A stretch of 62,466 bases of DNA, the filler included, from Sluysia triapertura (Eukaryota): the NCBI GenBank assembly GCA_046118255.1. It is 5 parts of 5 records of this genome, joined end to end, with 100 filler letters (N's around TTAATTAATTAA, not from the genome) between each part and the next. Parts side by side here need not be neighbours in the genome. Positions count along the whole stretch, not along the records: positions 1 to 16,047 come from JBJNIA010212143.1; positions 16,148 to 27,491 come from JBJNIA010185735.1; positions 27,592 to 38,676 come from JBJNIA010189131.1; positions 38,777 to 49,654 come from JBJNIA010192163.1; positions 49,755 to 62,466 come from JBJNIA010087798.1. One strand, 5' to 3'. The translations under genes were made by a program, and so were the position numbers. How positions within the stretch are numbered: position 1 is the first letter of the stretch; each line of letters starts with the position of its first letter. Shown piece after piece: positions 1 through 62,466 of the stretch. Under the pieces are notes generated by a model that was given only the letters and a program-made list of their open reading frames with translations, ran no database searches and was not told the origin of the DNA.

Positions 1-746
1 AAGATGTATATAGAGTTGAACGATTAAATGTAGAAATAGATAAACCGACGAGTAATATTGCAAAACATGTTTTGTATATGATTCTAAAAGATAATACTAT
101 AATCATAAGTAAAATAATACAAATAGTTAAAAAAATCAATCATTATCAGAAGGACGTTAAAGTTGTCCAAAGTTGTCTAAGCCTTAGTATAATGAGTTTA
201 AAAAAGGCACACGTTCTTCGAGAAATCAATACGGAACAATAAATGAACAAGACGTAACTATAAATTTAGTCATAGTTGAAGGAGATGAAGACATTTACTC
301 CAACAAGGTATTCTTAGTAAAATTTTATTTTTTTATTTATAATTCGTTAAAATTATTTAATTTAGACAATATCCAGAGAAGGTTTCAATTCATGGGGCAG
401 ACGTGGTAGTAAACCTGACGAGTTTGAAAATTTTGAGCAATGAAGGATTTAAGTTGAAATATTTAATATGTAATTTAAATTTTGATTCAATAAAGTTTTT
501 CTCATATATGACTTATGATTATTCTTTTATCTTTGTAAACGAAAATACTATTAGATTTAAAGTAAATGTTTTTAAATTAAAGATATTAAAATTTATGATC
601 CTACAGATAAACGAATTTTCGTTAACGATTTCATTAAACATAAACTCGACAAATTTTGAAGACAGTGTATAAAATCGGAAAATTCAACAAAATGCAACCT
701 TTTAATTATAAAATCTCGGTCATAACGTGGTATTCGGCCATCAAAT

Positions 747-2111
747 TTACCATGTCAAATTACGATATAATTCAAAGCAATAATACCTTAAATAACTGTA
801 TATGATCCAAACTTTATACCCTAATTTCATGTCATGAATATAAAATAAATTCTCTAAATTTGTGTCAACAATCTGAATCAAATCCTCCAAAATAGCGTCA
901 TTTGATGTAACGCTGATTAATTTGGCATCAGCAAATTGTTTCTCATGTAACAGAAATCCGGACTTCTTTCCGACATGGTAATAGTATTCTGTTAAACAGA
1001 CTGGCATTCGTTTAAGTTTCTTTTTGTCATTCTTCATCGTTTTACTACTAAACTTTGTTGACAGAATTAGCAAATCTCTCACCACACCACAACCCACTAA
1101 ATATAGACTGGAAAAAAGATTTCTTCAATCTGATTAGTATCATGAAGCATCACTGAAATTTGATCAGGTGTAACTAATATTCTAGAGAATTTACAATTAC
1201 TAAGTTCTGTTAGTTGATCAATTGTATTCGCATTTTCAGTTAAACACATTATTTTTAGACTTGATACTTCAATTATCTTAGTCGATTTACTATACTCTTC
1301 AGTTAGACTTCCTCCGAAGTTCATCAGCAAAATTTGAAAAGGTTGAATCTTCTCTACATTTAAACCGTGTCTTTTTGGGTCTTGTTTAACAAAGTTAAAA
1401 ATTCTCTTACATGGTTCCAGAAATCTAAAAACATATCAGGATATCGGAACAAAAATTAAGGATGACATTGTTTGAGTTAGATTTGAGTTAGATGCATCGC
1501 TCAAGAAAGATACATCACTTGACTTTATATATATAGCCCGATAAGTTGTATTATATTTTTAATGGCTTCATTCATACGATAAACATAACTCATTATATTA
1601 TCCAACGTTGGCATAAATATGCACATATAACATTTCATCACCTTTAGGTAAATCATCTAATTCTTCATATTTAAATGTAATCTGAAAACTTCATCTTTAT
1701 TTGAATCCATTGAATTATAATTTTTATATTTGTTACTAATCAGCACAACTTTTACATAACAATTTATAAAAACTTGAATGTTTTTCAGTATAATACCTTT
1801 TACTGTGTTTATTAAGAGATAACTGAGTTTCGTAAGATATTTTTTCATAAAGAACAATCATGTATAACTCCCTTTTGAAGACTAGTTTTGTTAATAAAGT
1901 TTTTTAACATAGAACAAAATTCTAAGAAACTTTTTTCATAATTTTCTGGTAGCGATGATAAAATACTTTTTCTATTATAGGACATAGAATTCACTAATAT
2001 TAATCCTTGTTTAGTTCCAACAAATAATTTGTCTTTGTATGCAGCAATACATTCACGGCTATGTGAAGTTTCCAATCGTGTAGCAATAAGTTTTGTAAAA
2101 CAGTTTATCAT
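747..2111 (-). pseudogene. VPS39: VPS39/Vam6-like N-terminal (CNH) region, fragmented
   Basis: ORF 1845-2111 'ECIAAYKDKLFVGTKQGLILV' matches the VPS39 N-terminus (DCLAAWEEWLLVGTKQGHLLL). Downstream fragments 'IEEIFFP' and 'LLHEKQFADA' resemble 'IKELFP' and 'LLQDKQFELA'. The frame is broken by stops and shifts; tiny introns may explain some breaks. Confidence 0.65.
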
Positions 2112-2609
2112 TTTAATCGTATAAAAATTTGATATTCCAGTTAACTAGTAAATTTAAATACGTGTTCAGCTCTTTTTTTACAAAGAGCAATTTTAATAAA
2201 AATTTTACAAATTGTTGTCTGTCTATTGCTTGTATCAATACTTGAGTTGGATCAAATTAATAATGAATGTAAGTTGTTCTCATTTGCTTTTCAACCAGAG
2301 GGATAAAAATAATGAAAAGAGCTACTCTGGTTGGACAACCAATGATATCACTGAAAATTTCTTGTATTGAAAGGCTAATCACTATAAATGACAACAATTT
2401 ATACATGCGAACTAATAGTGTCACCATTGATAGTGGTAGTTACAGGTTAGCAAATTTAATTATGTACTGATAAAAATGATAATAATAATTATAATAATAA
2501 AATTTATAATTATAATTATAAAATTTACGAAAATGAAAAATTGAAATGGCAAAATATTAATTTAAAAATATACATCTTTTATTATAATGTTGCATCTTTA
2601 AATATAATT

Positions 2610-2950
2610 AGTTATTACAACTCAATATTATCTTGATTAGTTTAAAAGAATCTTGATAATTTAAGTAAACAAAATATAAGTAACCTTCCTTTTTAATATT
2701 AATAACTATTATCCCAAATTTATGTTCTTGAAAATCAAATCAAAACTAAGTCAATAATATACTATTAAATAAAAATCGAAATCGAATTTATTATTATTTC
2801 ACTAAATAAAACTAAAAAGAACCAATATGACAAGAATAACAATATCATTTTATAATAAGATCAAGAATATTACAATCTAATTAAAACAAAACAATGCAAC
2901 AGACACGAGCAATATCAATGTCTAGAAAATTAATAGTAATTATGTTATTT
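2610..2950. repeat. Fragment of repeat family A (distal part)
   Basis: 'gttattacaactc...aataactattatcccaaatttatgttcttgaaaatcaaatcaaaactaag' matches the reverse complement of ~21060-21340 and partly 11610-11790. Confidence 0.7.
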
Positions 2951-4429
2951 AAATATTAAACAATAGAAAACTGAAACAGAATGTAAGGACCATGGACTTG
3001 AACTAGCTTTACTTAATCAGTAAATAGATAATGTTGTGGATCAGAAGAACGGTAAAATACATGATTTTGTAAGATGAATACAGGCGCATACAAAAAGATT
3101 TTTTGCCGCTGCTAGTCAATTCAAACAATATGAATTTGTTACCTAAAAATTGGAGTGTTGAATTACAAATTATTTAATGACGACGAATTAATATGATAGA
3201 TTTGGTTTATGAATTTGTGTGCTTACATATGAATAACACTTTTGTAATTCAAAGAAGTTGGATATTAACCAAATAAATAATATGAATGAAATTTGTATTT
3301 TTGATATAAGAAATTTTGTTTAAAAAAATTTATTTTAAAGTAATTTAATACGTTTCTCTAATAGAATGTAATTGCCTTATTATTTTTGGCAAGAAAAATA
3401 CTAGTGATAAATAGAGGATAATACGGTTGAAAAAATGACGCCTTTATAAAATAAAAGTTTGATAGAGTATGGATGCCACACAATTCCAATAATGAAGTAA
3501 TTTTATGTCATGTGCAGATGCTAGATATAAGTAATAACGTTTGAGTTTGTATAAAAATTACGGGCATACCGAACTATAAACTGTTGAAGTTATTTCAAAT
3601 TATCTTAAATATTTCATTATCTATTGATTTATAACGAGTGGATATATTTTTGGTTACTATTTTGTTTCTAAAAAAATGCTGTTTTTGTTTTGGATAGGGA
3701 GCTTCATATTCGTATAACGCAATGCGTGCATGAGGATCAACACGGATTTTAATGACATCGGTTTCATGGACATCTGTAAAGAACTGAATATGTTTAAATT
3801 TATACACAAAAGAAATTTGGGATTAATCCAAGATCGTGAAACCTTGACAACTGAAAAATGAATTGAATTAATCAATAATAGATACTAGATTAGGTACTAA
3901 ATTTAGATCAAGTTATGGTCTGTCTTACAGATGATGGTGATTCAGTTATGCAAAAGGTTGGAAAATTAATAAAGTACTAATAACAACTTTTTGTTCACGC
4001 TATTGAATTGAAATTTGTTGAGGCCTTATAAATGAAACAAACCGGTAATTCACAATAATATTTTAAATTAATTAATAAATCTCTAATGACATTTTTACAA
4101 TGACGTGTTGGCTGTGAACTACATTGTTCAGTGACTCAGTTCTACATTTAAAACTAGAACTGTTAATTCTAAAGGCATAGAAATTAATGATTTTTGTTCC
4201 GTGCAACCCATACCATGTCTAAAGCCATTTTGGGGAGAAGGGATGATAAATAAAAGGTTTATTATGATATTAATTAGATATTTATTTAGCGGTTTGAAAA
4301 ATGAAGTTAACATATACATTAACTTATTGAATGTATTTAACAAGTCTTTGTGCTGGATTTATGATTAATTTAAAAAATATTGATTATAGCTGCTTAATAT
4401 TATGTTGATACAAGTAAATTCAATATTTG

Positions 4430-4960
4430 AAAACTTTCGTTTCCCTTCAAAAAAAGTAAAAAATGAATAAGATATGCATAAAACAGAGTAGAATAAGGGA
4501 TCAAACCACATAAAAAGAAATAGACAAGAAAGCATCTCACTTTGTTTTGTATTCCCGTTTCCAAACTCTTGCCGAAAGTTTGATTTCGCCTAGTGGTGAT
4601 CGTATTTTGTATTAATGATGCAGTGGTCTTAACAAATTCATAGTTTATGTTGATCTATTTCTTGACAGTTTTATGAGTAGTGTTTGTGTTCGACACATTG
4701 TCGTGTTTAATAGAAGTGACTTCATGAGTAGCGTTTGAAATCCATATTGCAATTCATAGAAGTAACTGTATCAATGACATTTGCCTTGCATATGTTCCAT
4801 TTCATGATACTGGCTTTTATAGTATCATTTGGCGTGACAATAATTTGTAGAAGTAATTGTATTAGTAAGATTTACCTTGAATGTATTGTTGCATTTTACG
4901 ATAAAGACTATAATAACGGCGTTTGGTGTTGGGAGAAGTAATTGTATTAGTATCAATGGA
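4430..4960 (-). pseudogene. Decayed Thr-rich (mucin-like) membrane/surface protein
   Basis: Minus-strand frames read T/S-rich ('SNATHEVTSIKHDNVSNTNTTHKT', 'KTTASLIQNTITTRRNQT') and end in a hydrophobic stretch. Stops and frameshifts are present. Direct repeat agaagtaattgtattagta near 4849 and 4934. Confidence 0.35.
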
Positions 4961-5420
4961 TCTGAACGTCTGCCAGGCATCGCGTTAAACAAAGCCTAGC
5001 ACTTTATTTATGCAATTTAACTATTTAACAGTCGGATTTTTTGATAAATTGTCACTTTATTTTTATTTGACTACATTTATTAATACAATTAATTAATTAC
5101 AATAAATTTACTCAAATGTTGCCCGAACGAGACTCGGGAAAATTTCACGCCGAGTGCAGTTTGGTCAAAACTGTCACGTGATTAAATCTTCTTTCAGTCA
5201 TTTTTAGTATTGATATTATTAACAACAAAATAATTATTAAGTCTTACGATAACTTAGAATAAAATTAATTTTAAATAAAAAATTTTATTTAAATCGTTAT
5301 CGAATATGCAAAACACAAAGTATATCATCAAATTTTTATTTCGAACATAAATAAAATTTATATAAAAATTATTCTTTTCATATCTTTAACGTTCTATGGA
5401 AATTGATTCTAAAATTGGAA

Positions 5421-5810
5421 TTATAAAGTCATTTTAAATATTATAAAAATCAAAATTGACAAAATGTTTTTAAACAAAAAATATACCTTATTCAAGTCTT
5501 TATTAACAAAGCAGTGTGGCCGATTCGAGCTGTAGTTAAAATTTTCCGGAATGGATACTAGTTCCTTACGACAATGAACGTAAGGACATCGATCACCATA
5601 TTTAACGCATTGTCCCCATGTGATAGGTTGAAATGGGCAAAGTACATATTTTGTAGATTTATATTTGTCATTCGGTTGAACCACATTACCAAGTTCATCG
5701 TTGCCAAGGGTATATTCGTGAGAAAAATCTTTATTCCCATTGTTCAAAATATTCTTGGTGGAAAATATAAGATTCGGATAATGAATATTTGATATACTGA
5801 CATACTTCAT
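5421..5810 (-). CDS. CCCH zinc-finger protein fragment (copy 1), possibly a pseudogene
   Basis: 'KYKSTKYVLCPFQPITWGQCVKYGDRCPYVH' is C-x9-C-x6-C-x3-H with a TIS11-like lead-in. Probable GT..AG intron ~5487-5409. Confidence 0.7.
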   Translation of the reverse strand: MKYVSISNIHYPNLIFSTKNILNNGNKDFSHEYTLGNDELGNVVQPNDKYKSTKYVLCPFQPITWGQCVKYGDRCPYVHCRKELVSIPENFNYSSNRPHCFVNKDLNKVYFLFKNILSILIFIIFKMTL

Positions 5811-7599
5811 TGTATCTAATGTTAAGCATCATTTACCTTGTGATTTACATGACGTAAATTGAATTGATATTAATTGTTTCTAACATGAGTATAAATATTC
5901 TTTGGAAAATCATATTTCATCAAAATCTTTATTTAATGAATAAACAACGTTGGGTTTCATACGATTTTACTACAGTATAATCTTCACTATATAAGATGGT
6001 GCTACATTCTTATCAGATCGTTGTTCTGATGATACATTAAGGTTTAACGGATTAAGAGTTTAATTTTTAAGGTTTAATTGATTTATACTGTCCGTTTTCT
6101 ATGAAGTCGAAAACATCTTTATCCTTATATTTTTCTTCCAATTGTTTTATTATTTTAATTATAGCATTCTTATATTCTTTTAGTTTAGGTAATAATTTCT
6201 TATATTCACTAAAATTTGTAAATGCATTAGATAAAAAGGCATAAACTATATTTTTCGTATCTAATTCTAATATTTCTTCATTTTCATCTATTATCTTGGT
6301 CAGATCTATAACATTTCTTTTAACGGGATTATTCATTATTATTACATATTCATTTTTTGTATTAGTTTCTTTAACACTTGTTTCAATATGTGGATTTTTA
6401 TTTAAGGTCCACTATATAATCGGGTTCCTCTATTGTATCATTGTTTTCAGCTATTTCATTACCATTTTTTATCGTTTCATTATCATTATTTTTTATTGTT
6501 TTCATGTCATTTTCATCCATTAATTGTCTTAAGAATGACTGGGGATTTTTATTTACATCTTCCTCCGATATGTCTTCAAATGCGTTTTCATATTCAACAG
6601 TTTTATTAACGGTAACAGCTTTTATTATTTTCTCGTGGTCTCCTAATCGTTAAGAAAATCTGTAGGAATTAAATATCTATTATCGTAAAATAAGTCCGCA
6701 TTCAAAATTGATGGGTCATTTGATTATATTATTTCAATGATATCTTGAACCAACGAAGTCACTGGTAATTCCATAAAAACATTAATAAGTCCTTTTAATG
6801 AAATGTTAATATTCATTAACATCCGCGGTTCTATTTTTCTTTCCATTAGTGCTCTTTTTTAATAAATTTCTTGCTTTATATTGATGAGGGTTATTAGCTT
6901 CACTTAATATAACCAAACTTGGTTTAATACTCTGTGCGTTAAACATTTAAATCCAAATTCAAAATTTTATCCAAATTTCTATCGATATCGTCATCATTTT
7001 CTAATTCAGTAAGGAATGCCTTTGTTTCTTCACACAATGTTGGTTCTGGAGTGTCTATTTCTCTGATTATTCTGGTCAACTGTTTGTTTTTCCTCTCATT
7101 ACCTAATATAATCATTGAGTCCAAATCCTCAATTATATCATTAACCAAATTATTTTTATTGATTGATTCCTCCAGTTGATTAATTCATTCTTCGTTTGTT
7201 ATATTATTGTCCTTTTCCCATCTTTTAATAATTGCTTCGACCTTTTTCCTTTCTTCCTCTATCTCTTGCATATTTATATTCTGTTGTTCTTTCACTACTT
7301 TCACTATTCTATTTTCATTCTCCATTTTTCGACAAAAGTAATTGATGAACGTTTCGTCCTCGTCTTGTTCTATTTTTGTTTTTCTTTCTTCGCGAATATC
7401 CATGCTATCTAATTTCGCTCTACGAAATTCACGTAACATTTCTTCCTCTTCATCTGTTAGTCTTCTTGGATATTTTTCATAACCAAAATCTTCATCGTAA
7501 TTGCAGTTGATTTGTCCCTTATCTTCGAATTTTACTCTTTTTGGAGAATTTTGTCTATTTCTATTAAAGTTTTGCTTGAAAGTTTCGGATTTCAGCCTG

Positions 7600-7641
7600 T
7601 GCAGTTACAAGCATAATGTTCTGATTTGTTACAATTATGAC
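7600..7641 (-). other. CCHC zinc knuckle of Gag, out of frame
   Basis: tgt cat aat tgt aac aaa tca gaa cat tat gct tgt aac tgc = CHNCNKSEHYACNC (CX2CX4HX4C), in a different frame from Gag and from the downstream extension. Confidence 0.85.
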
Positions 7642-8681
7642 ATTAATTCTCCTTCGGTATTAGTCCTTGTTTTGTAATTTGACCGAGATGGACTTTTGTT
7701 TCTATCAAAATTATTTCTTTGTCCATCATTGCTTGGCCATCTGGGCGATGGTCGCTGCTCGTAATCTCTGGACCCATTGTTAGAATAATTTCTGGCAAAT
7801 CCTCTTGTAGGTCTTGTATTTTGATAATTTCTGTCCGAATTTTGATAATCTCTTCCTGAATTTTGATAATTATTTCCTTGGTTTTGATAATTATTTCTTG
7901 AATTATAACTATTTAAACTTCTTTTATTTTCCCTAGATTTATATGTATCTAAATCACTATCTTCAAAATATTCTCTAGGTTTATTTTTAGGTGATTCACT
8001 CCTAACATTTTTAACCTTATCTATATAATTTATATTACCTTTTTCTTTTTGAGATTTTTCTGTTTCTTTTTGTGACCTTTCTATACCCCTTAAAGTGTTT
8101 ACTACTTCCTTAAATGGTTTATTATCTATTAAACTTACAAATACTTGCAATTCAGGTAGTAAACCGTTCTTAAGTTTATCTATTAACGTTGCTTCCCTCG
8201 TATCATTAGGTATTTTAGCCATTACTACCAAACATTTTAACGCGCAAGCAAATTCATAAACAGTTTCATCTTTTTGTTTCATCATTCTAAGATGATATTT
8301 ACCTGTGTCATTTAAAGCAATTTCTTCTGTAAACGCATTTAAAAATGTAATCCAATCTTGTTTTTTCTCTGGTTCAATTTCTTTGTACGTCTGGATCGCG
8401 ACGCCTGTCAAATAATTTTGAATTTGTTTAATTTTGTATATTTCTGACCAGCCGTTGACTTCTGTAACGTTGTCATATTCATAAAGAAAATTGCATAATT
8501 CTTCTTCATTTCCACTAAATTTCCTCATTTCTGGGAGGATAACAGCAGGTTTTATATTCAATGATAAATGCTTAATGCAGTCCTCTAAATCTTCAACAGT
8601 TTGTTCCATATTTAGGTTACTTTGCTTAGTTCTCCTAGTTCTACTTATTTTAATATTTTCTAAAGAATTGATTCTGCGCAA
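7635..8681 (-). CDS. Retrotransposon Gag (capsid-like), 348 aa
   Basis: 'KFSGNEEELCNFLYEYDNVTEVNGWSE...LTGVA', 'MKQKDETVYEFACALKCL' and 'LKNGLLPELQ' are typical retrotransposon-gag motifs. N/Q/R-rich tail. Confidence 0.85.
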   Translation of the reverse strand: MRRINSLENIKISRTRRTKQSNLNMEQTVEDLEDCIKHLSLNIKPAVILPEMRKFSGNEEELCNFLYEYDNVTEVNGWSEIYKIKQIQNYLTGVAIQTYKEIEPEKKQDWITFLNAFTEEIALNDTGKYHLRMMKQKDETVYEFACALKCLVVMAKIPNDTREATLIDKLKNGLLPELQVFVSLIDNKPFKEVVNTLRGIERSQKETEKSQKEKGNINYIDKVKNVRSESPKNKPREYFEDSDLDTYKSRENKRSLNSYNSRNNYQNQGNNYQNSGRDYQNSDRNYQNTRPTRGFARNYSNNGSRDYEQRPSPRWPSNDGQRNNFDRNKSPSRSNYKTRTNTEGELMS

Positions 8682-8831
8682 TCCGCTTCTATTTTCTTTG
8701 TCGTTTATGTCTATCCTTAAAAAACATCAAAAAATCCAGAAATAAAAATGCTTAAACTTAAATAGTTTAGCTACTTAAACTTAGACTTTTAGTCTTAAAT
8801 ATCAAAAGTCAATTGTTACGTCAATCGTTAG

Positions 8832-8849
8832 GTCCCAATTCGGGCGCCA
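8832..8849 (-). promoter_or_regulatory. Primer binding site, tRNA-Lys type
   Basis: The minus strand reads TGGCGCCCGAATTGGGAC, 16/18 identical to the tRNA-Lys3 PBS TGGCGCCCGAACAGGGAC, and lies upstream of gag. Confidence 0.85.
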
Positions 8850-8908
8850 AATAATTGTTCAGTATTTACTTTACTTTTATCTTAATGAACAGTTATAATT
8901 ATTTTATC

Positions 8909-8960
8909 GGGTCCGCCTATAATCTAAGTTTTATATCTCACGGAAGACTTAGTTATAGGA
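8909..8960. other. Conserved U5-region hairpin of the gypsy LTR
   Basis: CCTATAATCTAAGTT...GACTTAGTTATAGG inverted repeat; near-identical at 30131-30181. Confidence 0.7.
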
Positions 8961-9152
8961 AATAATGTCAATGCTACGAAAAGATAATCTTAAACTTGAT
9001 GCACGATTTGCTGATTCAAAAAGAATTCAATCACTAGTAGAGGGTCTGTTGCTTTATTAACGAAGTATTTTTACTTAGTTACAAAAACGCTATTAACACT
9101 CTAATATATGTATTAAACAAAATGAGAATAAAGATACAAAAATTAAATATGG

Positions 9153-9155
<3 letters not shown>

Positions 9156-9185
<30 letters not shown>
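9156..9185. repeat. (TA)n microsatellite
   Basis: Direct reading. Confidence 0.9.
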
Positions 9186-9188
<3 letters not shown>

Positions 9189-10021
9189 TACAAAAGCTTG
9201 GATTTCTCCAAGGTTTTAATATAGATGAAATTAAAATTAAATTAGCGAATGCTTGGGTTTCGAAATTTTATTGATTTTAGGTCTGATTTTGATACAAAAA
9301 TATTATTGTACAAATCCTAATAGCAAATGCTTACTAATTTTGGATCATAACAGCAAAATTGCATTTTCAATAAATCCAATAAACTTCAATTTTTTACAAA
9401 AAAATTCTGCAATGGATTAGCTTCGTTTACTGTAAACTATTACTTAAATTTTTCAACTAGTAGAATCTCTTCAAGAGAGCGTATTAATTTAAGATTTATA
9501 AGAATGTTTATTTTCTTGTGTGTTTTTCAAGAATTGTTTTACCTTTTATATACTTTTAGAGTTATTGATAAAACCCGAAAATATTCTTTATTATTTAATG
9601 AAAAATTTAAAATAAAAATTAATAATTATTTGTACCGCAGATTTTAAGATAAAAATTAATCTATTTAGTTAAGTCAATTTGTACTTTATTCTTTTGATTA
9701 ACTACTGCAATTTTTTGAACTTGGATTATTTGATTAAATAATGATTAATTGATAAATCTTTTGAAATAATAATTATATAATTATCTTTTTAATTAAACAA
9801 ATAATTAATAATTTAATTATTATGACCCAAAATTTTCAGTATTTTTTTAAAATTTCTTAATATTTTCATAATTTCTTAATATTTACAGATATATTTCAAG
9901 GATGAAACCTTATCTTTTAAAGAACTTAAATAAATGATAAAAGGTACGATCAAAAAGGATCCGTTCATATACGAAGCGAAATAATAATTATAAGATGTTG
10001 TATTGTTCAAAATTACAATAC

Positions 10022-10520
10022 GTCACATTACACTAAAAATAACAATTCTACAACATCTAAATCATTTATTTCATCAAAAATCATTAAAATCGTAATTTAA
10101 ATTTAAACATAATAATAATAATTTAAGTGGCATTTCTCTTAACACTTTTAACGTCATCAAATATCCCTTACAATTTCTCTTTTCTCCACTTTTATTATTA
10201 TCCTTCCATTTTCTCATTTTATTAGAATTCATTTTACTCGAACACATAAATTCTCATCAACAATCATTATATGACAAAGAATTATATGCAGGCATTAAAT
10301 CTATGCAAAGAACATTAAGAACAAATTTTATTCTAAAGAAAAGAAGTTTTATTTCAAGGATAAAGATAAAGAAATATGTTAAGAAAAAGAACTAATTTTA
10401 AAAAGAATAAAGAAAGGTGTAAAGATTTTTGTGTTTTATTTACTTTTATTATTATTATTATTTTCATTTCTATTATTATTAATAGTATTAATAATACTAT
10501 TATTCTTATTAATTTTAATT
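10022..10520 (+). repeat. Repeat family C head ((T)GTCACA...)
   Basis: Matches the reverse complement of ~34560-34855 ('tcaaaaatcattaaaatcgtaatttaaattt' vs 'tcaaaaatcattacaattgtaattcaaattc'). Confidence 0.6.
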
Positions 10521-10531
10521 ATCATTATTAT

Positions 10532-10670
10532 TGTTGGGATTGTCCAACTTTGGATTACGAGACGAGTAAAAGACATATAGAATTACAAGTGAAGGAAGAA
10601 TTGATGAGAAGTGATAGATGAAGTATTATAAATGTCAAAGGTCAATTAAATATAATAACATTACAACAAA
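10532..10670 (+). repeat. Repeat family A head (TGTTGGGATTGTCC...)
   Basis: Near-identical to 62348-62450 and similar to the termini at 19259 (+), 13453 (-) and 29508 (-). Confidence 0.8.
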
Positions 10671-11508
10671 TATAGTAACATTAAATTATTATGATTTTAA
10701 ATTATCGATTTTATGGTTGCATTTTATCGATTTTAATTGAACATAATTGTTTATTTTATTATTATTGGATTCTTATTGGATTCTTTTACTAATTTTATTA
10801 CTGTAAGTTTATTTTATTTTAATTATTAACTTTTAATAATTCTACTTAAAAAAAATTAAAAAATTGTAATTAATATTAAAATTGAAATTTTAATAATTTT
10901 GTTTAAATAATTTTATTTAAATAACCTTCAAGGTTAATGTGTAAAAGTGCATAAATACTAATCACATATACGTATTTTTCACAATTCGTTTTACTCAATT
11001 ACAATTTTATTTGTCGACTCGTTTTGGTAAATTGATGAAAAATAATTTTGGACAAGACTTGAAGCACTTTTACAAATTAACCTGATAAAATTTCTCTTTG
11101 TAAACGTATGTTTATTTTATTTATGACGAGATATTATTAAATATCACTGAAAAATATACTTAAAATATTTTAATAAAATAATTTTGATCTTGTAATAGAT
11201 CACTGTAAATTCACTAATAACATTTTATTAATTGGAATTACAAAGGATAATTCCCAGTAAACTATTTTATTATTTCCTTTTATTGTGAACTCATATTTTA
11301 TTTTGTGTGATTAATAAATCTTTTATAAAATTATTATTACACTTATTAATATTAAATTAAGTAGTCTCAAAATAGAGAAATTCTTACTCGATAGAGATTG
11401 TCCTAGTTAAATTTTGTTAATTAAGTAACTAAATTTTAAAGAATACTTATCATAGGATTTATGCAAAATATCCATTAAATTGTTAATTAACAAACCTCCA
11501 GACGACCA

Positions 11509-11603
11509 AAACGGCTGGCCCTCGCTGGTAAGTCCAGTACGTTGGTGAACTCACAATATCTTAAATCAACTTTTATTCTATTCATGTAACATTATTTCTC
11601 ACA
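11509..11603 (+). repeat. Family B LTR-like 3' end with splice-donor hairpin (copy 1)
   Basis: ACGGCTGGCCCTCGCTGGTAAGTCCAGTACGTTGGTGAACTCAC...TCTCACA; also at 21343-21438 (-), 32284-32374, 50056-50161 and ~51546-51635 (-). Confidence 0.8.
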
Positions 11604-11609
11604 ATATTG

Positions 11610-13453
11610 ATAACTTTCACCTAAAATTAAGTTCTTAAAATCAAATCAAAAATAAGGAACTTATTTACTATTAAATAAAAAGCAAATTAAAATTTATTGT
11701 TATTAGTATGACAAGATAACTAAAATGACAAAATTAACAATAGAGTTTATAATAATATTAAGAGTACTCAATCTAACTAAAATAACCAGGAGTGTCCCAA
11801 CAAACACTAACAATATCAATATTTATAAAGTTAATTATAATTATGCTACTTAAATATTTTTAGTTAACGTAACCAAGAGTAATCACGATTATAATAAAAA
11901 TTGTTGGGCAGAGATCCTTTCTAAAACTTAACAGTAATATCTAAAGTAGTAATATTTAATGTTTCGATAAAATAAATTTCATATGGTGTTTCCCACAAAA
12001 CTAAAATAAAATAATACAACTTACAATAAAAGTAGCACAATATTAACTTATATTAAAATTATCTTCCCTTTTATAAAATCAAAAATAAAATTAAAATAAA
12101 ATCAATTAATTACCTTATTTTAATTTTAAAATAATAAAATAACAAAAATAAAAAATAAATAAGAACATTACCCTATGCATGGATCTTAACTGGATAATTG
12201 CATAATTGTGTCATTGTTGTGTGATAAAAATTTAGAAATCTTTATTTTATACTAACTTAACATCCAATGAATTCCCAGTCTCACAACCAAACACTCTCTA
12301 ACACAAATCATCCATACGTTTTTGAGAATCAAACCGACAATAACAACTTTGACAACTACATGGTATGGTCTGTCAAACTTCATTAGGTACAAAACATAGA
12401 TATCTCATTTATTATCAACCATCATTTCCTTTTACTCTACTCAATCTACTTTTACTTGAATTACTTCTCATGTTAAAATATTATTAACATACATAAAAAT
12501 AATGAATTTAATTTCACTTTCTATTATTTTTCTACTTTTCACACCAAATTTTCTAATGAAAAATGTTTTAAGATTCTTATTCTCAAACGAACCATTTTAC
12601 AAGCATTTCGAACTCACTTACAGATTCTCCTCTTTCATAGCAATCATCTCATATTCCATTCGTCTAATTTTCATTACCCTAAGTACTAAAAATTCAACAT
12701 TCCATAATTAAAAATTAATTAAAATTTGACTTTGCTCATTATTAAAGCTTTCCTCACATGAACTCGGTCAAACCACATCTACATCGAAAGGTCTTTTCAA
12801 AACAAATACGTACACAGTTTCGTATTTAACATAGCATTCCGCATTCAAAAGTTATTCACAAAAACTTAATTTTTCTTAATTAAATTAATTAAGATTTTTA
12901 ATTAATTAATCTATTTTTAGACTTATTCTTATTTTATGTTTAAAGGTTTTATTAAGGTTCCAAGGCTTTCTAGTAATTTATAAAGCATTAAGGAGGCTCT
13001 AGATGTTTTCACCTTCACCTCTCTGATTCCTTTTTCTATTTCTTCATGTTTATTATTACCACATTAAACTTATTTTTATTATTTTGAACCAAGATTTTAT
13101 TTCTCTAACATTTTGAAAATTTTATAGACTTTATAATATTACTCGAAGAACTATGATGCTTATCAAGGTTTCCAGAATTCTTAAAGGTTAATAGAGTGTT
13201 AGATGACCTCAAAATTAATAAATTCAAAGGTGTTCTAATACCTTCATAAGTTTTTTAAGTCCTCTTCAGGTATTTGGAATGTCAAGGTATTCATTAGCTG
13301 TTAACACTATTATAGATGTTTTATTTTTCATGATTCTTATTCCAACAGTGTTTATCATGTTCAATTCATTACTTTGTATCAGTTTTTCCTTCATTTTATG
13401 ACTTTATATATTTCTCACTCATCTTCAGATCCATATTTGGGTAATCCCAAAAC
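11610..13453 (-). repeat. Repeat family A, ~1.9 kb non-coding dispersed repeat (possibly a long LTR)
   Basis: Colinear with 19259-21340 (inverted) and ~27900-29508, sharing blocks such as 'ttctcctctttcatagcaatc' and 'gcattcaaaagttattca'. No ORF is conserved between copies. Confidence 0.85.
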
Positions 13454-14297
13454 CAACAATTTTGTAGATAAAATCATTATTAAATTTTAAATTGTAATGC
13501 ACCGTAAGACTCATACAAAGGCATTGAGAATATTAAGTTTGATAAAGTTAAACTTTTCTATTTATACAGAACCTTAATAAAATCAAATTAATAATTTCGT
13601 GAACAGATAAATAGATTTAAAATCTTATTAAACTCGCCAGAAGGCGGAATAGGTATAAACAAAGCCTTATTTGAATAAACTTTAGTAACAGTTGAGTAAC
13701 TGGTAACTCTCTAAGTAAATTAACCTCCATCATCGTATGGACTAGCTGTAAATCGTAAAACTTGTTAAACATATGTTTTTAGTAGCACTTAACAATCAGA
13801 AGTCCACATTAATTAATTAAAATTTAAAGATGTCATTTATTTTTGAATTTAGCGATTGAAAATCATTTAATTTCAAATAAACATCACGAGAACAATTTCT
13901 AAGTTAATTCGAGGTTATCATTAGGAGTTTGGGTTAAAACTCGTAGCTAACATAATTAGAGGATTACAAAAGTAACAAAATCAAAGTGAGTATGGACATT
14001 TTACAATTCCTTATAATACAAGAGTAATTTTGGCTAATATTTCTCAACATATAAAATTAAATTATTATTACCACAATCTTGGAATCAACAAATTACAAAA
14101 TAACAAATTTAAATATTTTAGTTTTGGTTTTAAGTTTATTTGTTAAAATACATTGATAACCTTATAATATACTTTAGCGCTACATTATCAAATTACATAA
14201 GACATTTAATTAATTTTGAAGAACATGCATTTTTAAAATTATTGAAATGTATTTTATCACACTCATTGATTTATAGCTTAAGAAACCTATATAAGAT

Positions 14298-15223
14298 ATG
14301 CTAGAAGACGACGATGAATCTGATATTAATGATGTGGATTCAGAAGTATAATAAATTAAATTTATATTATTCAATAGATATATTTATCCATATCAATACA
14401 AAATAAGCAACTTGGGTGTTCATTTTTTGACGCAAAAACTAGTATTATTTATGTTATGGCGGACTTGGAAATTGATAATAAATTCGAAATTATCTTTCAA
14501 AGTAATTCGTAATTTTCTAATAACATAAGCAAATAGTAATTTTAGAAATTAAACCAACTTCGTTTGTTACAACAAAACAAATTTATGAGAAAATGAAAGA
14601 CATATTTAAAGATGATGAGAATGGAATTGAACTTTCAGAAGATGCATTTAAATTTTGTAACTAGTTCAGATATGTCTTATAATTTATCATTACGGAGAAT
14701 TAATGAAATATCTATTCCTTGTATGAAAAACATGTCAGAACAAGAAAAGAATATTTTCTTGAAATCTTTTATACCAACACAATCATATAATATGATTAAA
14801 TCGTTTGGTGGTTTAATAAAATATATCGAGCATAAAAGAATAGGTGTGGAATTGGAAAGTCAGATATCAAAAATACCTATTTTAGATATAAAAGTTTTTA
14901 CTTTGCACGATGCTATGTTTGTAGATGAAAATAGTTTACGTTCACTAAATATTTTTCATAAATTAAGTCATCAATCTGGTTTTAAAAAGGGTCTTAGGCA
15001 GTCGCAATACGTTTCTAAAGAAGGACCTAGTATTTTTAATTTGATCAATGCAACCCATTCGAAAATGGCATCAATTACTTTGGCAAATTGGTTGCGAAGA
15101 CCGTTAATTAAGGAGAAGGATATAAGAATGAGATTGGATGCAGTTACTTTTTTCAGTAAAAGTCAAAATTCAGAGCTTCTTCAAAGTATTCAACAAAAAC
15201 TTAAAGGTATTGGAAATATTAAA
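14298..15223 (+). CDS. MSH5: MutS homolog 5 (meiotic), 5' exons: 14298-14345, 14378-14501, 14537-15223
   Basis: 'IYLSISIQNKQLGCSFFDAKTSIIYVMAD', 'FGGLIKYIEHKRIGVELE', 'VDENSLRSLNIF', 'KEGPSIFNLIN', 'WLRRPL' and 'IRMRLDAVTFF' match the MSH5 N-terminus. GT-AG introns of 32 and 35 nt. One extra base near 14653-14656 breaks the frame. The rest of the gene is not in this contig. Confidence 0.9.
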
Positions 15224-15629
15224 GTAAGGATTAATGTTATTTAAAAGTTTTTTGATAATCTTTTAGTTTTAATAAAATATTTACATAAAGTTAACAAATA
15301 ATGTTTATAATTATTTTTAATCGTAAATTGTTTAAAAGACCGTACCTTAATCGCTTATTTATATTTTAATTGAACAGTCGATTATAATTAAATAAAGTTT
15401 AATATTGCAACAAGCATAAAATTTATTTAATATTCGCATTATTCTTTTTCTGGAGTTAAACTTTTTTTATTTTGTCAAATTATGAAGTTTATGTTAAATT
15501 CGTTGACCAACTTTTGAGAATTTACGTTGGTGTATAAGTTATTTTCCATAACACTTTTTTCAACGGTTAACTTAAATAAACTTTTTGTTTGCTGTATTTA
15601 TCACAAAAAATTTCTAACGTTTATTTCCA

Positions 15630-15817
15630 TAATATAAAATTCGTAATTTTGAAGAATAACTATCTCTGTTCCAATCAATATATTATTACAATTATAAAAT
15701 AACGTTTTGTGGTTTATAGAAATTCCCTGAGATTGTGCCGCTAACTTCACAATTTTGAATATAAAGCGACGGTTTCCCAGTACTTTTCGGACCAACAACA
15801 TCTCCGATAGACTCCAT
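15630..15817 (-). pseudogene. Possible small-GTPase (Rab-like) N-terminal relic
   Basis: 'MESIGDVVGPKSTGKPSL' resembles a P-loop (GxxxxGK[ST], with P at the last position). After a shift, 'QGISINHKTL...EIVILQ' resembles the switch-I/beta2-beta3 region. Confidence 0.3.
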
Positions 15818-16047
15818 TTTAATATTAATGTAAATAAAATATTTATTGTTATAATTTTGAAATACTGAATTAAATAATTTCTTAAAATAAATTACTCAAG
15901 GAAACCTTTCAAAAGATGCATTCAAAAAGAAAATAAAAGAAAAATAAGAAGCTGTGGAATAAACAAGAACATCATAGACGTACAAAGACATGAATTAATA
16001 ATAAGACGAATATAAATATAGAATAAATTTAAGACACATGAATATAT

Positions 16048-16147
16048 NNNNNNNNNNNNNNNNNNNNNNNNNNNNNNNNNNNNNNNNNNNNTTAATTAAT
16101 TAANNNNNNNNNNNNNNNNNNNNNNNNNNNNNNNNNNNNNNNNNNNN
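16048..16147. other. Artificial contig spacer (N-TTAATTAATTAA-N)
   Basis: 100-nt N block with a six-frame stop linker; same structure at 27492-27591, 38677-38776 and 49655-49754. Confidence 0.95.
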
Positions 16148-17006
16148 TGTCTTGAAGTTTGTCCATTAAAAATAGGAGACGGTGAACTATTGTTAATTAC
16201 AATTTGATTTCTATTTGAATTCATTTGATTGGAATTTGATGAACTATCAGAATTTTGATTATATGACTTATATAAATGAAACCATGCTTGAGCCAAATGA
16301 AAATTAAAACCACTCTTAGATACCGGAGCTTCTGTATTTTTAGCACTTAAACCGGCTTGTGGAATTTTAATAGATACTGGTTGTCGTTGGTTTTTACTAC
16401 TTGATTTTTCTGTAGTAGATTGAGGTGCTACGTTAACAACAGGTATTAAATCACGACTTCCGATGTTTCGAATTTTTGTATTTCTTGCCTGTTTTGGATT
16501 AGTGAAAATTGTGGTACTGCTGATTGTCGTACTTGTATGTCTAATTGATGTTACTGTAGGTTTGCGTGTTGTTGACGAGGTTATCTGAGGTATATTTAAT
16601 TGAATGGAATTAGATGTGATACCTTGGAATATGCACGTCCATTCTCCAGGTACCAGATTCTTGTGAAAGGTCAGTAATTTATTTATGTCAAGATAATATG
16701 TTATTCTAACATGATCTGAATCCTTTTTTTACCATAATCGCATTTAGTGATGACCGACAGAGGATGATTGCTGAGGTCGCTACATTCACCATTGACATAG
16801 ATACACACCACAGTACAATTGGCATAACAGTGACCTTCGAAATTAAGCGGTCATTCAAGATAACCTTTAAATTTAGCCACATCATTACCAGTTAAGGAGC
16901 AAACAATTATTTTTTGATTATTTAATTCCCATTGAGCAATATGTACACTACGATAGCAAAAAGCGTCACGAAAAATTAATACAATCAACAACAACTTCAG
17001 CAGCAT
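16148..17006 (-). pseudogene. Secreted/surface protein: signal peptide, Ig-like Cys/Trp domain, Ser/Thr mucin stalk (disrupted)
   Basis: 'MLLKLLLIVLIFRDAFCYR...IIVCSLTG...YLE*P...' then 'KNLVPGEWTCIFQG...ITSSTTRKPTVTSIRHTSTTISSTT' open to the gap. In-frame stops and one frameshift. Confidence 0.55.
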
Positions 17007-17414
17007 ATATTGAAATAATTATTATTTGGAGCCATTATACATTCATCATCATATAACTGAAAGAAGAAAATTATGTTGCTACTATAAGAAGTATTTAATT
17101 ATGCTTTAGAATATTAAATTTTTTTAATTTTTGTAAAAACACTATGTAAAAATAAAGTAATAAAATTAATAAATTGTAATAAAACTATTTGATTTTATAT
17201 AAATTTGTTTAAATGATATTTAATTTATATAAGCAACAGAAGGTCATTTTTTATTACTAAAATTTATAAATTTTTATTAAATAATTTTTATATTTTATTT
17301 TATTATATGAAAGCAAAAGCATATATTTTTTAGTTTATCAATTTTACACAAACAAAATTTTGTATTTTGAAGTTGAAGTATTCAGTGTAATATGAAATTA
17401 TATTACTATATAAA

Positions 17415-17912
17415 ATGAATGATGAAATTAATGTTTTACAAATAGGTTTGAAACTTGAAAATGGTAGTCCTAGAATAATATTTATTTATCGAAAATCTAA
17501 TAAACGTCGGAAACATACAATTAAATTGGTAGATTTTAATAAATCATCCAATATTTTAAATTATTTCGATGATTTGAAACAGAAAGATGAACATAAATTT
17601 TTATTCAAGTGTATTAATGATGTTCAGATAATTAGATTTCTTTCAATCGTACAAGATAATTTAAATGGGTTGTCTATAAAAGAAAGTATAGAACGAAATA
17701 AAGCAATTGATAGAATAGATCCGAATGAAAATTTGAATAATTTAGATGATGCAGATTTGATGCGTAAAAAAGCAATTATGGATGAAACATTCACAAAAAA
17801 TCAAGTGAAACCTACAGATCCAAATTACCGTTACGATGTTGAAGTTAATTTTTCCAGTGATAAATTAGAAACGAATGATTGGGATTCAGATGAAGATTTG
17901 ATCGGTTTTTGA
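17415..17912 (+). CDS. CEP19: Centrosomal protein of 19 kDa
   Basis: 'PRIIFIY...KRRKHTIKLVDF' and 'DPNENLNNLDDADLMRKKAIMDETFTKNQVKPTDPNYRYDVEVNF...WD' match CEP19 along the full length. Single exon. Confidence 0.92.
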   Translation: MNDEINVLQIGLKLENGSPRIIFIYRKSNKRRKHTIKLVDFNKSSNILNYFDDLKQKDEHKFLFKCINDVQIIRFLSIVQDNLNGLSIKESIERNKAIDRIDPNENLNNLDDADLMRKKAIMDETFTKNQVKPTDPNYRYDVEVNFSSDKLETNDWDSDEDLIGF

Positions 17913-18211
17913 AGATTTGTTTTACTAAAATAATGTATTGCTTTTTTCTTATAAAAGTTTAATAAATAGATTTAAGTACAAAAATATTAAAATGTGTTTT
18001 ATATAACTCTGAATTAATTATCACAACAATAGACGCCATTTGATAATGCATTAATTAATTTAATAAGGTTAATATTTAATCCGTTTAATTCATTTTTGTG
18101 TTATTTTTAATGTAACATCTTCAATTATCTTTTTTTCATTTAATAATTGAAGATATTGAACTATCAAATTAATGAAAATTTGGTTTAATCTGCTTTTAAT
18201 ATGATCTATGG

Positions 18212-18741
18212 CAAAGGTGTGCAAACTAGGGGCGCTAAAAATTTTAAAATTGTTAGATTTTACAAATAATGTTTTGCTTTTTCTTTGAATATTTTTTGTT
18301 TTTTACCGATTCAAGTAATTCTCCATCATCTAATTCCATAATTAACTTTCTTGATGTAGAACAAGCATCAAGAATAAAATTACAAAGAAATATACTTACA
18401 AATTCATAAAGCAATTAAACATACGCACTAGAGATGTTATGCTATTTGGTATTCTGCTATTTTTTAGCTGTTAATTAAAAATAACGTTTAACAGCTACTT
18501 CTATCACAATCACATAATATTTCACAAATATAATATTGCATTTTGATATAAAGAATTAGAACTCTTGTTCATAATTTATTTAATTTATAAGAAACAGAAA
18601 AATGCATTTTGTTATTAAAAAGGTATTTATTTTATTTATGGAGTTTTTTTATAGTGGCGTTATGATTTTTTATTAAGTTGGGAGCGCCAAAAATAAATAT
18701 GTTGAAATTGGAGTGCAACTTAAAAAGTTTGCGCACGCCTA
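18212..18741. mobile_element. Non-autonomous hAT-type MITE
   Basis: Imperfect 16-bp TIRs (CAAAGGTGTGCAAACT and, reverse-complemented, TAGGCGTGCGCAAACT) flanked by a perfect 8-bp TSD ATCTATGG (18204-18211, 18742-18749). Confidence 0.85.
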
Positions 18742-19258
18742 ATCTATGGGACCCTTGCAAGTTAAAAATTTGTTCTAGTATTTTATTTTTCAAAAATATC
18801 AAGATAAAATATATAATTTTATATAAATATCACTGTAAAAGAAATCATTTAAATAAGGTATAAGTTGGACTCAAAATCTTCACAAATTTCACGCTGGCTT
18901 AAGCCAGTCAAAAGTACCACACAGTTCCATTAGAGTAACATCTAATGAAACTATAGTATATAATTATTTTTATATATTTTATTTTAAATTTTGATAATTT
19001 TTTTGTGTTATTCGTATTTTGAATTAATAGAACTTCATATCGTTATTGTTATAATATTTATTAATAATGTAAGAGTAGTGGTTATATATAAATGATTTTT
19101 CATTTTAATCTGCGTGAATCCATTACGATATTAGACTTACTGACTTAAGGGCTAAAACGTAAGTGACATATAAAATAGTTATTTGGAGGTTTTTATATAA
19201 AATGTCGATGGCCACGGAACTAATATCTACAGAACTAATATGATGATGTCAGAGGTTT

Positions 19259-21340
19259 AGTTGGTATTCCTAATTGTGAATCAGGAAATAAGGGAGAAAC
19301 ATATAGAGCTATAAAATGAAGAGAGAACTGGTATAAATTCATGGATTAAGCATTATAAATATTGTCGAGAAAAGAATCATCATGAAAATAAAAACATTTA
19401 TAATAATTTTAACATCTAAAGAATACCTTGACATTCCAAAGACCTATATGAGGTGTTGAGACCTTGTGGAAGCTTGAAAAGGATTTAGAGGGCCATGAGG
19501 GCGTTGAGGTACCTTTGGGTTTATGAACCTTGAGATCATCTGAGACTTTATTAACCTTTAATCATCCTTGAAACCTTGATAAGCATTTAAGATCTTCGAG
19601 TGATGTTTAAAATATTTGAGAATTAAAATCATTGTTTAAAATAATAAAGATAAGTTTAATATGGTAATTATTAACATGAAGAACAAGAAAAATGAGTCAG
19701 AAAAGTGAAGGTGAAAACATATAGAGCCTCCTGAATGCCTTATTAATTACTAAATAACCCTGGAACCTTAATAAAACCTTTAAACATAAATAAAACTAAG
19801 TCAAAAAATAGATTAATTAATTAAAATCTTAATTAAGAAAAAGTACGTTTTTATGAATAACTTTTGAATGCGGAATGCTATGTTGAATTTGAAACTGTGT
19901 GTGCATTTGTTTTGAAAAGACTTTTCAATGAAGGTATGGTTAGACAGATTTCATGCAAGGAAAGCCTTAATATTGAGCAAAGTCAAATTTTAATTAATTT
20001 TTAATTATGGAATGTTGGATTTTTAATACTTAGAGTGATGAACATGTGATAAATGGATTGCTATGAAAGAGGAGAATCTATTGGTGAACTCAAAGTGTTT
20101 GTAAAATGGTTTATTTGAGAATAAGAAGCTTAAAACATTTTTCATTAGAAACTTGGGTGTGAAAAACTAGAAAACGATTAAATTCTGAAAACTAAAAGTA
20201 AATTATTTATTTTTTATGTATGTTAACAATAATAATGATTTTTATTTTAATGGAGAAGTAATTTAAGTAAAAATAGATTGAGTAGAGTAAATAAAAATGA
20301 TGGTTGATAATAAATCAGATTTCTAAGCTTGACAGACCGTATCATGTAATCGTCAAAGTTGTTGTTGTCGGTCTGATTCTCAAAGAGGTTTGGATGATTT
20401 TTGTGAGAGAGTGTTTGATTGTGAGATTTGGAATTGATTGGATGACGAGAGAGTATAAAATATAGATTTCTAACACACAAGAACAGCAATAACAGAATTA
20501 TGTATTTATTCAGTGAAGATCTATGCATAGAGTAAAGTTTTTAATTTTTTATTCATTTATTTATTTATTATTTTGTCAAAATAATATAAATAATTAACTT
20601 TATTTTAATTTGAGTGATTTTAATATAAGCTAATGGCCTGTTATTTTTAGTTAATTTTAGCTGTTACTAAAATAATTTTCAGAGAGACTCCCTACGCAAA
20701 TTTTTGTTAAGACCATATTTGATTTTTAGTTATTTTTAAGGTAATTAATTGAGAAACATTTTACCTAATATTTGTTAAAGATTCTTTTTAGATTATATTT
20801 GATTTTCAGCTATTTTATAAGGTGAATTGAGACAAATTCCCCATGCAATTTATTCTACCAAAATATTAAGTATTTTATCTTTATAAATTACTGTTAAGTT
20901 TTTCTTTAAAATTATTATTACCAAAGAATTTTATTGTAATCTTAATCACTCGTTGTTACGTTGACCAAACGTATTTAAATAACATAATTACTATTAATTT
21001 TCTAGATATTGATATTATTAGTGTCTGTTCCGTCACTCCTGGTTGCTTTGTCTTAATTAGATTGTAATATCCTTGATTTTATTGTAAACGCGATTGTTAT
21101 TTTTGTCATTTTAGTTGTTCTTAGTATTTACTAAAGATTCTTCTTGATAATAAATTATATTACGTTTTTTTGTTTAAGAGTACATTATTGTCTTAGTTTT
21201 GATTTGATTTTTAAGAACTTAAATTTCGGATAATAGTTATTAATATTATAAAAGATCGTTGCAAAATTATACTTGATATACTGACTATTTAAATTATTAA
21301 GGTTCCTTTAAGCTAACCAAGTTAATATGGAGTTGTAATA
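19259..21340 (+). repeat. Repeat family A copy
   Basis: Inverted homologue of 11610-13453. Confidence 0.85.
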
Positions 21341-21342
21341 AC

Positions 21343-21438
21343 TGTGAGAATAAAAGAAAAGAGAAAAGTTTATTTAAAACTTATTGTGAGTTCACCAACG
21401 TACTGGACTTACCAGCGAGGGCCAGCCGTTGGATTTTT
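21343..21438 (-). repeat. Family B LTR-like 3' end with hairpin (copy 2)
   Basis: Hairpin core identical to copy 1; ends TCTCACA(G). Confidence 0.8.
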
Positions 21439-24400
21439 AATGAGTAAAAGTTTAACTAAATTTGCTTAACAACGTAAATCAATGTTAGTTATATATCTTA
21501 CACTTATCTCGCTTCTGGAGTTTATTTTCCAAAAAATTACTTATTAAATATTAGAAATTAAAATGAATTGCTCACATGAAGAGGTATACTCTTCGGTATT
21601 CAAAAAATATTAAAAATTTAAATAAGGTTATGTTACACAGAATCCCGTTACATGGGATCGATTGAATGATTTTACGTTCTAGAATTATATTCTAGTATTT
21701 GAAATCAAATGAGGAATTTTAAATCAAATAAAATAATTTAAGTATATAAAAATTTATTAATACATAAATTATTAACACAATAATATAATAATAATGCAGA
21801 ATTTTGCCTATAACTAGGTATAACTAGTTATGTTAAATTTAGAATTTTATAAAATGATTTTTCTTTTAACCCTTATATGGTTCATTTAAGAATTTAAGAT
21901 TTTAACCTGGATTTTACTTATGATAACATTTTATCAAAAACTTAATAAAAATTATACTAACGTGACTTTTTAAAGATTTTTCAAGTAACTGCGTGACTAA
22001 AAATTTGTAGAGATAATTGTGAAAATAAATGTACAAAAACTTTTAAAAAACTTTTTTGTGAAAACTTTGTGTGAATTATTGTAAATTGCTTTATCTTATA
22101 TAATGTTTTAACCTGACCTTGAGAGGTCAGATTAAAACAAATTAAAAATTTTATAAATAATAATTTTTGTGTAGTCACGTTATTATAATATTTAATAAAG
22201 TTAACAAAATTTCAAAATTAAAAATATTTAAATATTTAAAATTAACAAAAATTCAAAATTAAAAATATTAAAAATATAACGTACTTTGAATCTAATAACA
22301 CAAATTTAGTTCCAAAAATTTTTAAAATAAATAATTATCAATTTATAAATTATCAATAAATGATTATCAATTTATCATAAATTATCAATATAACACAAAA
22401 ATGATTCATCTTCACATATTCATCACATATAATAAAATATCATTCATAACATAATTAATAAAATTTTAAACACCCGATAAAACAATTTGTTGAAAAAGTG
22501 TAAAGTGTAAACATTTTGTAATTTACATTTTGTAAATATTGCTAAATATTTCTATAATTCTAAAATGCTAAAATAAATAACATTTTTAATTTTTAATATT
22601 AGTTTCTAATTATAATAATATTAACTACTTTATTTCTGTTTTATTTTACAAATTTTATTGATATACATATTTAAGTAAAATTTAAAAAATTAAAAAGTGT
22701 CTAAATAGTTGTTATTAATTATTAAAACTTTATTATTATTATTATTGTCATTATTTATTTTCAAAATATTATAATATTAACTTAAAAAGTATTTAATTAT
22801 CAAATTAGTCAGTATAAGTTAATTAGTCATCATAAATTAAAGTTAAGTACAAGTTAGTAAAGCCGTTGTAAGAGCTATAAGTAGCAAGCTAATTTTGAGA
22901 TTAATTTAGACACAGTTCTTATAAAGTTATCGATCGAAATATCACAGTCATTTCACAAAAAAGTGTATTTCGCAAGGTAAAACAATATTTTTTACGAGTT
23001 CAAAAATCTGACAATATTGTTAATCAATTACAAATTAATAATTCAATAACTTTGAAAGCATCATAATTTTGAAAATGAGTGAAACAAGAAAAGATAAAAT
23101 TCGTCATTTAATATCTTTTGAAATTACATTTTTTTGATTTGAAGTAAAGTTTAAAGTCGTTAGTTTAAATTTATTAAGAATTAGTTAATTTAATTAAAAC
23201 AAATAAATCATTACTTAAATTATTTGTTAATCTAATAACATTCGGTTCGCGTTTAAAGGATCTGGCATAAGAGATATAACTGTTGATTTTATATTATCAA
23301 AGTATTTGATAAATTAAATTTATATTGATATTATTACTGATTATTGATTTTTAAATATAGTTTTGTGGTAATATTTTAGTGTAATAAGCTATTTATTAAT
23401 ATTGAATCTTTAATAAGCTATTTATTGATAATAAATTTTTTGATCAAGATTTTTAAAACATTGTTAAAACACTCAATTTAAATTAAGTGAATATAACTCC
23501 TTACGTACTAGTAAAATACAGAGTTATAAAAACCATAAAAATCTAAGAAAACATAATAATATTGAATAAATAATATAAGAACAAATAATATAAGAATAAA
23601 TAATATAAAATTCGTTGTAAATTCAAGATCATATGGTAAAGGTATTTTTGGAGGTATTTTTAGTATTCGTAGTATTTAGTATTTTATAATTAGATAAAAA
23701 AATTAATGTATTTCGAATTGAAATTATCATTAAATAAAAATTTTTATTTTTAAATATTGTAAAATAAAATTATTAAAATATTAAATATTTGAAATTATTA
23801 TTTATTTAAAAAATTTATTATTATAATTTTTATCGTAAAATAAATTATTATTAACAAATAAATATTTAAAATTTATAACAAATAATTATTAAAAAATTTT
23901 ATTATTAGTATTATTAAAACAAAATCACCAAAACTACTGTTGGTGTACAATAAAAAAATTATATAAAGAATAAAAAATTCTTGTTTTGTCACACCAAAAA
24001 AGGAAAAAAAAATTATTACTAATATAAATTTTTTTAATCGTTTGGAGAAAATTATAAGAAAAGAAGATATCTACATTTAAGAAGAAGATATTTATATTTA
24101 AGAAGAATAAGATATAAAAATTTTTGGTTTATTATTGTTTTATAATAATGGTTTATTGAAAAAATAGAAAAATCAGAGAAAATTCATTTAAAACATTTAC
24201 AAACTGATATACATTCTTATATCCTTCTGTTCATTATAAATTTAACAAATGGTTCTAGCAAGTCTTATTGTTTTTTGTAATTATTATTTTCACATATTTA
24301 ACATAATAATATAATATAATTTAACATAACATAACATAATATTTTAATAATATTATTAAATTTTTGTTCAAATTATTGTTCTTTTAAATTAAAAATTTTA

Positions 24401-24860
24401 CTTTTACCGACCTTGATATTTGTTGGTAATTTTTTAAAATCTTATAAAGTTGGTTTATCCTAATCGTAGCAAATTAGCGTTAACTAAAACATTGATGAAA
24501 ATACCAAATTTTCTTTCGAAGGCTCAACTTATAATATGTAAATTTTTTATTTAAAAAAGTACATCGACATTTCATAATACATAAATCACAAATAAATTCC
24601 TCATTTTAACCATTGTAAATTCTAACGCTTAATTTCTTTATTATCGCATTATCAAATAATGCATTACATTATTCAATTCAAATTCGTAAACCCTATCATC
24701 TTACCAAGACTACACTTTATAAAGACTACATAACTTTATAATATTTAACCTAGTCAAGTTCTCAAAGATGTTCAAGACCGAAACATAATAAGAAAGAACC
24801 TTATCTTAACTTGAATATGTTTAATTGAAAAAATTATTATTAATTATTCAAAATAATAAA

Positions 24861-24861
<1 letters not shown>

Positions 24862-24913
<52 letters not shown>
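24862..24913. repeat. (AAT)n microsatellite
   Basis: Direct reading. Confidence 0.9.
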
Positions 24914-24915
<2 letters not shown>

Positions 24916-26477
24916 TATTTAATCAGGTTCGATAATAATATTATATTATCATGAATGCTTTATACTTATACTGCCACTGATGACAAATAAAATGAGATTT
25001 GGTGAAAATTTAATAAGATGTTTTGTCGTACAAATTAATTAAAAAGTAAAACATTTGTAATTTTTTCATATTTTTGTATAGTATATTAGTCGATCTCTGG
25101 ACTACTACAAAGTCGCTATATAATTTGTACAATGTTTTGTTGTATTCTAAATAAAAGAAAATTATTTACAGGTTCCCACAAAACAAATGTGGTTAGCAAA
25201 GATTGGTGCGCTGTTAATCGAATAAAAAGCGGAATAACTTCAAGTAATTTGAGAATATATAATGAACATTTTACTATTGACAAGCTAAATCTGGATTCAA
25301 ATCATATTGATTATGTACGAACATGGTCAACTAAAAGAAGGATTGAAATAAAACTTAGAAATCTGTACAGGAGTTCGAAGTTAAAGTTAAATAATTATAG
25401 CAAAAAAATATTAATTAAATCTTTTCTTTGAGTTTATAACCACATTTTATCGCTTCATTGTATCGGTGAAAAGATAATGCAAAGATAAGAATCAAGTTGG
25501 ATCAATTAAAGCAGCAAATAAAGAAGTCGAGAAGATTCAACGGATGTGATGTGTTGATTTGGTGATGAAATTTACATAGATAACTCATATAAACCGATTT
25601 CTACTTCTTACAGACATCACCGAACAAGGTCGAGTGTTCATCTTTCAAAAAGTAGGAATATGATAGCAGTTGAAACAAAAACAGCAGTTTATGTTAGTGT
25701 AACCTTAGTGAATTCTAAGTAAATTATCTTATTTTTAGTATAATTGTTCTAAAATTAATACAATTGTTGATTATTTTATTAGGATAGAATTCGAGTTAAT
25801 TATGCGGCGTCTAACATTAAGTAATGCTAAATTCCATCGACATTGTAAAAAAAGAGTTTTAAGTTGTGCGGAATGTCAGTTGAAATAAACTCCACAATTG
25901 ATAAGGTTCGGTATTCAGATTGAAATAAATTTGTGCCGAAGTTCAATGCTAAATTATAATCTAATCAGAATTATAAGCAATAACCAATTAAAACAACGAA
26001 AAATATACGTCAAGTTTTAAATTTAATATGATTAAAGTATATTGCTGAATATATTCAATAACAAAGTATATGGTTATTTCAATATTAAAATCACGAAAAG
26101 TTATTTTTATCAAGAACGTTCAGATAATTAAATTATAGAAATCAATTACATCATAAGTAACAAAACTCTTTTTAAAAATGTCATGCAAAAAATAAAGTCA
26201 CAGTCAATCGTAATCAAATTCACTTTACTTAACAACCTGATTTCGCTAAGATCAACATCATCATATCATTTAACAGCATTATAATTTATTCGATATATAC
26301 TCATTTTTTGCACAAAATTTCAAAGACGTAAAAAGGCATTCTTCATAATCTGATGCATTTAAATGTATTATATCAGATTATATTTCCAGCTTCATATAAT
26401 AAATTTATTAAGATTTACTGGAACTGAATAATTTATTGAAGTTAACTTATTTCAGTGACATTGTTGTAGGTATTGTG

Positions 26478-26615
26478 TGTTGCATAATCGATATTATTCA
26501 AAATCCAAGATGTTTAGCTCCTTGTCGGCAACAGGTATGGGTAAATTAATACTTAATCATTTTGTTAATAATTTTAAACAAGAGAATGTCGAAAATGTAA
26601 ATTTACACATCCAAG
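26478..26615 (+). pseudogene. Degenerate CCCH-like relic (possible copy 4)
   Basis: 'NRYYSKSKMFSSLSAT' | gtatgg..intron-like segment with damaged acceptor | 'GECRKCKFTHP'; TGEC matches copy 3. Lies within a decayed coding-like region ~25130-26780. Confidence 0.3.
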
Positions 26616-27491
26616 TTAACATTGATTATGCATTATCATTTTACTAGAATAGTTTGAAGTTAATTAAAAATAAAAAAGTTATAATTGAATTGAATCAGAA
26701 AACGAATTTTTACTTGCATTTGATAATAATCCTGATATGTCCAACAAAACTGAACAAGATGAAAATTCGGACACAGATACATGTAAATAATAAAAGTTTA
26801 ATAAATATTGTAAATAATAAAATTTTAATAAATATTTTTATGTAAATAATTTGTAAAATAATAAAAATTAAAAAATATTTATTGTAAATAATAAAAGTTT
26901 TAAAATTTTTAGTTTTATCTATTTCAATAATTATGAGTAATAATTAAATTAGTTTTTAATAATTATGATTAATAATTAAATTAGTTTTATGATTAATAAT
27001 TAGTTTACAATAATAAAGGAAGTCAATATTTATTCATTTATCAATAATTATTTATATCATTTTTGAAAAACTACTAATATTTATTTATATTATTAAACAT
27101 CTAAAGGAAATAGCTGATTTAATAAAGGAAATAAGCGCGTATATAAAGTAAGCCATTCAAAGTAATAGATGATAAATTAATTTGAAGAATTTTAGTCAAG
27201 ATTCAAAAATCGTGTATACTTTACGAAAATAGTTTGCGGAATTGGAAGAATAGAATACAATCGAATCAATTTAAATTTTGAAGAAAACATCATTCGCGGA
27301 TATTCAGTTGAATTATCTATTATTGGAGATTAATTGGCAAATTGGAAATTAATTTGAAGAAAAGTATTGATCACCGATTTCGTGGATTCAAATTAGACTG
27401 CTCAGTTGCTGGAGAATTAATTAATTATCGATTTCCGTGTATTTAAGTAAGCTTATTTCCTGTAGGTTTTCGACCCTAATAAAAGAGGTCT

Positions 27492-27591
27492 NNNNNNNNN
27501 NNNNNNNNNNNNNNNNNNNNNNNNNNNNNNNNNNNTTAATTAATTAANNNNNNNNNNNNNNNNNNNNNNNNNNNNNNNNNNNNNNNNNNNN
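27492..27591. other. Artificial contig spacer
   Basis: N-TTAATTAATTAA-N. Confidence 0.95.
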
Positions 27592-27899
27592 ATTGTTGTT
27601 GTCATAAAGAATAATTTTTAAAGTGTAAATATTTTGATTATACAAAAATATATCGAGATTCTGAAGTTATTCAATTATTGGGTTTTGATTAGTAACTTGC
27701 GAAATAAGACACAACATAACCAACTTTGTTAATCAACTGTTATATGTATTTGTTGCGTCTTTGAAAATTTTTAAATTATTTAAAATAAATATCAATTTAA
27801 TTAACTTAAAAAGAATCTCAATTATATAAGTATTCACCAAATCAAATATAAATTTTCAATAACTCTCTTATTTAATATCAATAATTATTCACCTCAAAA

Positions 27900-29508
27900 T
27901 TAAGCTCGTGGAAATCAAATCAATATTAACACAAAAATTTACTGGTTAAATAAAAATCAATTACAAATTAGTATTATTATAAATCTCTATTAAGCAGTAC
28001 TAAAGATGATTAAAATAACGAGATTAATAATAACGTTTATAATAGTCTCTATGATATAACAATCTATCAAAAGAAACCAGAAGTAACGCAACACTAAGAA
28101 AAATAGTAATTATTATTCCCGATTATCAAATATAAGTTTTTCAACGGAGCACAATAACAAAAACTATTTTAATAAAATCCTCAAAAAATATTATTATTTT
28201 TAATCATAAAATAAATTCAAAAATACTTAAAGCATGGATCTTCTCAGTTGCATTATTAATTGTTAATATTTTTGTATTGTTGTTGTTGTTGCGTTGTGTA
28301 AAAAAATTTTAAGTTTTCTTTTTTATATTTTCTCATCATCCAATAATTTCCAATTTTGTGATTAAACATTTTCTCACGCATATCACTGCAACATTCTTTG
28401 AGAATTAATCCGACAAACCTTCAAAATTCATTAAATACAGAACACAAATATTTGATTTACGATTATCTATTTTATTTCTTTATTCTACTCAGTTTACTTT
28501 TACTAAAATTAATTTCCACATTAAAATAATAATCTAATCTAAAAAATAAGTAATTTAATTTTAGTTTTCAAAATTTAATCGATTTCTGGTTTTTCACACC
28601 AAATTTTCTAATGAAGAATGTTTTAAGTTTCTTATTCTCGAACAAACCACTCTACAAATATTTCAAACTCACTTCTAGATTCTCCTCTTTCATAGCAATC
28701 ATCTCATATTCCATTCATTGCATTTGCATCACTCTAGGTATAAAAATTTCAACATTCCATAATTAAAAATTAATTAAAATTTGACTTTGCTCAATAATAA
28801 GGCTTTCATTGCATGAACTCAGTCAAACCATACATTCATATAAAGGTCTTTTCGAAACAAATACACACACAGTTTCCAATTTAATGTAGCATTTCGCATT
28901 CAAAAGTTATTCACAAAACACACTTTTTCTTAATTAAGTTAATTAAAATTTTTAATTAATTAATCTATTTCTATACTTAATTTTATTTTATGTTTAAAGG
29001 TTTTATTAAGGTTTCAAGGTTATTTAGTAATTTATAAGGCATTCAGGAGGCTCTAGATGTTTTCACCTTCACCTCTCTGATTCCTATTTCTTCTTCATCA
29101 TGTTAATTATTACCATATTTAACCTAACTTTATTATTTTAAACAGTGATTTTATTTCTTTAAAATTTTAAAGATTTTAAATACTCTATATGGTTAATCGA
29201 AGAGTTTAGATGCCTATCAAGGTTTCAAGAATGCTTAAAGGTTAATAAAGTCTCAGATAATCCCAAGGTCCACAAGCTCAAAGGTATTCCTAATAGCTTT
29301 AAATGTTTTTCAAGTCCTCTTCAAGCAGCCATAAGGGTCTTTGAAATGTCAAAGTATTCTTTGGCTGCTAAAATTACCATAAATGATTTAATTTTTACAC
29401 TATCATTTCAACGCTGCCTTCAAACCCTCACTTGGTATTGGTTCTTTCTTAATTTATAGTTACATGTTTCTAAGGCATTTTCTGATACACAATAGGGCAA
29501 TCCCAACA
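27900..29508 (-). repeat. Repeat family A copy
   Basis: Colinear with ~11900-13453; ends ...GGCAATCCCAACA, the reverse complement of the TGTTGGGATTG head. Confidence 0.85.
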
Positions 29509-30109
29509 ATTATGCTAATTGAATAACAACTGAATGTGTCTTACCAAGATTATACTAAAAGTTCTTTTTCAAAAAATTTTACAAAAACCAAATAATATAA
29601 TAAAAATATGTATTTTAACAATTCAACCTCGGTTGATTGTTTTCGTATTTTAAAAATATATTACGCAACCATTTTAAGATAACTTTGAGTATATTTTAGT
29701 ATAATTTTCTTATAATAAATACTTTAAATTTATATATATATATATATATATTACTTGGTATTGCTTAATATCATAAAAATTATTTCTCCCAAAATTGTTG
29801 CTTCCCAAAAACTTTCTGAAAATTTTTGTTGAATTTTACTTGTGTTTTTTCTTAAAAAATTAACGCTATTAATATTAACTTACCTATCGTCATATTGAAA
29901 TTAATTTGATATATTAAGTAAAACAAATTTTTCTTTAGAATAAAGAATTTTTTTTAATGATTATTTTTTAAAAATTTAATAAAAATATTCATTTAAATTT
30001 TATTTAGAATATTTAAATTAATTTTGAAATTTATTAAAATTTATTGTTAGGTTTAAATTAAAGATTTAAAAATATTTGTTCAGATTTTTATCTAGAAAAC
30101 TTTTATAAC

Positions 30110-31100
30110 AATTATGAGTTTGTGTCAACTGGGTCCGCCTATAATCTAGGTTTTATATCTCGCGGAAGACTTAGTTATAGGATTATATTGTGTCAAGAAA
30201 CTACGAAAGATTCCTTATTATCTGATAATGGAGGGTCTCTATGTGTATGCTTTGTCTTATTCTACTTCTTACACTGTGCTACTGTAAATTAAACTTTAAC
30301 TAATAAACCAAAAACAAAAATAATACTCCACGTATTCTACGAAAATCTATTATATAAATAAACTAGAGTTGTTTATAAGTATTGGTACACAAAGAAATGT
30401 AATGATAATATACACAAAAATAATAATAATAATCAGTTTAATAACTTTAGGATTTCTCCTAAACAAAATATAATGATTTTAAAAAGTGATTTTAACCCAG
30501 GTGAATACTTGGGTGTGTTAAAATTTGATATTATTTTACGTCGATTTTAATACAGTGTATCACTGTATGAAACTTAGCATAAATAGCTTACGGTTTAAAT
30601 ATTTATCCGGTTGCAAATTCTCCAATAATAAGTTTCCTTGGCAGCGATCCCAAATATTGTTAATCCCGATAATTGAATACTTTCTCCAAAGAAATATGAT
30701 CCAATCAAGATTTCACGTTCAATAATAATTTTTGTAAATGACGATTCCCAACAAATTTTCCTCGAACAATGATTCTCAATAAATTTTCCTCGAATGACGT
30801 TCAATAATAACTTTTGTCTCAATGTGAGCTGTCTCCAAAAAGTGTTTCAAAATATTTAAAATTATTCTTGTGTTTATTACTTGTGTCTTGTAAGCCAAAA
30901 CCGTTAGCTATTTATAGAAAGTTTTTTTATTGACGTGTAGCAAGATTAAATTAAAAGATTATAAAATAATTATTAATTTTGAACTTTTAAAAAATGTAGA
31001 TATGTAAATGTAGGTTTTTTTAATATTAATAGATAATTATTTTACTTGTAAATAAAATATTATCTTTTACATATAATTGTTTATGCATTTTAAAATAATT
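30110..31100 (-). mobile_element. Solo or partial LTR related to the gypsy element at 8852-10017
   Basis: Shares the 30131-30181 hairpin, 'gagggtct', 'ggatttctcc', 'gaat.cttggg' and a minus-strand TATA at the equivalent position. Boundaries approximate. Confidence 0.65.
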
Positions 31101-32283
31101 ACTTTTGTATTAAAAATAGATAATTCTTTTTTGTACTGTAAAATGTAATGTCATCAACACAAAATATTGAAGGTCAAATATCGAAGTCAGATTAAATTAA
31201 ATTATATCGATTAAACATTACATTAAATTATATCAATTAAATCACATTAAATTATATTTAAGTTAAGAAAATATAAATCATAATTTGGAAATAATTAATT
31301 TAATTATATGGAATAACTAATTTATGTGGAATAATTAATTTAAATTATTTGAAAAATTTAAGAAAATTATTTTGGAAAATTTATAAATTAAAGAATCAAC
31401 GATTTGAAACATCATCCAGGTTAATATTATTATTGTTAATATTATTATCATTTTATTATTGATATTCATGTAAATATTATTATTAAAATATCATAAATAT
31501 TATTAAAATTAAAATTCCTACTTGTTTTACTTATCTGGTCATCTTGTTTTACTTATATTCAAGGACATTCTAATTAGATATAAAAACCCTACAATTAAGC
31601 ACTACTACACACAATATTTTCACACAATTTTGCATTCAAGATTTTTCAAATCTCGATATACCATACCAAGTGATTTTTTAGAAGGAGTTCTATAACTGCA
31701 AATTCAATTATATTCACAATTTTTACAAGTCTTTGCGATTTTTGGAAAGAATTATCCAGTTGTATCGAAGTTTCAAAGGAAGTCTTGTTTTTTCGTTAGT
31801 TTTTACTATAAGTTTCTCGGCAACATATAAAGTTGCTTAACCAAAATCTGACTTAAACTTTATTTTAATTTTCCCGCTATCGTTTATAGATAGCGTATTA
31901 AAATCATTACAAAATTTGTTTTTAGATTATTCGTGAAATAATCTCCTCTAACATTTTTATTATTTTATTATAACCTATTTGATTATTATATTTGTATACT
32001 CATATTCTATTAATTAATAAAGTTTTTCTTACTTTAACATTTTATTATAATTTTAATATTAAATTACGTATCGGTTCCTTCGTGAATCTTATTAAACTCA
32101 TTAAAAGGTTCACTTTCATTGAACCTCATTAAAATACCGAAGTTAAAAAAGGTTCGTATAAGCGAATCTAATTAAAATCACTTTATATTATTTTTAAAAT
32201 AATTAAAATTTGTAAAATTCCATTTGACCTCCTAAAATATCAATTATTAAATTATTAAATTTGATTTTTATTAAATAACTTTA

Positions 32284-32374
32284 AAAATCCAACGGTTGGC
32301 CATTCAGTTTGTAAGTCCAATACGTTAGTGGACTCACCTCTTATAGTTTTTATTCACACGTAAATTTCTCACAG
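32284..32374 (+). repeat. Family B LTR-like 3' end with hairpin (copy 3), abutting the hAT relic
   Basis: CCAACGGTTGGCCATTCAGTTTGTAAGTCCAATACGTTAGTGGACTCAC...TCTCACAG. Upstream 'aaggttc...gaacc..attaaa' repeats are shared with 49880-49960. Confidence 0.75.
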
Positions 32375-33845
32375 CAATTTAAAAAATTCAACATTCGGAA
32401 TTACAGTGAAAACAATCATTTATAAGGTCAAATATTTTTCTAGGACAGGTACTTCCAACAAGGTACTGAAATCTGTCGGTGGCTCAAGATCTGAATTACG
32501 GAAGCATGTAAAAAACAAAAAACTTTAAAACATTTGATAAAAAGGAAATCTGCCGATGAAGTTATAGCCAAATTGGCTTGCAAAGATGGTTTAAGTTATC
32601 GGCAATTTGCTTGCAGTGAATTCATTCAAAGTAATTTGATGAAAGATGTGTACGACAAAAAGCCGCTAACTTCTGTAAATGGCTTGAAAAATTGAATACT
32701 TAACTTTTATGAAATAAAAAAACTGAATTAACAGAATATTTTTCTAAGCAGATTAAGGCCAGGATTCGTTATTCAATTTCACTGGACGAGTATGCATCAT
32801 CCTAGAATATTCGGTTTATGAATATTAATGTGCACGATATGATTAAGCACTGATTTCTTGGTTTAGTTCACTTTTGTAAGTCATTGAAAAGTTATAGAAT
32901 CACAGATATCGTGAATTTGGATTGAATTTAAATTGCGATATCGCCGGAGCAACATCCAAAGGTGCTTCTGTCATGATCAAATTTGGCAAGGAAAATGAAT
33001 TTGCTCATGAACTCTGTTTAGCCAATTGTTTTCGTTTAACAGTATGATATCTTTTGTACAAAGAACAAAAAACTTGAAAAAGATAATGAAAATGCACTTT
33101 GAAAGATAATCAAGAAATTATTGAAAACTGGAACGATTACGATAGCCCCTTAGACATGGCTTTTGACTCTGAAATAAATTGTAATTCTTTATATTAATGA
33201 ACCTTTTGGTGAAATAATTTCAAAAGTTAGAAGAATATGCAAAGTCATCTGCAAATAAAATCGCCATTGAAAAACGACTATTTGCAAGAAATATTTAAGA
33301 ATGAATCAAAAGGAAAAGAATTCAAACTTATGTTAGTCATTTCCACAAGATGGAATAGTATTATTACAATAATATATAAATTCATAGAATTATAATGTTG
33401 TATTCCTCGTTCTTTAAGAGTTTGTGAAATCGGTGAAACTATATCAGATGAGGAATTTGAATCTTTGGATGTTCTTCTAAACACACTCCGTCCTTTTGAA
33501 ATAGCTATTAAAGGGCTTTCACGAAAGTCGCTTCACTATTAAAAGGTGAAAATTCAGTTAAATCTATTTTGAAAGAATTAAATAGTCTCAGTTTCGTCTT
33601 AGGCACAGGACTAACGAAAAATTTGTTTGAAAGGTACAATTCGCGACGGATGAATGAATTTATCTCGAAGATCCCGATAAAGTAAGAAAAACTATGTGGG
33701 AGTATAGAACTCTGATACCATTTATTTGAAACTTTATAATTATTTAACTACTTAATTTATATGATCTTATTAAAAAATTGTAAATGTAAAACATAAAACA
33801 TATATTAACTAAAAATATGAAGAACTAAAATTTTCATTAAAATTT

Positions 33846-34199
33846 TTATTTAAGATACAATAAATAAAGTTGTTTAATTGCGATTGAATGTGCCATTGTA
33901 GGTATTTTACTTTGAGGACTGAACAAAATGCGATCTTGTTGGTTATTCGTAAATGCGTGGCAATTGATGTATGATTTTCCCAACTCTGGTATTGTTCGTA
34001 AACTTGACAGTAAGTCGTAGATTCGTTGACCATGATCATTGACATTTGGCTTGGAGTAAACAGAGCGTTGGAGATAAAAAGGCCCATGGGAATAGATACA
34101 TTTATAGCCGTATTTGATGCATTTGTCTGCACCATAATTACATAGTGCAATTTTATAATGTCGTGGATGGAATTTGTTTTCGATGTTTCTGATATTCAT
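33846..34199 (-). CDS. CCCH zinc-finger protein fragment (copy 2), inside the hAT insert
   Basis: 'RHYKIALCNYGADKCIKYGYKCIYSH' is C-x6-C-x6-C-x3-H. The downstream 'RIYDLLSSL' is shared with copy 3. Confidence 0.7.
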   Translation of the reverse strand: MNIRNIENKFHPRHYKIALCNYGADKCIKYGYKCIYSHGPFYLQRSVYSKPNVNDHGQRIYDLLSSLRTIPELGKSYINCHAFTNNQQDRILFSPQSKIPTMAHSIAIKQLYLLYLK

Positions 34200-34559
34200 A
34201 CGCGCGTATTATTGATTGTTTTCGCTTGTCATACTACTCGATCAGTACATTCGAAAGAACTTGCTTGTTACTAATTTGTTCAGTAGAAAAATTAGGCGTT
34301 TGCATTATAGTTGAAATTGAATGAGCAGTTCGTGCAAGGTTTAGAACAACACCGATGAGTATTATTTGAACTAGAAACATCTAATAAAACCGAAACATTC
34401 ATGATATCAATATTGGTTGTGGGCAACGATCTACATTGATGTTGAATATTGTGAATACTAATAATTAATAATGATAATAATAATGCTATTAATAAAATGA
34501 AATAAAATAATATTATAAAAAAATTAATAATAATAATAATAAAATAAAATAATAAATAA

Positions 34560-34855
34560 TAAAAACATAAAATAAAACAAATAAAAATGCATATATTTCT
34601 CTACAATTCTTTATCTTGACATGTTTCTTCATATTCTAATTAATAAAACTTGATTTTATTTATGGTTTTTGAATAATAAAGAAAATGTAAAAAGAGTTGA
34701 TGAAAGAATGTCTAAAGAAGATAATAACGTAGTTAAAGGTATTAAAAGAAATTTCATTTACATTATTGTTATATTTGAATTTGAATTACAATTGTAATGA
34801 TTTTTGAAGAAATAATAGCTTAAGTGTTACAATGATGTGAATTTTTATTGTGACA
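34560..34855 (-). repeat. Repeat family C head (TGTCACA...)
   Basis: Homologous to 10022 onward; begins at the junction with hAT sequence. Confidence 0.6.
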
Positions 34856-36455
34856 AAATGAGTTAAAGTTTTAAGTGATAGAGTTGCCCACCAGAAACTA
34901 ATTGCTCAACACTTTTTTTTGTCAAATTTATGAAACAATAAAGAGACTGGCGAAAGCAACTTTTAACAGGCTTTATCAATCTGACGATCTCCAAACATAA
35001 ACGGATAATAATAATGAATCAAATGATCCGATGTCTCATTGAAGTGGTTAACTAGAGTAAGAAATCCAATCCCACTTCTCTATTTACTATTGATTTAGAC
35101 AAGGACCTAAAGTTATCTGAAGCAACAGGGAAGTGATGTGAGCATTAAGAAAAGGTATACCGAAGCCTGTGCACAATTGTAGAATCTCAACAACAAGTGT
35201 AGAATCTCAAAGAGCTTTATCATCTGTAGGATATTTTTTAACAAAGATTCGTTCTCGGTTATTGCTTAAAACACTAGATGTTTTGACCTTTTTGAAGTCA
35301 TACTTTGCAAATATTGAGAAATAAAGAACCGTTATTCTTTAAACAGGCGAAAAATATTTTTTAAATACTAAATATAACATTTTTATATTTTTAGTCTTAT
35401 TACTACATTGAAGTTAGTTTATTTAATTAAAGTGTGTATAACAGAAAACAATTTATACAAAAGTCCAGTAGGCACTTTATTTATAAAAGTGTTCGGAAAT
35501 CGGTAAAAACCGAGATTTAATTTTTCTGGCGGTAATTTACCGGGTACAAAATTTTCGGTACTTTGCAAACTCTAATACGAACTACCTGATAAATGTCGAT
35601 CGAGGTATATTATTTGGTGTAAAATGAATAAAAATGAAAATTAATTACAAATATTGACATTATCATAAAAATAGATTATATAACGAAATATCTAGTGAAA
35701 AGTTATGCAAAATTTTACGAATCATAAATAAATGTTTATAGCAACTACAAAGTAACATTTCGAACAGGAAGAGCATTGTACCAGTAAGTCCAAAAAACCA
35801 TTCTCGGAAGTAGCATACTGTTGCAGTACAATAAATCCTAGGAATATGAATATAAATAACCACGTATTAAAGTAAAAAATAAAAATCTTATGTAGATTAA
35901 ATCTAATCAATCAAATATAAACAAAAATTAGAATAGTTTGAATAGTCAAAGCTTGAAGTTAAAATAATGTAATAAATATCTCAAATTTGGTTTATATGAA
36001 AATGTGGAAAGATAAATTTCCACTGATATATCTATGAATCTCCTAATTCTGATGATAGTAGAAAGTCTATAAATTTATATCTATTTGAACATATATACTT
36101 CATTTTTATTGCACAATAATCTATTATAAATAAAATTAATGCACAAACGCCTTGCCAGAGCATACCCGAAAATTTTTTTGTTTTCATCTTGTTAATTCCG
36201 AACGATTATCGTTTTATTTCAAAATATTTATTCAAGCCCTGTAAATGTTCAAATGATTTAATATATTTAAATTTATTCTAAATTATAAAACAAACAGAAA
36301 AATTAGAAAAAATTAGGAATCAAGAAATTTATTAGTAGTTCATTAGTATTTCATAATTATGTAATATATACATGTATTCTCATTAATTTAAAAATAATTT
36401 GGTACTAAAATTTATTATTGATTAATTAATATTGTTATTAATTTATAAATCTAAC

Positions 36456-36600
36456 CCTTAAATTAACATTTGCGCCCCTACTAATCAATAACTGTGCAGC
36501 ACGAACATTTCCTTTACTGCAAGCTAACATCAGAGCTGTTTTACCACTTCTATTCTGAACATTCATATCTACGCCAAAATCTAATAATATCTCCATTAAT
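36456..36600 (-). CDS. Internal exon of an ankyrin-repeat protein
   Basis: 'LMEILLDFGVDMNVQNRSGKTALMLACSKGNVRAAQLLISRGANVNLR' is a canonical ankyrin repeat, bounded by a tttcag acceptor and a gttag donor. Confidence 0.8.
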
Positions 36601-38600
36601 CTGAAAGTTATTAATTTTAATTATTTATTAATACTGATATGATATGATATTTTTGGATTTTTATAAAATCAATATAATTAAAATTTTATTTCTTAATATG
36701 TTTCATGTAAACTTATAAACGTTCTGTAGTAGCAATAAATTATCAATTGATACATTAAGTCTTTATTGATTTGAAAGTAAAATCGACAACAGTTAAGTAA
36801 CATTGATAAATTTTAATAAAATTTGTCGAGATATTTTTGTTCATATAATCAATATTCATCTGAAGTTGTAGAAAGAGTTATTCCCACTTTTATAAGAAAA
36901 GGACTTACGCACAAAATTTCAAGACTATGGTGCTCTGTTAAGGTATATAATCACAGAAATTTGTAGAATGAATATTCAGCAATTATAAGAATGATCTATA
37001 GGTGATTTACCAATATCTATGTATCATAAAAACAATATCAATTGGAATTTCCAATATATCAGCAAAAAATTACTAAAAATAATATCTAAATATAATTAAT
37101 ATCTAAATAATTAATATCTAAAAGTCATATTTGGAAATTTTGAACCTTTACTATCTTAAATGAAACTCATTAATAAATTTTATTTCTCAGAATAATTCTA
37201 CCTTCTACTTTTATAAGTTGGTATAACTTAAAACTTGAGTAATTTATAAACAATTTAACTTCTTACTTTTTCAAAAATATAAAATAGTTAATGATTAAAA
37301 TTGATACACAAAAATTGTAACTTTCTAAGTTATGTTTTTGTTTTTGTAATAAAATATTTAAAGGTGTAAAAATTAATTGTATTTTTGAATGTCAAAAAAT
37401 AATTGTAAAAATAATTAAATTAAAATTAATTATTTTAAAAGTAACCTAAAAGGAATGTTCGAGAACACAGAATTGTTTTATTAAAGTAATTTTTAAAATG
37501 TCTTTATGAATATATAAAGAACACAAAGAAGAAGAAGCCATAATTAATTTAAGAGAAACCATAATTGATTTGTCAGCAGTTTAATTAATTCGTCATTTTG
37601 GTAATTCAATATATTCGTCATCAGAAAAGTTATTAAGTCATTTACTTAATGACTTATTTTTTGGTGCTGCAGCAGTTCTCAAATTTGTCAACCATCCAAC
37701 GGCATTATATCCCGCGTCTACGATAAGAAGGATTACAACTTTCAATTATCAACAAACCAAGCAATCAAATTATTTGGGAAAAAACATTTCTAGAGCTCGA
37801 ACACTCTTTTGTTAATTAAATTTGTAAGTTTATTTTGTATAGTTTGAATACTCAATTTGAGTTAAAATATCTACGTAAAATATCAAATTTTCGGTTTGTC
37901 ATTAAGATCAATCATAAAATCACGTTAAACTCTAAATTCATCGCTTTTTAGTTGGCCCTTAAGGTCAATTATAAAATACTTATTAATTGCTAGAGTCTTC
38001 GGGCTAGACCTTTATTATAAATCATTTTATATTATTATTATACTTTTATTATTTACAAAAATTTTTATTATTAATATTTTTTCTTTTTAACTTTATAACT
38101 TCGTCATTGTATTATTTTAATTTTTTTCAATTTATTTAACTTGTCGTATAGTAAAATTTGGATAGTTTGAAGTTTTTTGTTTGAGAATTTTGTGTTAAAT
38201 TCGTGAATATAAGTCGAACTTACAATTTTTATATTGTAGGAAATTTAAAAAATTAGATGGGTTGTTATTAGTGGAAATAAGTGAATTACATCGTAAACAC
38301 TCTAACGTATTAAGTAAATGAAGTTAAGCTTAAGAAATAAAAGAATAATACGTTTTTATATAAGTATTGTCGACCTTAATCTTATATTAACTTAAAAATT
38401 GAATATTCCAACGTTGGTCGTAATTATTTTTTAAGTCATTTAGTATCAGACGATTTTGTCCATTATAGTTTAAGTTAAGGCAAAGAGTTAACTTTCAGAA
38501 TTGTTTTCACGTAATTTTACAGTTACGCCATTAGTAAGTCGTATGATGTAAAGAGACTCTGAATAATAATAATTTATTTTGTTGTGAGTTAGGCTCTTCT

Positions 38601-38676
38601 ATAATAATAATAATAATATATTAATTTATATTGCGCTCATATCTACCGCGAAAGTACTCAAAAGCGCTTAAGGTAA
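38601..38676 (-). mobile_element. 3' tail of an L2/CR1-clade LINE or derived SINE
   Basis: The minus strand reads AAGCGCTTTTGAGTAC...GAGCGCAATATAAAT followed by (ATT)n, resembling the stem-loop plus microsatellite tail of L2-type elements. Cut by the gap. Confidence 0.45.
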
Positions 38677-38776
38677 NNNNNNNNNNNNNNNNNNNNNNNN
38701 NNNNNNNNNNNNNNNNNNNNTTAATTAATTAANNNNNNNNNNNNNNNNNNNNNNNNNNNNNNNNNNNNNNNNNNNN
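38677..38776. other. Artificial contig spacer
   Basis: N-TTAATTAATTAA-N. Confidence 0.95.
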
Positions 38777-39106
38777 CTTATTTGTTACAGGAGTGCCAAC
38801 AATACGTTGTAAGACGCTTACTGTAACCGAACCCTGCTAAAAAATATTTTGCCGTAGGTTAAGTGTTAGAAAAAACCACAGCAATATCATTAACCGTGAT
38901 TTTAATTCTTGAACATTTTAAAGGTTCCAAACATTTTACAAAGTTACTCGAATATCTTAAAAGTTTGTCAAGGTCTCAAAGTTTCCAAAAGATTAACAAA
39001 GTTTAAATAATCCCAAGGTTCAGAAATTCAAGGGTATCTTCATACTTCAAGACATATTTCCAAGACTTACTTAAACCTTCATAAGAGTCTCAATACACTA
39101 CAAAGG

Positions 39107-39400
39107 TGTGGTGGCCCAGCCCACATCACATAAATTATGTACATAAACCTCATCACAAAAAACACATTACAATAAATTTTATCCACATCATACACAACAT
39201 TACACCGCTCATCATTATAAAATTACAGATGCCCAGTAAAATTATTTTTATCAACATATTTAACCAAAATATTAAACTCAGTGTTCATTGTCATTTTAAT
39301 CATCATTATGACGCACTATCCTTTTTCTTGTGTTTCCTAAATTTTCATTTTTTATCTCATTACGATTTATCGTTGTCAAAGTATAATTTGTATACGAAGA
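39107..39400 (+). repeat. Repeat family D head (TGTGGTGG...)
   Basis: Similar starts followed by A/C-rich tracts at 55657 (-), 57608 (-) and ~46707 (-). Confidence 0.5.
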
Positions 39401-41099
39401 AATTATATTAAAAATTAGTATATTTTAAGTGATGAATATTCAAAGTGGTGATCAAAATGATCAAGCGTTATGTAGACAATATTCAAAGATTTTGACATGT
39501 TTTTGTAATAGGAAAATCGACTAATGATGTATCAACAGCTCTAGTAAACATTACAGTTAAAGTGTTTTAAACAACGATTAATTTCGCATATAAAAGAGAA
39601 ACGGTTTCATTCATTGAAGATGATATTTGTGCACAGCAAGAATTGAGTACAAATACCAAATTTGAAATTGCAATACAAAACGAACAATATAAACTTTCAT
39701 TTGGAAAGCAAAGTTTACATTTATTTAAAAAGGATTTTATCATACTTAAAAGTGTCATTCTACAAAAAAATATATTTATACTAATGTTAATAATGAAATC
39801 ATTGTGTCCGTAAAAGTAATATAAAGAAGAACTAGAATTCTACAGTTTTGTTCTTGTACTGAATCCCCACTATTGTGATATCTAATAATAGTAATAAGAA
39901 TAGTGCAATTTTTCAAGCATATGTATATGATTATGATTTATAAGCCTTTTAGTTATTTATTTGATGTTAAAATAAAGTGTTTCCAAAATGACTTTCATTC
40001 TATCGTTTTTATAGGCTATTCATACCCAATAGCATGTCGTAGACCCTTTGTTTGATCATAATTTATATTATCACATTTACATTTTTTACGTAAGTATAAA
40101 CTCTGATTATATAGATTTTACTTCAGTTTAATTAATTAAGCCGAAATTTATGATTTTACTGATTTATTAGTTATTCTTCATCACACTTATGTTTTCTGTT
40201 TGAAGCAAAGTTTCCATTTGATATTTATTTATATTTAATCATATTTGTTTGGCCTACACACATTATTATTATTCATTTACTAAAATGATTGATGTAAATA
40301 ATGATAATAATAATGACGATGATTATATTGATAAAGATTAAGTGAGAATTATTTGATGTATGAATTTGAAATTTTGCATGATTCTGAAATCTAATTTTAA
40401 AATTTATTATCCTTTTGAATTCTTATTTCGAAAAAATATTTCGAATTAGGGGCTGAAAATATTTAAAATAGTATTAATATTTCCGATGAATTTTTAACAT
40501 ACAAATTAATGTAATCCAATGTTGAATATAGTTTTTAATGACAAATCATGACTCCTGTTTCCAGAAAGAAGATTTAAATCATTTAGTGATGACCTTATTT
40601 AAAAACAATTATTGATCAGAGAAATATTATCACTAATGAAGACCATAAATGAGTCAGTTAAAGAAGCTCATTATGCTAATTCAATATTAAAACCTATACA
40701 TGGTACTCACTATTTAAAATAGTATAAAATTGAAGATTTTCAGAAACTTCATGAAACTTATTTCACTCTTAATTATTATAAATCACTTATTTTACATTAA
40801 GAAATGAAATATTGCTTATTTCAATAACCGAGGCAGAAAGTTATGATTATAATATTATATAGTTAAAGTAATTATTTAAATTCTTGTAATTGCATTTTTT
40901 TTGTAAATAAGTACGAATAGAATAGGTATTGTGCTAGTAACCAATGACATGTCTAAACGATGATTACAACGATGATGATTATGATGATGGTAATGATGAT
41001 GACTATGATGATAGTGATCAATCAAAATTGTTATATTCGATTCAAGTGTGCGTGGCTGTATAAATACTAACCTGGTAAGTCAAATTAAATAATTTTGAA

Positions 41100-41990
41100 A
41101 TAAGTACTAATGATGATGCAGATACAACACCGGATTTGAAACAAAACGAAGAGTACATTGAAAAATCAACAGCAAAAGTTTTGAAAGATTGACATGATTG
41201 AAACAGTAATGTATAATCCTAGGGTCGATGAAATATGGAATTTTACATCGGATGATCCTGGTTCAAGTGAACACCATTTTCTTGTGGATGTAACTTGGAG
41301 TGAAATCAACAAAATTTCAAATTTCAATTGTGGTTCGTTGCTTCTGAAGATTTGTACAGAAATGCTTTTTTGAAAGGCTTTTTGAAGAAAATGATGTGCA
41401 TGTTTTAGATGTAAATGGTAGTGTACTTTTACATGAAATCGAAAATTAGACATCCATACATCGTTGGGTATTACCAAACTCGTATTAAATCTCAATCAGT
41501 TGTTGAGCAATTAGAATCTCCTTTTGGATATTCAATTTATGATTACATTGAAAGCTGTTTAAAGCAAAACTTCACTTGTCAAAATGTAGAAGTATTTGTA
41601 ATAAAAATTATTACTAATACTCTGTCAGCTATATATTATTAAATTGATAATACTATATGTACTCATAATGACATTAATGTTAAAAACATTTTGGTACGAA
41701 CATATGTAATTGGATTTAATTATGAATCCATGTCTAAGATTAGAAATAACAATTGTGTTACTTTTATTTTGTATAATTTTGAAAATACATTGACTTATTT
41801 TGAAGACATAGATAGTGTCGCATTAAATAAGAAAACTTATTTTATTGTTTAATTCGACCTAATCTCTACAATGATCGCTGTGAATTAGTTAAATTGAGAT
41901 ATACTGTAGTATCTCAAGCTATTCCTTTAAATGAGTTAGATGAATGCTGTTTTAAAGAAATACACATTCCTATAAGAAGATTAACTGTTT
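41100..41990 (+). pseudogene. Divergent protein kinase-like pseudogene
   Basis: 'KIRHPYIVGYY' (subdomain IV), 'LSAIYY*IDNTICTHNDINVKNILV' (HxD...N catalytic loop) and 'ILYNFE' at the DFG position. In-frame stops. Confidence 0.7.
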
Positions 41991-42789
41991 TGATAATTTT
42001 AAGATTTATTTGTTTTTATTTTATTTTATATGTTAAAATTTTTCGTTTAAAACAAGTATTAAATTTTAAATTTTATAAAAGCTTTTATATTAATTTTGAT
42101 TTAAAATATAATTACAAGTTAAAAATATAAACACGTTGAATTTTAAATTTTATAAAATTGGTTGTTGTTCTAAAATACGTATTAAAGAGCGTTAGAGCGG
42201 CATGTAATTTGCATCCAGATGACGAGCATGCGGTTACATATATTCATGAAGAAGCTGCATTAACAATTTTAAATATCAGTCAGTGGCGAAACCATCACGT
42301 GTCGGCAAAGTCTACCAATAACCTAAGATGTAAGAATTCTGTTTTACATGACTTATTCTATTCAAATGCCAAGAGTGATTGAAAATTTTATGTCGTGGTC
42401 AATAAATAGAATAACTTTGTATTTTTATATTGTAAAAATGAAATTTTGTAATCATAATTATTATTTATAAGAATTTTTATGATAAAGTAAATGATAAAAT
42501 TAATAGTAATACGATTAATAATAACAATTCGATAATTTCTAAACATAAACATTATAATTATAATTCTAATATAAATAAAGACAAATCCGCAATATATTGT
42601 TCACAACCAAATGCAGCTCGTATTCCATGATTTCGTTTGTAAAACTTATGTAGAACTTATGGGATACGCATGAAAATAAGGTAATTATATAATAAAAATA
42701 CAGTAAAGTGAAGTTTTGCAAATCAATCTCTCAAGTCCACCATTTTGTTACACTTCACAAATAAGTCATTTGAGATGTTTTTGGGGAAG

Positions 42790-43330
42790 TTATAAACCAA
42801 ATTTAGAACTTGCATAAATTTAGATGCAGTCAAAGATGTTTGTGCTTTCACTGCTCTGCTGGCTTCAGCAAACTTTCACTTCCTTCTCTGTTTGATTTCT
42901 GCCATGAAACCCCGACGACCAAGCGATCTTCCTCATTCTTTAACAGATCCATGGCATTATTATGTGCAATGTCAAACTATTTGTTAAGGCTTTTTTTGAT
43001 TTTTTGCTGATCTGCTAAATTTTTATCTGACTTCCGGTTAATGAGTTTCTTGAGCCCTTGCCATTGAGTGTGCATTTTGCATTTTTCTTATTTGCTTCAC
43101 TACGTGATTGGGTGCCCTTGTTGAAATTCTGGCTATTTCCCAGATTGGTAACAGAAAACCGCGTTGTCTGGGCAACGCTACCTTCAGGCTCATTTTGCCA
43201 GGATTATGATAGTGGAACAGGACTCTAAAGACCTCTCCACGAAACGGGAGTGTGGCAGTACTAAAACTCGCTTGCGTCCCACCGATAAGCCAAACAGCAC
43301 TTGCAGCTTGTGTATTGACAGTGGCCTATA
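42790..43330 (-). mobile_element. DNA-transposon transposase N-terminal relic (hATm-like)
   Basis: 'LPFRGEVFRVLF...PIWEIARISTR...QWQGLKK..RKS...FDIAHNNAMDLLKNEEDR' matches, from memory, the N-terminus of hATm-type transposases. GC content is visibly higher than in the flanks. Confidence 0.55.
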
Positions 43331-43809
43331 GTTGATTAATACAAAATTCCAATGACTCCATTGTCTATCTGAAATTTAAATTAATGTCAAGGTCTACTCT
43401 GTAGTAAATGCAATATCATTACCAAAAGCATTACACACAACGCAGTAGGCGTAATGCACACCTGAGAAAATTATAAAATGGCTGACACTGACAGCAAAGA
43501 ATATTAATTTTTAGAATGTTGACATCTTTTTGTCCAAATAAACAAATACACAAGCATTATGACACTGCTTGAGGACATGGACTCTGAGCAAAGTTACTGT
43601 GTTATTAACTGTGATGGCCGGAATATTATGAACATTAACATAAATTCAAAATAATGATTAAAATTCAAGATGGACTTAAGGTCCTTACAAATATTTAATT
43701 GTAAAATAGTACATTATGAAAATTCTTAATTAACATATTTTTACAAAATTCTATTGAATTCTTATTGTTAGACATTATCAAAAATCCATTACAAAACTGT
43801 ATTAAAAAA

Positions 43810-44800
43810 TTAACCACACTTTACATATATTGAACTTAAAAACATATAATCATATTGTAAATATAAAATATAACCGAGGATAGTACACTTTGAAAAATAT
43901 TGTTCCACATCTTTCAGGATGGATAGAACTTCATGCAACGGCTTAATCATTATAAAGTAATACGTGATCAATTTTTTCTTTCCATCGACACGAATTACAT
44001 TATCCTTTGAATTTGCTTCTGAAACTTTATTATCAAAACCTATGACATTAATTTTTGCTTTCGAAATCTCTTTAACACTATCTACATTATTCATAAATTC
44101 ATTTTTCAGTAAAGTAAAATTGATATGATTCATAATTCTATTTATATATTTATTCATACGTTCCATATCATTCCAAACACTATTTCAATCACCACCGTGG
44201 TTTAATTTTAACAGAAACCTGAAATCTAATTTATCCCTTTTAAAGATACCTTCAAATCCAGTTCCATCTTTAGTTATACAATGATGTACTGTTTCAGCAT
44301 CTACCTCATTTGGAAATATCACTTTTTTTGATACACTGAAATTTTCTTCATCGCCTTCGCCTTTTGCCTGAAACATAAATTCATTACATTCATCACTTTT
44401 TTGCGTTGTTCAACTTTCATTTCTTCAACCTTAAAATCTTGAAGTGATCAAATATCGCCATTTCAAGACTTATTTGTAAAGGTTCGTGTGGCTAGTAAAG
44501 ATGAATGATTATTCACACAATTGGTAATAATTCGAAAGAAAAGAAAATATAAATAATATACGTAATTCACGAGAAGAGAATGTAGTGTAAAAAAGGTTAT
44601 GGAAATGGTCTTACCAGTGATGCTAAAACGGATGAGGGAGGCGATATGCACGAAACTGATTATGATACAAATACGATCGACTATAATAATTTATGTTAAT
44701 GATTTTATTTTGGATTTCATGGCTTGTGTGATATGAGAAGAGGTTGTGAAATTTAATGAATATTAGTGGATGGATTTTATGTAAATTTGTGATTGTACGT
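43810..44800 (-). pseudogene. Small heat-shock protein with two alpha-crystallin-like domains (p40-like), disrupted
   Basis: 'LQDFKVEEMKVEQRKKVMNV..AKGEGDEENFSVSKKVIFPNEVDAETVHHCITKDG' forms ACD1; 'KINVIGFDNKVSEANSKDNVIRVDGKK' is the start of ACD2. Several stops and frameshifts. Confidence 0.65.
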
Positions 44801-44856
44801 AGTAATAAAAGTACGGTGCTTGACTGAGACACCATACTAACAAGCAAAATCGTATA

Positions 44857-45180
44857 ATGACATCTATACATTTTCTTGTTGCACTGTTTCTGTTAGTTTT
44901 GCAAGCCTTAAATATCAAAATAACTGAAAAAAATATTTCAATAATAGTGTTTGTACACAATTTGGCACAAACTGAGCCTGGAGAAAGCAAACAGAAAACA
45001 TCTAGAGTGGAAGGGAGCACAAAAATATGTGTACAAAATGGTGCGGTGCCACTAAAGTTTGGATTAACTTAACTATACTAAATATGGAAAAAGTATCTAC
45101 TTAGTGTTAAACGAATTTTCAAATTAACCGTACTATACAATAAAGATAAACAAAAATGTGCCTCTGAGTGGAAAATATCG
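44857..45180 (+). pseudogene. Small secreted-protein-like relic
   Basis: Signal-peptide-like 'MTSIHFLVALFLLVLQA'; the frame continues past stops ('IWKKYLLSVKRIFKLTVLYNKDKQKC'). Confidence 0.35.
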
Positions 45181-46243
45181 ATAATAAAAATATTTTAATA
45201 TTAAACACAAAATCTTATACGTTATTCTTACAATTCCCAAAATTATCTTAATGCAACGATTTATAAAAAAAACCATATTATTAACAAGAAATAAAATCAA
45301 CATTTATATAGCATTTTTGTATGATTTACTTTGTAATTAAGTGGATTAAAGTAAGTTAGTTACTCTAAAATAATTATAATATATTTAAATTAATAAAATA
45401 TATATTTTTAAATGTTAATTTGGAAGTTACTTTTAAATTTACCAAAATAAAATAATATATTGATTTGTTTTTTGAATTTTAGAAAAATTATAGATTCTAA
45501 ATTATTAAAAGTATCTTTAAAAATTCTTTAATACATAAAATATGCAATTTAAAGATTTTTGGAAAATATTTTAATTGAAATAATATTAAATTAAATTTCC
45601 TCATACTTATTTGTATTACAATTCTACGCATGCAGTACACAGGTGTATTTTTAATTAATTAAAATAATTGAAAAATACTTTATAATAAAATTTTAAGTAC
45701 TACTTTCAAAATTAAAAAACAATTTTAAAATATTTTAAAAAGGACTTACGTACCTAACATCATGAATTAATGACACTAAAAAAATAAAATAATCTTTAAA
45801 TGCCATCTTTAACGCAGTTTCAGCATTAGCATTTTGTGGTAACTATTACATTTAAAATAGCAGTTTAAAATTAAAATACTTCTTTGTAAATATAAATAAT
45901 TTGTCGTATGGTTCTATTTAAAATAATCAATTTACAAATTCTATAAACTATTGAGTTCATGTATTCCTGTATTTCCAGTAAAATTTTATTTTCATCTAAA
46001 GATAATCTAAAGTAGAATAAAATGAATTAACATGAATCAAACCTTTTTGTAACAATTAATTTTAATATAATTTCGATAATTACAAAATCTTCTGATAAAA
46101 AACTACCACTGTTAGAATTTTCAGTCCATCTTTTTCTAAAAATAATTTTAGCTAATAAAAAAGATTTAGCATAAAAATTTCATTTACTCTAATAAAATTT
46201 GATGAAAATTAGTAATTCAACTCTAAGATAAAATTGTTAGACA

Positions 46244-46280
46244 GGTCGCATGACTCAGTGATAAAGCATCTGATTTCGGT
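46244..46280 (+). pseudogene. 5' half of a tRNA-Arg(TCG)-like gene, truncated in the anticodon loop
   Basis: GGTCGCATGACTCAGTGATAAAGCATCTGATTTCGG resembles metazoan tRNA-Arg-TCG (GGCCGCGTGGCCTAATGGATAAGGCGTCTGACTTCGG). Shares the 5' flank aaattgttagac with the fragment at 62110. Confidence 0.5.
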
Positions 46281-46490
46281 TTTCCATCTTCATTAAAAGG
46301 ACGAAAATCATACTTAATTAAGCATAATTTACAACATATATGTCCACATTCTGTCCTGCTTTATTTATAACATTGTTGCATATATTGCATTTAGGTAAAT
46401 CAGAGTTTTCAAAAAGATAGCAATAAGTTAAAGTGTTAATTTGAGTTAGCTCCTTAATCAATCTGTGTTCTGATGGTAGGCAACAAAACT
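46281..46490 (-). pseudogene. C3HC4 RING-finger relic
   Basis: 'LPKCNICNNVIK*SRTECGHICCKLCLIKY' has CxxC...CGHxxCxxC; it carries an in-frame stop and lacks the final CxxC. Confidence 0.65.
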
Positions 46491-49400
46491 ATGATATAGA
46501 AAGAAGAATATCGAAGTTTACGGAGAAGTGAAATTAGATTTTATAGAAATTTCATTGTCATCATAAAATCGTCTTCGTGTTTAATTTTAAGTTTAAGTTC
46601 TATCTGTGTTGAATTATTAATGTATTTCGTTTGATGTTTTGTTGATTTTTTGATGTTCTGTTTATTTGTTTATATTTGGAATTTTAAATAAAAAGGTTGA
46701 ACCACCAAAATATAATTTTTATGAATACAATTTTAATTTTTTTATGCAGGAGAATAAAATCCTACATATAGCTCGTGATAATTCAACAAAGAGAGACTAA
46801 AATTTATCAATTTATCGTTAAGAATAAATGTTATTAATTTGTCGACCCTTATTGATTTTGTAACGTCACTGTATAAATCACCAATTCGCCACGATGGTTA
46901 AATATTAAAATATGTAACAAATATTATTAATTTATCAAATGTAGTATATGAAAACTGAAATTTATCTCGATTGTTACACAATGTAAGATATTACTGTTCT
47001 TTAATGCAATAATAAGCACTTACGTACTGTAAAATCATCAAAAAATTATATACAAATACAGATTTAATTCATTACATTCCTAAAATTATACTACATACTA
47101 AAATTGTATTCTAAAAATTCGTTACAAAGTTATACTTTTTATAAATCTTAAATTTCATTTGTTATTTATTATGCTCTTTCATGGATTAGAAAATTAAATT
47201 AAGTTTATTAGATAATTAAATTACCATTTATATTATATTTAGACTTAATATTTATTTCGATTTAGAAAATTAAGTACTTATTGAAATTAGAATTAATTTT
47301 ACAACCAGTAGCGTTTATTAAACACATACATAAAAAAACACATACTCAATGGCTCACCATTAATTTATTCACATAAGAATTTTAATATTTATTAACAAAA
47401 CATTTTAAGATTTATAAATAATTCAAACCTTCATTATTTATTATAACATTTTTGTGGCTCACCATATTATTTCATTCAAACATTTCGTTAACATTCGTCG
47501 AACATTTTTAATTCATACATTCGGTAATTCATTACATTTTACTTTCATACATTAAGTTTAATTTTTAGCATATGTTTAACATATCGTTTAATTTCAAACG
47601 ATAACATTTTAATTTCAGCAATAACATTATCAATATAATTTCTTCAGCAGTAAAGTATACATTGACCTTTAAGGTCATGTATTTTATTTTATGGTTCTAT
47701 GAAATACTATGAAATACTATGATACTATGAAACAAATTTTAAATATTAGTAAGCCGTTAAGACAAGAAAAAGAATTTGTATTTTCTGCATTATAATTTAT
47801 CGTCGGCAGTTAAATATATGCATAATGATATATAGAGAAAAATATCCAGTGCTTGAGTAAATAATTATCATGTAGAAAGAAATATGAAGAAACATGGTTT
47901 TTAAGTTGTCTAATATTTTACATGAAACGAAAAGTTTCAAAATAGTGGTGTAATGCAAATATTATTATATTTAGATGTGTAATACATAATATTATATTTA
48001 GTAAATTTAATTTATCGCTTTAAAATATTAAGTAGTAATGATAATAATATTAATAATGTGTAGTTGGAATTATAATTATAGTTACTATATGATATCGAAT
48101 ATTATTAATTGGAATTAGCATTGACATTGTTATTAATTAAATTATTACTGAATATTATTACTGAATTTGGAATTAACATTGACATTGTTATTTTGTATAT
48201 TACTGAATTTATTATGATATTGAATTTCTGACATTATTATTGGAATTATAGAATTGTAACTATAAAAGGCCCTCAAATATAAAATACAATTACAAGAATT
48301 ACAAAAAAAGTAGAAACTGAAAATTATATTGAGAAATTTTGATTGATTAACAAGGTAACTGTAATTATATCTGTTTAATTAATTTATGAATAAATTTTTT
48401 TCTAAAATTTTATTTCAAAAGAAAATTAAAGTGTTAAATTAAAATTAAGTATCAACAAAATTTATATTAACCCAATCTATAATTAAAGACATTAACCAAT
48501 TTAGTAACTTTAATACAATGTCCCATTTTTAAATAACCATTCGAATTCAATAATGATTACATATTTTTGATCTTTAGTTAATAAAAAGGGTTGATAGTAG
48601 AGTCTACATAATTATATAAGCAATCACAAAAGGATTTAATAAGTTTAGAATCTATTACCGCCTAAAGAGTTAAAAAGGTTTTTAAGCATTTCTATCCTGA
48701 ACAACGAGGACGAGTATAACGATTCATACCTCCAGTTAAGCGTAATATAAAGTGATAATATTAATTGAGAAGTTCGGAATAATTATAAATTCTACAAAGA
48801 GATTTGAATTAATATTAAAGAACAAAAGTTTTAAAGTATAAACAGTATTCAGGCATATTTAAATTTGATAAAGGTTTGATAAAATAAAATTAAAGAGATA
48901 ACGCATAAAATTCTAAAGACTTAGAAGAAGCCAAGATAAATTTTACATTACATTAACATACAAACCCACTTTATTAGAGTGGTATTAAAAATAATGTTGT
49001 TTCTATGCAAAAAGTTCGAATCTGTGAACAGCATAATTTGTAAAATTGATATATTTTCTAGTTCTGAATCACAAGCTGATATGAATATAATATATTTTAT
49101 TGGTGATACACAATTCAAAACAAGCAAATATAAACATGACTGTTTAAAATGTACAATAACTAAACTTTAATAGTTTTGCTAATGCCGACATTCATCCAAA
49201 CGCATTTTTCATTTCTCCAAGTTTAAAGCGATATAAACATATTTCGTTTTTTGCTAATCTTTTTGAAATGAAATAAAATGGAAATGCATTGAATCAGCTA
49301 GAAAATTTGCTTAGTTAAATAAATTTTAAAATGAAATTTAGCAAAGGATATTGGGTTTATATATCTAACGACATGTACTAGGTAGACGGTGTCACAATGG

Positions 49401-49654
49401 CGAAGCATAACAGTTCTTGAATAACTCGAATAAGAAAAAAATGTCGAGGAAAACCATAGTCAACGTTCTACTCAATAAATATCCAATAGAATTCAAAGAC
49501 AACTTAAACTACTGTCAGAATTATTAATTCAATGTATAAAATTGTATATTTGAATTGTTATTTATTTTATTACAAACTATTTTATTATCATTATTATATT
49601 ATTATTAAAAAAGTATTAATTTACAAAATAATTAATTTAAGTAAATAAAAAATT

Positions 49655-49754
49655 NNNNNNNNNNNNNNNNNNNNNNNNNNNNNNNNNNNNNNNNNNNNTT
49701 AATTAATTAANNNNNNNNNNNNNNNNNNNNNNNNNNNNNNNNNNNNNNNNNNNN
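49655..49754. other. Artificial contig spacer
   Basis: N-TTAATTAATTAA-N. Confidence 0.95.
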
Positions 49755-50055
49755 CATTATATTTATCTTATTATATAATATTATTTGTATTAGTTTGTCA
49801 TTTTTTACTAATAAACATATTATTTTAATTCGTTTTTAATTCAATCTAAAATCCAATCTAAAATTCAATCTAATTCAACGAAGAATATGTTCGTTGTAAG
49901 AACCTGATTAAAATCATAATAGTAATTTTAAAAGGTTCGAAGTAAGAACCACATTAAAATCTCGACAAATTAAAATATAAGTTTGAAGTAAAATCCTCTT
50001 TAAAGAATTAGTATTATTATAATCAAACTATTTTTTACAAACTCTTATCTAGGAT

Positions 50056-50161
50056 AAATCCAACGATTGGCCGTTAATTCAGTAGGTCCAATACGTTGGT
50101 GGATTCACCAGTTTTAATTTTTTATTTTGTACATTTTTCGTGACATCTACTTTTCTTACAG
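50056..50161 (+). repeat. Family B LTR-like 3' end with hairpin (copy 4)
   Basis: CCAACGATTGGCCGTTAATTCAGTAGGTCCAATACGTTGGTGGATTCAC...CTTACA, followed by a PBS. Confidence 0.75.
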
Positions 50162-50168
50162 AATAAAC

Positions 50169-50186
50169 TGGTGCCCAGAGTGAGGA
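50169..50186 (+). promoter_or_regulatory. Primer binding site, elongator tRNA-Met type
   Basis: TGGTGCCCAGAGTGAGGA is complementary to TCCTCACTCTGGGCACCA, similar to metazoan tRNA-Met(e) 3' ends (TCCTCACACGGGGCA-CCA). It lies 8 nt after ...TACA. Confidence 0.65.
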
Positions 50187-51545
50187 CCAGTAAAGATTTT
50201 GACTAGTAATTTATAATATAAAGTAAATTTTGAAGAATTTAAGGATTTTAGAAAGGAATTAAGAGGATTCTGACACATAATTGATTAAGAAGAAGCTTAA
50301 GATTAAATTTTGTACTAATCCCATTTTTCTTGAAGAATTTAGTAAGGTTTTAAGATTTTTAATAGGATATTAAGAAGAATTAACTATTTTCGAAGCATAA
50401 GTAACCAAGAATTATTAAGAATAAGATTTACTCTTTACGTTAATAATTAAAAATAGATTAAAATAAATTATTAACTAATTTTTTAAATTATAATCATTGA
50501 TTTTTCTAATATGCTTTCTAATATTAATAATTTGATTTTCAACAAATTTACAACAATAATTTGATGTATTGATGTTAATTTTATAATTTGATGTACTGAT
50601 GTTGGTGTACAACAATATTACTATTTTGATGTACTGATATTTTGATGTACTGATGTTGGTCTGTACAACAGTATCTTAAGCATTTGATACTAATTATAGA
50701 GAGGGCCACATATGAACTGATTGGATCAATTGGGCAGAAACCACCCGAAGTACAGTCACTTATTGAAATTACAGACTTATTAATAAATTTGGTAAATGTA
50801 TAAAATGCTGCTCTCACTTAAATTATAACGAGAGGCCCTTTTAAAATGTACAATATAGTTAAATGGATGCATAAATTTATATTTATTATTTTAAGATAAT
50901 ATAAATTTATCTTATATTATGTGTTATATAATTTCCACGAAGATAGTTGTTGCTCTAAATGATTTTGAAATGCTCTTTACCTTTGCAGGGTCTGTTGAAA
51001 ACATTACTTTGTTGATTTTACATATATTGTGTGATGTATTAGTTGACTCCAAAATCGTACTTATGACATAAAGGGTTGTAGTCCTAATAATTGGTTCCAT
51101 AATGATTAGCTCCACTAAACAAACTGCATCAACCATAGTTAAGTGTATTTAGATGAATCCTGAGGTCTGATAGTCTTAACAGAAAAATATTTTCGCCAAA
51201 TCAGTTAATAAATACAATCCTACCTACAAGTGTTTCTTCTAAATCAATAATCATTTTATGAATTGTACTTAAATTTTTTTTATTATTTTACATAAATAGA
51301 TAAAAATGTTTTGCACCTGGGATTGGGGGCTTATGTTGTTTATTCGTGCGCGTAGTTCGTAATGTAATATGGATTAATAATGGGTAATTAATTGGCTCGG
51401 TTTTTATCATGGATTAAATCGTTCTGATTGGTTTATTTAGTTTATTAATTTGTATTTGGTGTTTGTCAAGTCGTCACCTCATATTTTATGATTTGCATTT
51501 TTAATTCATATAGTTATATAACATTTGATAATTTAATTTATTTTC

Positions 51546-51635
51546 TAGGTGAGATAAATATAGTAGAATAAAGATTAAAAGCGTGAGTTCATCAACGTAC
51601 TTGGACTTACCTGTTAGGGCCAACCGTTGGATTTT
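51546..51635 (-). repeat. Family B hairpin (copy 5)
   Basis: The minus strand reads CCAACGGTTGGCCCTAACAGGTAAGTCCAAGTACGTTGATGAACTCAC...TCTCACCTAG. Confidence 0.75.
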
Positions 51636-53481
51636 TTATGCAATATGTCACTTAAGGTATAACCTTGGCTAAATTTCCTCTTAATTGTGATTGAAACGTC
51701 CTAAATCGTCAAGAATGTTTGAATGTTTATTATAAATATTTTATATAAATCCTATTAAAAGGATTTTCAAAAAATCTTCTATTAATATTAAACAAAAAGG
51801 AATTAACTATTATAAAAATTTATTATAACAAAATGTAATAATTTTTACAACTCTTTAGGATATAAAATAATATATGATATAATATTACACTAAAGAATTA
51901 CTTAAAAATTCCTGATTTTTCTTTGTATTTTTTATAAATATTATTTTACAAAGGATCTATGAAAAGATCAAAATTAATAATTAATAAATTTGCGTTGATT
52001 TTACAAGATATTACAATAATAATATCATCTTTAACAAAAATAAACTAAAGTTAACAAAAGAAATTCAAAATTTTAATTTGGTCCACCAGAGTGTATCGAG
52101 CACAAAATCTTCTTATGTTGATTAATAAAATAGATTTAAAAATTTACTTAGACAATCAATTTATTGTGAGTATTGTAAAAATGTTCACTGTATATATATT
52201 CTCTAGTGGATCGTCCTTGAAATTTTAATAAAAATTGATAAAAAATTAACAATAAATCAATAAAAAAAATCAATAAAATTAATAAATTAATAATAAAATT
52301 TTTAAAGTTAATGTTAAGAATTAATAAATAATTTATACATTTGACCAATTAATGTTTATATTGTGTTTATGAAATGTGAATAATAAATAATAGATTGTGT
52401 GTTATTGACAATATGAAATGTGATTTGTGTGTTATTGACATATTTATTGATTATACTATTTGTTATAGTTAAAATTTTTAATGGATTTTATAGTATTCTT
52501 AAGATACCAAAAATTATCCAATAATTTTATGAATATTATTTTCTTATTAATTAAAAGACTTGCAACATTCAACGATTTACAAGATTTCAATGTCGATTTT
52601 CTTTTGAATTATAAATGAAAAATAGTGTAATTAATTGTAGTAGTATTCTTGAAAATAACCTTTCTATATTCTTGTAAAGGTGTTATTTTAATTGTCATTA
52701 AGGTTTTATATCGGATTAAGAGCACTCGTAAAAATATACTTGAAAAACTACACTTGTTATGCTTGTGTTGAAATTTATTTATGTGGGTCTTATAATTTTA
52801 TCACTCTATTTCTATAGAATACAAACAAAAATACCAGATTTTATTTAGCAACATCATAGTTATATCAATGATGTTATATTAGTAAATAATAATACTTGAA
52901 ATTGCATTAAAGTAATATAATAATATTTCTTTTCTTTTAATTTCATTAATTAAATGGTAATTCTTTTAATAATTTCTTTATTCTTAAATCCAGTAAACCA
53001 AATATTATTAAATAATGACATAATTACAATTATACTACTATTATTTAATATCGAATTTGTTGGTTAAGAAAAGCTGTGATTTTTCGGTATTATTTTATTC
53101 TAGAATAATCATGCTTTATATTTAAATTCTCTTCTACGGAACATCCTTTTACGTACAAATCGGCACATGAATAATTAAAATATTTAAAATTTGTACCTAG
53201 AATGTTAATCTGTGTCATTCAAAAATGTGTCCTTGAGATGTGGTAATATGCGATTACAATTTATATTATATTTTAATTTATGATTATATGAGATAGAAAA
53301 ATCGGTTAACAAAATTAATTTTCTTAGATTTACAACAATTAAAGAAAATTCAAAATTAATATTATAATTATAATTTATTATGATTCTTATTACTAAGGTA
53401 AACTCAAACTTATTAAATATTAGATAAACATAATAATAATAACTAAATTGATTTATTTTATTTAAATTTTCGTAAAAACAG

Positions 53482-54078
53482 TTATTTTGGATATAGTTTA
53501 GATATTTCTTGAGTATGACTGGACATAGCTATGATTGGAATTCTAAAAAAATGTAAATATACAAATTGATTTGTACCAGAGTAAATTAAATTAAATTTCA
53601 AACTTACTTTTAAGTTTTTCTGGCTTGCCGGATCAAATGATGTAACTGCCAAGCTTGATAATATAGCATTAATTCTGTCATGGCAAGTACTAAAGTTCGA
53701 TGTAGAACCCACATCACTAATTTCATAAACTTGATGAAAGTATTTGCAATTTCTACCATATCGGGAACATTCGCCAGTCTGTGTAGTTCCATAAACAAAA
53801 AGCATTCTTGTAGTATTTGTCTTCATTAGCAAAAGTTTGAACATTATTGTGGAAAGGTTTTCTGTTTTTATAGAAGGATTTTGAATAGATATTTCTTAAT
53901 TTTACTTTGGACATGTACTTCACTATTGGTGTTACTTTATTTGTCATGACGCGTGAATCGACATCTACTATTTTTGTACTAATTTGTAAAGAGCTGAACA
54001 TATATTAATAGAAATTTCTATAAGTTGAACATCTACTGGCATACTTGATCTGTGAACACTTTTATTTTCATTTTCCAT
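53482..54078 (-). pseudogene. CCCH zinc-finger gene (copy 3), frameshifted
   Basis: 'KYYKNAFCLWNY' plus a one-base shift plus 'QTGECSRYGRNCKYFH' gives C-x8-C-x6-C-x3-H. 'DRINAILSSL' follows. Retained GTAAG...TTTAG intron ~53607-53543. Confidence 0.75.
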
Positions 54079-54898
54079 TTTATAATACAAGGAACAAACA
54101 TACTTCAAGCTAAACTGTTTAGACTGAGATGTAAAAAAATCGTTCGATCAAAATTTTTGTACTGTGACTAATTTATCATAGATTTCTTTACTTTTAGTAG
54201 TCTTGTAATTAACTTTCGTCTTCAATTTTACCATCTTCTAATTGCTTAACATAAAACAAACAATTTTAACATCTTTTTTATCAAAGTGGAGTACCGTATG
54301 GCATGTAAGGATGAAAAAATGAATGTTCTTTTTATATCTAATACTGAAATGAAACGATCAAAACAATATTGTAACTCAGCCGATTTACTAATAATTTTAA
54401 CATTTTTATTAGACATCATAAAATAAACATTAATATCAGTGTCAATATTGTTTGATAAATACGATAAATTTTTTAATTACAAAATTTTTATAATTGCAGA
54501 ATGTAACATAAATATTGTAACTATTTTTAATTTTTTGTCTATGCTTACTGGACATCTAATCGAATAGATATAATTAAAATAATGTGATAGACCTGATTGG
54601 ATGTCCAGTACATTTAGAGCTATGTAAAATTGATTAGGTTTGCCAGCATGAATGATCTCATTAAGTGTTTGTCATCGCTAGACATGATATGAAAACTAAG
54701 TTTAATTAAATTGTCTATCGATGACAGAAGAATAACACAAAATTAGTTGCTGAGTTAATAAAATAGTGACAATGAAATGGTGATAATGATAATAATAATA
54801 GTAAAATGATAAAAATAATAAAAGTGATAATGATAATAATAACAATAATAATAGTAGAAAATGGTTGCAATAATAATAATAATTGCATAAAGTAAAAT

Positions 54899-54899
<1 letters not shown>

Positions 54900-54961
<62 letters not shown>
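54900..54961. repeat. (AAT)n microsatellite
   Basis: Direct reading; it generates the spurious poly-Leu ORF. Confidence 0.9.
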
Positions 54962-54962
<1 letters not shown>

Positions 54963-57900
54963 TAAAAACGTTAAAATACATGAATCTTTCTCAATGTACA
55001 AGATCTTTCTACTATTTTATTTTTTCTATTTCTTAACATAATTGAAATTCTTTAACTTAATGTCTTTAAATTGTTTTCTTTTAGTTCTTTCTTGATTGGA
55101 ATGTTTACAATGGTTTGAGAGTGATTTGAACTGTGAATTTAATGTTTTTCAAAGATGCTAAAGAATAAGTGTTGAAGGTTGTGACATTGAAATGTAGCTT
55201 GCTTTTGAGATATGTATTTGATAGTTTAAGATGTAAATTGTAATTCTGATGTTATGAAGTTGTGGATAAAATTGTTTTTTTAAATTAATTTTAATGTACG
55301 TTGATGATTTTGAATATATATAAGTGTGGTTTTTATGTTGTAAAGCTGTAACTTTAAAAAAGTTTTGAGGTATAAAAATGATTTTAGTGGATCTGAAAGT
55401 ACTAAAATATAAAAGGTTTTGATGAAAAATAGTTAAAATGTTATGGAAAAACGCGTTATGTTGAATTAAATTTAAAAAGTTTTAAATTGATTTTTAAGTG
55501 TATATCTAATGATTTTCGATGTCGAGTATGAACTTGATGCTATGAAATTTTATGGCTAAAGTGTTTGAAAGCATTAAGAATTGTGAAGTGTTCTGAAGAG
55601 TGATTTTTGTTGTATGGTATTAAAATAAAATTTTAAAATATTGGGTTGGCCACCACATTAGATACTCCAGTAAAGTGCATGGGTTTCAAAGATGTTTTGT
55701 TATGGAAAAACGATTACTTTCACTGAATATCTCAACAAATATCTGTCATGTCATTTTGGCCTTCAATAACAAGCTTTTATCAATTCGGTCATCTTTGTGA
55801 TATATGATTTAGATTTGATAATATTTAATCTGTAGTCACAATTCTTCAAAAATACATACTTATTTTTTTCATTTCGAAATACCTAATTTCCACATTAGAG
55901 TTAATATGATGCTTCCTCCATGCTAATCCATATCCATTAATGTAATTTCTAACTTATTTCCTAATTTCCAAGATAGTGGAAGTAATTTATTTTACCTATC
56001 TCCAACTTTAATTTGTGAAAATTTAATTTGCGTCTTTGAAAAGTGTGTAACGAAAGATGTTTAGTTGATGCTTGATGATTTTCCTTTTTCTGGTCATGAT
56101 CCAATACTTGTCTTTATTTCATTTTTAAGAAACTTTATTGATTTTGATCATTGTCATATAATTTTTGAAACCCTTCTGGTGCTAAAATAAGTGGAAATTC
56201 ATACAAAATGGTAAAATACTAAATATAAAATACTGTAATACTTAATTGTAGCTGTTCTTTGCATCGAGTATCTAATTTCGTTGTAATTGTCTCAATTTAT
56301 AAATTTTATTAAAAAATCCACTATATAATTTTAGGTTAGCAAGGTTTAAAGAAGCACCTTATGTAATTTTTATTTTTTCATTCTTCCATGATGAGCAATT
56401 AGTAATTACCACTGAATTAAATTCAATTCCTCTGATTATGTTTTTTTGAAGTTGTCATTTGAAGACTAGGTATCAACATATTTTCCTTTTTTCTTTCGGA
56501 GCTATTCCAAGAACACTGATTCTTCTAAGAATTGTTAGAATCATCTATGCCTGTAAATTCAATAGTGTTTTTGATTTGCAATAATCTATTGTTGACTTCA
56601 TAAAACCTGCAAGATACTCATCATATTGATAAAACACAATTCATATTGATAATTCACCAAATCACATTTAGTCTGCTTAATAAATACTATAGTTTAACTA
56701 ATCGCTCTGTATCTGAAATATAATTTTGATTTCTGTTTGATTGCGTAGAGAAGAACGTCCGAGATTTTTATGTCAGAGCAGATAACTTTGAACTTGTACT
56801 GTAACTATTAATTTTAGAATTATTAGATTAAAATTCCAAATTAGTTGTGGATTGTGAAAATGAAGCTGCATTTTTCATTTCCGAGTTTTCTATTAATAAA
56901 TTAGACAGATTCATTTGATAAGGAACCTGTGCTAAAAGTTTCAATATGTGTACTGTGCCTTTCAAGATTTTCCACGTCTATAAGTAAACAATAAGTTTAC
57001 TAATTAAGAATATCATTAAATATTACGAAGCATTTTAATAAGTCCAACAAGAGAGTATAGGATTGTATTAAAATGTTTACATTATTTAAAGATTGACGTT
57101 ACATCGTTATGATTTTAGAGTCTAGACATAATTTACATTAATCGAAAAGAAAGAAACAAGATGTTTTTATACATAATAGGAATATGTAGTTTTTATTGTA
57201 GTTGTGTCCATGTTGATATAAGTACTGCTATAGCTGTAAACGCTGTGAAATTTTGAGTTATGTTCTGTTAATAGTGATTTGTTGATTTTCTTAATACTTG
57301 TATTATGTTAGTTGAAATTTGTTTACGCATTAGTTGTATTGATGATGATAATAATACTGACGGCAACTGTAAGTTATAGTACTTTAAATAAGTTAAAATC
57401 TAATGTTATTAATTGAAAGGCGATAGTTTAAAATTTTTATAAATTTATTGTTTTAAAAGTTAGAGTTTAGTAATGAAGATATAGAAATTAATGTAAGGTT
57501 TTGTGATGATATATGTGGAGTTTGCTTCAATGTGTTCATATGAAATTTTGTATTTATATGTGAATTGGTGGAGTAATATAATCGCAAGTGAAAGATTGAA
57601 CCACCACAGGGTTATTTTCCATCATCATAATAACAGTGAATGTTAACAAGGCATAATTTATTCTAAAGAACAAAGTATTACACAGAACAAATCCAAGAAA
57701 AATACACAAATTTAATAAATGAATATTTTAAAATCAAAATAAAAATATACGCATAATGTTAAAAACGTATTCAAATTGTCAAATATTGTAAAATAAAATG
57801 CAATTTAATAGCAAATAACAAATTTGATTTATTATTATTATTATTACTACCACTACTACTATTACTAATTCAAAGTATATCTAAGAGTATTTTAATTATT

Positions 57901-58785
57901 TTAAGTACCTGAAGTACTTCAATTCTAAAAGACCTTTTGAGGTCAGCTAAGAAAAAATGTTACAAAAAGAGCGTTGGAGCGGATGAAACTACATAATGTT
58001 GCAAACGAAAATTTATAAATTATCGACCTATGAGCTATTCAGATTATTTACATTTTCGGTGGACTTACAATACCAGAAACAAGGACTATTTTAGTTGTAG
58101 GGAAAATTCCGAATAAAATTACAAAATCATATTTTAATTTATCTTAGTTTATTTGCACAATTTAAGATGTGTAATATAAACTAAAAATTCTCTCATCATT
58201 TTACAGCTATTTTAATTTTGTGATAAACTCGTTATAAAATATTTTTAGTGTATTCTGTTATAAATCAATAGTGAAAAAATAATATTCATGTTTTATTATA
58301 TTTGTGAGTAACTTTTTGATTTTGTTTATTTTTATCTAGTTTATACTAATTGGACTGATCCGTCACGAAATTTCTGATATTGTGTATTTCTAACTTTAAT
58401 TACATCTATGTGAAGCTGAGTTGAAATGAGTTATTTGAGAGATATCTACAATGCTACAATTTAATTATAACAATTTATTTGTCTTAAGATAACGAAACCC
58501 ATGTAAAATTAAAAAATGAAAAATGACAGTGTTTATATAAGTAAATAAATGTCATGGAAAATCGAACTCAATAATGATTACAGATGCACGCATGAAGTTT
58601 CATTGTAAAAAATAAGTGTTTTGTACATTGACAATTGAATTTTATTTTGAATTGTGACCTATTCATATAGCCACTTTTTCTTATTCTTAAATAATTAATA
58701 AATATCCACTACTGCATTATTAACCTGCTTAGTAATAATTTAAATGAATTATTACCAAATATTACCTTATTATATTTTTATTCAG

Positions 58786-59016
58786 AGATTTAATGATAGC
58801 TTTGATATTTTGACTCAATATCATAGAGAATATGTTGTACCGGATAAAGAACTTAGAAAAAATTTAATTCAGGAATTAAAAAGATTATTCGTTCCAAAAT
58901 ACAGTGATTTTCGAGACAAATTCCATAATATTCCTTTCACCACTAAGCGTGAAAAATACATACGTTATACTGTTGATGTAATTCAGAACAGAATTGATAA
59001 TTTTTTTAGTCAGTGA
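58786..59016 (+). CDS. EXOC7: Exocyst subunit Exo70, last exon
   Basis: 'RFNDSFDILTQYHREYVVPDKELRKNL...VPKYSDFRDKFHNIPFTTKREKYIRYT....IDNFF' matches the Exo70 C-terminus. ttcag acceptor at 58781-58785. Confidence 0.9.
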   Translation, partial: RFNDSFDILTQYHREYVVPDKELRKNLIQELKRLFVPKYSDFRDKFHNIPFTTKREKYIRYTVDVIQNRIDNFFSQ

Positions 59017-59171
59017 TATAAATCTGTTATTTCTTTTTTCACATTATAATAATAAATTCTATAAAAAACATATTTATTTAAAAAAATACTAAATCATACT
59101 TATAAAATGTTATCAAAAATTACTAAGGGCATATTTTAGAAAACAAAATATTTTTCATAATCTTCTAATAT

Positions 59172-60069
59172 TTATAATAATGAATTGAAAGCATTTTTCC
59201 TAAGCCACTCATTTGTCATAGTGAGTAAACCCCATGCAACGATAGATCGAAAGCAATTTGCAGGAGCACCACGATAAATGTGTCTAATAGATCTTCCTCT
59301 TTCATTGTAGATTAATTTAATAGTTTGAAAAGAACTTTGATAAGTTCCGCCAACTACTTTTTGCTGATGAGTTTTAATAACATTGAATGGATATATTAAA
59401 AAACCAACTGAAGCACCTAAAAACCCTCCGACTAAAAAATTATATAAATGACAAGGTATGTGATGTTTCCCAACACGTACAGAATTATCGTTCAAATAAA
59501 TGAAACGTCTACAAACTGTGAAATATAATGTATTGGCAGTAGAATTTCGAAGAAGAACATTATTAAAACCTCTGTAAAGTTCTTTTATCCCACAATGTTT
59601 ATAAATCATATAAAATGCATGATATGTATTCCTGTACTTTTTATAGAAGTCTTTGTGTTGTAGTAGAGTCTAAACAAAATAAATAATAAAAACAATATCA
59701 AACTTGTATTCTTTCTAAAGGCATCAAGATAGCTTCCAACAAACCTGCAAAAGAACTTGATAAAACCACCTTCATTTCTACAGACTGAAACCTGTAATTT
59801 TCTACGTACATCAAGCTATTCCAGTATCCTCCAAACATTACAGACTTTGCAAGAACTTGCTGCACCAATGGGGGTAAAGAACCTCTATATATATTTCGTG
59901 GTCCATCTTTAATTAAGTAAACGACTGATTGAGTCCATGTTATATTATGCAACTGTTGAAAAAATACAGTTTTGTAAAAAGGAAACAAAATACAAATATT
60001 TATCATAGCGGCTGTTCCACCACATAAAAAATCTTTATATGCTGGATTATGTTGTTCTTTTGAATCCAT
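59172..60069 (-). CDS. SLC25A51: Mitochondrial carrier, SLC25A51/MCART1-like (NAD+ transporter); exons 60069-59704 and 59669-59172
   Basis: 'FPFYKTVFFQQLH', 'IYRGSLPPL', 'PLERIQ|TLLQ', 'LLRN', 'YPFNVIKT' and 'RSIVAWG' match SLC25A51. A 34-nt GT-AG intron restores one continuous frame. Confidence 0.9.
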
Positions 60070-61178
60070 TTAAAATAGATAGAAAAATCTATCTATAATA
60101 AATTTAATAATTTGATCTTATGTATGATTTAAAAAATAATTTTAAAAGTGCATTAAAAATAAGACTAAAATTCAAGCAAAATGTAATTTCATACTTATTA
60201 ATAAATACATTTAATACCATGTAAAAGAAAATTTTAGATTATCAAAGAATATTTAAACAAATAATAGTGGGAAAATTGATTTTGACATTTTATTACATAA
60301 ATATATACAATATTTGAAATATTTAGTGTATTTAATTTTTTTATATATTAATAGTGATTATGGCATTGTACTGTTAATGTTAAATGCTCCATATAAAAAT
60401 TACATTTACTAATATTAAATAAATTGCTAAAACTATTAAAGAATATTAAAACTTAAGGTAATCGATTTGCAAACGTTTATTTTGGTATCACGAGTTTTCT
60501 TTTTTTTCATTAATAATAAGGAACTAGAAGCTTAATCTCTGTGTCATGAAATTAAACTGAAAAAATATTCGGGAATTTTTATATTGATTTATTTGTCTTG
60601 TATCAGAATAACATCAAAATAATCGCCATTGCTGAAAAGTATATAATCCAATGTATGCTTTATTTTCTGAAGTTTTTTTTAATCCAAAAGAAAGAAAATT
60701 GAACACATTTTTAATGAAACAATTTTTTGGTAAGTTATTCAAAACTTTTAATCTCGCTGTAAAGCGAAATCATCAGTATTGTAATTTATATAGTTTTAAA
60801 TTAACAAATCAATCTTTTTATTGTTAAAAAACATTGTAATTCAATAGTAAATTCAGCTTGGCACAGATCCTGTTTAAAGGGCATCTTATATACAATATTA
60901 TATAATATAATCTCGAAATAAAAGCGGAAGACTAATCCATTAGGGGATGCCATAAAATAATTTGAACAACTTTGGTGCAGAGTTTAATAAACTACATTAC
61001 TTTCAATTAATTAGTTTGAGCAAGTTTTATTTATAATTACACTTAAATATTACAATATAGATTTCAATAATGAAGGACATCATTGTTAAGTTTTCTGGTT
61101 AATATAAATACTTAAATCCTATGGACTAGTCCTTATTTGCGAAAGACTAGGTTCGTAAGGAGACTCATCTTTTTAACT

Positions 61179-61180
<2 letters not shown>

Positions 61181-61253
<73 letters not shown>
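61181..61253. repeat. (AAT)n microsatellite
   Basis: Direct reading. Confidence 0.9.
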
Positions 61254-61256
<3 letters not shown>

Positions 61257-62109
61257 TAGTACTGTAAAGTACTACTGGAGTATCAATTAACGAATTGTAT
61301 ATAAATAAAAATCTTAATAACAAAAACACACAAAAAATATTGTTATATGTTTAATTCAAATTCATAGAAATTTTAAGTCAGAAGAAAATAATTCGAAAAG
61401 AAATAAGATCCATGCACTGGGTAACATTTTAATTTTTATTTATTATTGATTTAATTTATATGAATTTCTTTTTATAGTCTAAACGATTTTATTAATAATC
61501 ACATTTATTTTATGGCGTTTATAATATTTTTATTGAATTTATTTTTTCGTGCATCTATATTGTTTTAGTTTAAATATTTTTAATATATTTCCTAAATGAT
61601 ATTTTGGGCAACAAGAATTAAATTTTATTGAAGAGATTCCCTTTTCACTCTTGTTTTGATTGAATTTTGTTGCGTCACCCTTGGTTTGTTATAATATCCA
61701 TATAAATTATTATTTGTGCAGTTTTCTTTTAACTGAAAAATATTTTATTTATGTTGTATTGAATGTAATTGAGTACGAAACTTTTAATCTTACCAAATTT
61801 TAAATTTATAATTAGATTTGATTATTGTTTAAATACTTGATTTTGTGATTATTAAATTCATCGAGATTTTAGATTAAATTAACTTGGTTATTGGGTTTTT
61901 GTTATTAATCTAAATTAAAATAAGCCACTCCACCAGAAATAATGATTCTATTACCCAAATATTTTAAAGGTATCATATACTCTCTACAGGTTACTCAAAG
62001 GTCTCAAAGATTCTTAAAGGTTTATGAGGTTTCATATGTTGTGTTGTGGTAAAAGGCCTAAAATGCCATGATCGTAATATTGACTATACTAAAATAAAAT
62101 TGTTAGACG

Positions 62110-62147
62110 GGGCTGATAGGTCCCAGGTTCGATCTCGGGTCAGTCCA
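62110..62147 (+). pseudogene. Internally deleted tRNA (Phe-like) retaining acceptor stem and T-arm
   Basis: GGGCTGA-TAG-GTC-CCAGG-TTCGATC-TCGGG-TCAGTCC-A then TTTT. The 7-bp acceptor stem, B-box and terminator are present; D and anticodon arms are missing. The 3' part resembles tRNA-Phe GGTCCCTGGTTCGATCCCGGGT. Confidence 0.6.
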
Positions 62148-62347
62148 TTTTACTAACAGGTATCAAGGTTTACAAGTTTAAAGGTACTTTAAGGATACGA
62201 AAAGTTTTCTAATTTTATCTCACGCTTTTTTAATGGTCTCAATGCCTTATGAGGATCTTCAATTGTCAAAGTGACTATTGATGTTTTAATCTTCTGTTTG
62301 GAATATTAAAGGATAAGGAGAAAGATAATGGTTATGGGTCATGATAT

Positions 62348-62466
62348 TGTTGGGATTGTCCAACTTTGGATTAGGAGACGATTAGAAGTCATATAGAATT
62401 ATAAATGAAGGAAGAATTGATGAGAAGTAGCAGATGAAGTATTATAAACATTGTTGAAATAAGAAT
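62348..62466 (+). repeat. Repeat family A head
   Basis: Near-identical to 10532-10640. Confidence 0.8.

Follow-up and report, generated by a model that had tools for sequence, protein, structure and literature searches.

Lineage-specific groups of CCCH zinc-finger proteins are common. Among the described systems closest to the sequences considered here, TIS11/ZFP36 fingers have the spacing CX8CX5CX3H (PMC1635273), and PMC12710939 describes two tandem fingers, 18 residues apart, both of which are needed for AU-rich binding. Unkempt has a RING in addition to its six tandem fingers (PMC4358403), and the spacing of Muscleblind fingers 1 and 3 is CX7CX6CX3H (PMC4176163).

In the window, i.e., the whole stretch of 62,466 nucleotides of Sluysia triapertura DNA (filler included) that was analysed, a six-frame search with the strict motif C-x-[KR]-Y-G-x-x-C-x-[YF]-x-H retrieved three matches, on three contigs and all on the minus strand (5574-5609, 34086-34121 and 53734-53769, in copies 1, 2 and 3, respectively). 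Since none of 60 shuffled windows carried the motif, the claim of a shared x6 CCCH motif on three contigs, made by the sequence-only reading, was borne out. The three copies are as follows.

5421 to 5810, minus strand: copy 1, an intact ORF of 129 amino acids with one C-x9-C-x6-C-x3-H finger at 5574-5639
33846 to 34199, minus strand: copy 2, an intact ORF of 117 amino acids with one C-x6-C-x6-C-x3-H finger at 34086-34142
53482 to 53950, minus strand: copy 3, with a C-x8-C-x6-C-x3-H finger at 53734-53797 and one extra base near 53776-53779

All three copies have the four zinc ligands, the tyrosine of the YG pair and the aromatic residue between Cys3 and His, and the C-x3-H end with three Cys and one His is reached in frame in copies 1 and 2 and across the frameshift in copy 3, while the gap between Cys1 and Cys2 is unequal (9, 6 and 8 residues, respectively). 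The frame of copy 1 stayed open in 0 of 20,000 nucleotide shuffles, that of copy 2 in 2 of 20,000 and the part of copy 3 following the frameshift in 9 of 20,000. In the Pfam scans, which covered 16, 10, 8 and 3 selected stretches of the window, PF25427 was the top family for each copy, every time below the cut-off (E of 0.0019 for copy 1, 1.1e-4 for copy 2 and 0.0022 for the read-through of copy 3, which also matched PF16131, Torus, with an E of 0.0028); the best CCCH scores were 18.5, 22.4 and 18.3 bits for copies 1, 2 and 3, against a cut-off of 31.1. Taken at the level of sequence, genuine CCCH-finger coding sequence at three loci is supported. No second C-x4..7-C-x3-H was found near any copy, and a search for another finger in an exon downstream of copy 1 was negative. 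A lost N terminus is suggested for copy 2 by an in-frame stop that immediately precedes it, and the single-sequence structure model of this copy (mean pLDDT of 37) was too poor for searching.

The stretch 53482-54078 had been read as one ORF, which does not hold, since the frame that starts at 54078 is closed by a stop after about 36 codons and, within the finger, the reading frame shifts by +1 between Cys1 and Cys2. Copy 3 is thus a pseudogene or an assembly error, and of the birth and death proposed for these genes it exemplifies the decay of some copies. Without any splicing, the frame of copy 3 already runs collinear with copy 2, which argues against an intron there.

The spacing of these fingers had been described as atypical, a label that fails because x6 is the usual spacing of Unkempt finger 3 and of Muscleblind fingers 1 and 3. 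In particular, Unkempt finger 3 (5ELH chain A; PF25427) shares with the copies the C-x6-C-x3-H spacing and the YK lead-in and, with copy 2, 5 of 10 residues after the His. However, it has NG where the three copies have YG, and, different from the six fingers and RING of Unkempt, each copy has one finger, below the Pfam cut-off. Similarly, the x6 spacing of Muscleblind fingers 1 and 3 recurs in the copies, with weak PDB matches (E of 0.2-2), but the copies lack the paired x4 finger (CX7CX4CX3H) and their Cys1-Cys2 gaps differ from 7. With TIS11/ZFP36 (1RGO, 1M9O) and the nematode-type 6NZL, the copies have in common the Tyr of YG, the aromatic residue between Cys3 and His and a YK-like lead-in; the E-L/I following the His is found in copies 1 and 3 as well, the post-finger stretch of copy 1 being TIS11-like (E at His+4, L at +5 and Y at +14). 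This Tyr and this aromatic, present in all three copies, correspond to the two base-stacking aromatics of the TIS11/ZFP36 finger. Among the PDB matches of a profile built from the three copies, TIS11-type entries came first (E of 0.001-0.03) and Unkempt last (E of 2.3-4.4). Nevertheless, the copies are single-finger, with spacings of x9/x6, x6/x6 and x8/x6, and keep only YK of the (R/K)YKTEL lead-in. The analogy with TIS11 and AU-rich binding that had been drawn therefore fails, because TIS11 proteins need two x8/x5 fingers.

A full HMMER search with copy 2 returned five matches, namely, three multi-finger TIS11-like proteins and two repeat artefacts, with no close relative among them. In word-index protein searches with copy 2, none of 21 candidates matched under the setting 'longer' and none of 220 under the alignment setting 'near', a weak result because the control CEP19 was also blank (0/76, at a stricter E of 1e-10). 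Exact look-up of proteins of the window gave 0 of 6, the starts being guessed and one protein being without Met. The protein atlas gave no usable match for copy 2 and, for copy 1, CCCH clusters below 0.9, which are leads only. The metagenome scan retrieved two loci, an ordinary x8/x5 protein and a match antisense to a bacterial-type gene, and the viral scan gave 0 of 163.

As had been proposed, copies 2 and 3 both contain RIxx[LI]LSSL (RIYDLLSSL at 33999-34025, after the finger, in copy 2; RINAILSSL at 53650-53676 in copy 3). Outside the finger, these two copies gave a global p of 0.012 at the protein level, in a set of 12 protein tests of which none survives correction, and a global p of 0.01 at the DNA level, against both shuffles and real tiles (0.016 with banded 9-mers). 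They are collinear from the finger to the stop, over about 80 residues; local alignment of their tails gave a p of 0.23, and their upstream DNA showed no similarity (p of 0.43-0.72). A paralogous relationship between copies 2 and 3 is probable, with an uncorrected p of about 0.01 outside the finger. Copy 1, compared with the others outside the finger, gave p values from 0.028 to 0.64 and, as far as sequence comparison goes, is tied to copies 2 and 3 through the finger only.

Identity among the copies is 27-28% and their synonymous sites are saturated, which points to an old split rather than to recent copying. Identical residues use different codons in 20 of 24 cases, among 90 aligned codons. 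Identity at the third position is 0.33; at positions 1 and 2 it is 0.48, a value that is inflated by the protein-based alignment; saturated third positions are equally expected from unrelated sequences. Leave-one-out profiles scored the omitted copy at 17.3, 19.6 and 22.6 bits (the alignment had been made with all three rows), higher than the best single finger of three TIS11-like proteins (9.4, 12.8 and 20.0 bits). In a tree of 47 columns, whose comparators were 20 TIS11-like sequences only, with no Unkempt or Muscleblind rows, the three copies grouped together in 14% of bootstraps with a p-AU of 0.40, so that monophyly is neither supported nor rejected.

The explanation that we favour, with a probability of roughly 0.5, is that these small CCCH genes with one finger each form an old, lineage-specific set, remained protein-coding long after their split and are now partly decaying in a genome rich in repeats. 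By analogy with TIS11d, the finger would bind zinc and stack its two aromatics on short single-stranded RNA of at most about 4 bases. Because the stretch contacted would be so short, a lone finger may bind RNA only weakly, and a partner or an oligomer would be needed; it is possible to speculate that RIxx[LI]LSSL of copies 2 and 3 provides such a contact. In this set, copy 2 would have entered a hAT relic through one insertion of a 1.15-kb piece headed by an old repeat, copy 3 would be a frameshifted paralogue, and copy 1 would be a more distant relative lying beside a gag relic and not fused to it.

A different view, which we consider unlikely, is that there is no single family and that the loci are pseudogene debris, comparable to the NAA50 copy, of separate host CCCH genes, with copy 2 derived from Unkempt finger 3 and copies 1 and 3 from TIS11- or Muscleblind-like genes, resembling each other only in the x6 ligands and the aromatics. 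The best known matches do differ in this way: the top PDB match of copy 2 was 5ELH (Unkempt residues 87-133; E of 2.4e-4 over 44 residues, including the segment following the His), copy 1 and the copy-3 finger were closest to TIS11-like proteins, with TIS11-like residues after the His and weak TIS11 and Muscleblind matches, and Unkempt was absent from the PDB match lists (E of up to 10) of copies 1 and 3. Furthermore, in copies 1 and 3 the finger is followed by splice-like GT..AG pairs; the unequal Cys1-Cys2 gaps and the unrecovered monophyly fit as well. However, neighbouring fingers of Unkempt or TIS11 were found neither upstream of copy 2, where no CCCH family was detected in any of 3 frames, nor elsewhere in the window. 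Against such separate origins stand also the collinearity of copies 2 and 3 down to the stop and the C-x-[KR]-Y-G common to all three copies, given the NG of Unkempt finger 3 and the spacing of the fingers in the TIS11-like HMMER matches, which is other than x6 in 18 of 18.

The surroundings of the copies contain the following features.

7601 to 8849, minus strand: 5' end of an LTR retroelement, with a PBS at 8849, a gag-like ORF to 7638 and a CCHC knuckle
10005 to 10535, plus strand: second repeat head with an (ATT)n tract, at which another repeat family begins
32250 to 33720, plus strand: 5' part of a decayed hAT-like transposase, recognized by motifs
33710 to 33720, minus strand: 11-mer at the 3' end of the copy-2 insert, resembling a tRNA-iMet PBS; it may instead be hAT sequence
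33720 to 34875, minus strand: insert of about 1.15 kb with copy 2, ends approximate, around which the hAT frames break and resume
34454 to 34870, minus strand: repeat head with (ATT)n at the 5' end of the copy-2 insert, starting near TGTCACA (34855)
34880 to 35320, plus strand: C-terminal part of the decayed hAT-like transposase (PF05699, Dimer_Tnp_hAT, with an E of 0.12 only)
54783 to 55190, minus strand: (ATT)n with a possible very old head, weak, about 0.8-1.2 kb upstream of copy 3

The hAT-like body and its C-terminal piece flank copy 2, confirming that it sits in an insert splitting a hAT element. The other motifs of the relic at 32250-35320 are presumably those of hAT; the 5' part had no hAT Pfam match in 3 of 3 frames, and a PDB search with part of the relic found no transposase. 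The ORFs of copies 1 and 2 and the part of copy 3 following the frameshift stay open, while the longest open stretch of the hAT around copy 2 is 66 codons.

The copy-2 insert opens with the repeat head and closes at the 11-mer, which we take to resemble a tRNA-iMet primer-binding site, so an LTR-borne ORF is conceivable. Under this hypothesis, the 5' LTR would start with TGT, contain (ATT)n and the CCCH ORF, and be followed by the PBS, copy 3 would be a far older LTR of this type, solo LTRs would disperse the ORF, and the protein, an accessory gene product of the element, would have RNA of the element or of the host as its target. The head has its 5' end exactly at the hAT junction, the 11-mer at the other junction is unique in the window (exact or with 1 mismatch; 6 exact matches in 300 shuffled windows), head, (ATT)n and ORF succeed one another in the same order at copy 3, the surroundings of copy 1 are likewise those of an LTR element, and the ORFs of an element would likewise show selection at the protein level. 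On the other hand, the 11-mer has no directly preceding CA, neither internal retroelement sequence following it nor an LTR pair was found, and no convincing target-site duplication flanks the insert, the best direct repeat at the junctions being 6 nt and not flush. In addition, the best copy of the head (10005-10440; 67% identity, 131 of 196 columns) has no CCCH ORF behind it, and no PBS-like site follows copies 1 and 3 on their strand. The candidate head of copy 3 is not significant (pair p of 0.12; 58% identity, 56 of 96): it was missed by nhmmer and, as the second-best non-self site among 3508 tiles, is not separated from the background. Copies 2 and 3 do both follow TGTCACA and an (ATT)n tract, as had been stated, but TGTCACA itself is at chance level, with 4 occurrences in the window against about 4.7 expected from base composition; (ATT)n tracts number 7.

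As for copy 1, it lies downstream of the gag-like ORF on the same strand, and the PBS of that element is, we assume, of the tRNA-Lys type. The CCHC knuckle (7601-7642) is in a shifted frame, and the ORF matched the Arc capsid family of Pfam with an E of 0.062 only. Against a fusion of copy 1 behind a gypsy element, the two are separated by 1.8 kb of disrupted sequence, and the 85 codons preceding the copy-1 frame contain 5 stops. No protease, reverse transcriptase or integrase was detected in 3 frames of 5830-7650, thus no pol domain before copy 1, nor was a 3' LTR found downstream, and the LTR upstream of copy 1 is unlike the head (p of 0.32 and 1.0). On this evidence an accessory gene of the element appears improbable as the source of the copies, and we are doubtful of its extended form, in which an LTR-retroelement lineage would carry its own single-CCCH gene inside the LTR behind (ATT)n, selected at the protein level across old subfamilies, scattered by solo or truncated LTRs and perhaps directed at the RNA of the element or countering silencing by the host.

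Insert ends, approximate and without a duplication, were seen for copy 2 only, and copy 2 is the only copy clearly within a mobile insert; of the proposal that each copy is embedded in mobile DNA and spread as its cargo, that insert stands, while recent passive spread fits poorly with the saturated synonymous sites and with the pair tests of local DNA similarity, of which 8 of 9 gave no significant match and the remaining one (copies 1 and 2, p of 0.02) is due to the finger itself. A TIS11-like family of host regulators multiplied genome-wide as passive transposon cargo is very unlikely, notwithstanding three copies in 62 kb on three contigs, one inside a mobile insert and one disabled, given those pair tests, the three different contexts, the unmet TIS11 features, a supposed fourth copy that is NAA50, and an annotation, including relics marked near the copies, that puts at least 45% of the positions in the window no farther than 500 bp from a repeat or relic and 21% no farther than 900 bp from an (ATT)n tract.

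If the favoured reading is correct, the copies make up an orphan group of CCCH proteins, each with a single finger, in a fast-evolving lineage, which would be modest news, since fold and spacing are known. An ORF belonging to an LTR element would be more important, as a retrotransposon-encoded RNA-binding accessory protein, of which no case was found in the open-licence literature searched.

Three to four paralogues had been counted; the three fingers stand, and the total is 3. The fourth, a CCCH relic at 26480-26615, was rejected, as the three-copy finger profile had no match there and the opposite strand holds the following pseudogene.

26412 to 26698, plus strand: broken copy of the N-acetyltransferase NAA50, with a frameshift, a short deletion and a stop

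It matched PDB 3TFY in two frames (E of 9.8e-7 and 0.0027). The genome thus holds decayed copies of host genes, and a motif read by eye can misname a pseudogene. The draft genome from which the window was drawn is AT-rich.

The strict motif C-x-[KR]-Y-G-x-x-C-x-[YF]-x-H, with six residues between the second and third cysteines (x6), occurs three times in the window, always on the minus strand, against none in 60 shuffled windows, which bears out the three clear CCCH fingers of the sequence-only reading. The zinc ligands and two aromatics are conserved in all copies.

5421 to 5810, minus strand: copy 1, intact ORF of 129 aa, C-x9-C-x6-C-x3-H
33846 to 34199, minus strand: copy 2, intact ORF of 117 aa, C-x6-C-x6-C-x3-H
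53482 to 53950, minus strand: copy 3, finger with one extra base splitting Cys1 from Cys2

The coordinates given for copy 3 imply a single ORF from 54078, but that frame ends early and its finger is split. The three reading frames are far more open than chance (equalled in 0, 2 and 9 of 20000 shuffles for copy 1, copy 2 and the part of copy 3 after its frameshift), compared with a longest open stretch of 66 codons in the hAT relic around copy 2. We give a probability of roughly one half to the reading of three single-finger CCCH sequences, all old and one of them broken, which probably make up an orphan family in which copy 2 is related at least to copy 3; the CCCH result is real but modest.

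The proposal of one family holds best for copies 2 and 3, which probably are related and are collinear outside the finger as far as the stop codon. There, the protein comparison gave a global p of 0.012 and a local p of 0.23, two of 12 tests of which none survives correction, and the DNA gave a global p of 0.01 and a banded 9-mer p of 0.016; the pair comparison found no similarity in the upstream DNA. Copy 1 is less readily included, its best p outside the finger being 0.028. Copy 2 is 27% and 28% identical to the other two. Leave-one-out profiles scored the omitted copy 7.9, 6.8 and 2.6 bits above the best finger among three TIS11-like proteins, margins that carry alignment bias. With 20 TIS11-like fingers, the 47-column tree recovered the three copies as a clade in 14% of bootstraps (p-AU 0.40) and would neither support nor rule out such a clade.

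The x6 spacing, previously regarded as atypical, is already present in Unkempt finger 3 and, according to PMC4176163, in MBNL fingers 1 and 3 (CX7CX6CX3H). Unkempt finger 3 is also the best solved-structure match of copy 2 (5ELH 87-133, E 2.4e-4), and the Unkempt-like PF25427 is the top Pfam family for all three copies, each below cut-off. Against an Unkempt origin speak the joint profile of the copies, which prefers TIS11-type chains (E 0.001-0.03) to MBNL (0.2-1) and Unkempt (2.3-4.4), the residues after the His in copies 1 and 3, which resemble TIS11, and the YG in all three; the indications of ancestry therefore diverge. Membership of the TIS11 type, as had been suggested, fails on the tandem finger pair, x5 spacing and YKTEL described in PMC1635273 and PMC12710939, all missing from the copies. 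The copies do not qualify as Unkempt proteins either, lacking the array of six fingers described in PMC4358403.

Carriage as an accessory ORF of an LTR element is unlikely. Copy 1 had been reported as fused behind a truncated gypsy element, and a gag-like ORF with a primer-binding site and CCHC knuckle (together 7601 to 8849, minus strand) does lie upstream, but 1.8 kb away, and the gag fusion is unsupported. A Pfam scan of the intervening region found no pol domain, so the gypsy label is not established by tools. In the available part of the open-licence literature, we found no printed case of a retrotransposon-carried CCCH ORF. Observed in the same neighbourhood were:

8850 to 9000: LTR end preceding the gag-like ORF, second copy at 30050 to 30210 (minus strand), 96% over 52 bp
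6070 to 7604, minus strand: following the gag knuckle, a long decayed stretch that looks coding and is acidic and rich in Asn, at the expected pol position, with no informative Pfam match; the element is possibly a non-autonomous LTR element
4700 to 4960, plus strand: degenerate 91-bp repeat whose frames yield a recurring RSNCI-like peptide

As had been noted, an insert of ~1.15 kb (33720 to 34875, minus strand) between two portions of a decayed hAT-like transposase carries copy 2. Tool support for this relic is PF05699 at E 0.12 only; the rest of the identification relies on motifs that we take to be hAT-like, as for a further small decayed fragment noticed by eye at 3700 to 4100 (plus strand). 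The 11-mer at the far junction of the insert, which we take to resemble a tRNA-iMet primer-binding site, turned up only six times in 300 shuffled windows, but a target-site duplication, paired LTR and internal region were sought and none was found. The head of the insert is a real repeat, with a second copy at 10005 to 10440 (67% identical) that likewise terminates in (ATT)n and behind which no CCCH finger was found. The claim that copy 3 shares this head is suggestive only, the candidate match having p 0.12 and being missed by nhmmer, though second-best non-self among 3508 tiles. Upstream of copy 3, the spacer has a short inverted repeat (arms ~11 bp, by eye) at 54545 to 54615. One end of a ~2-kb repeat family, whose long copies are 73-79% identical to one another, begins at an (ATT)n tract at 10533:

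11510 to 13450
19261 to 21442
27592 to 29506 region
38892 to 39049
62345 to 62466
32281 to 32355, short end
50056 to 50122, short end
51566 to 51640, short end

That the copies are debris of different, mutually unrelated host genes is about as improbable as LTR carriage. Decayed host-gene duplicates may be common in this genome, as suggested by a NAA50 copy at 26412 to 26698 (plus strand; two frames match, at E 9.8e-7 and 0.0027), a housekeeping acetyltransferase gene disabled by a frameshift, a short deletion and a stop. A possible fourth CCCH relic at ~26480-26615 was rejected, as it overlies this pseudogene and the three-copy profile scores nothing there. A burst of passive cargo is the least probable reading, since 20 of the 24 residues identical in copies 2 and 3 (90 aligned codons) use different codons and third positions are 0.33 identical, which excludes recent passive copying for these three copies. 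The homology of copies 2 and 3, if real, would have been maintained by long-term selection on the protein.

In TIS11d, each finger grips one UAUU via backbone contacts and two aromatics, and specificity can shift with small sequence changes (PMC1635273). By analogy, binding of a single finger to short RNA would be weak, its specificity could not be predicted, and a partner or oligomer would be required; the comparison does not imply activity in AU-rich-element decay. The sequence-only reading also drew an analogy with CCCH proteins of the nematode germline, for which PMC9846511 is a literature lead. The structure model (mean pLDDT 37) was too poor for use.

Repeats and relics make up at least 22% of the window (G+C 24.7%, five spacer-joined contigs), and 45% of positions are no more than 500 bp from one, in an annotation that includes relics marked near the CCCH copies; closeness of the copies to mobile DNA therefore says little. 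The window comes from a eukaryote and carries MutS-domain, CEP19 and mitochondrial-carrier genes; an exact look-up of six of its proteins, with guessed starts, matched none in the protein collection. Introns in this organism appear to be very short, the carrier gene having a GT-AG intron of 34 nt (59670 to 59703, minus strand).

Follow-up and report, generated by a model that had tools for sequence, protein, structure and literature searches.

Repeats of Sluysia triapertura combining a conserved hairpin, a splice-donor-like motif, and a primer-matched octamer: probable R/U5 leaders of tRNA-primed LTR retrotransposons

We analyzed a stretch of 62,466 nucleotides from Sluysia triapertura (assembly GCA_046118255.1), referred to here as the window, which joins parts of five records end to end. 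A preliminary description of this DNA had reported five copies of a repeat unit, and all five are real, with donor GT dinucleotides at 11528 (+), 21412 (−), 32311 (+), 50082 (+), and 51610 (−); every one of them carries the GTARGT splice-donor-like motif and the GTGRRYTCAC-type motif. Copy 1 (11506 to 11603, +) comprises a hairpin with a damaged outer 5′ arm, an 8-nt site resembling a primer activation signal (PAS; 11547 to 11554), a U-rich tail, and a TCTCACA end with no AG behind it. Copies 2 (21343 to 21432, −) and 3 (32289 to 32373, +) comprise the hairpin, the PAS-like site (21393 to 21386 and 32330 to 32337, respectively), the tail, and a TCTCACA end followed by G. Copy 4 lies in a putative long terminal repeat (LTR) of 266 bp (49895 to 50160, +; TGTAAGAA ... 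TTCTTACA, with 8-bp inverted ends), within which the hairpin occupies 50060 to 50099 and the PAS-like site 50101 to 50108. Copy 5 (51548 to 51630, −) has a one-base insertion in its hairpin, a CAG/GTAAGT donor that matches U1 at 9 of 9 positions, a PAS-like site at 51590 to 51583, and a TCTCACC end followed by TAG.

The count of five overlooked a sixth, diverged copy at 19068 to 19162 (−), with a TTACG/CGTAA plus TTAG/CTAA hairpin, a donor GT at 19140, a PAS-like site at 19121 to 19114, and a TCTTACA end with no AG behind it; a TATA-like TATATAA lies about 30 nt upstream of its hairpin. The donor-plus-PAS pattern was matched six times in the window and not once in 60 null windows, and the 3′ pattern was matched four times against 0.00 expected, copy 5 escaping it by its one-base insertion. 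A corrected covariance model found no seventh copy in the window, its next match (E = 0.044) being copy 3 read in antisense. The Rfam comparison that had been called for matched the unit to no family, a single chance match lying elsewhere (E = 0.56). The patterns had no matches in the metagenome and viral contigs searched, literature searches by sequence words returned chance primer matches only or none, and CEP19 and the carrier fragment, used as protein queries, retrieved no scored relative. Copies 1 and 2, described as identical in the core with clearly diverged flanks, match at 48 of 52 core positions. Their upstream flanks are indeed diverged (85 of 179 positions match over the 150 nt upstream, the level of all other pairs, at 85 to 96 of 164 to 179), but downstream they are related, the same repeat family adjoining both at 74 to 76% identity.

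The inner stem of the hairpin is its best-preserved part, with all eight pairs intact in each of the six copies (48 of 48 cells). Over all 10 pairs, 55 of 60 cells are intact, a value reached in 53 of 20,000 shuffles; in the two outermost pairs, no more than 7 of 12 cells are paired, which counts against the leader reading developed below. The CCAACG/CGTTGG outer stem given for all copies proved perfect in copies 2 and 4 only, being damaged to AAAACG in copy 1, to CGTTAG in copy 3, and to CGTTGA plus an extra G in copy 5. Nor did the compensatory changes claimed for five copies hold up: a single stem pair changes on both sides, the covariation score was reached in 144 of 500 shuffles (a test in which pair 19-35 and helix 2 were misregistered), and the supposed CC/GG-for-CA/TG exchange in the inner pairs is kept in four copies and broken in one. 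Once copy 6 was added, both sides changed in 6 of 11 pairs of an unfitted MAFFT alignment and none of 500 shuffles reached the score, a significance that depends on that one sequence and on a shuffle test that ignores relatedness. Single copies fold weakly, which likewise counts against the leader reading: folding z-scores were −3.0 for copy 4 and −2.0 for copy 2, and +0.02, −0.5, +0.3, and −0.01 for copies 1, 3, 5, and 6. A second hairpin within GTGRRYTCAC was rejected, having just two to four pairs that compete with the main stem. We predict that the leader hairpin folds in vivo, the element RNA forming a two-helix structure that would show GTARGT in its loop and 3′ flank.

GTARGT is kept in six of six copies, while the adjoining loop varies in length (9 to 11 nt) and in sequence, and the donor can pair with the U1 5′ end at 7 to 9 of 9 positions. 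The idea that the hairpin buries the donor finds no support in the folds of five of the six copies, in which it is mostly exposed: the T and A at +2 and +3 have pairing probabilities of at most 0.06 in copies 1, 2, 4, and 5 and of 0.22 and 0.11 in copy 3. The exception is copy 6, where TAAG of the donor is paired in the minimum free energy (MFE) structure. A conformer that pairs the donor with the PAS-like site was discarded as 1.8 to 8.9 kcal/mol less stable than the MFE structure in copies 1 to 5; in copy 3 the MFE structure itself pairs the PAS-like site. The copies share no poly(A) hexamer at a fixed position, so that a U1/poly(A) step lacks direct support. From its sequence, the site may bind U1 and might control splicing or poly(A) addition.

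A primer-binding site (PBS), reported earlier behind copy 4, was confirmed as an 18-nt match at 50169 to 50186 (+), 8 nt past the LTR end; we take it to be of the elongator tRNA-Met type. The tRNA 3′ end read from this PBS implies a T-stem of CTCAC/GTGAG and, with it, the primer T-arm GTGAGTTC; positions 49 to 56 were deduced by combining the PBS in the window with the TTC universal to tRNAs, assuming a Watson-Crick T-stem, rather than read from a host tRNA gene. The motif directly 3′ of the hairpin, GRAYTCAC, pairs at 8 of 8 positions with this deduced T-arm (49 to 56) in copies 1 to 5, where it lies 19 to 20 nt past the donor GT. The copy 6 octamer is identical to that of copy 4, and the full match thus extends to all six copies. 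The octamer varies at just two positions, A/G opposite U55 and C/T opposite G53, each time in a wobble-compatible way, and a C48 could pair with an additional G present in copies 5 and 6. Octamers of this class occupy 43 of 124,932 positions. Among 901 TGG sites, 24 have such a match 30 to 100 nt upstream, and both PBSs described here are among those 24. The second half of the octamer, the complement of TTC, is common to all tRNAs, which counts against reading it as a PAS. An initiator-Met-type PBS-like 11-mer at 33720 (−) falls within transposase-like coding sequence and was regarded as a chance match, cautioning that a brief resemblance to a PBS can arise by accident.

A second LTR family in the window provides a parallel case. 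Its copy a (8856 to 8960, −) has another conserved hairpin (8960 to 8916), a PAS-like site (GGACCCGA, 8914 to 8907), a tail, and a TGAACA end. It is followed by an 18-nt PBS (8832 to 8849, −), presumably of the tRNA-Lys type, and by a gag-like open reading frame (7635 to 8609, −) assigned to a retrotransposon gag cluster of the ESM Atlas (0.94); the only Pfam match was the Arc capsid (E = 0.051), and no pol was seen in the window. Copy b (30077 to 30182, −) has the PAS-like site GGACCCAG and the TGAACA end without a PBS, and the hairpin blocks of the two copies are identical at 50 of 52 positions. In both, the family's own hairpin precedes an 8-of-8 match to the T-arm of its own primer. Complementarity to deduced T-arms upstream of the PBS is thus found in six of six family-1 and two of two family-2 copies, and across the two families, the octamer changes with the PBS. 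When exchanged, the family-1 octamer pairs with the family-2 T-arm at seven of eight positions (−6.2 to −7.3 kcal/mol, versus −8.2 to −11.9 kcal/mol for cognate pairs), and the family-2 site pairs with the family-1 T-arm at no more than six of eight. The PAS-like site lies 60 nt upstream of the PBS in family 1 and 57 nt upstream in family 2, and 35 to 52 nt (family-1 copies 1 to 5) or 51 to 52 nt (family 2) from the LTR end. By its complementarity, the octamer may pair with the primer tRNA and act as a PAS.

Evidence for LTR status is clearest in copy 4, with its 8-bp inverted termini and with a TCTYAC motif that is the LTR end; a TCTYACA end is shared by five of six copies (the copy 6 termini were judged by eye), copy 5 having TCTCACC. 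None of copies 1 to 5 has a convincing target-site duplication, and for copies 1 to 3 and 5, we found no convincing LTR start and no candidate that joined good inverted ends to a duplication, although age or truncation may have erased it. Copy 4 is the only one of the six followed by a PBS, as solo or 3′ LTRs are expected to lack one, and no family-1 gag or pol was found in the window; these gaps count against the leader reading. The five copies without a PBS may nevertheless be LTR sequences. The unit probably represents the conserved R/U5 section of the LTRs in one family of tRNA-primed retrotransposons; copy 4 would belong to a PBS-joined 5′ LTR, and the rest would be orphan LTR remnants. 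This R/U5 leader is the best reading because the octamer is matched to the PBS and because a second family parallels it at the same distance. Its order would be hairpin, U1-type site, HIV-like PAS directly behind the hairpin, U-rich tail, and LTR end. The earlier proposal, in which selection maintains an RNA structure in the R/U5 region of an LTR, thereby gains support beyond its original evidence, from the sixth copy, the PBS-tied match, and the second family.

The unit had also been read as a small intron, and a regulated mini-intron within the LTR, in which the GT is spliced to an AG at the LTR end (CA/G) 64 to 80 nt away, is a possible but unlikely account. In copy 4, such splicing would excise the PAS and the U5 end and keep the PBS, turning genomic RNA into a translation-only mRNA; it would be compatible with the PAS reading and differs in the role of the donor. 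The strong donor is present in all six copies and a pyrimidine-rich tail in five (T, 46 to 57%, and G, at most 8%, in copies 1 to 5). The first AG more than 40 nt past the GT lies at 71, 64, 80, and 66 nt in copies 2 to 5; in copies 1 and 6, however, it lies at 104 and 108 nt, so that an AG at the proper place is missing from two of six copies, while TCTYAC is present in all six. A G follows the terminal CA in three of five CA-ending copies, against a background of 0.12 (P of about 0.014, calculated by hand), which favors a real acceptor. Set against this, the copy 6 tail is A rich (47%), three host introns recognized from open reading frame continuity measure 28, 32, and 34 nt, half the length of the mini-intron, and a U-rich tail with a CA end would be expected of U5 anyway. 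Exon sequence is not duplicated at the tail end (the longest shared words are 5 to 7 nt of A/T), and a self-regenerating intron was rejected for want of such a duplication. More doubtful still is a fuller version, a retrovirus-type switch packed into about 100 nt of the leader of these invertebrate elements, in which the hairpin-presented donor, spliced to the terminal CA/G, would remove the PAS and the integrase end, split mRNA from reverse-transcribable genome, and let orphan LTRs lend a 23- to 25-nt leader exon to neighboring genes. If that splice reading and the PBS-matched PAS in two families were both true, the PAS/donor layout would predate retroviruses.

The sense fold is not more stable than the antisense fold in four of six copies, and therefore an inverted repeat acting on DNA is conceivable. 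An LTR promoter would then carry inverted binding sites for a Myb-type or dimeric factor, and the RNA fold and donor would be by-products. CAACGG presumably resembles a Myb site, and the near equality of the folds and the weak z-scores fit. We regard this explanation as improbable, since copy 6 alters both arms yet retains pairing, donor, and PAS, and since the wobble-type variation of the octamer and the position of G-U/A-U point to sense RNA. About as improbable, finally, is the reading that the units are spliced-leader RNA genes or cassettes derived from them, in which a 23- to 25-nt leader would be joined to mRNAs by trans-splicing from a donor at the 3′ side of stem-loop I. The distance from AATCC to GT is 23 to 25 nt in copies 2 to 5, the junction reads G/GTA in three of six copies, and Table 1 of PMC3795323 lists a flatworm leader that likewise contains AACGGTT. 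The spliced-leader-like donor proposed earlier nonetheless fails on several counts: an Sm-type AT4-6G occurs in one of six copies, the leader sequences differ among copies and copy 6 lacks the AATCCAACG start, and no copy has a WWG exon end (the ends are CTG, CTG, TTT, TCA, CAG, and TCA). Moreover, the three-stem fold and any Rfam match are absent, the copies are dispersed rather than arrayed, and the PBS-matched octamer and the parallel second family are left unexplained.

The putative R/U5 leader has counterparts in known systems. The HIV-1 PAS in U5 likewise spans 8 nt, precedes the PBS, and can pair with the 5′ strand of the primer T-arm (PMC3675109, PMC1865047, PMC11251516), with a neighboring stem that could mask the site and with tolerance of G opposite position 55. 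That PAS pairs with tRNA nt 48 to 55 (PMC3675109), whereas the site described here would belong to LTR retrotransposons, would pair with nt 49 to 56, and is fused directly to a donor-bearing hairpin. Foamy virus has its major splice donor inside R (PMC3694450), a U1-type site placed in an LTR stem-loop, with a U-rich stretch and then the LTR end behind it; because it lies inside the LTR, such a donor is present in both LTRs. Here, in contrast, neither a conserved poly(A) hexamer nor 5′/3′ refolding is in evidence, and the element is not a spumavirus. A conserved GTAAGY near the LTR 3′ end is also described in the accessible text on MaLR/ERVL LTRs (PMC5538554) and ta-TRIM solo LTRs (PMC4558846), and solo LTRs can splice into downstream sequence; MaLR LTRs are described there as lacking an acceptor, with no mention in that text of a covarying hairpin or PAS. 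Pairing of RNA with primer tRNA outside the PBS is reported for Ty1 (boxes 0, 1, and 2.1), Ty3 (bipartite PBS), and Drosophila gypsy (second PBS) (PMC3592414, PMC5371799, PMC1635307), but there the extra pairing assists a short PBS from positions next to it or close to the 3′ end, unlike the full 18-nt PBS and retrovirus-type T-arm site 57 to 60 nt upstream found here. Spliced-leader RNA genes (PMC3795323) share a short putative exon and a hairpin whose 3′ side carries the donor; the present unit differs in its variable leader and in having no conserved Sm site, WWG end, or three-stem fold.

Every part of the proposed layout has precedent in retroviruses, which makes the surprise moderate. The PAS has been described for Retroviridae, and our literature search, which covered few subscription papers, returned no paper describing a PAS in the U5 of an animal LTR retrotransposon. 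Two families whose octamers track their own primers would be a natural counterpart of the PBS-plus-PAS swap experiment. The same relationship would provide a rule for any transposable element library, namely, to deduce the T-arm from the PBS and search 55 to 60 nt upstream. If the arrangement is general, the PAS would predate the origin of retroviruses and could help to determine which primer an orphan LTR belongs to.

All five copies in the preliminary description of the unit, a hairpin with a GTARGT donor followed by an 8-mer resembling a primer activation signal (PAS, an 8-nt site pairing with the primer tRNA T-arm), were found at their reported places (donor GT at 11528 [+], 21412 [−], 32311 [+], 50082 [+], and 51610 [−] for copies 1 to 5). 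A covariance-model search of the window added copy 6 at 19108-19167 (−; E 0.055), picked mainly by sequence rather than pairing because the model's pairs were one column off. A structure-free pattern (donor, 12 to 15 nt, GRAYTCAC) matched six times, at the six copies, and never in 60 null windows; a corrected covariance model found no seventh copy in the window. The conserved core of this family (family 1) is ∼55 nt. Upstream flanks agree at ∼50% in all 10 pairs of copies 1 to 5, bearing out, on this side, the reported divergence around copies 1 and 2. Copies 3 and 4 have in common upstream repeats, GAAYC-NN-ATTAAAA and AAAAGGTTC (32084-32177 and 49900-49959), which resemble U3 enhancer repeats; none lie upstream of copies 1, 2, 5, and 6.

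Hand registration of the six copies gave a stem in which a small internal loop accompanies six outer and four inner pairs. Watson-Crick pairing holds in 48 of 48 cells of the inner 8 pairs and 7 of 12 of the outer 2, with both-sided changes in four columns, and 53 of 20,000 shuffles reached 55/60 paired cells. In an unfitted MAFFT alignment of the six copies, 6 of 11 pairs changed on both sides (0/500 shuffles), and slid controls were only 15 to 48% paired. The covariation originally claimed for five copies does not reach significance without copy 6 (144/500 shuffles). Folding-energy z scores per copy ranged from −3.0 to +0.3. From these shuffle tests and this range, a single diverged copy lends the structure good support, whereas the energies lend it little. 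Comparison with Rfam, suggested in the preliminary description, gave no match.

GTARGT is present in 6/6 copies, as had been proposed, although the adjacent loop varies in length and sequence. Against the U1 5′ end, copies 1 to 6 form 8, 8, 7, 7, 9, and 7 of 9 pairs. Folding does not support the idea of a buried donor: copies 1 to 5 leave positions +2 and +3 unpaired, and in copy 6 alone the best fold (frequency 0.14) pairs TAAG with the loop. Downstream come a U-rich tail and, in all six copies, TCTYAC. In copy 4, TTCTTACA has TGTAAGAA as its exact inverted counterpart 266 bp upstream and the primer-binding site (PBS) 8 nt downstream, so that this motif marks the end of a putative long terminal repeat (LTR; 49895-50160 [+]). 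The anticipated PBS, 18 nt long, is indeed present at 50169, in this one of the six copies. We found no convincing target-site duplication, no conserved poly(A) hexamer, and no family-1 coding region in the window.

The unit had also been read as a small intron, here one ending at the LTR terminus. An AG does lie 64 to 80 nt past the GT in four copies, but none does in copies 1 and 6. We consider a mini-intron unlikely; G follows the terminal CA at 3 of 5 CA ends, above the background of 0.12, which speaks for it. Sense and antisense strands fold alike in 4/6 copies, as sites acting at the DNA level in a promoter would allow; we consider such sites improbable. Marginally less probable still is a spliced-leader gene, also raised at the outset: by the criteria of PMC3795323, an Sm site occurs in 1/6 copies and a WWG end in 0/6.

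The copy-4 PBS (50169-50186) fixes tRNA nt 59 to 76; therefore, the T-stem 3′ strand is CTCAC and the 5′ strand GTGAG. In tRNAs, the latter is followed by the universal TTC. The reverse complement of the deduced T-arm is GAACTCAC, the motif directly 3′ of the hairpin. Copies 1 to 5 pair 8/8 with this PBS-deduced T-arm, each at the same place, part of any PAS being common to all tRNAs. Copy 6 has the copy-4 variant, and the differences among the variants GGACTCAC and GGATTCAC are all G-U compatible. In copy 4, nine bases overlapping the PAS (50106-50114) can pair with the spacer and PBS start (50165-50173), like retroviral U5-PBS stems, a possible masking fold; a longer fragment folds otherwise.

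A second LTR family (family 2; copy a, 8856-8960, and copy b, 30077-30182, both [−]) served as an internal control. Its 52-nt block, unrelated to family 1, is 96% identical between copies with diverged flanks, and a different PBS and a gag-like open reading frame (ORF) follow copy a. The block also folds as a hairpin (poorly in copy b, with one broken pair). Its terminal 8-mer, GGACCCGA or GGACCCAG, forms 8/8 pairs with the T-arm implied by the family-2 PBS; pairing across the families is weaker. The distances agree, with 57 and 60 nt from PAS to PBS in families 2 and 1 and 35 to 52 nt from PAS to LTR end; by the same rule, 24 of 901 TGG sites in the window have such a match 30 to 100 nt upstream, both PBSs included. 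This control (n = 2 families) argues more strongly than any other result that the five copies lacking a PBS are probably LTR remnants sharing the primer class of copy 4. In the family-2 loop, GTGAGA (copy b: GCGAGA) may act as a weak donor and TATAAAA as a TATA box or poly(A) signal.

The window, AT-rich eukaryote DNA (GC ∼24%), contains MSH5-like (MutS_III), CEP19, Exo70, and mitochondrial-carrier genes among many decayed repeats. Host introns defined by ORF continuity (n = 3; 14346-14529 and 59670-59703) are 28, 32, and 34 nt long with weak donors. A ∼1.76-kb repeat with TGTTG...CAACA ends (27751-29508, 11603-13459, 19261-21343, 2588-2957, 38892-39037, 10532-10632, and 62348-62466; 68 to 88% identity between copies) has no ORF with Pfam support. 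Hairpin copies 1 and 2 stand in place of its left end, each from a different point, and copy 6 lies just outside its right end. Directly 3′ of copy 3 and oriented like it is a broken hAT-like transposase (32364-33700 and 35142-35574; Dimer_Tnp_hAT E 0.14 only), whose further motifs we take to be hAT-like; one terminal-repeat-like end lies at 35574, and a matching left end was sought and not found. It is split by one of three diverged, UNK-like CCCH zinc-finger fragments (5424-5828, 33849-34208, and 53485-53895, all [−]), each amid repeats, two below the Pfam cutoff and the third without a Pfam match, possibly mobile-element cargo. TGGTGAGCCA, similar to the start of a tRNA-Trp-type PBS, occurs twice, 105 nt apart, at 47359 and 47464 (−). 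N runs with TTAATTAATTAA at the center (16049-16148, 27493-27592, 38678-38777, and 49656-49754) are a scaffolding artifact.

From the window sequence and published papers, we favor as fairly probable an R/U5 leader in which the primer tRNA would bind at both PBS and PAS, while the hairpin would display a U1-type site serving as the major splice donor or holding back polyadenylation in the 5′ LTR. Against this reading count the single PBS among six copies, the lack of a convincing target-site duplication and of a family-1 coding region, the similar folding of both strands in 4/6 copies, a T-arm known only by deduction, the sample of two families, and the portion of any PAS that all tRNAs share. 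Published work describes the HIV-1 PAS as an 8-nt U5 site pairing with tRNA nt 48 to 55 once the PBS opens the T-stem (PMC3675109), and the PAS as conserved among all Retroviridae (PMC1865047). Ty1 and Ty3 of yeast and gypsy of Drosophila make extra primer contacts of other kinds (PMC3592414, PMC5371799, PMC1635307). Judged by titles and abstract openings, none of the papers that our searches listed deals with a PAS in the U5 of LTR retrotransposons from animals, though Beerens and Berkhout 2002 may cover it; the available part of a miniature-annelid paper (bioRxiv 10.1101/2020.05.07.078311) adds nothing on this point. For the donor, foamy virus offers an analogy, a U1-type site restraining 5′-LTR polyadenylation (PMC3694450); MaLR LTRs likewise hold a donor near the 3′ end (PMC5538554), and solo LTRs of cestodes are spliced to genes lying downstream (PMC4558846). 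The PAS step is the better supported half of the proposed leader, the donor role being less settled because no poly(A) hexamer is conserved. We conclude that the unit is real and subject to selection, a variation on leader elements known from retroviruses.
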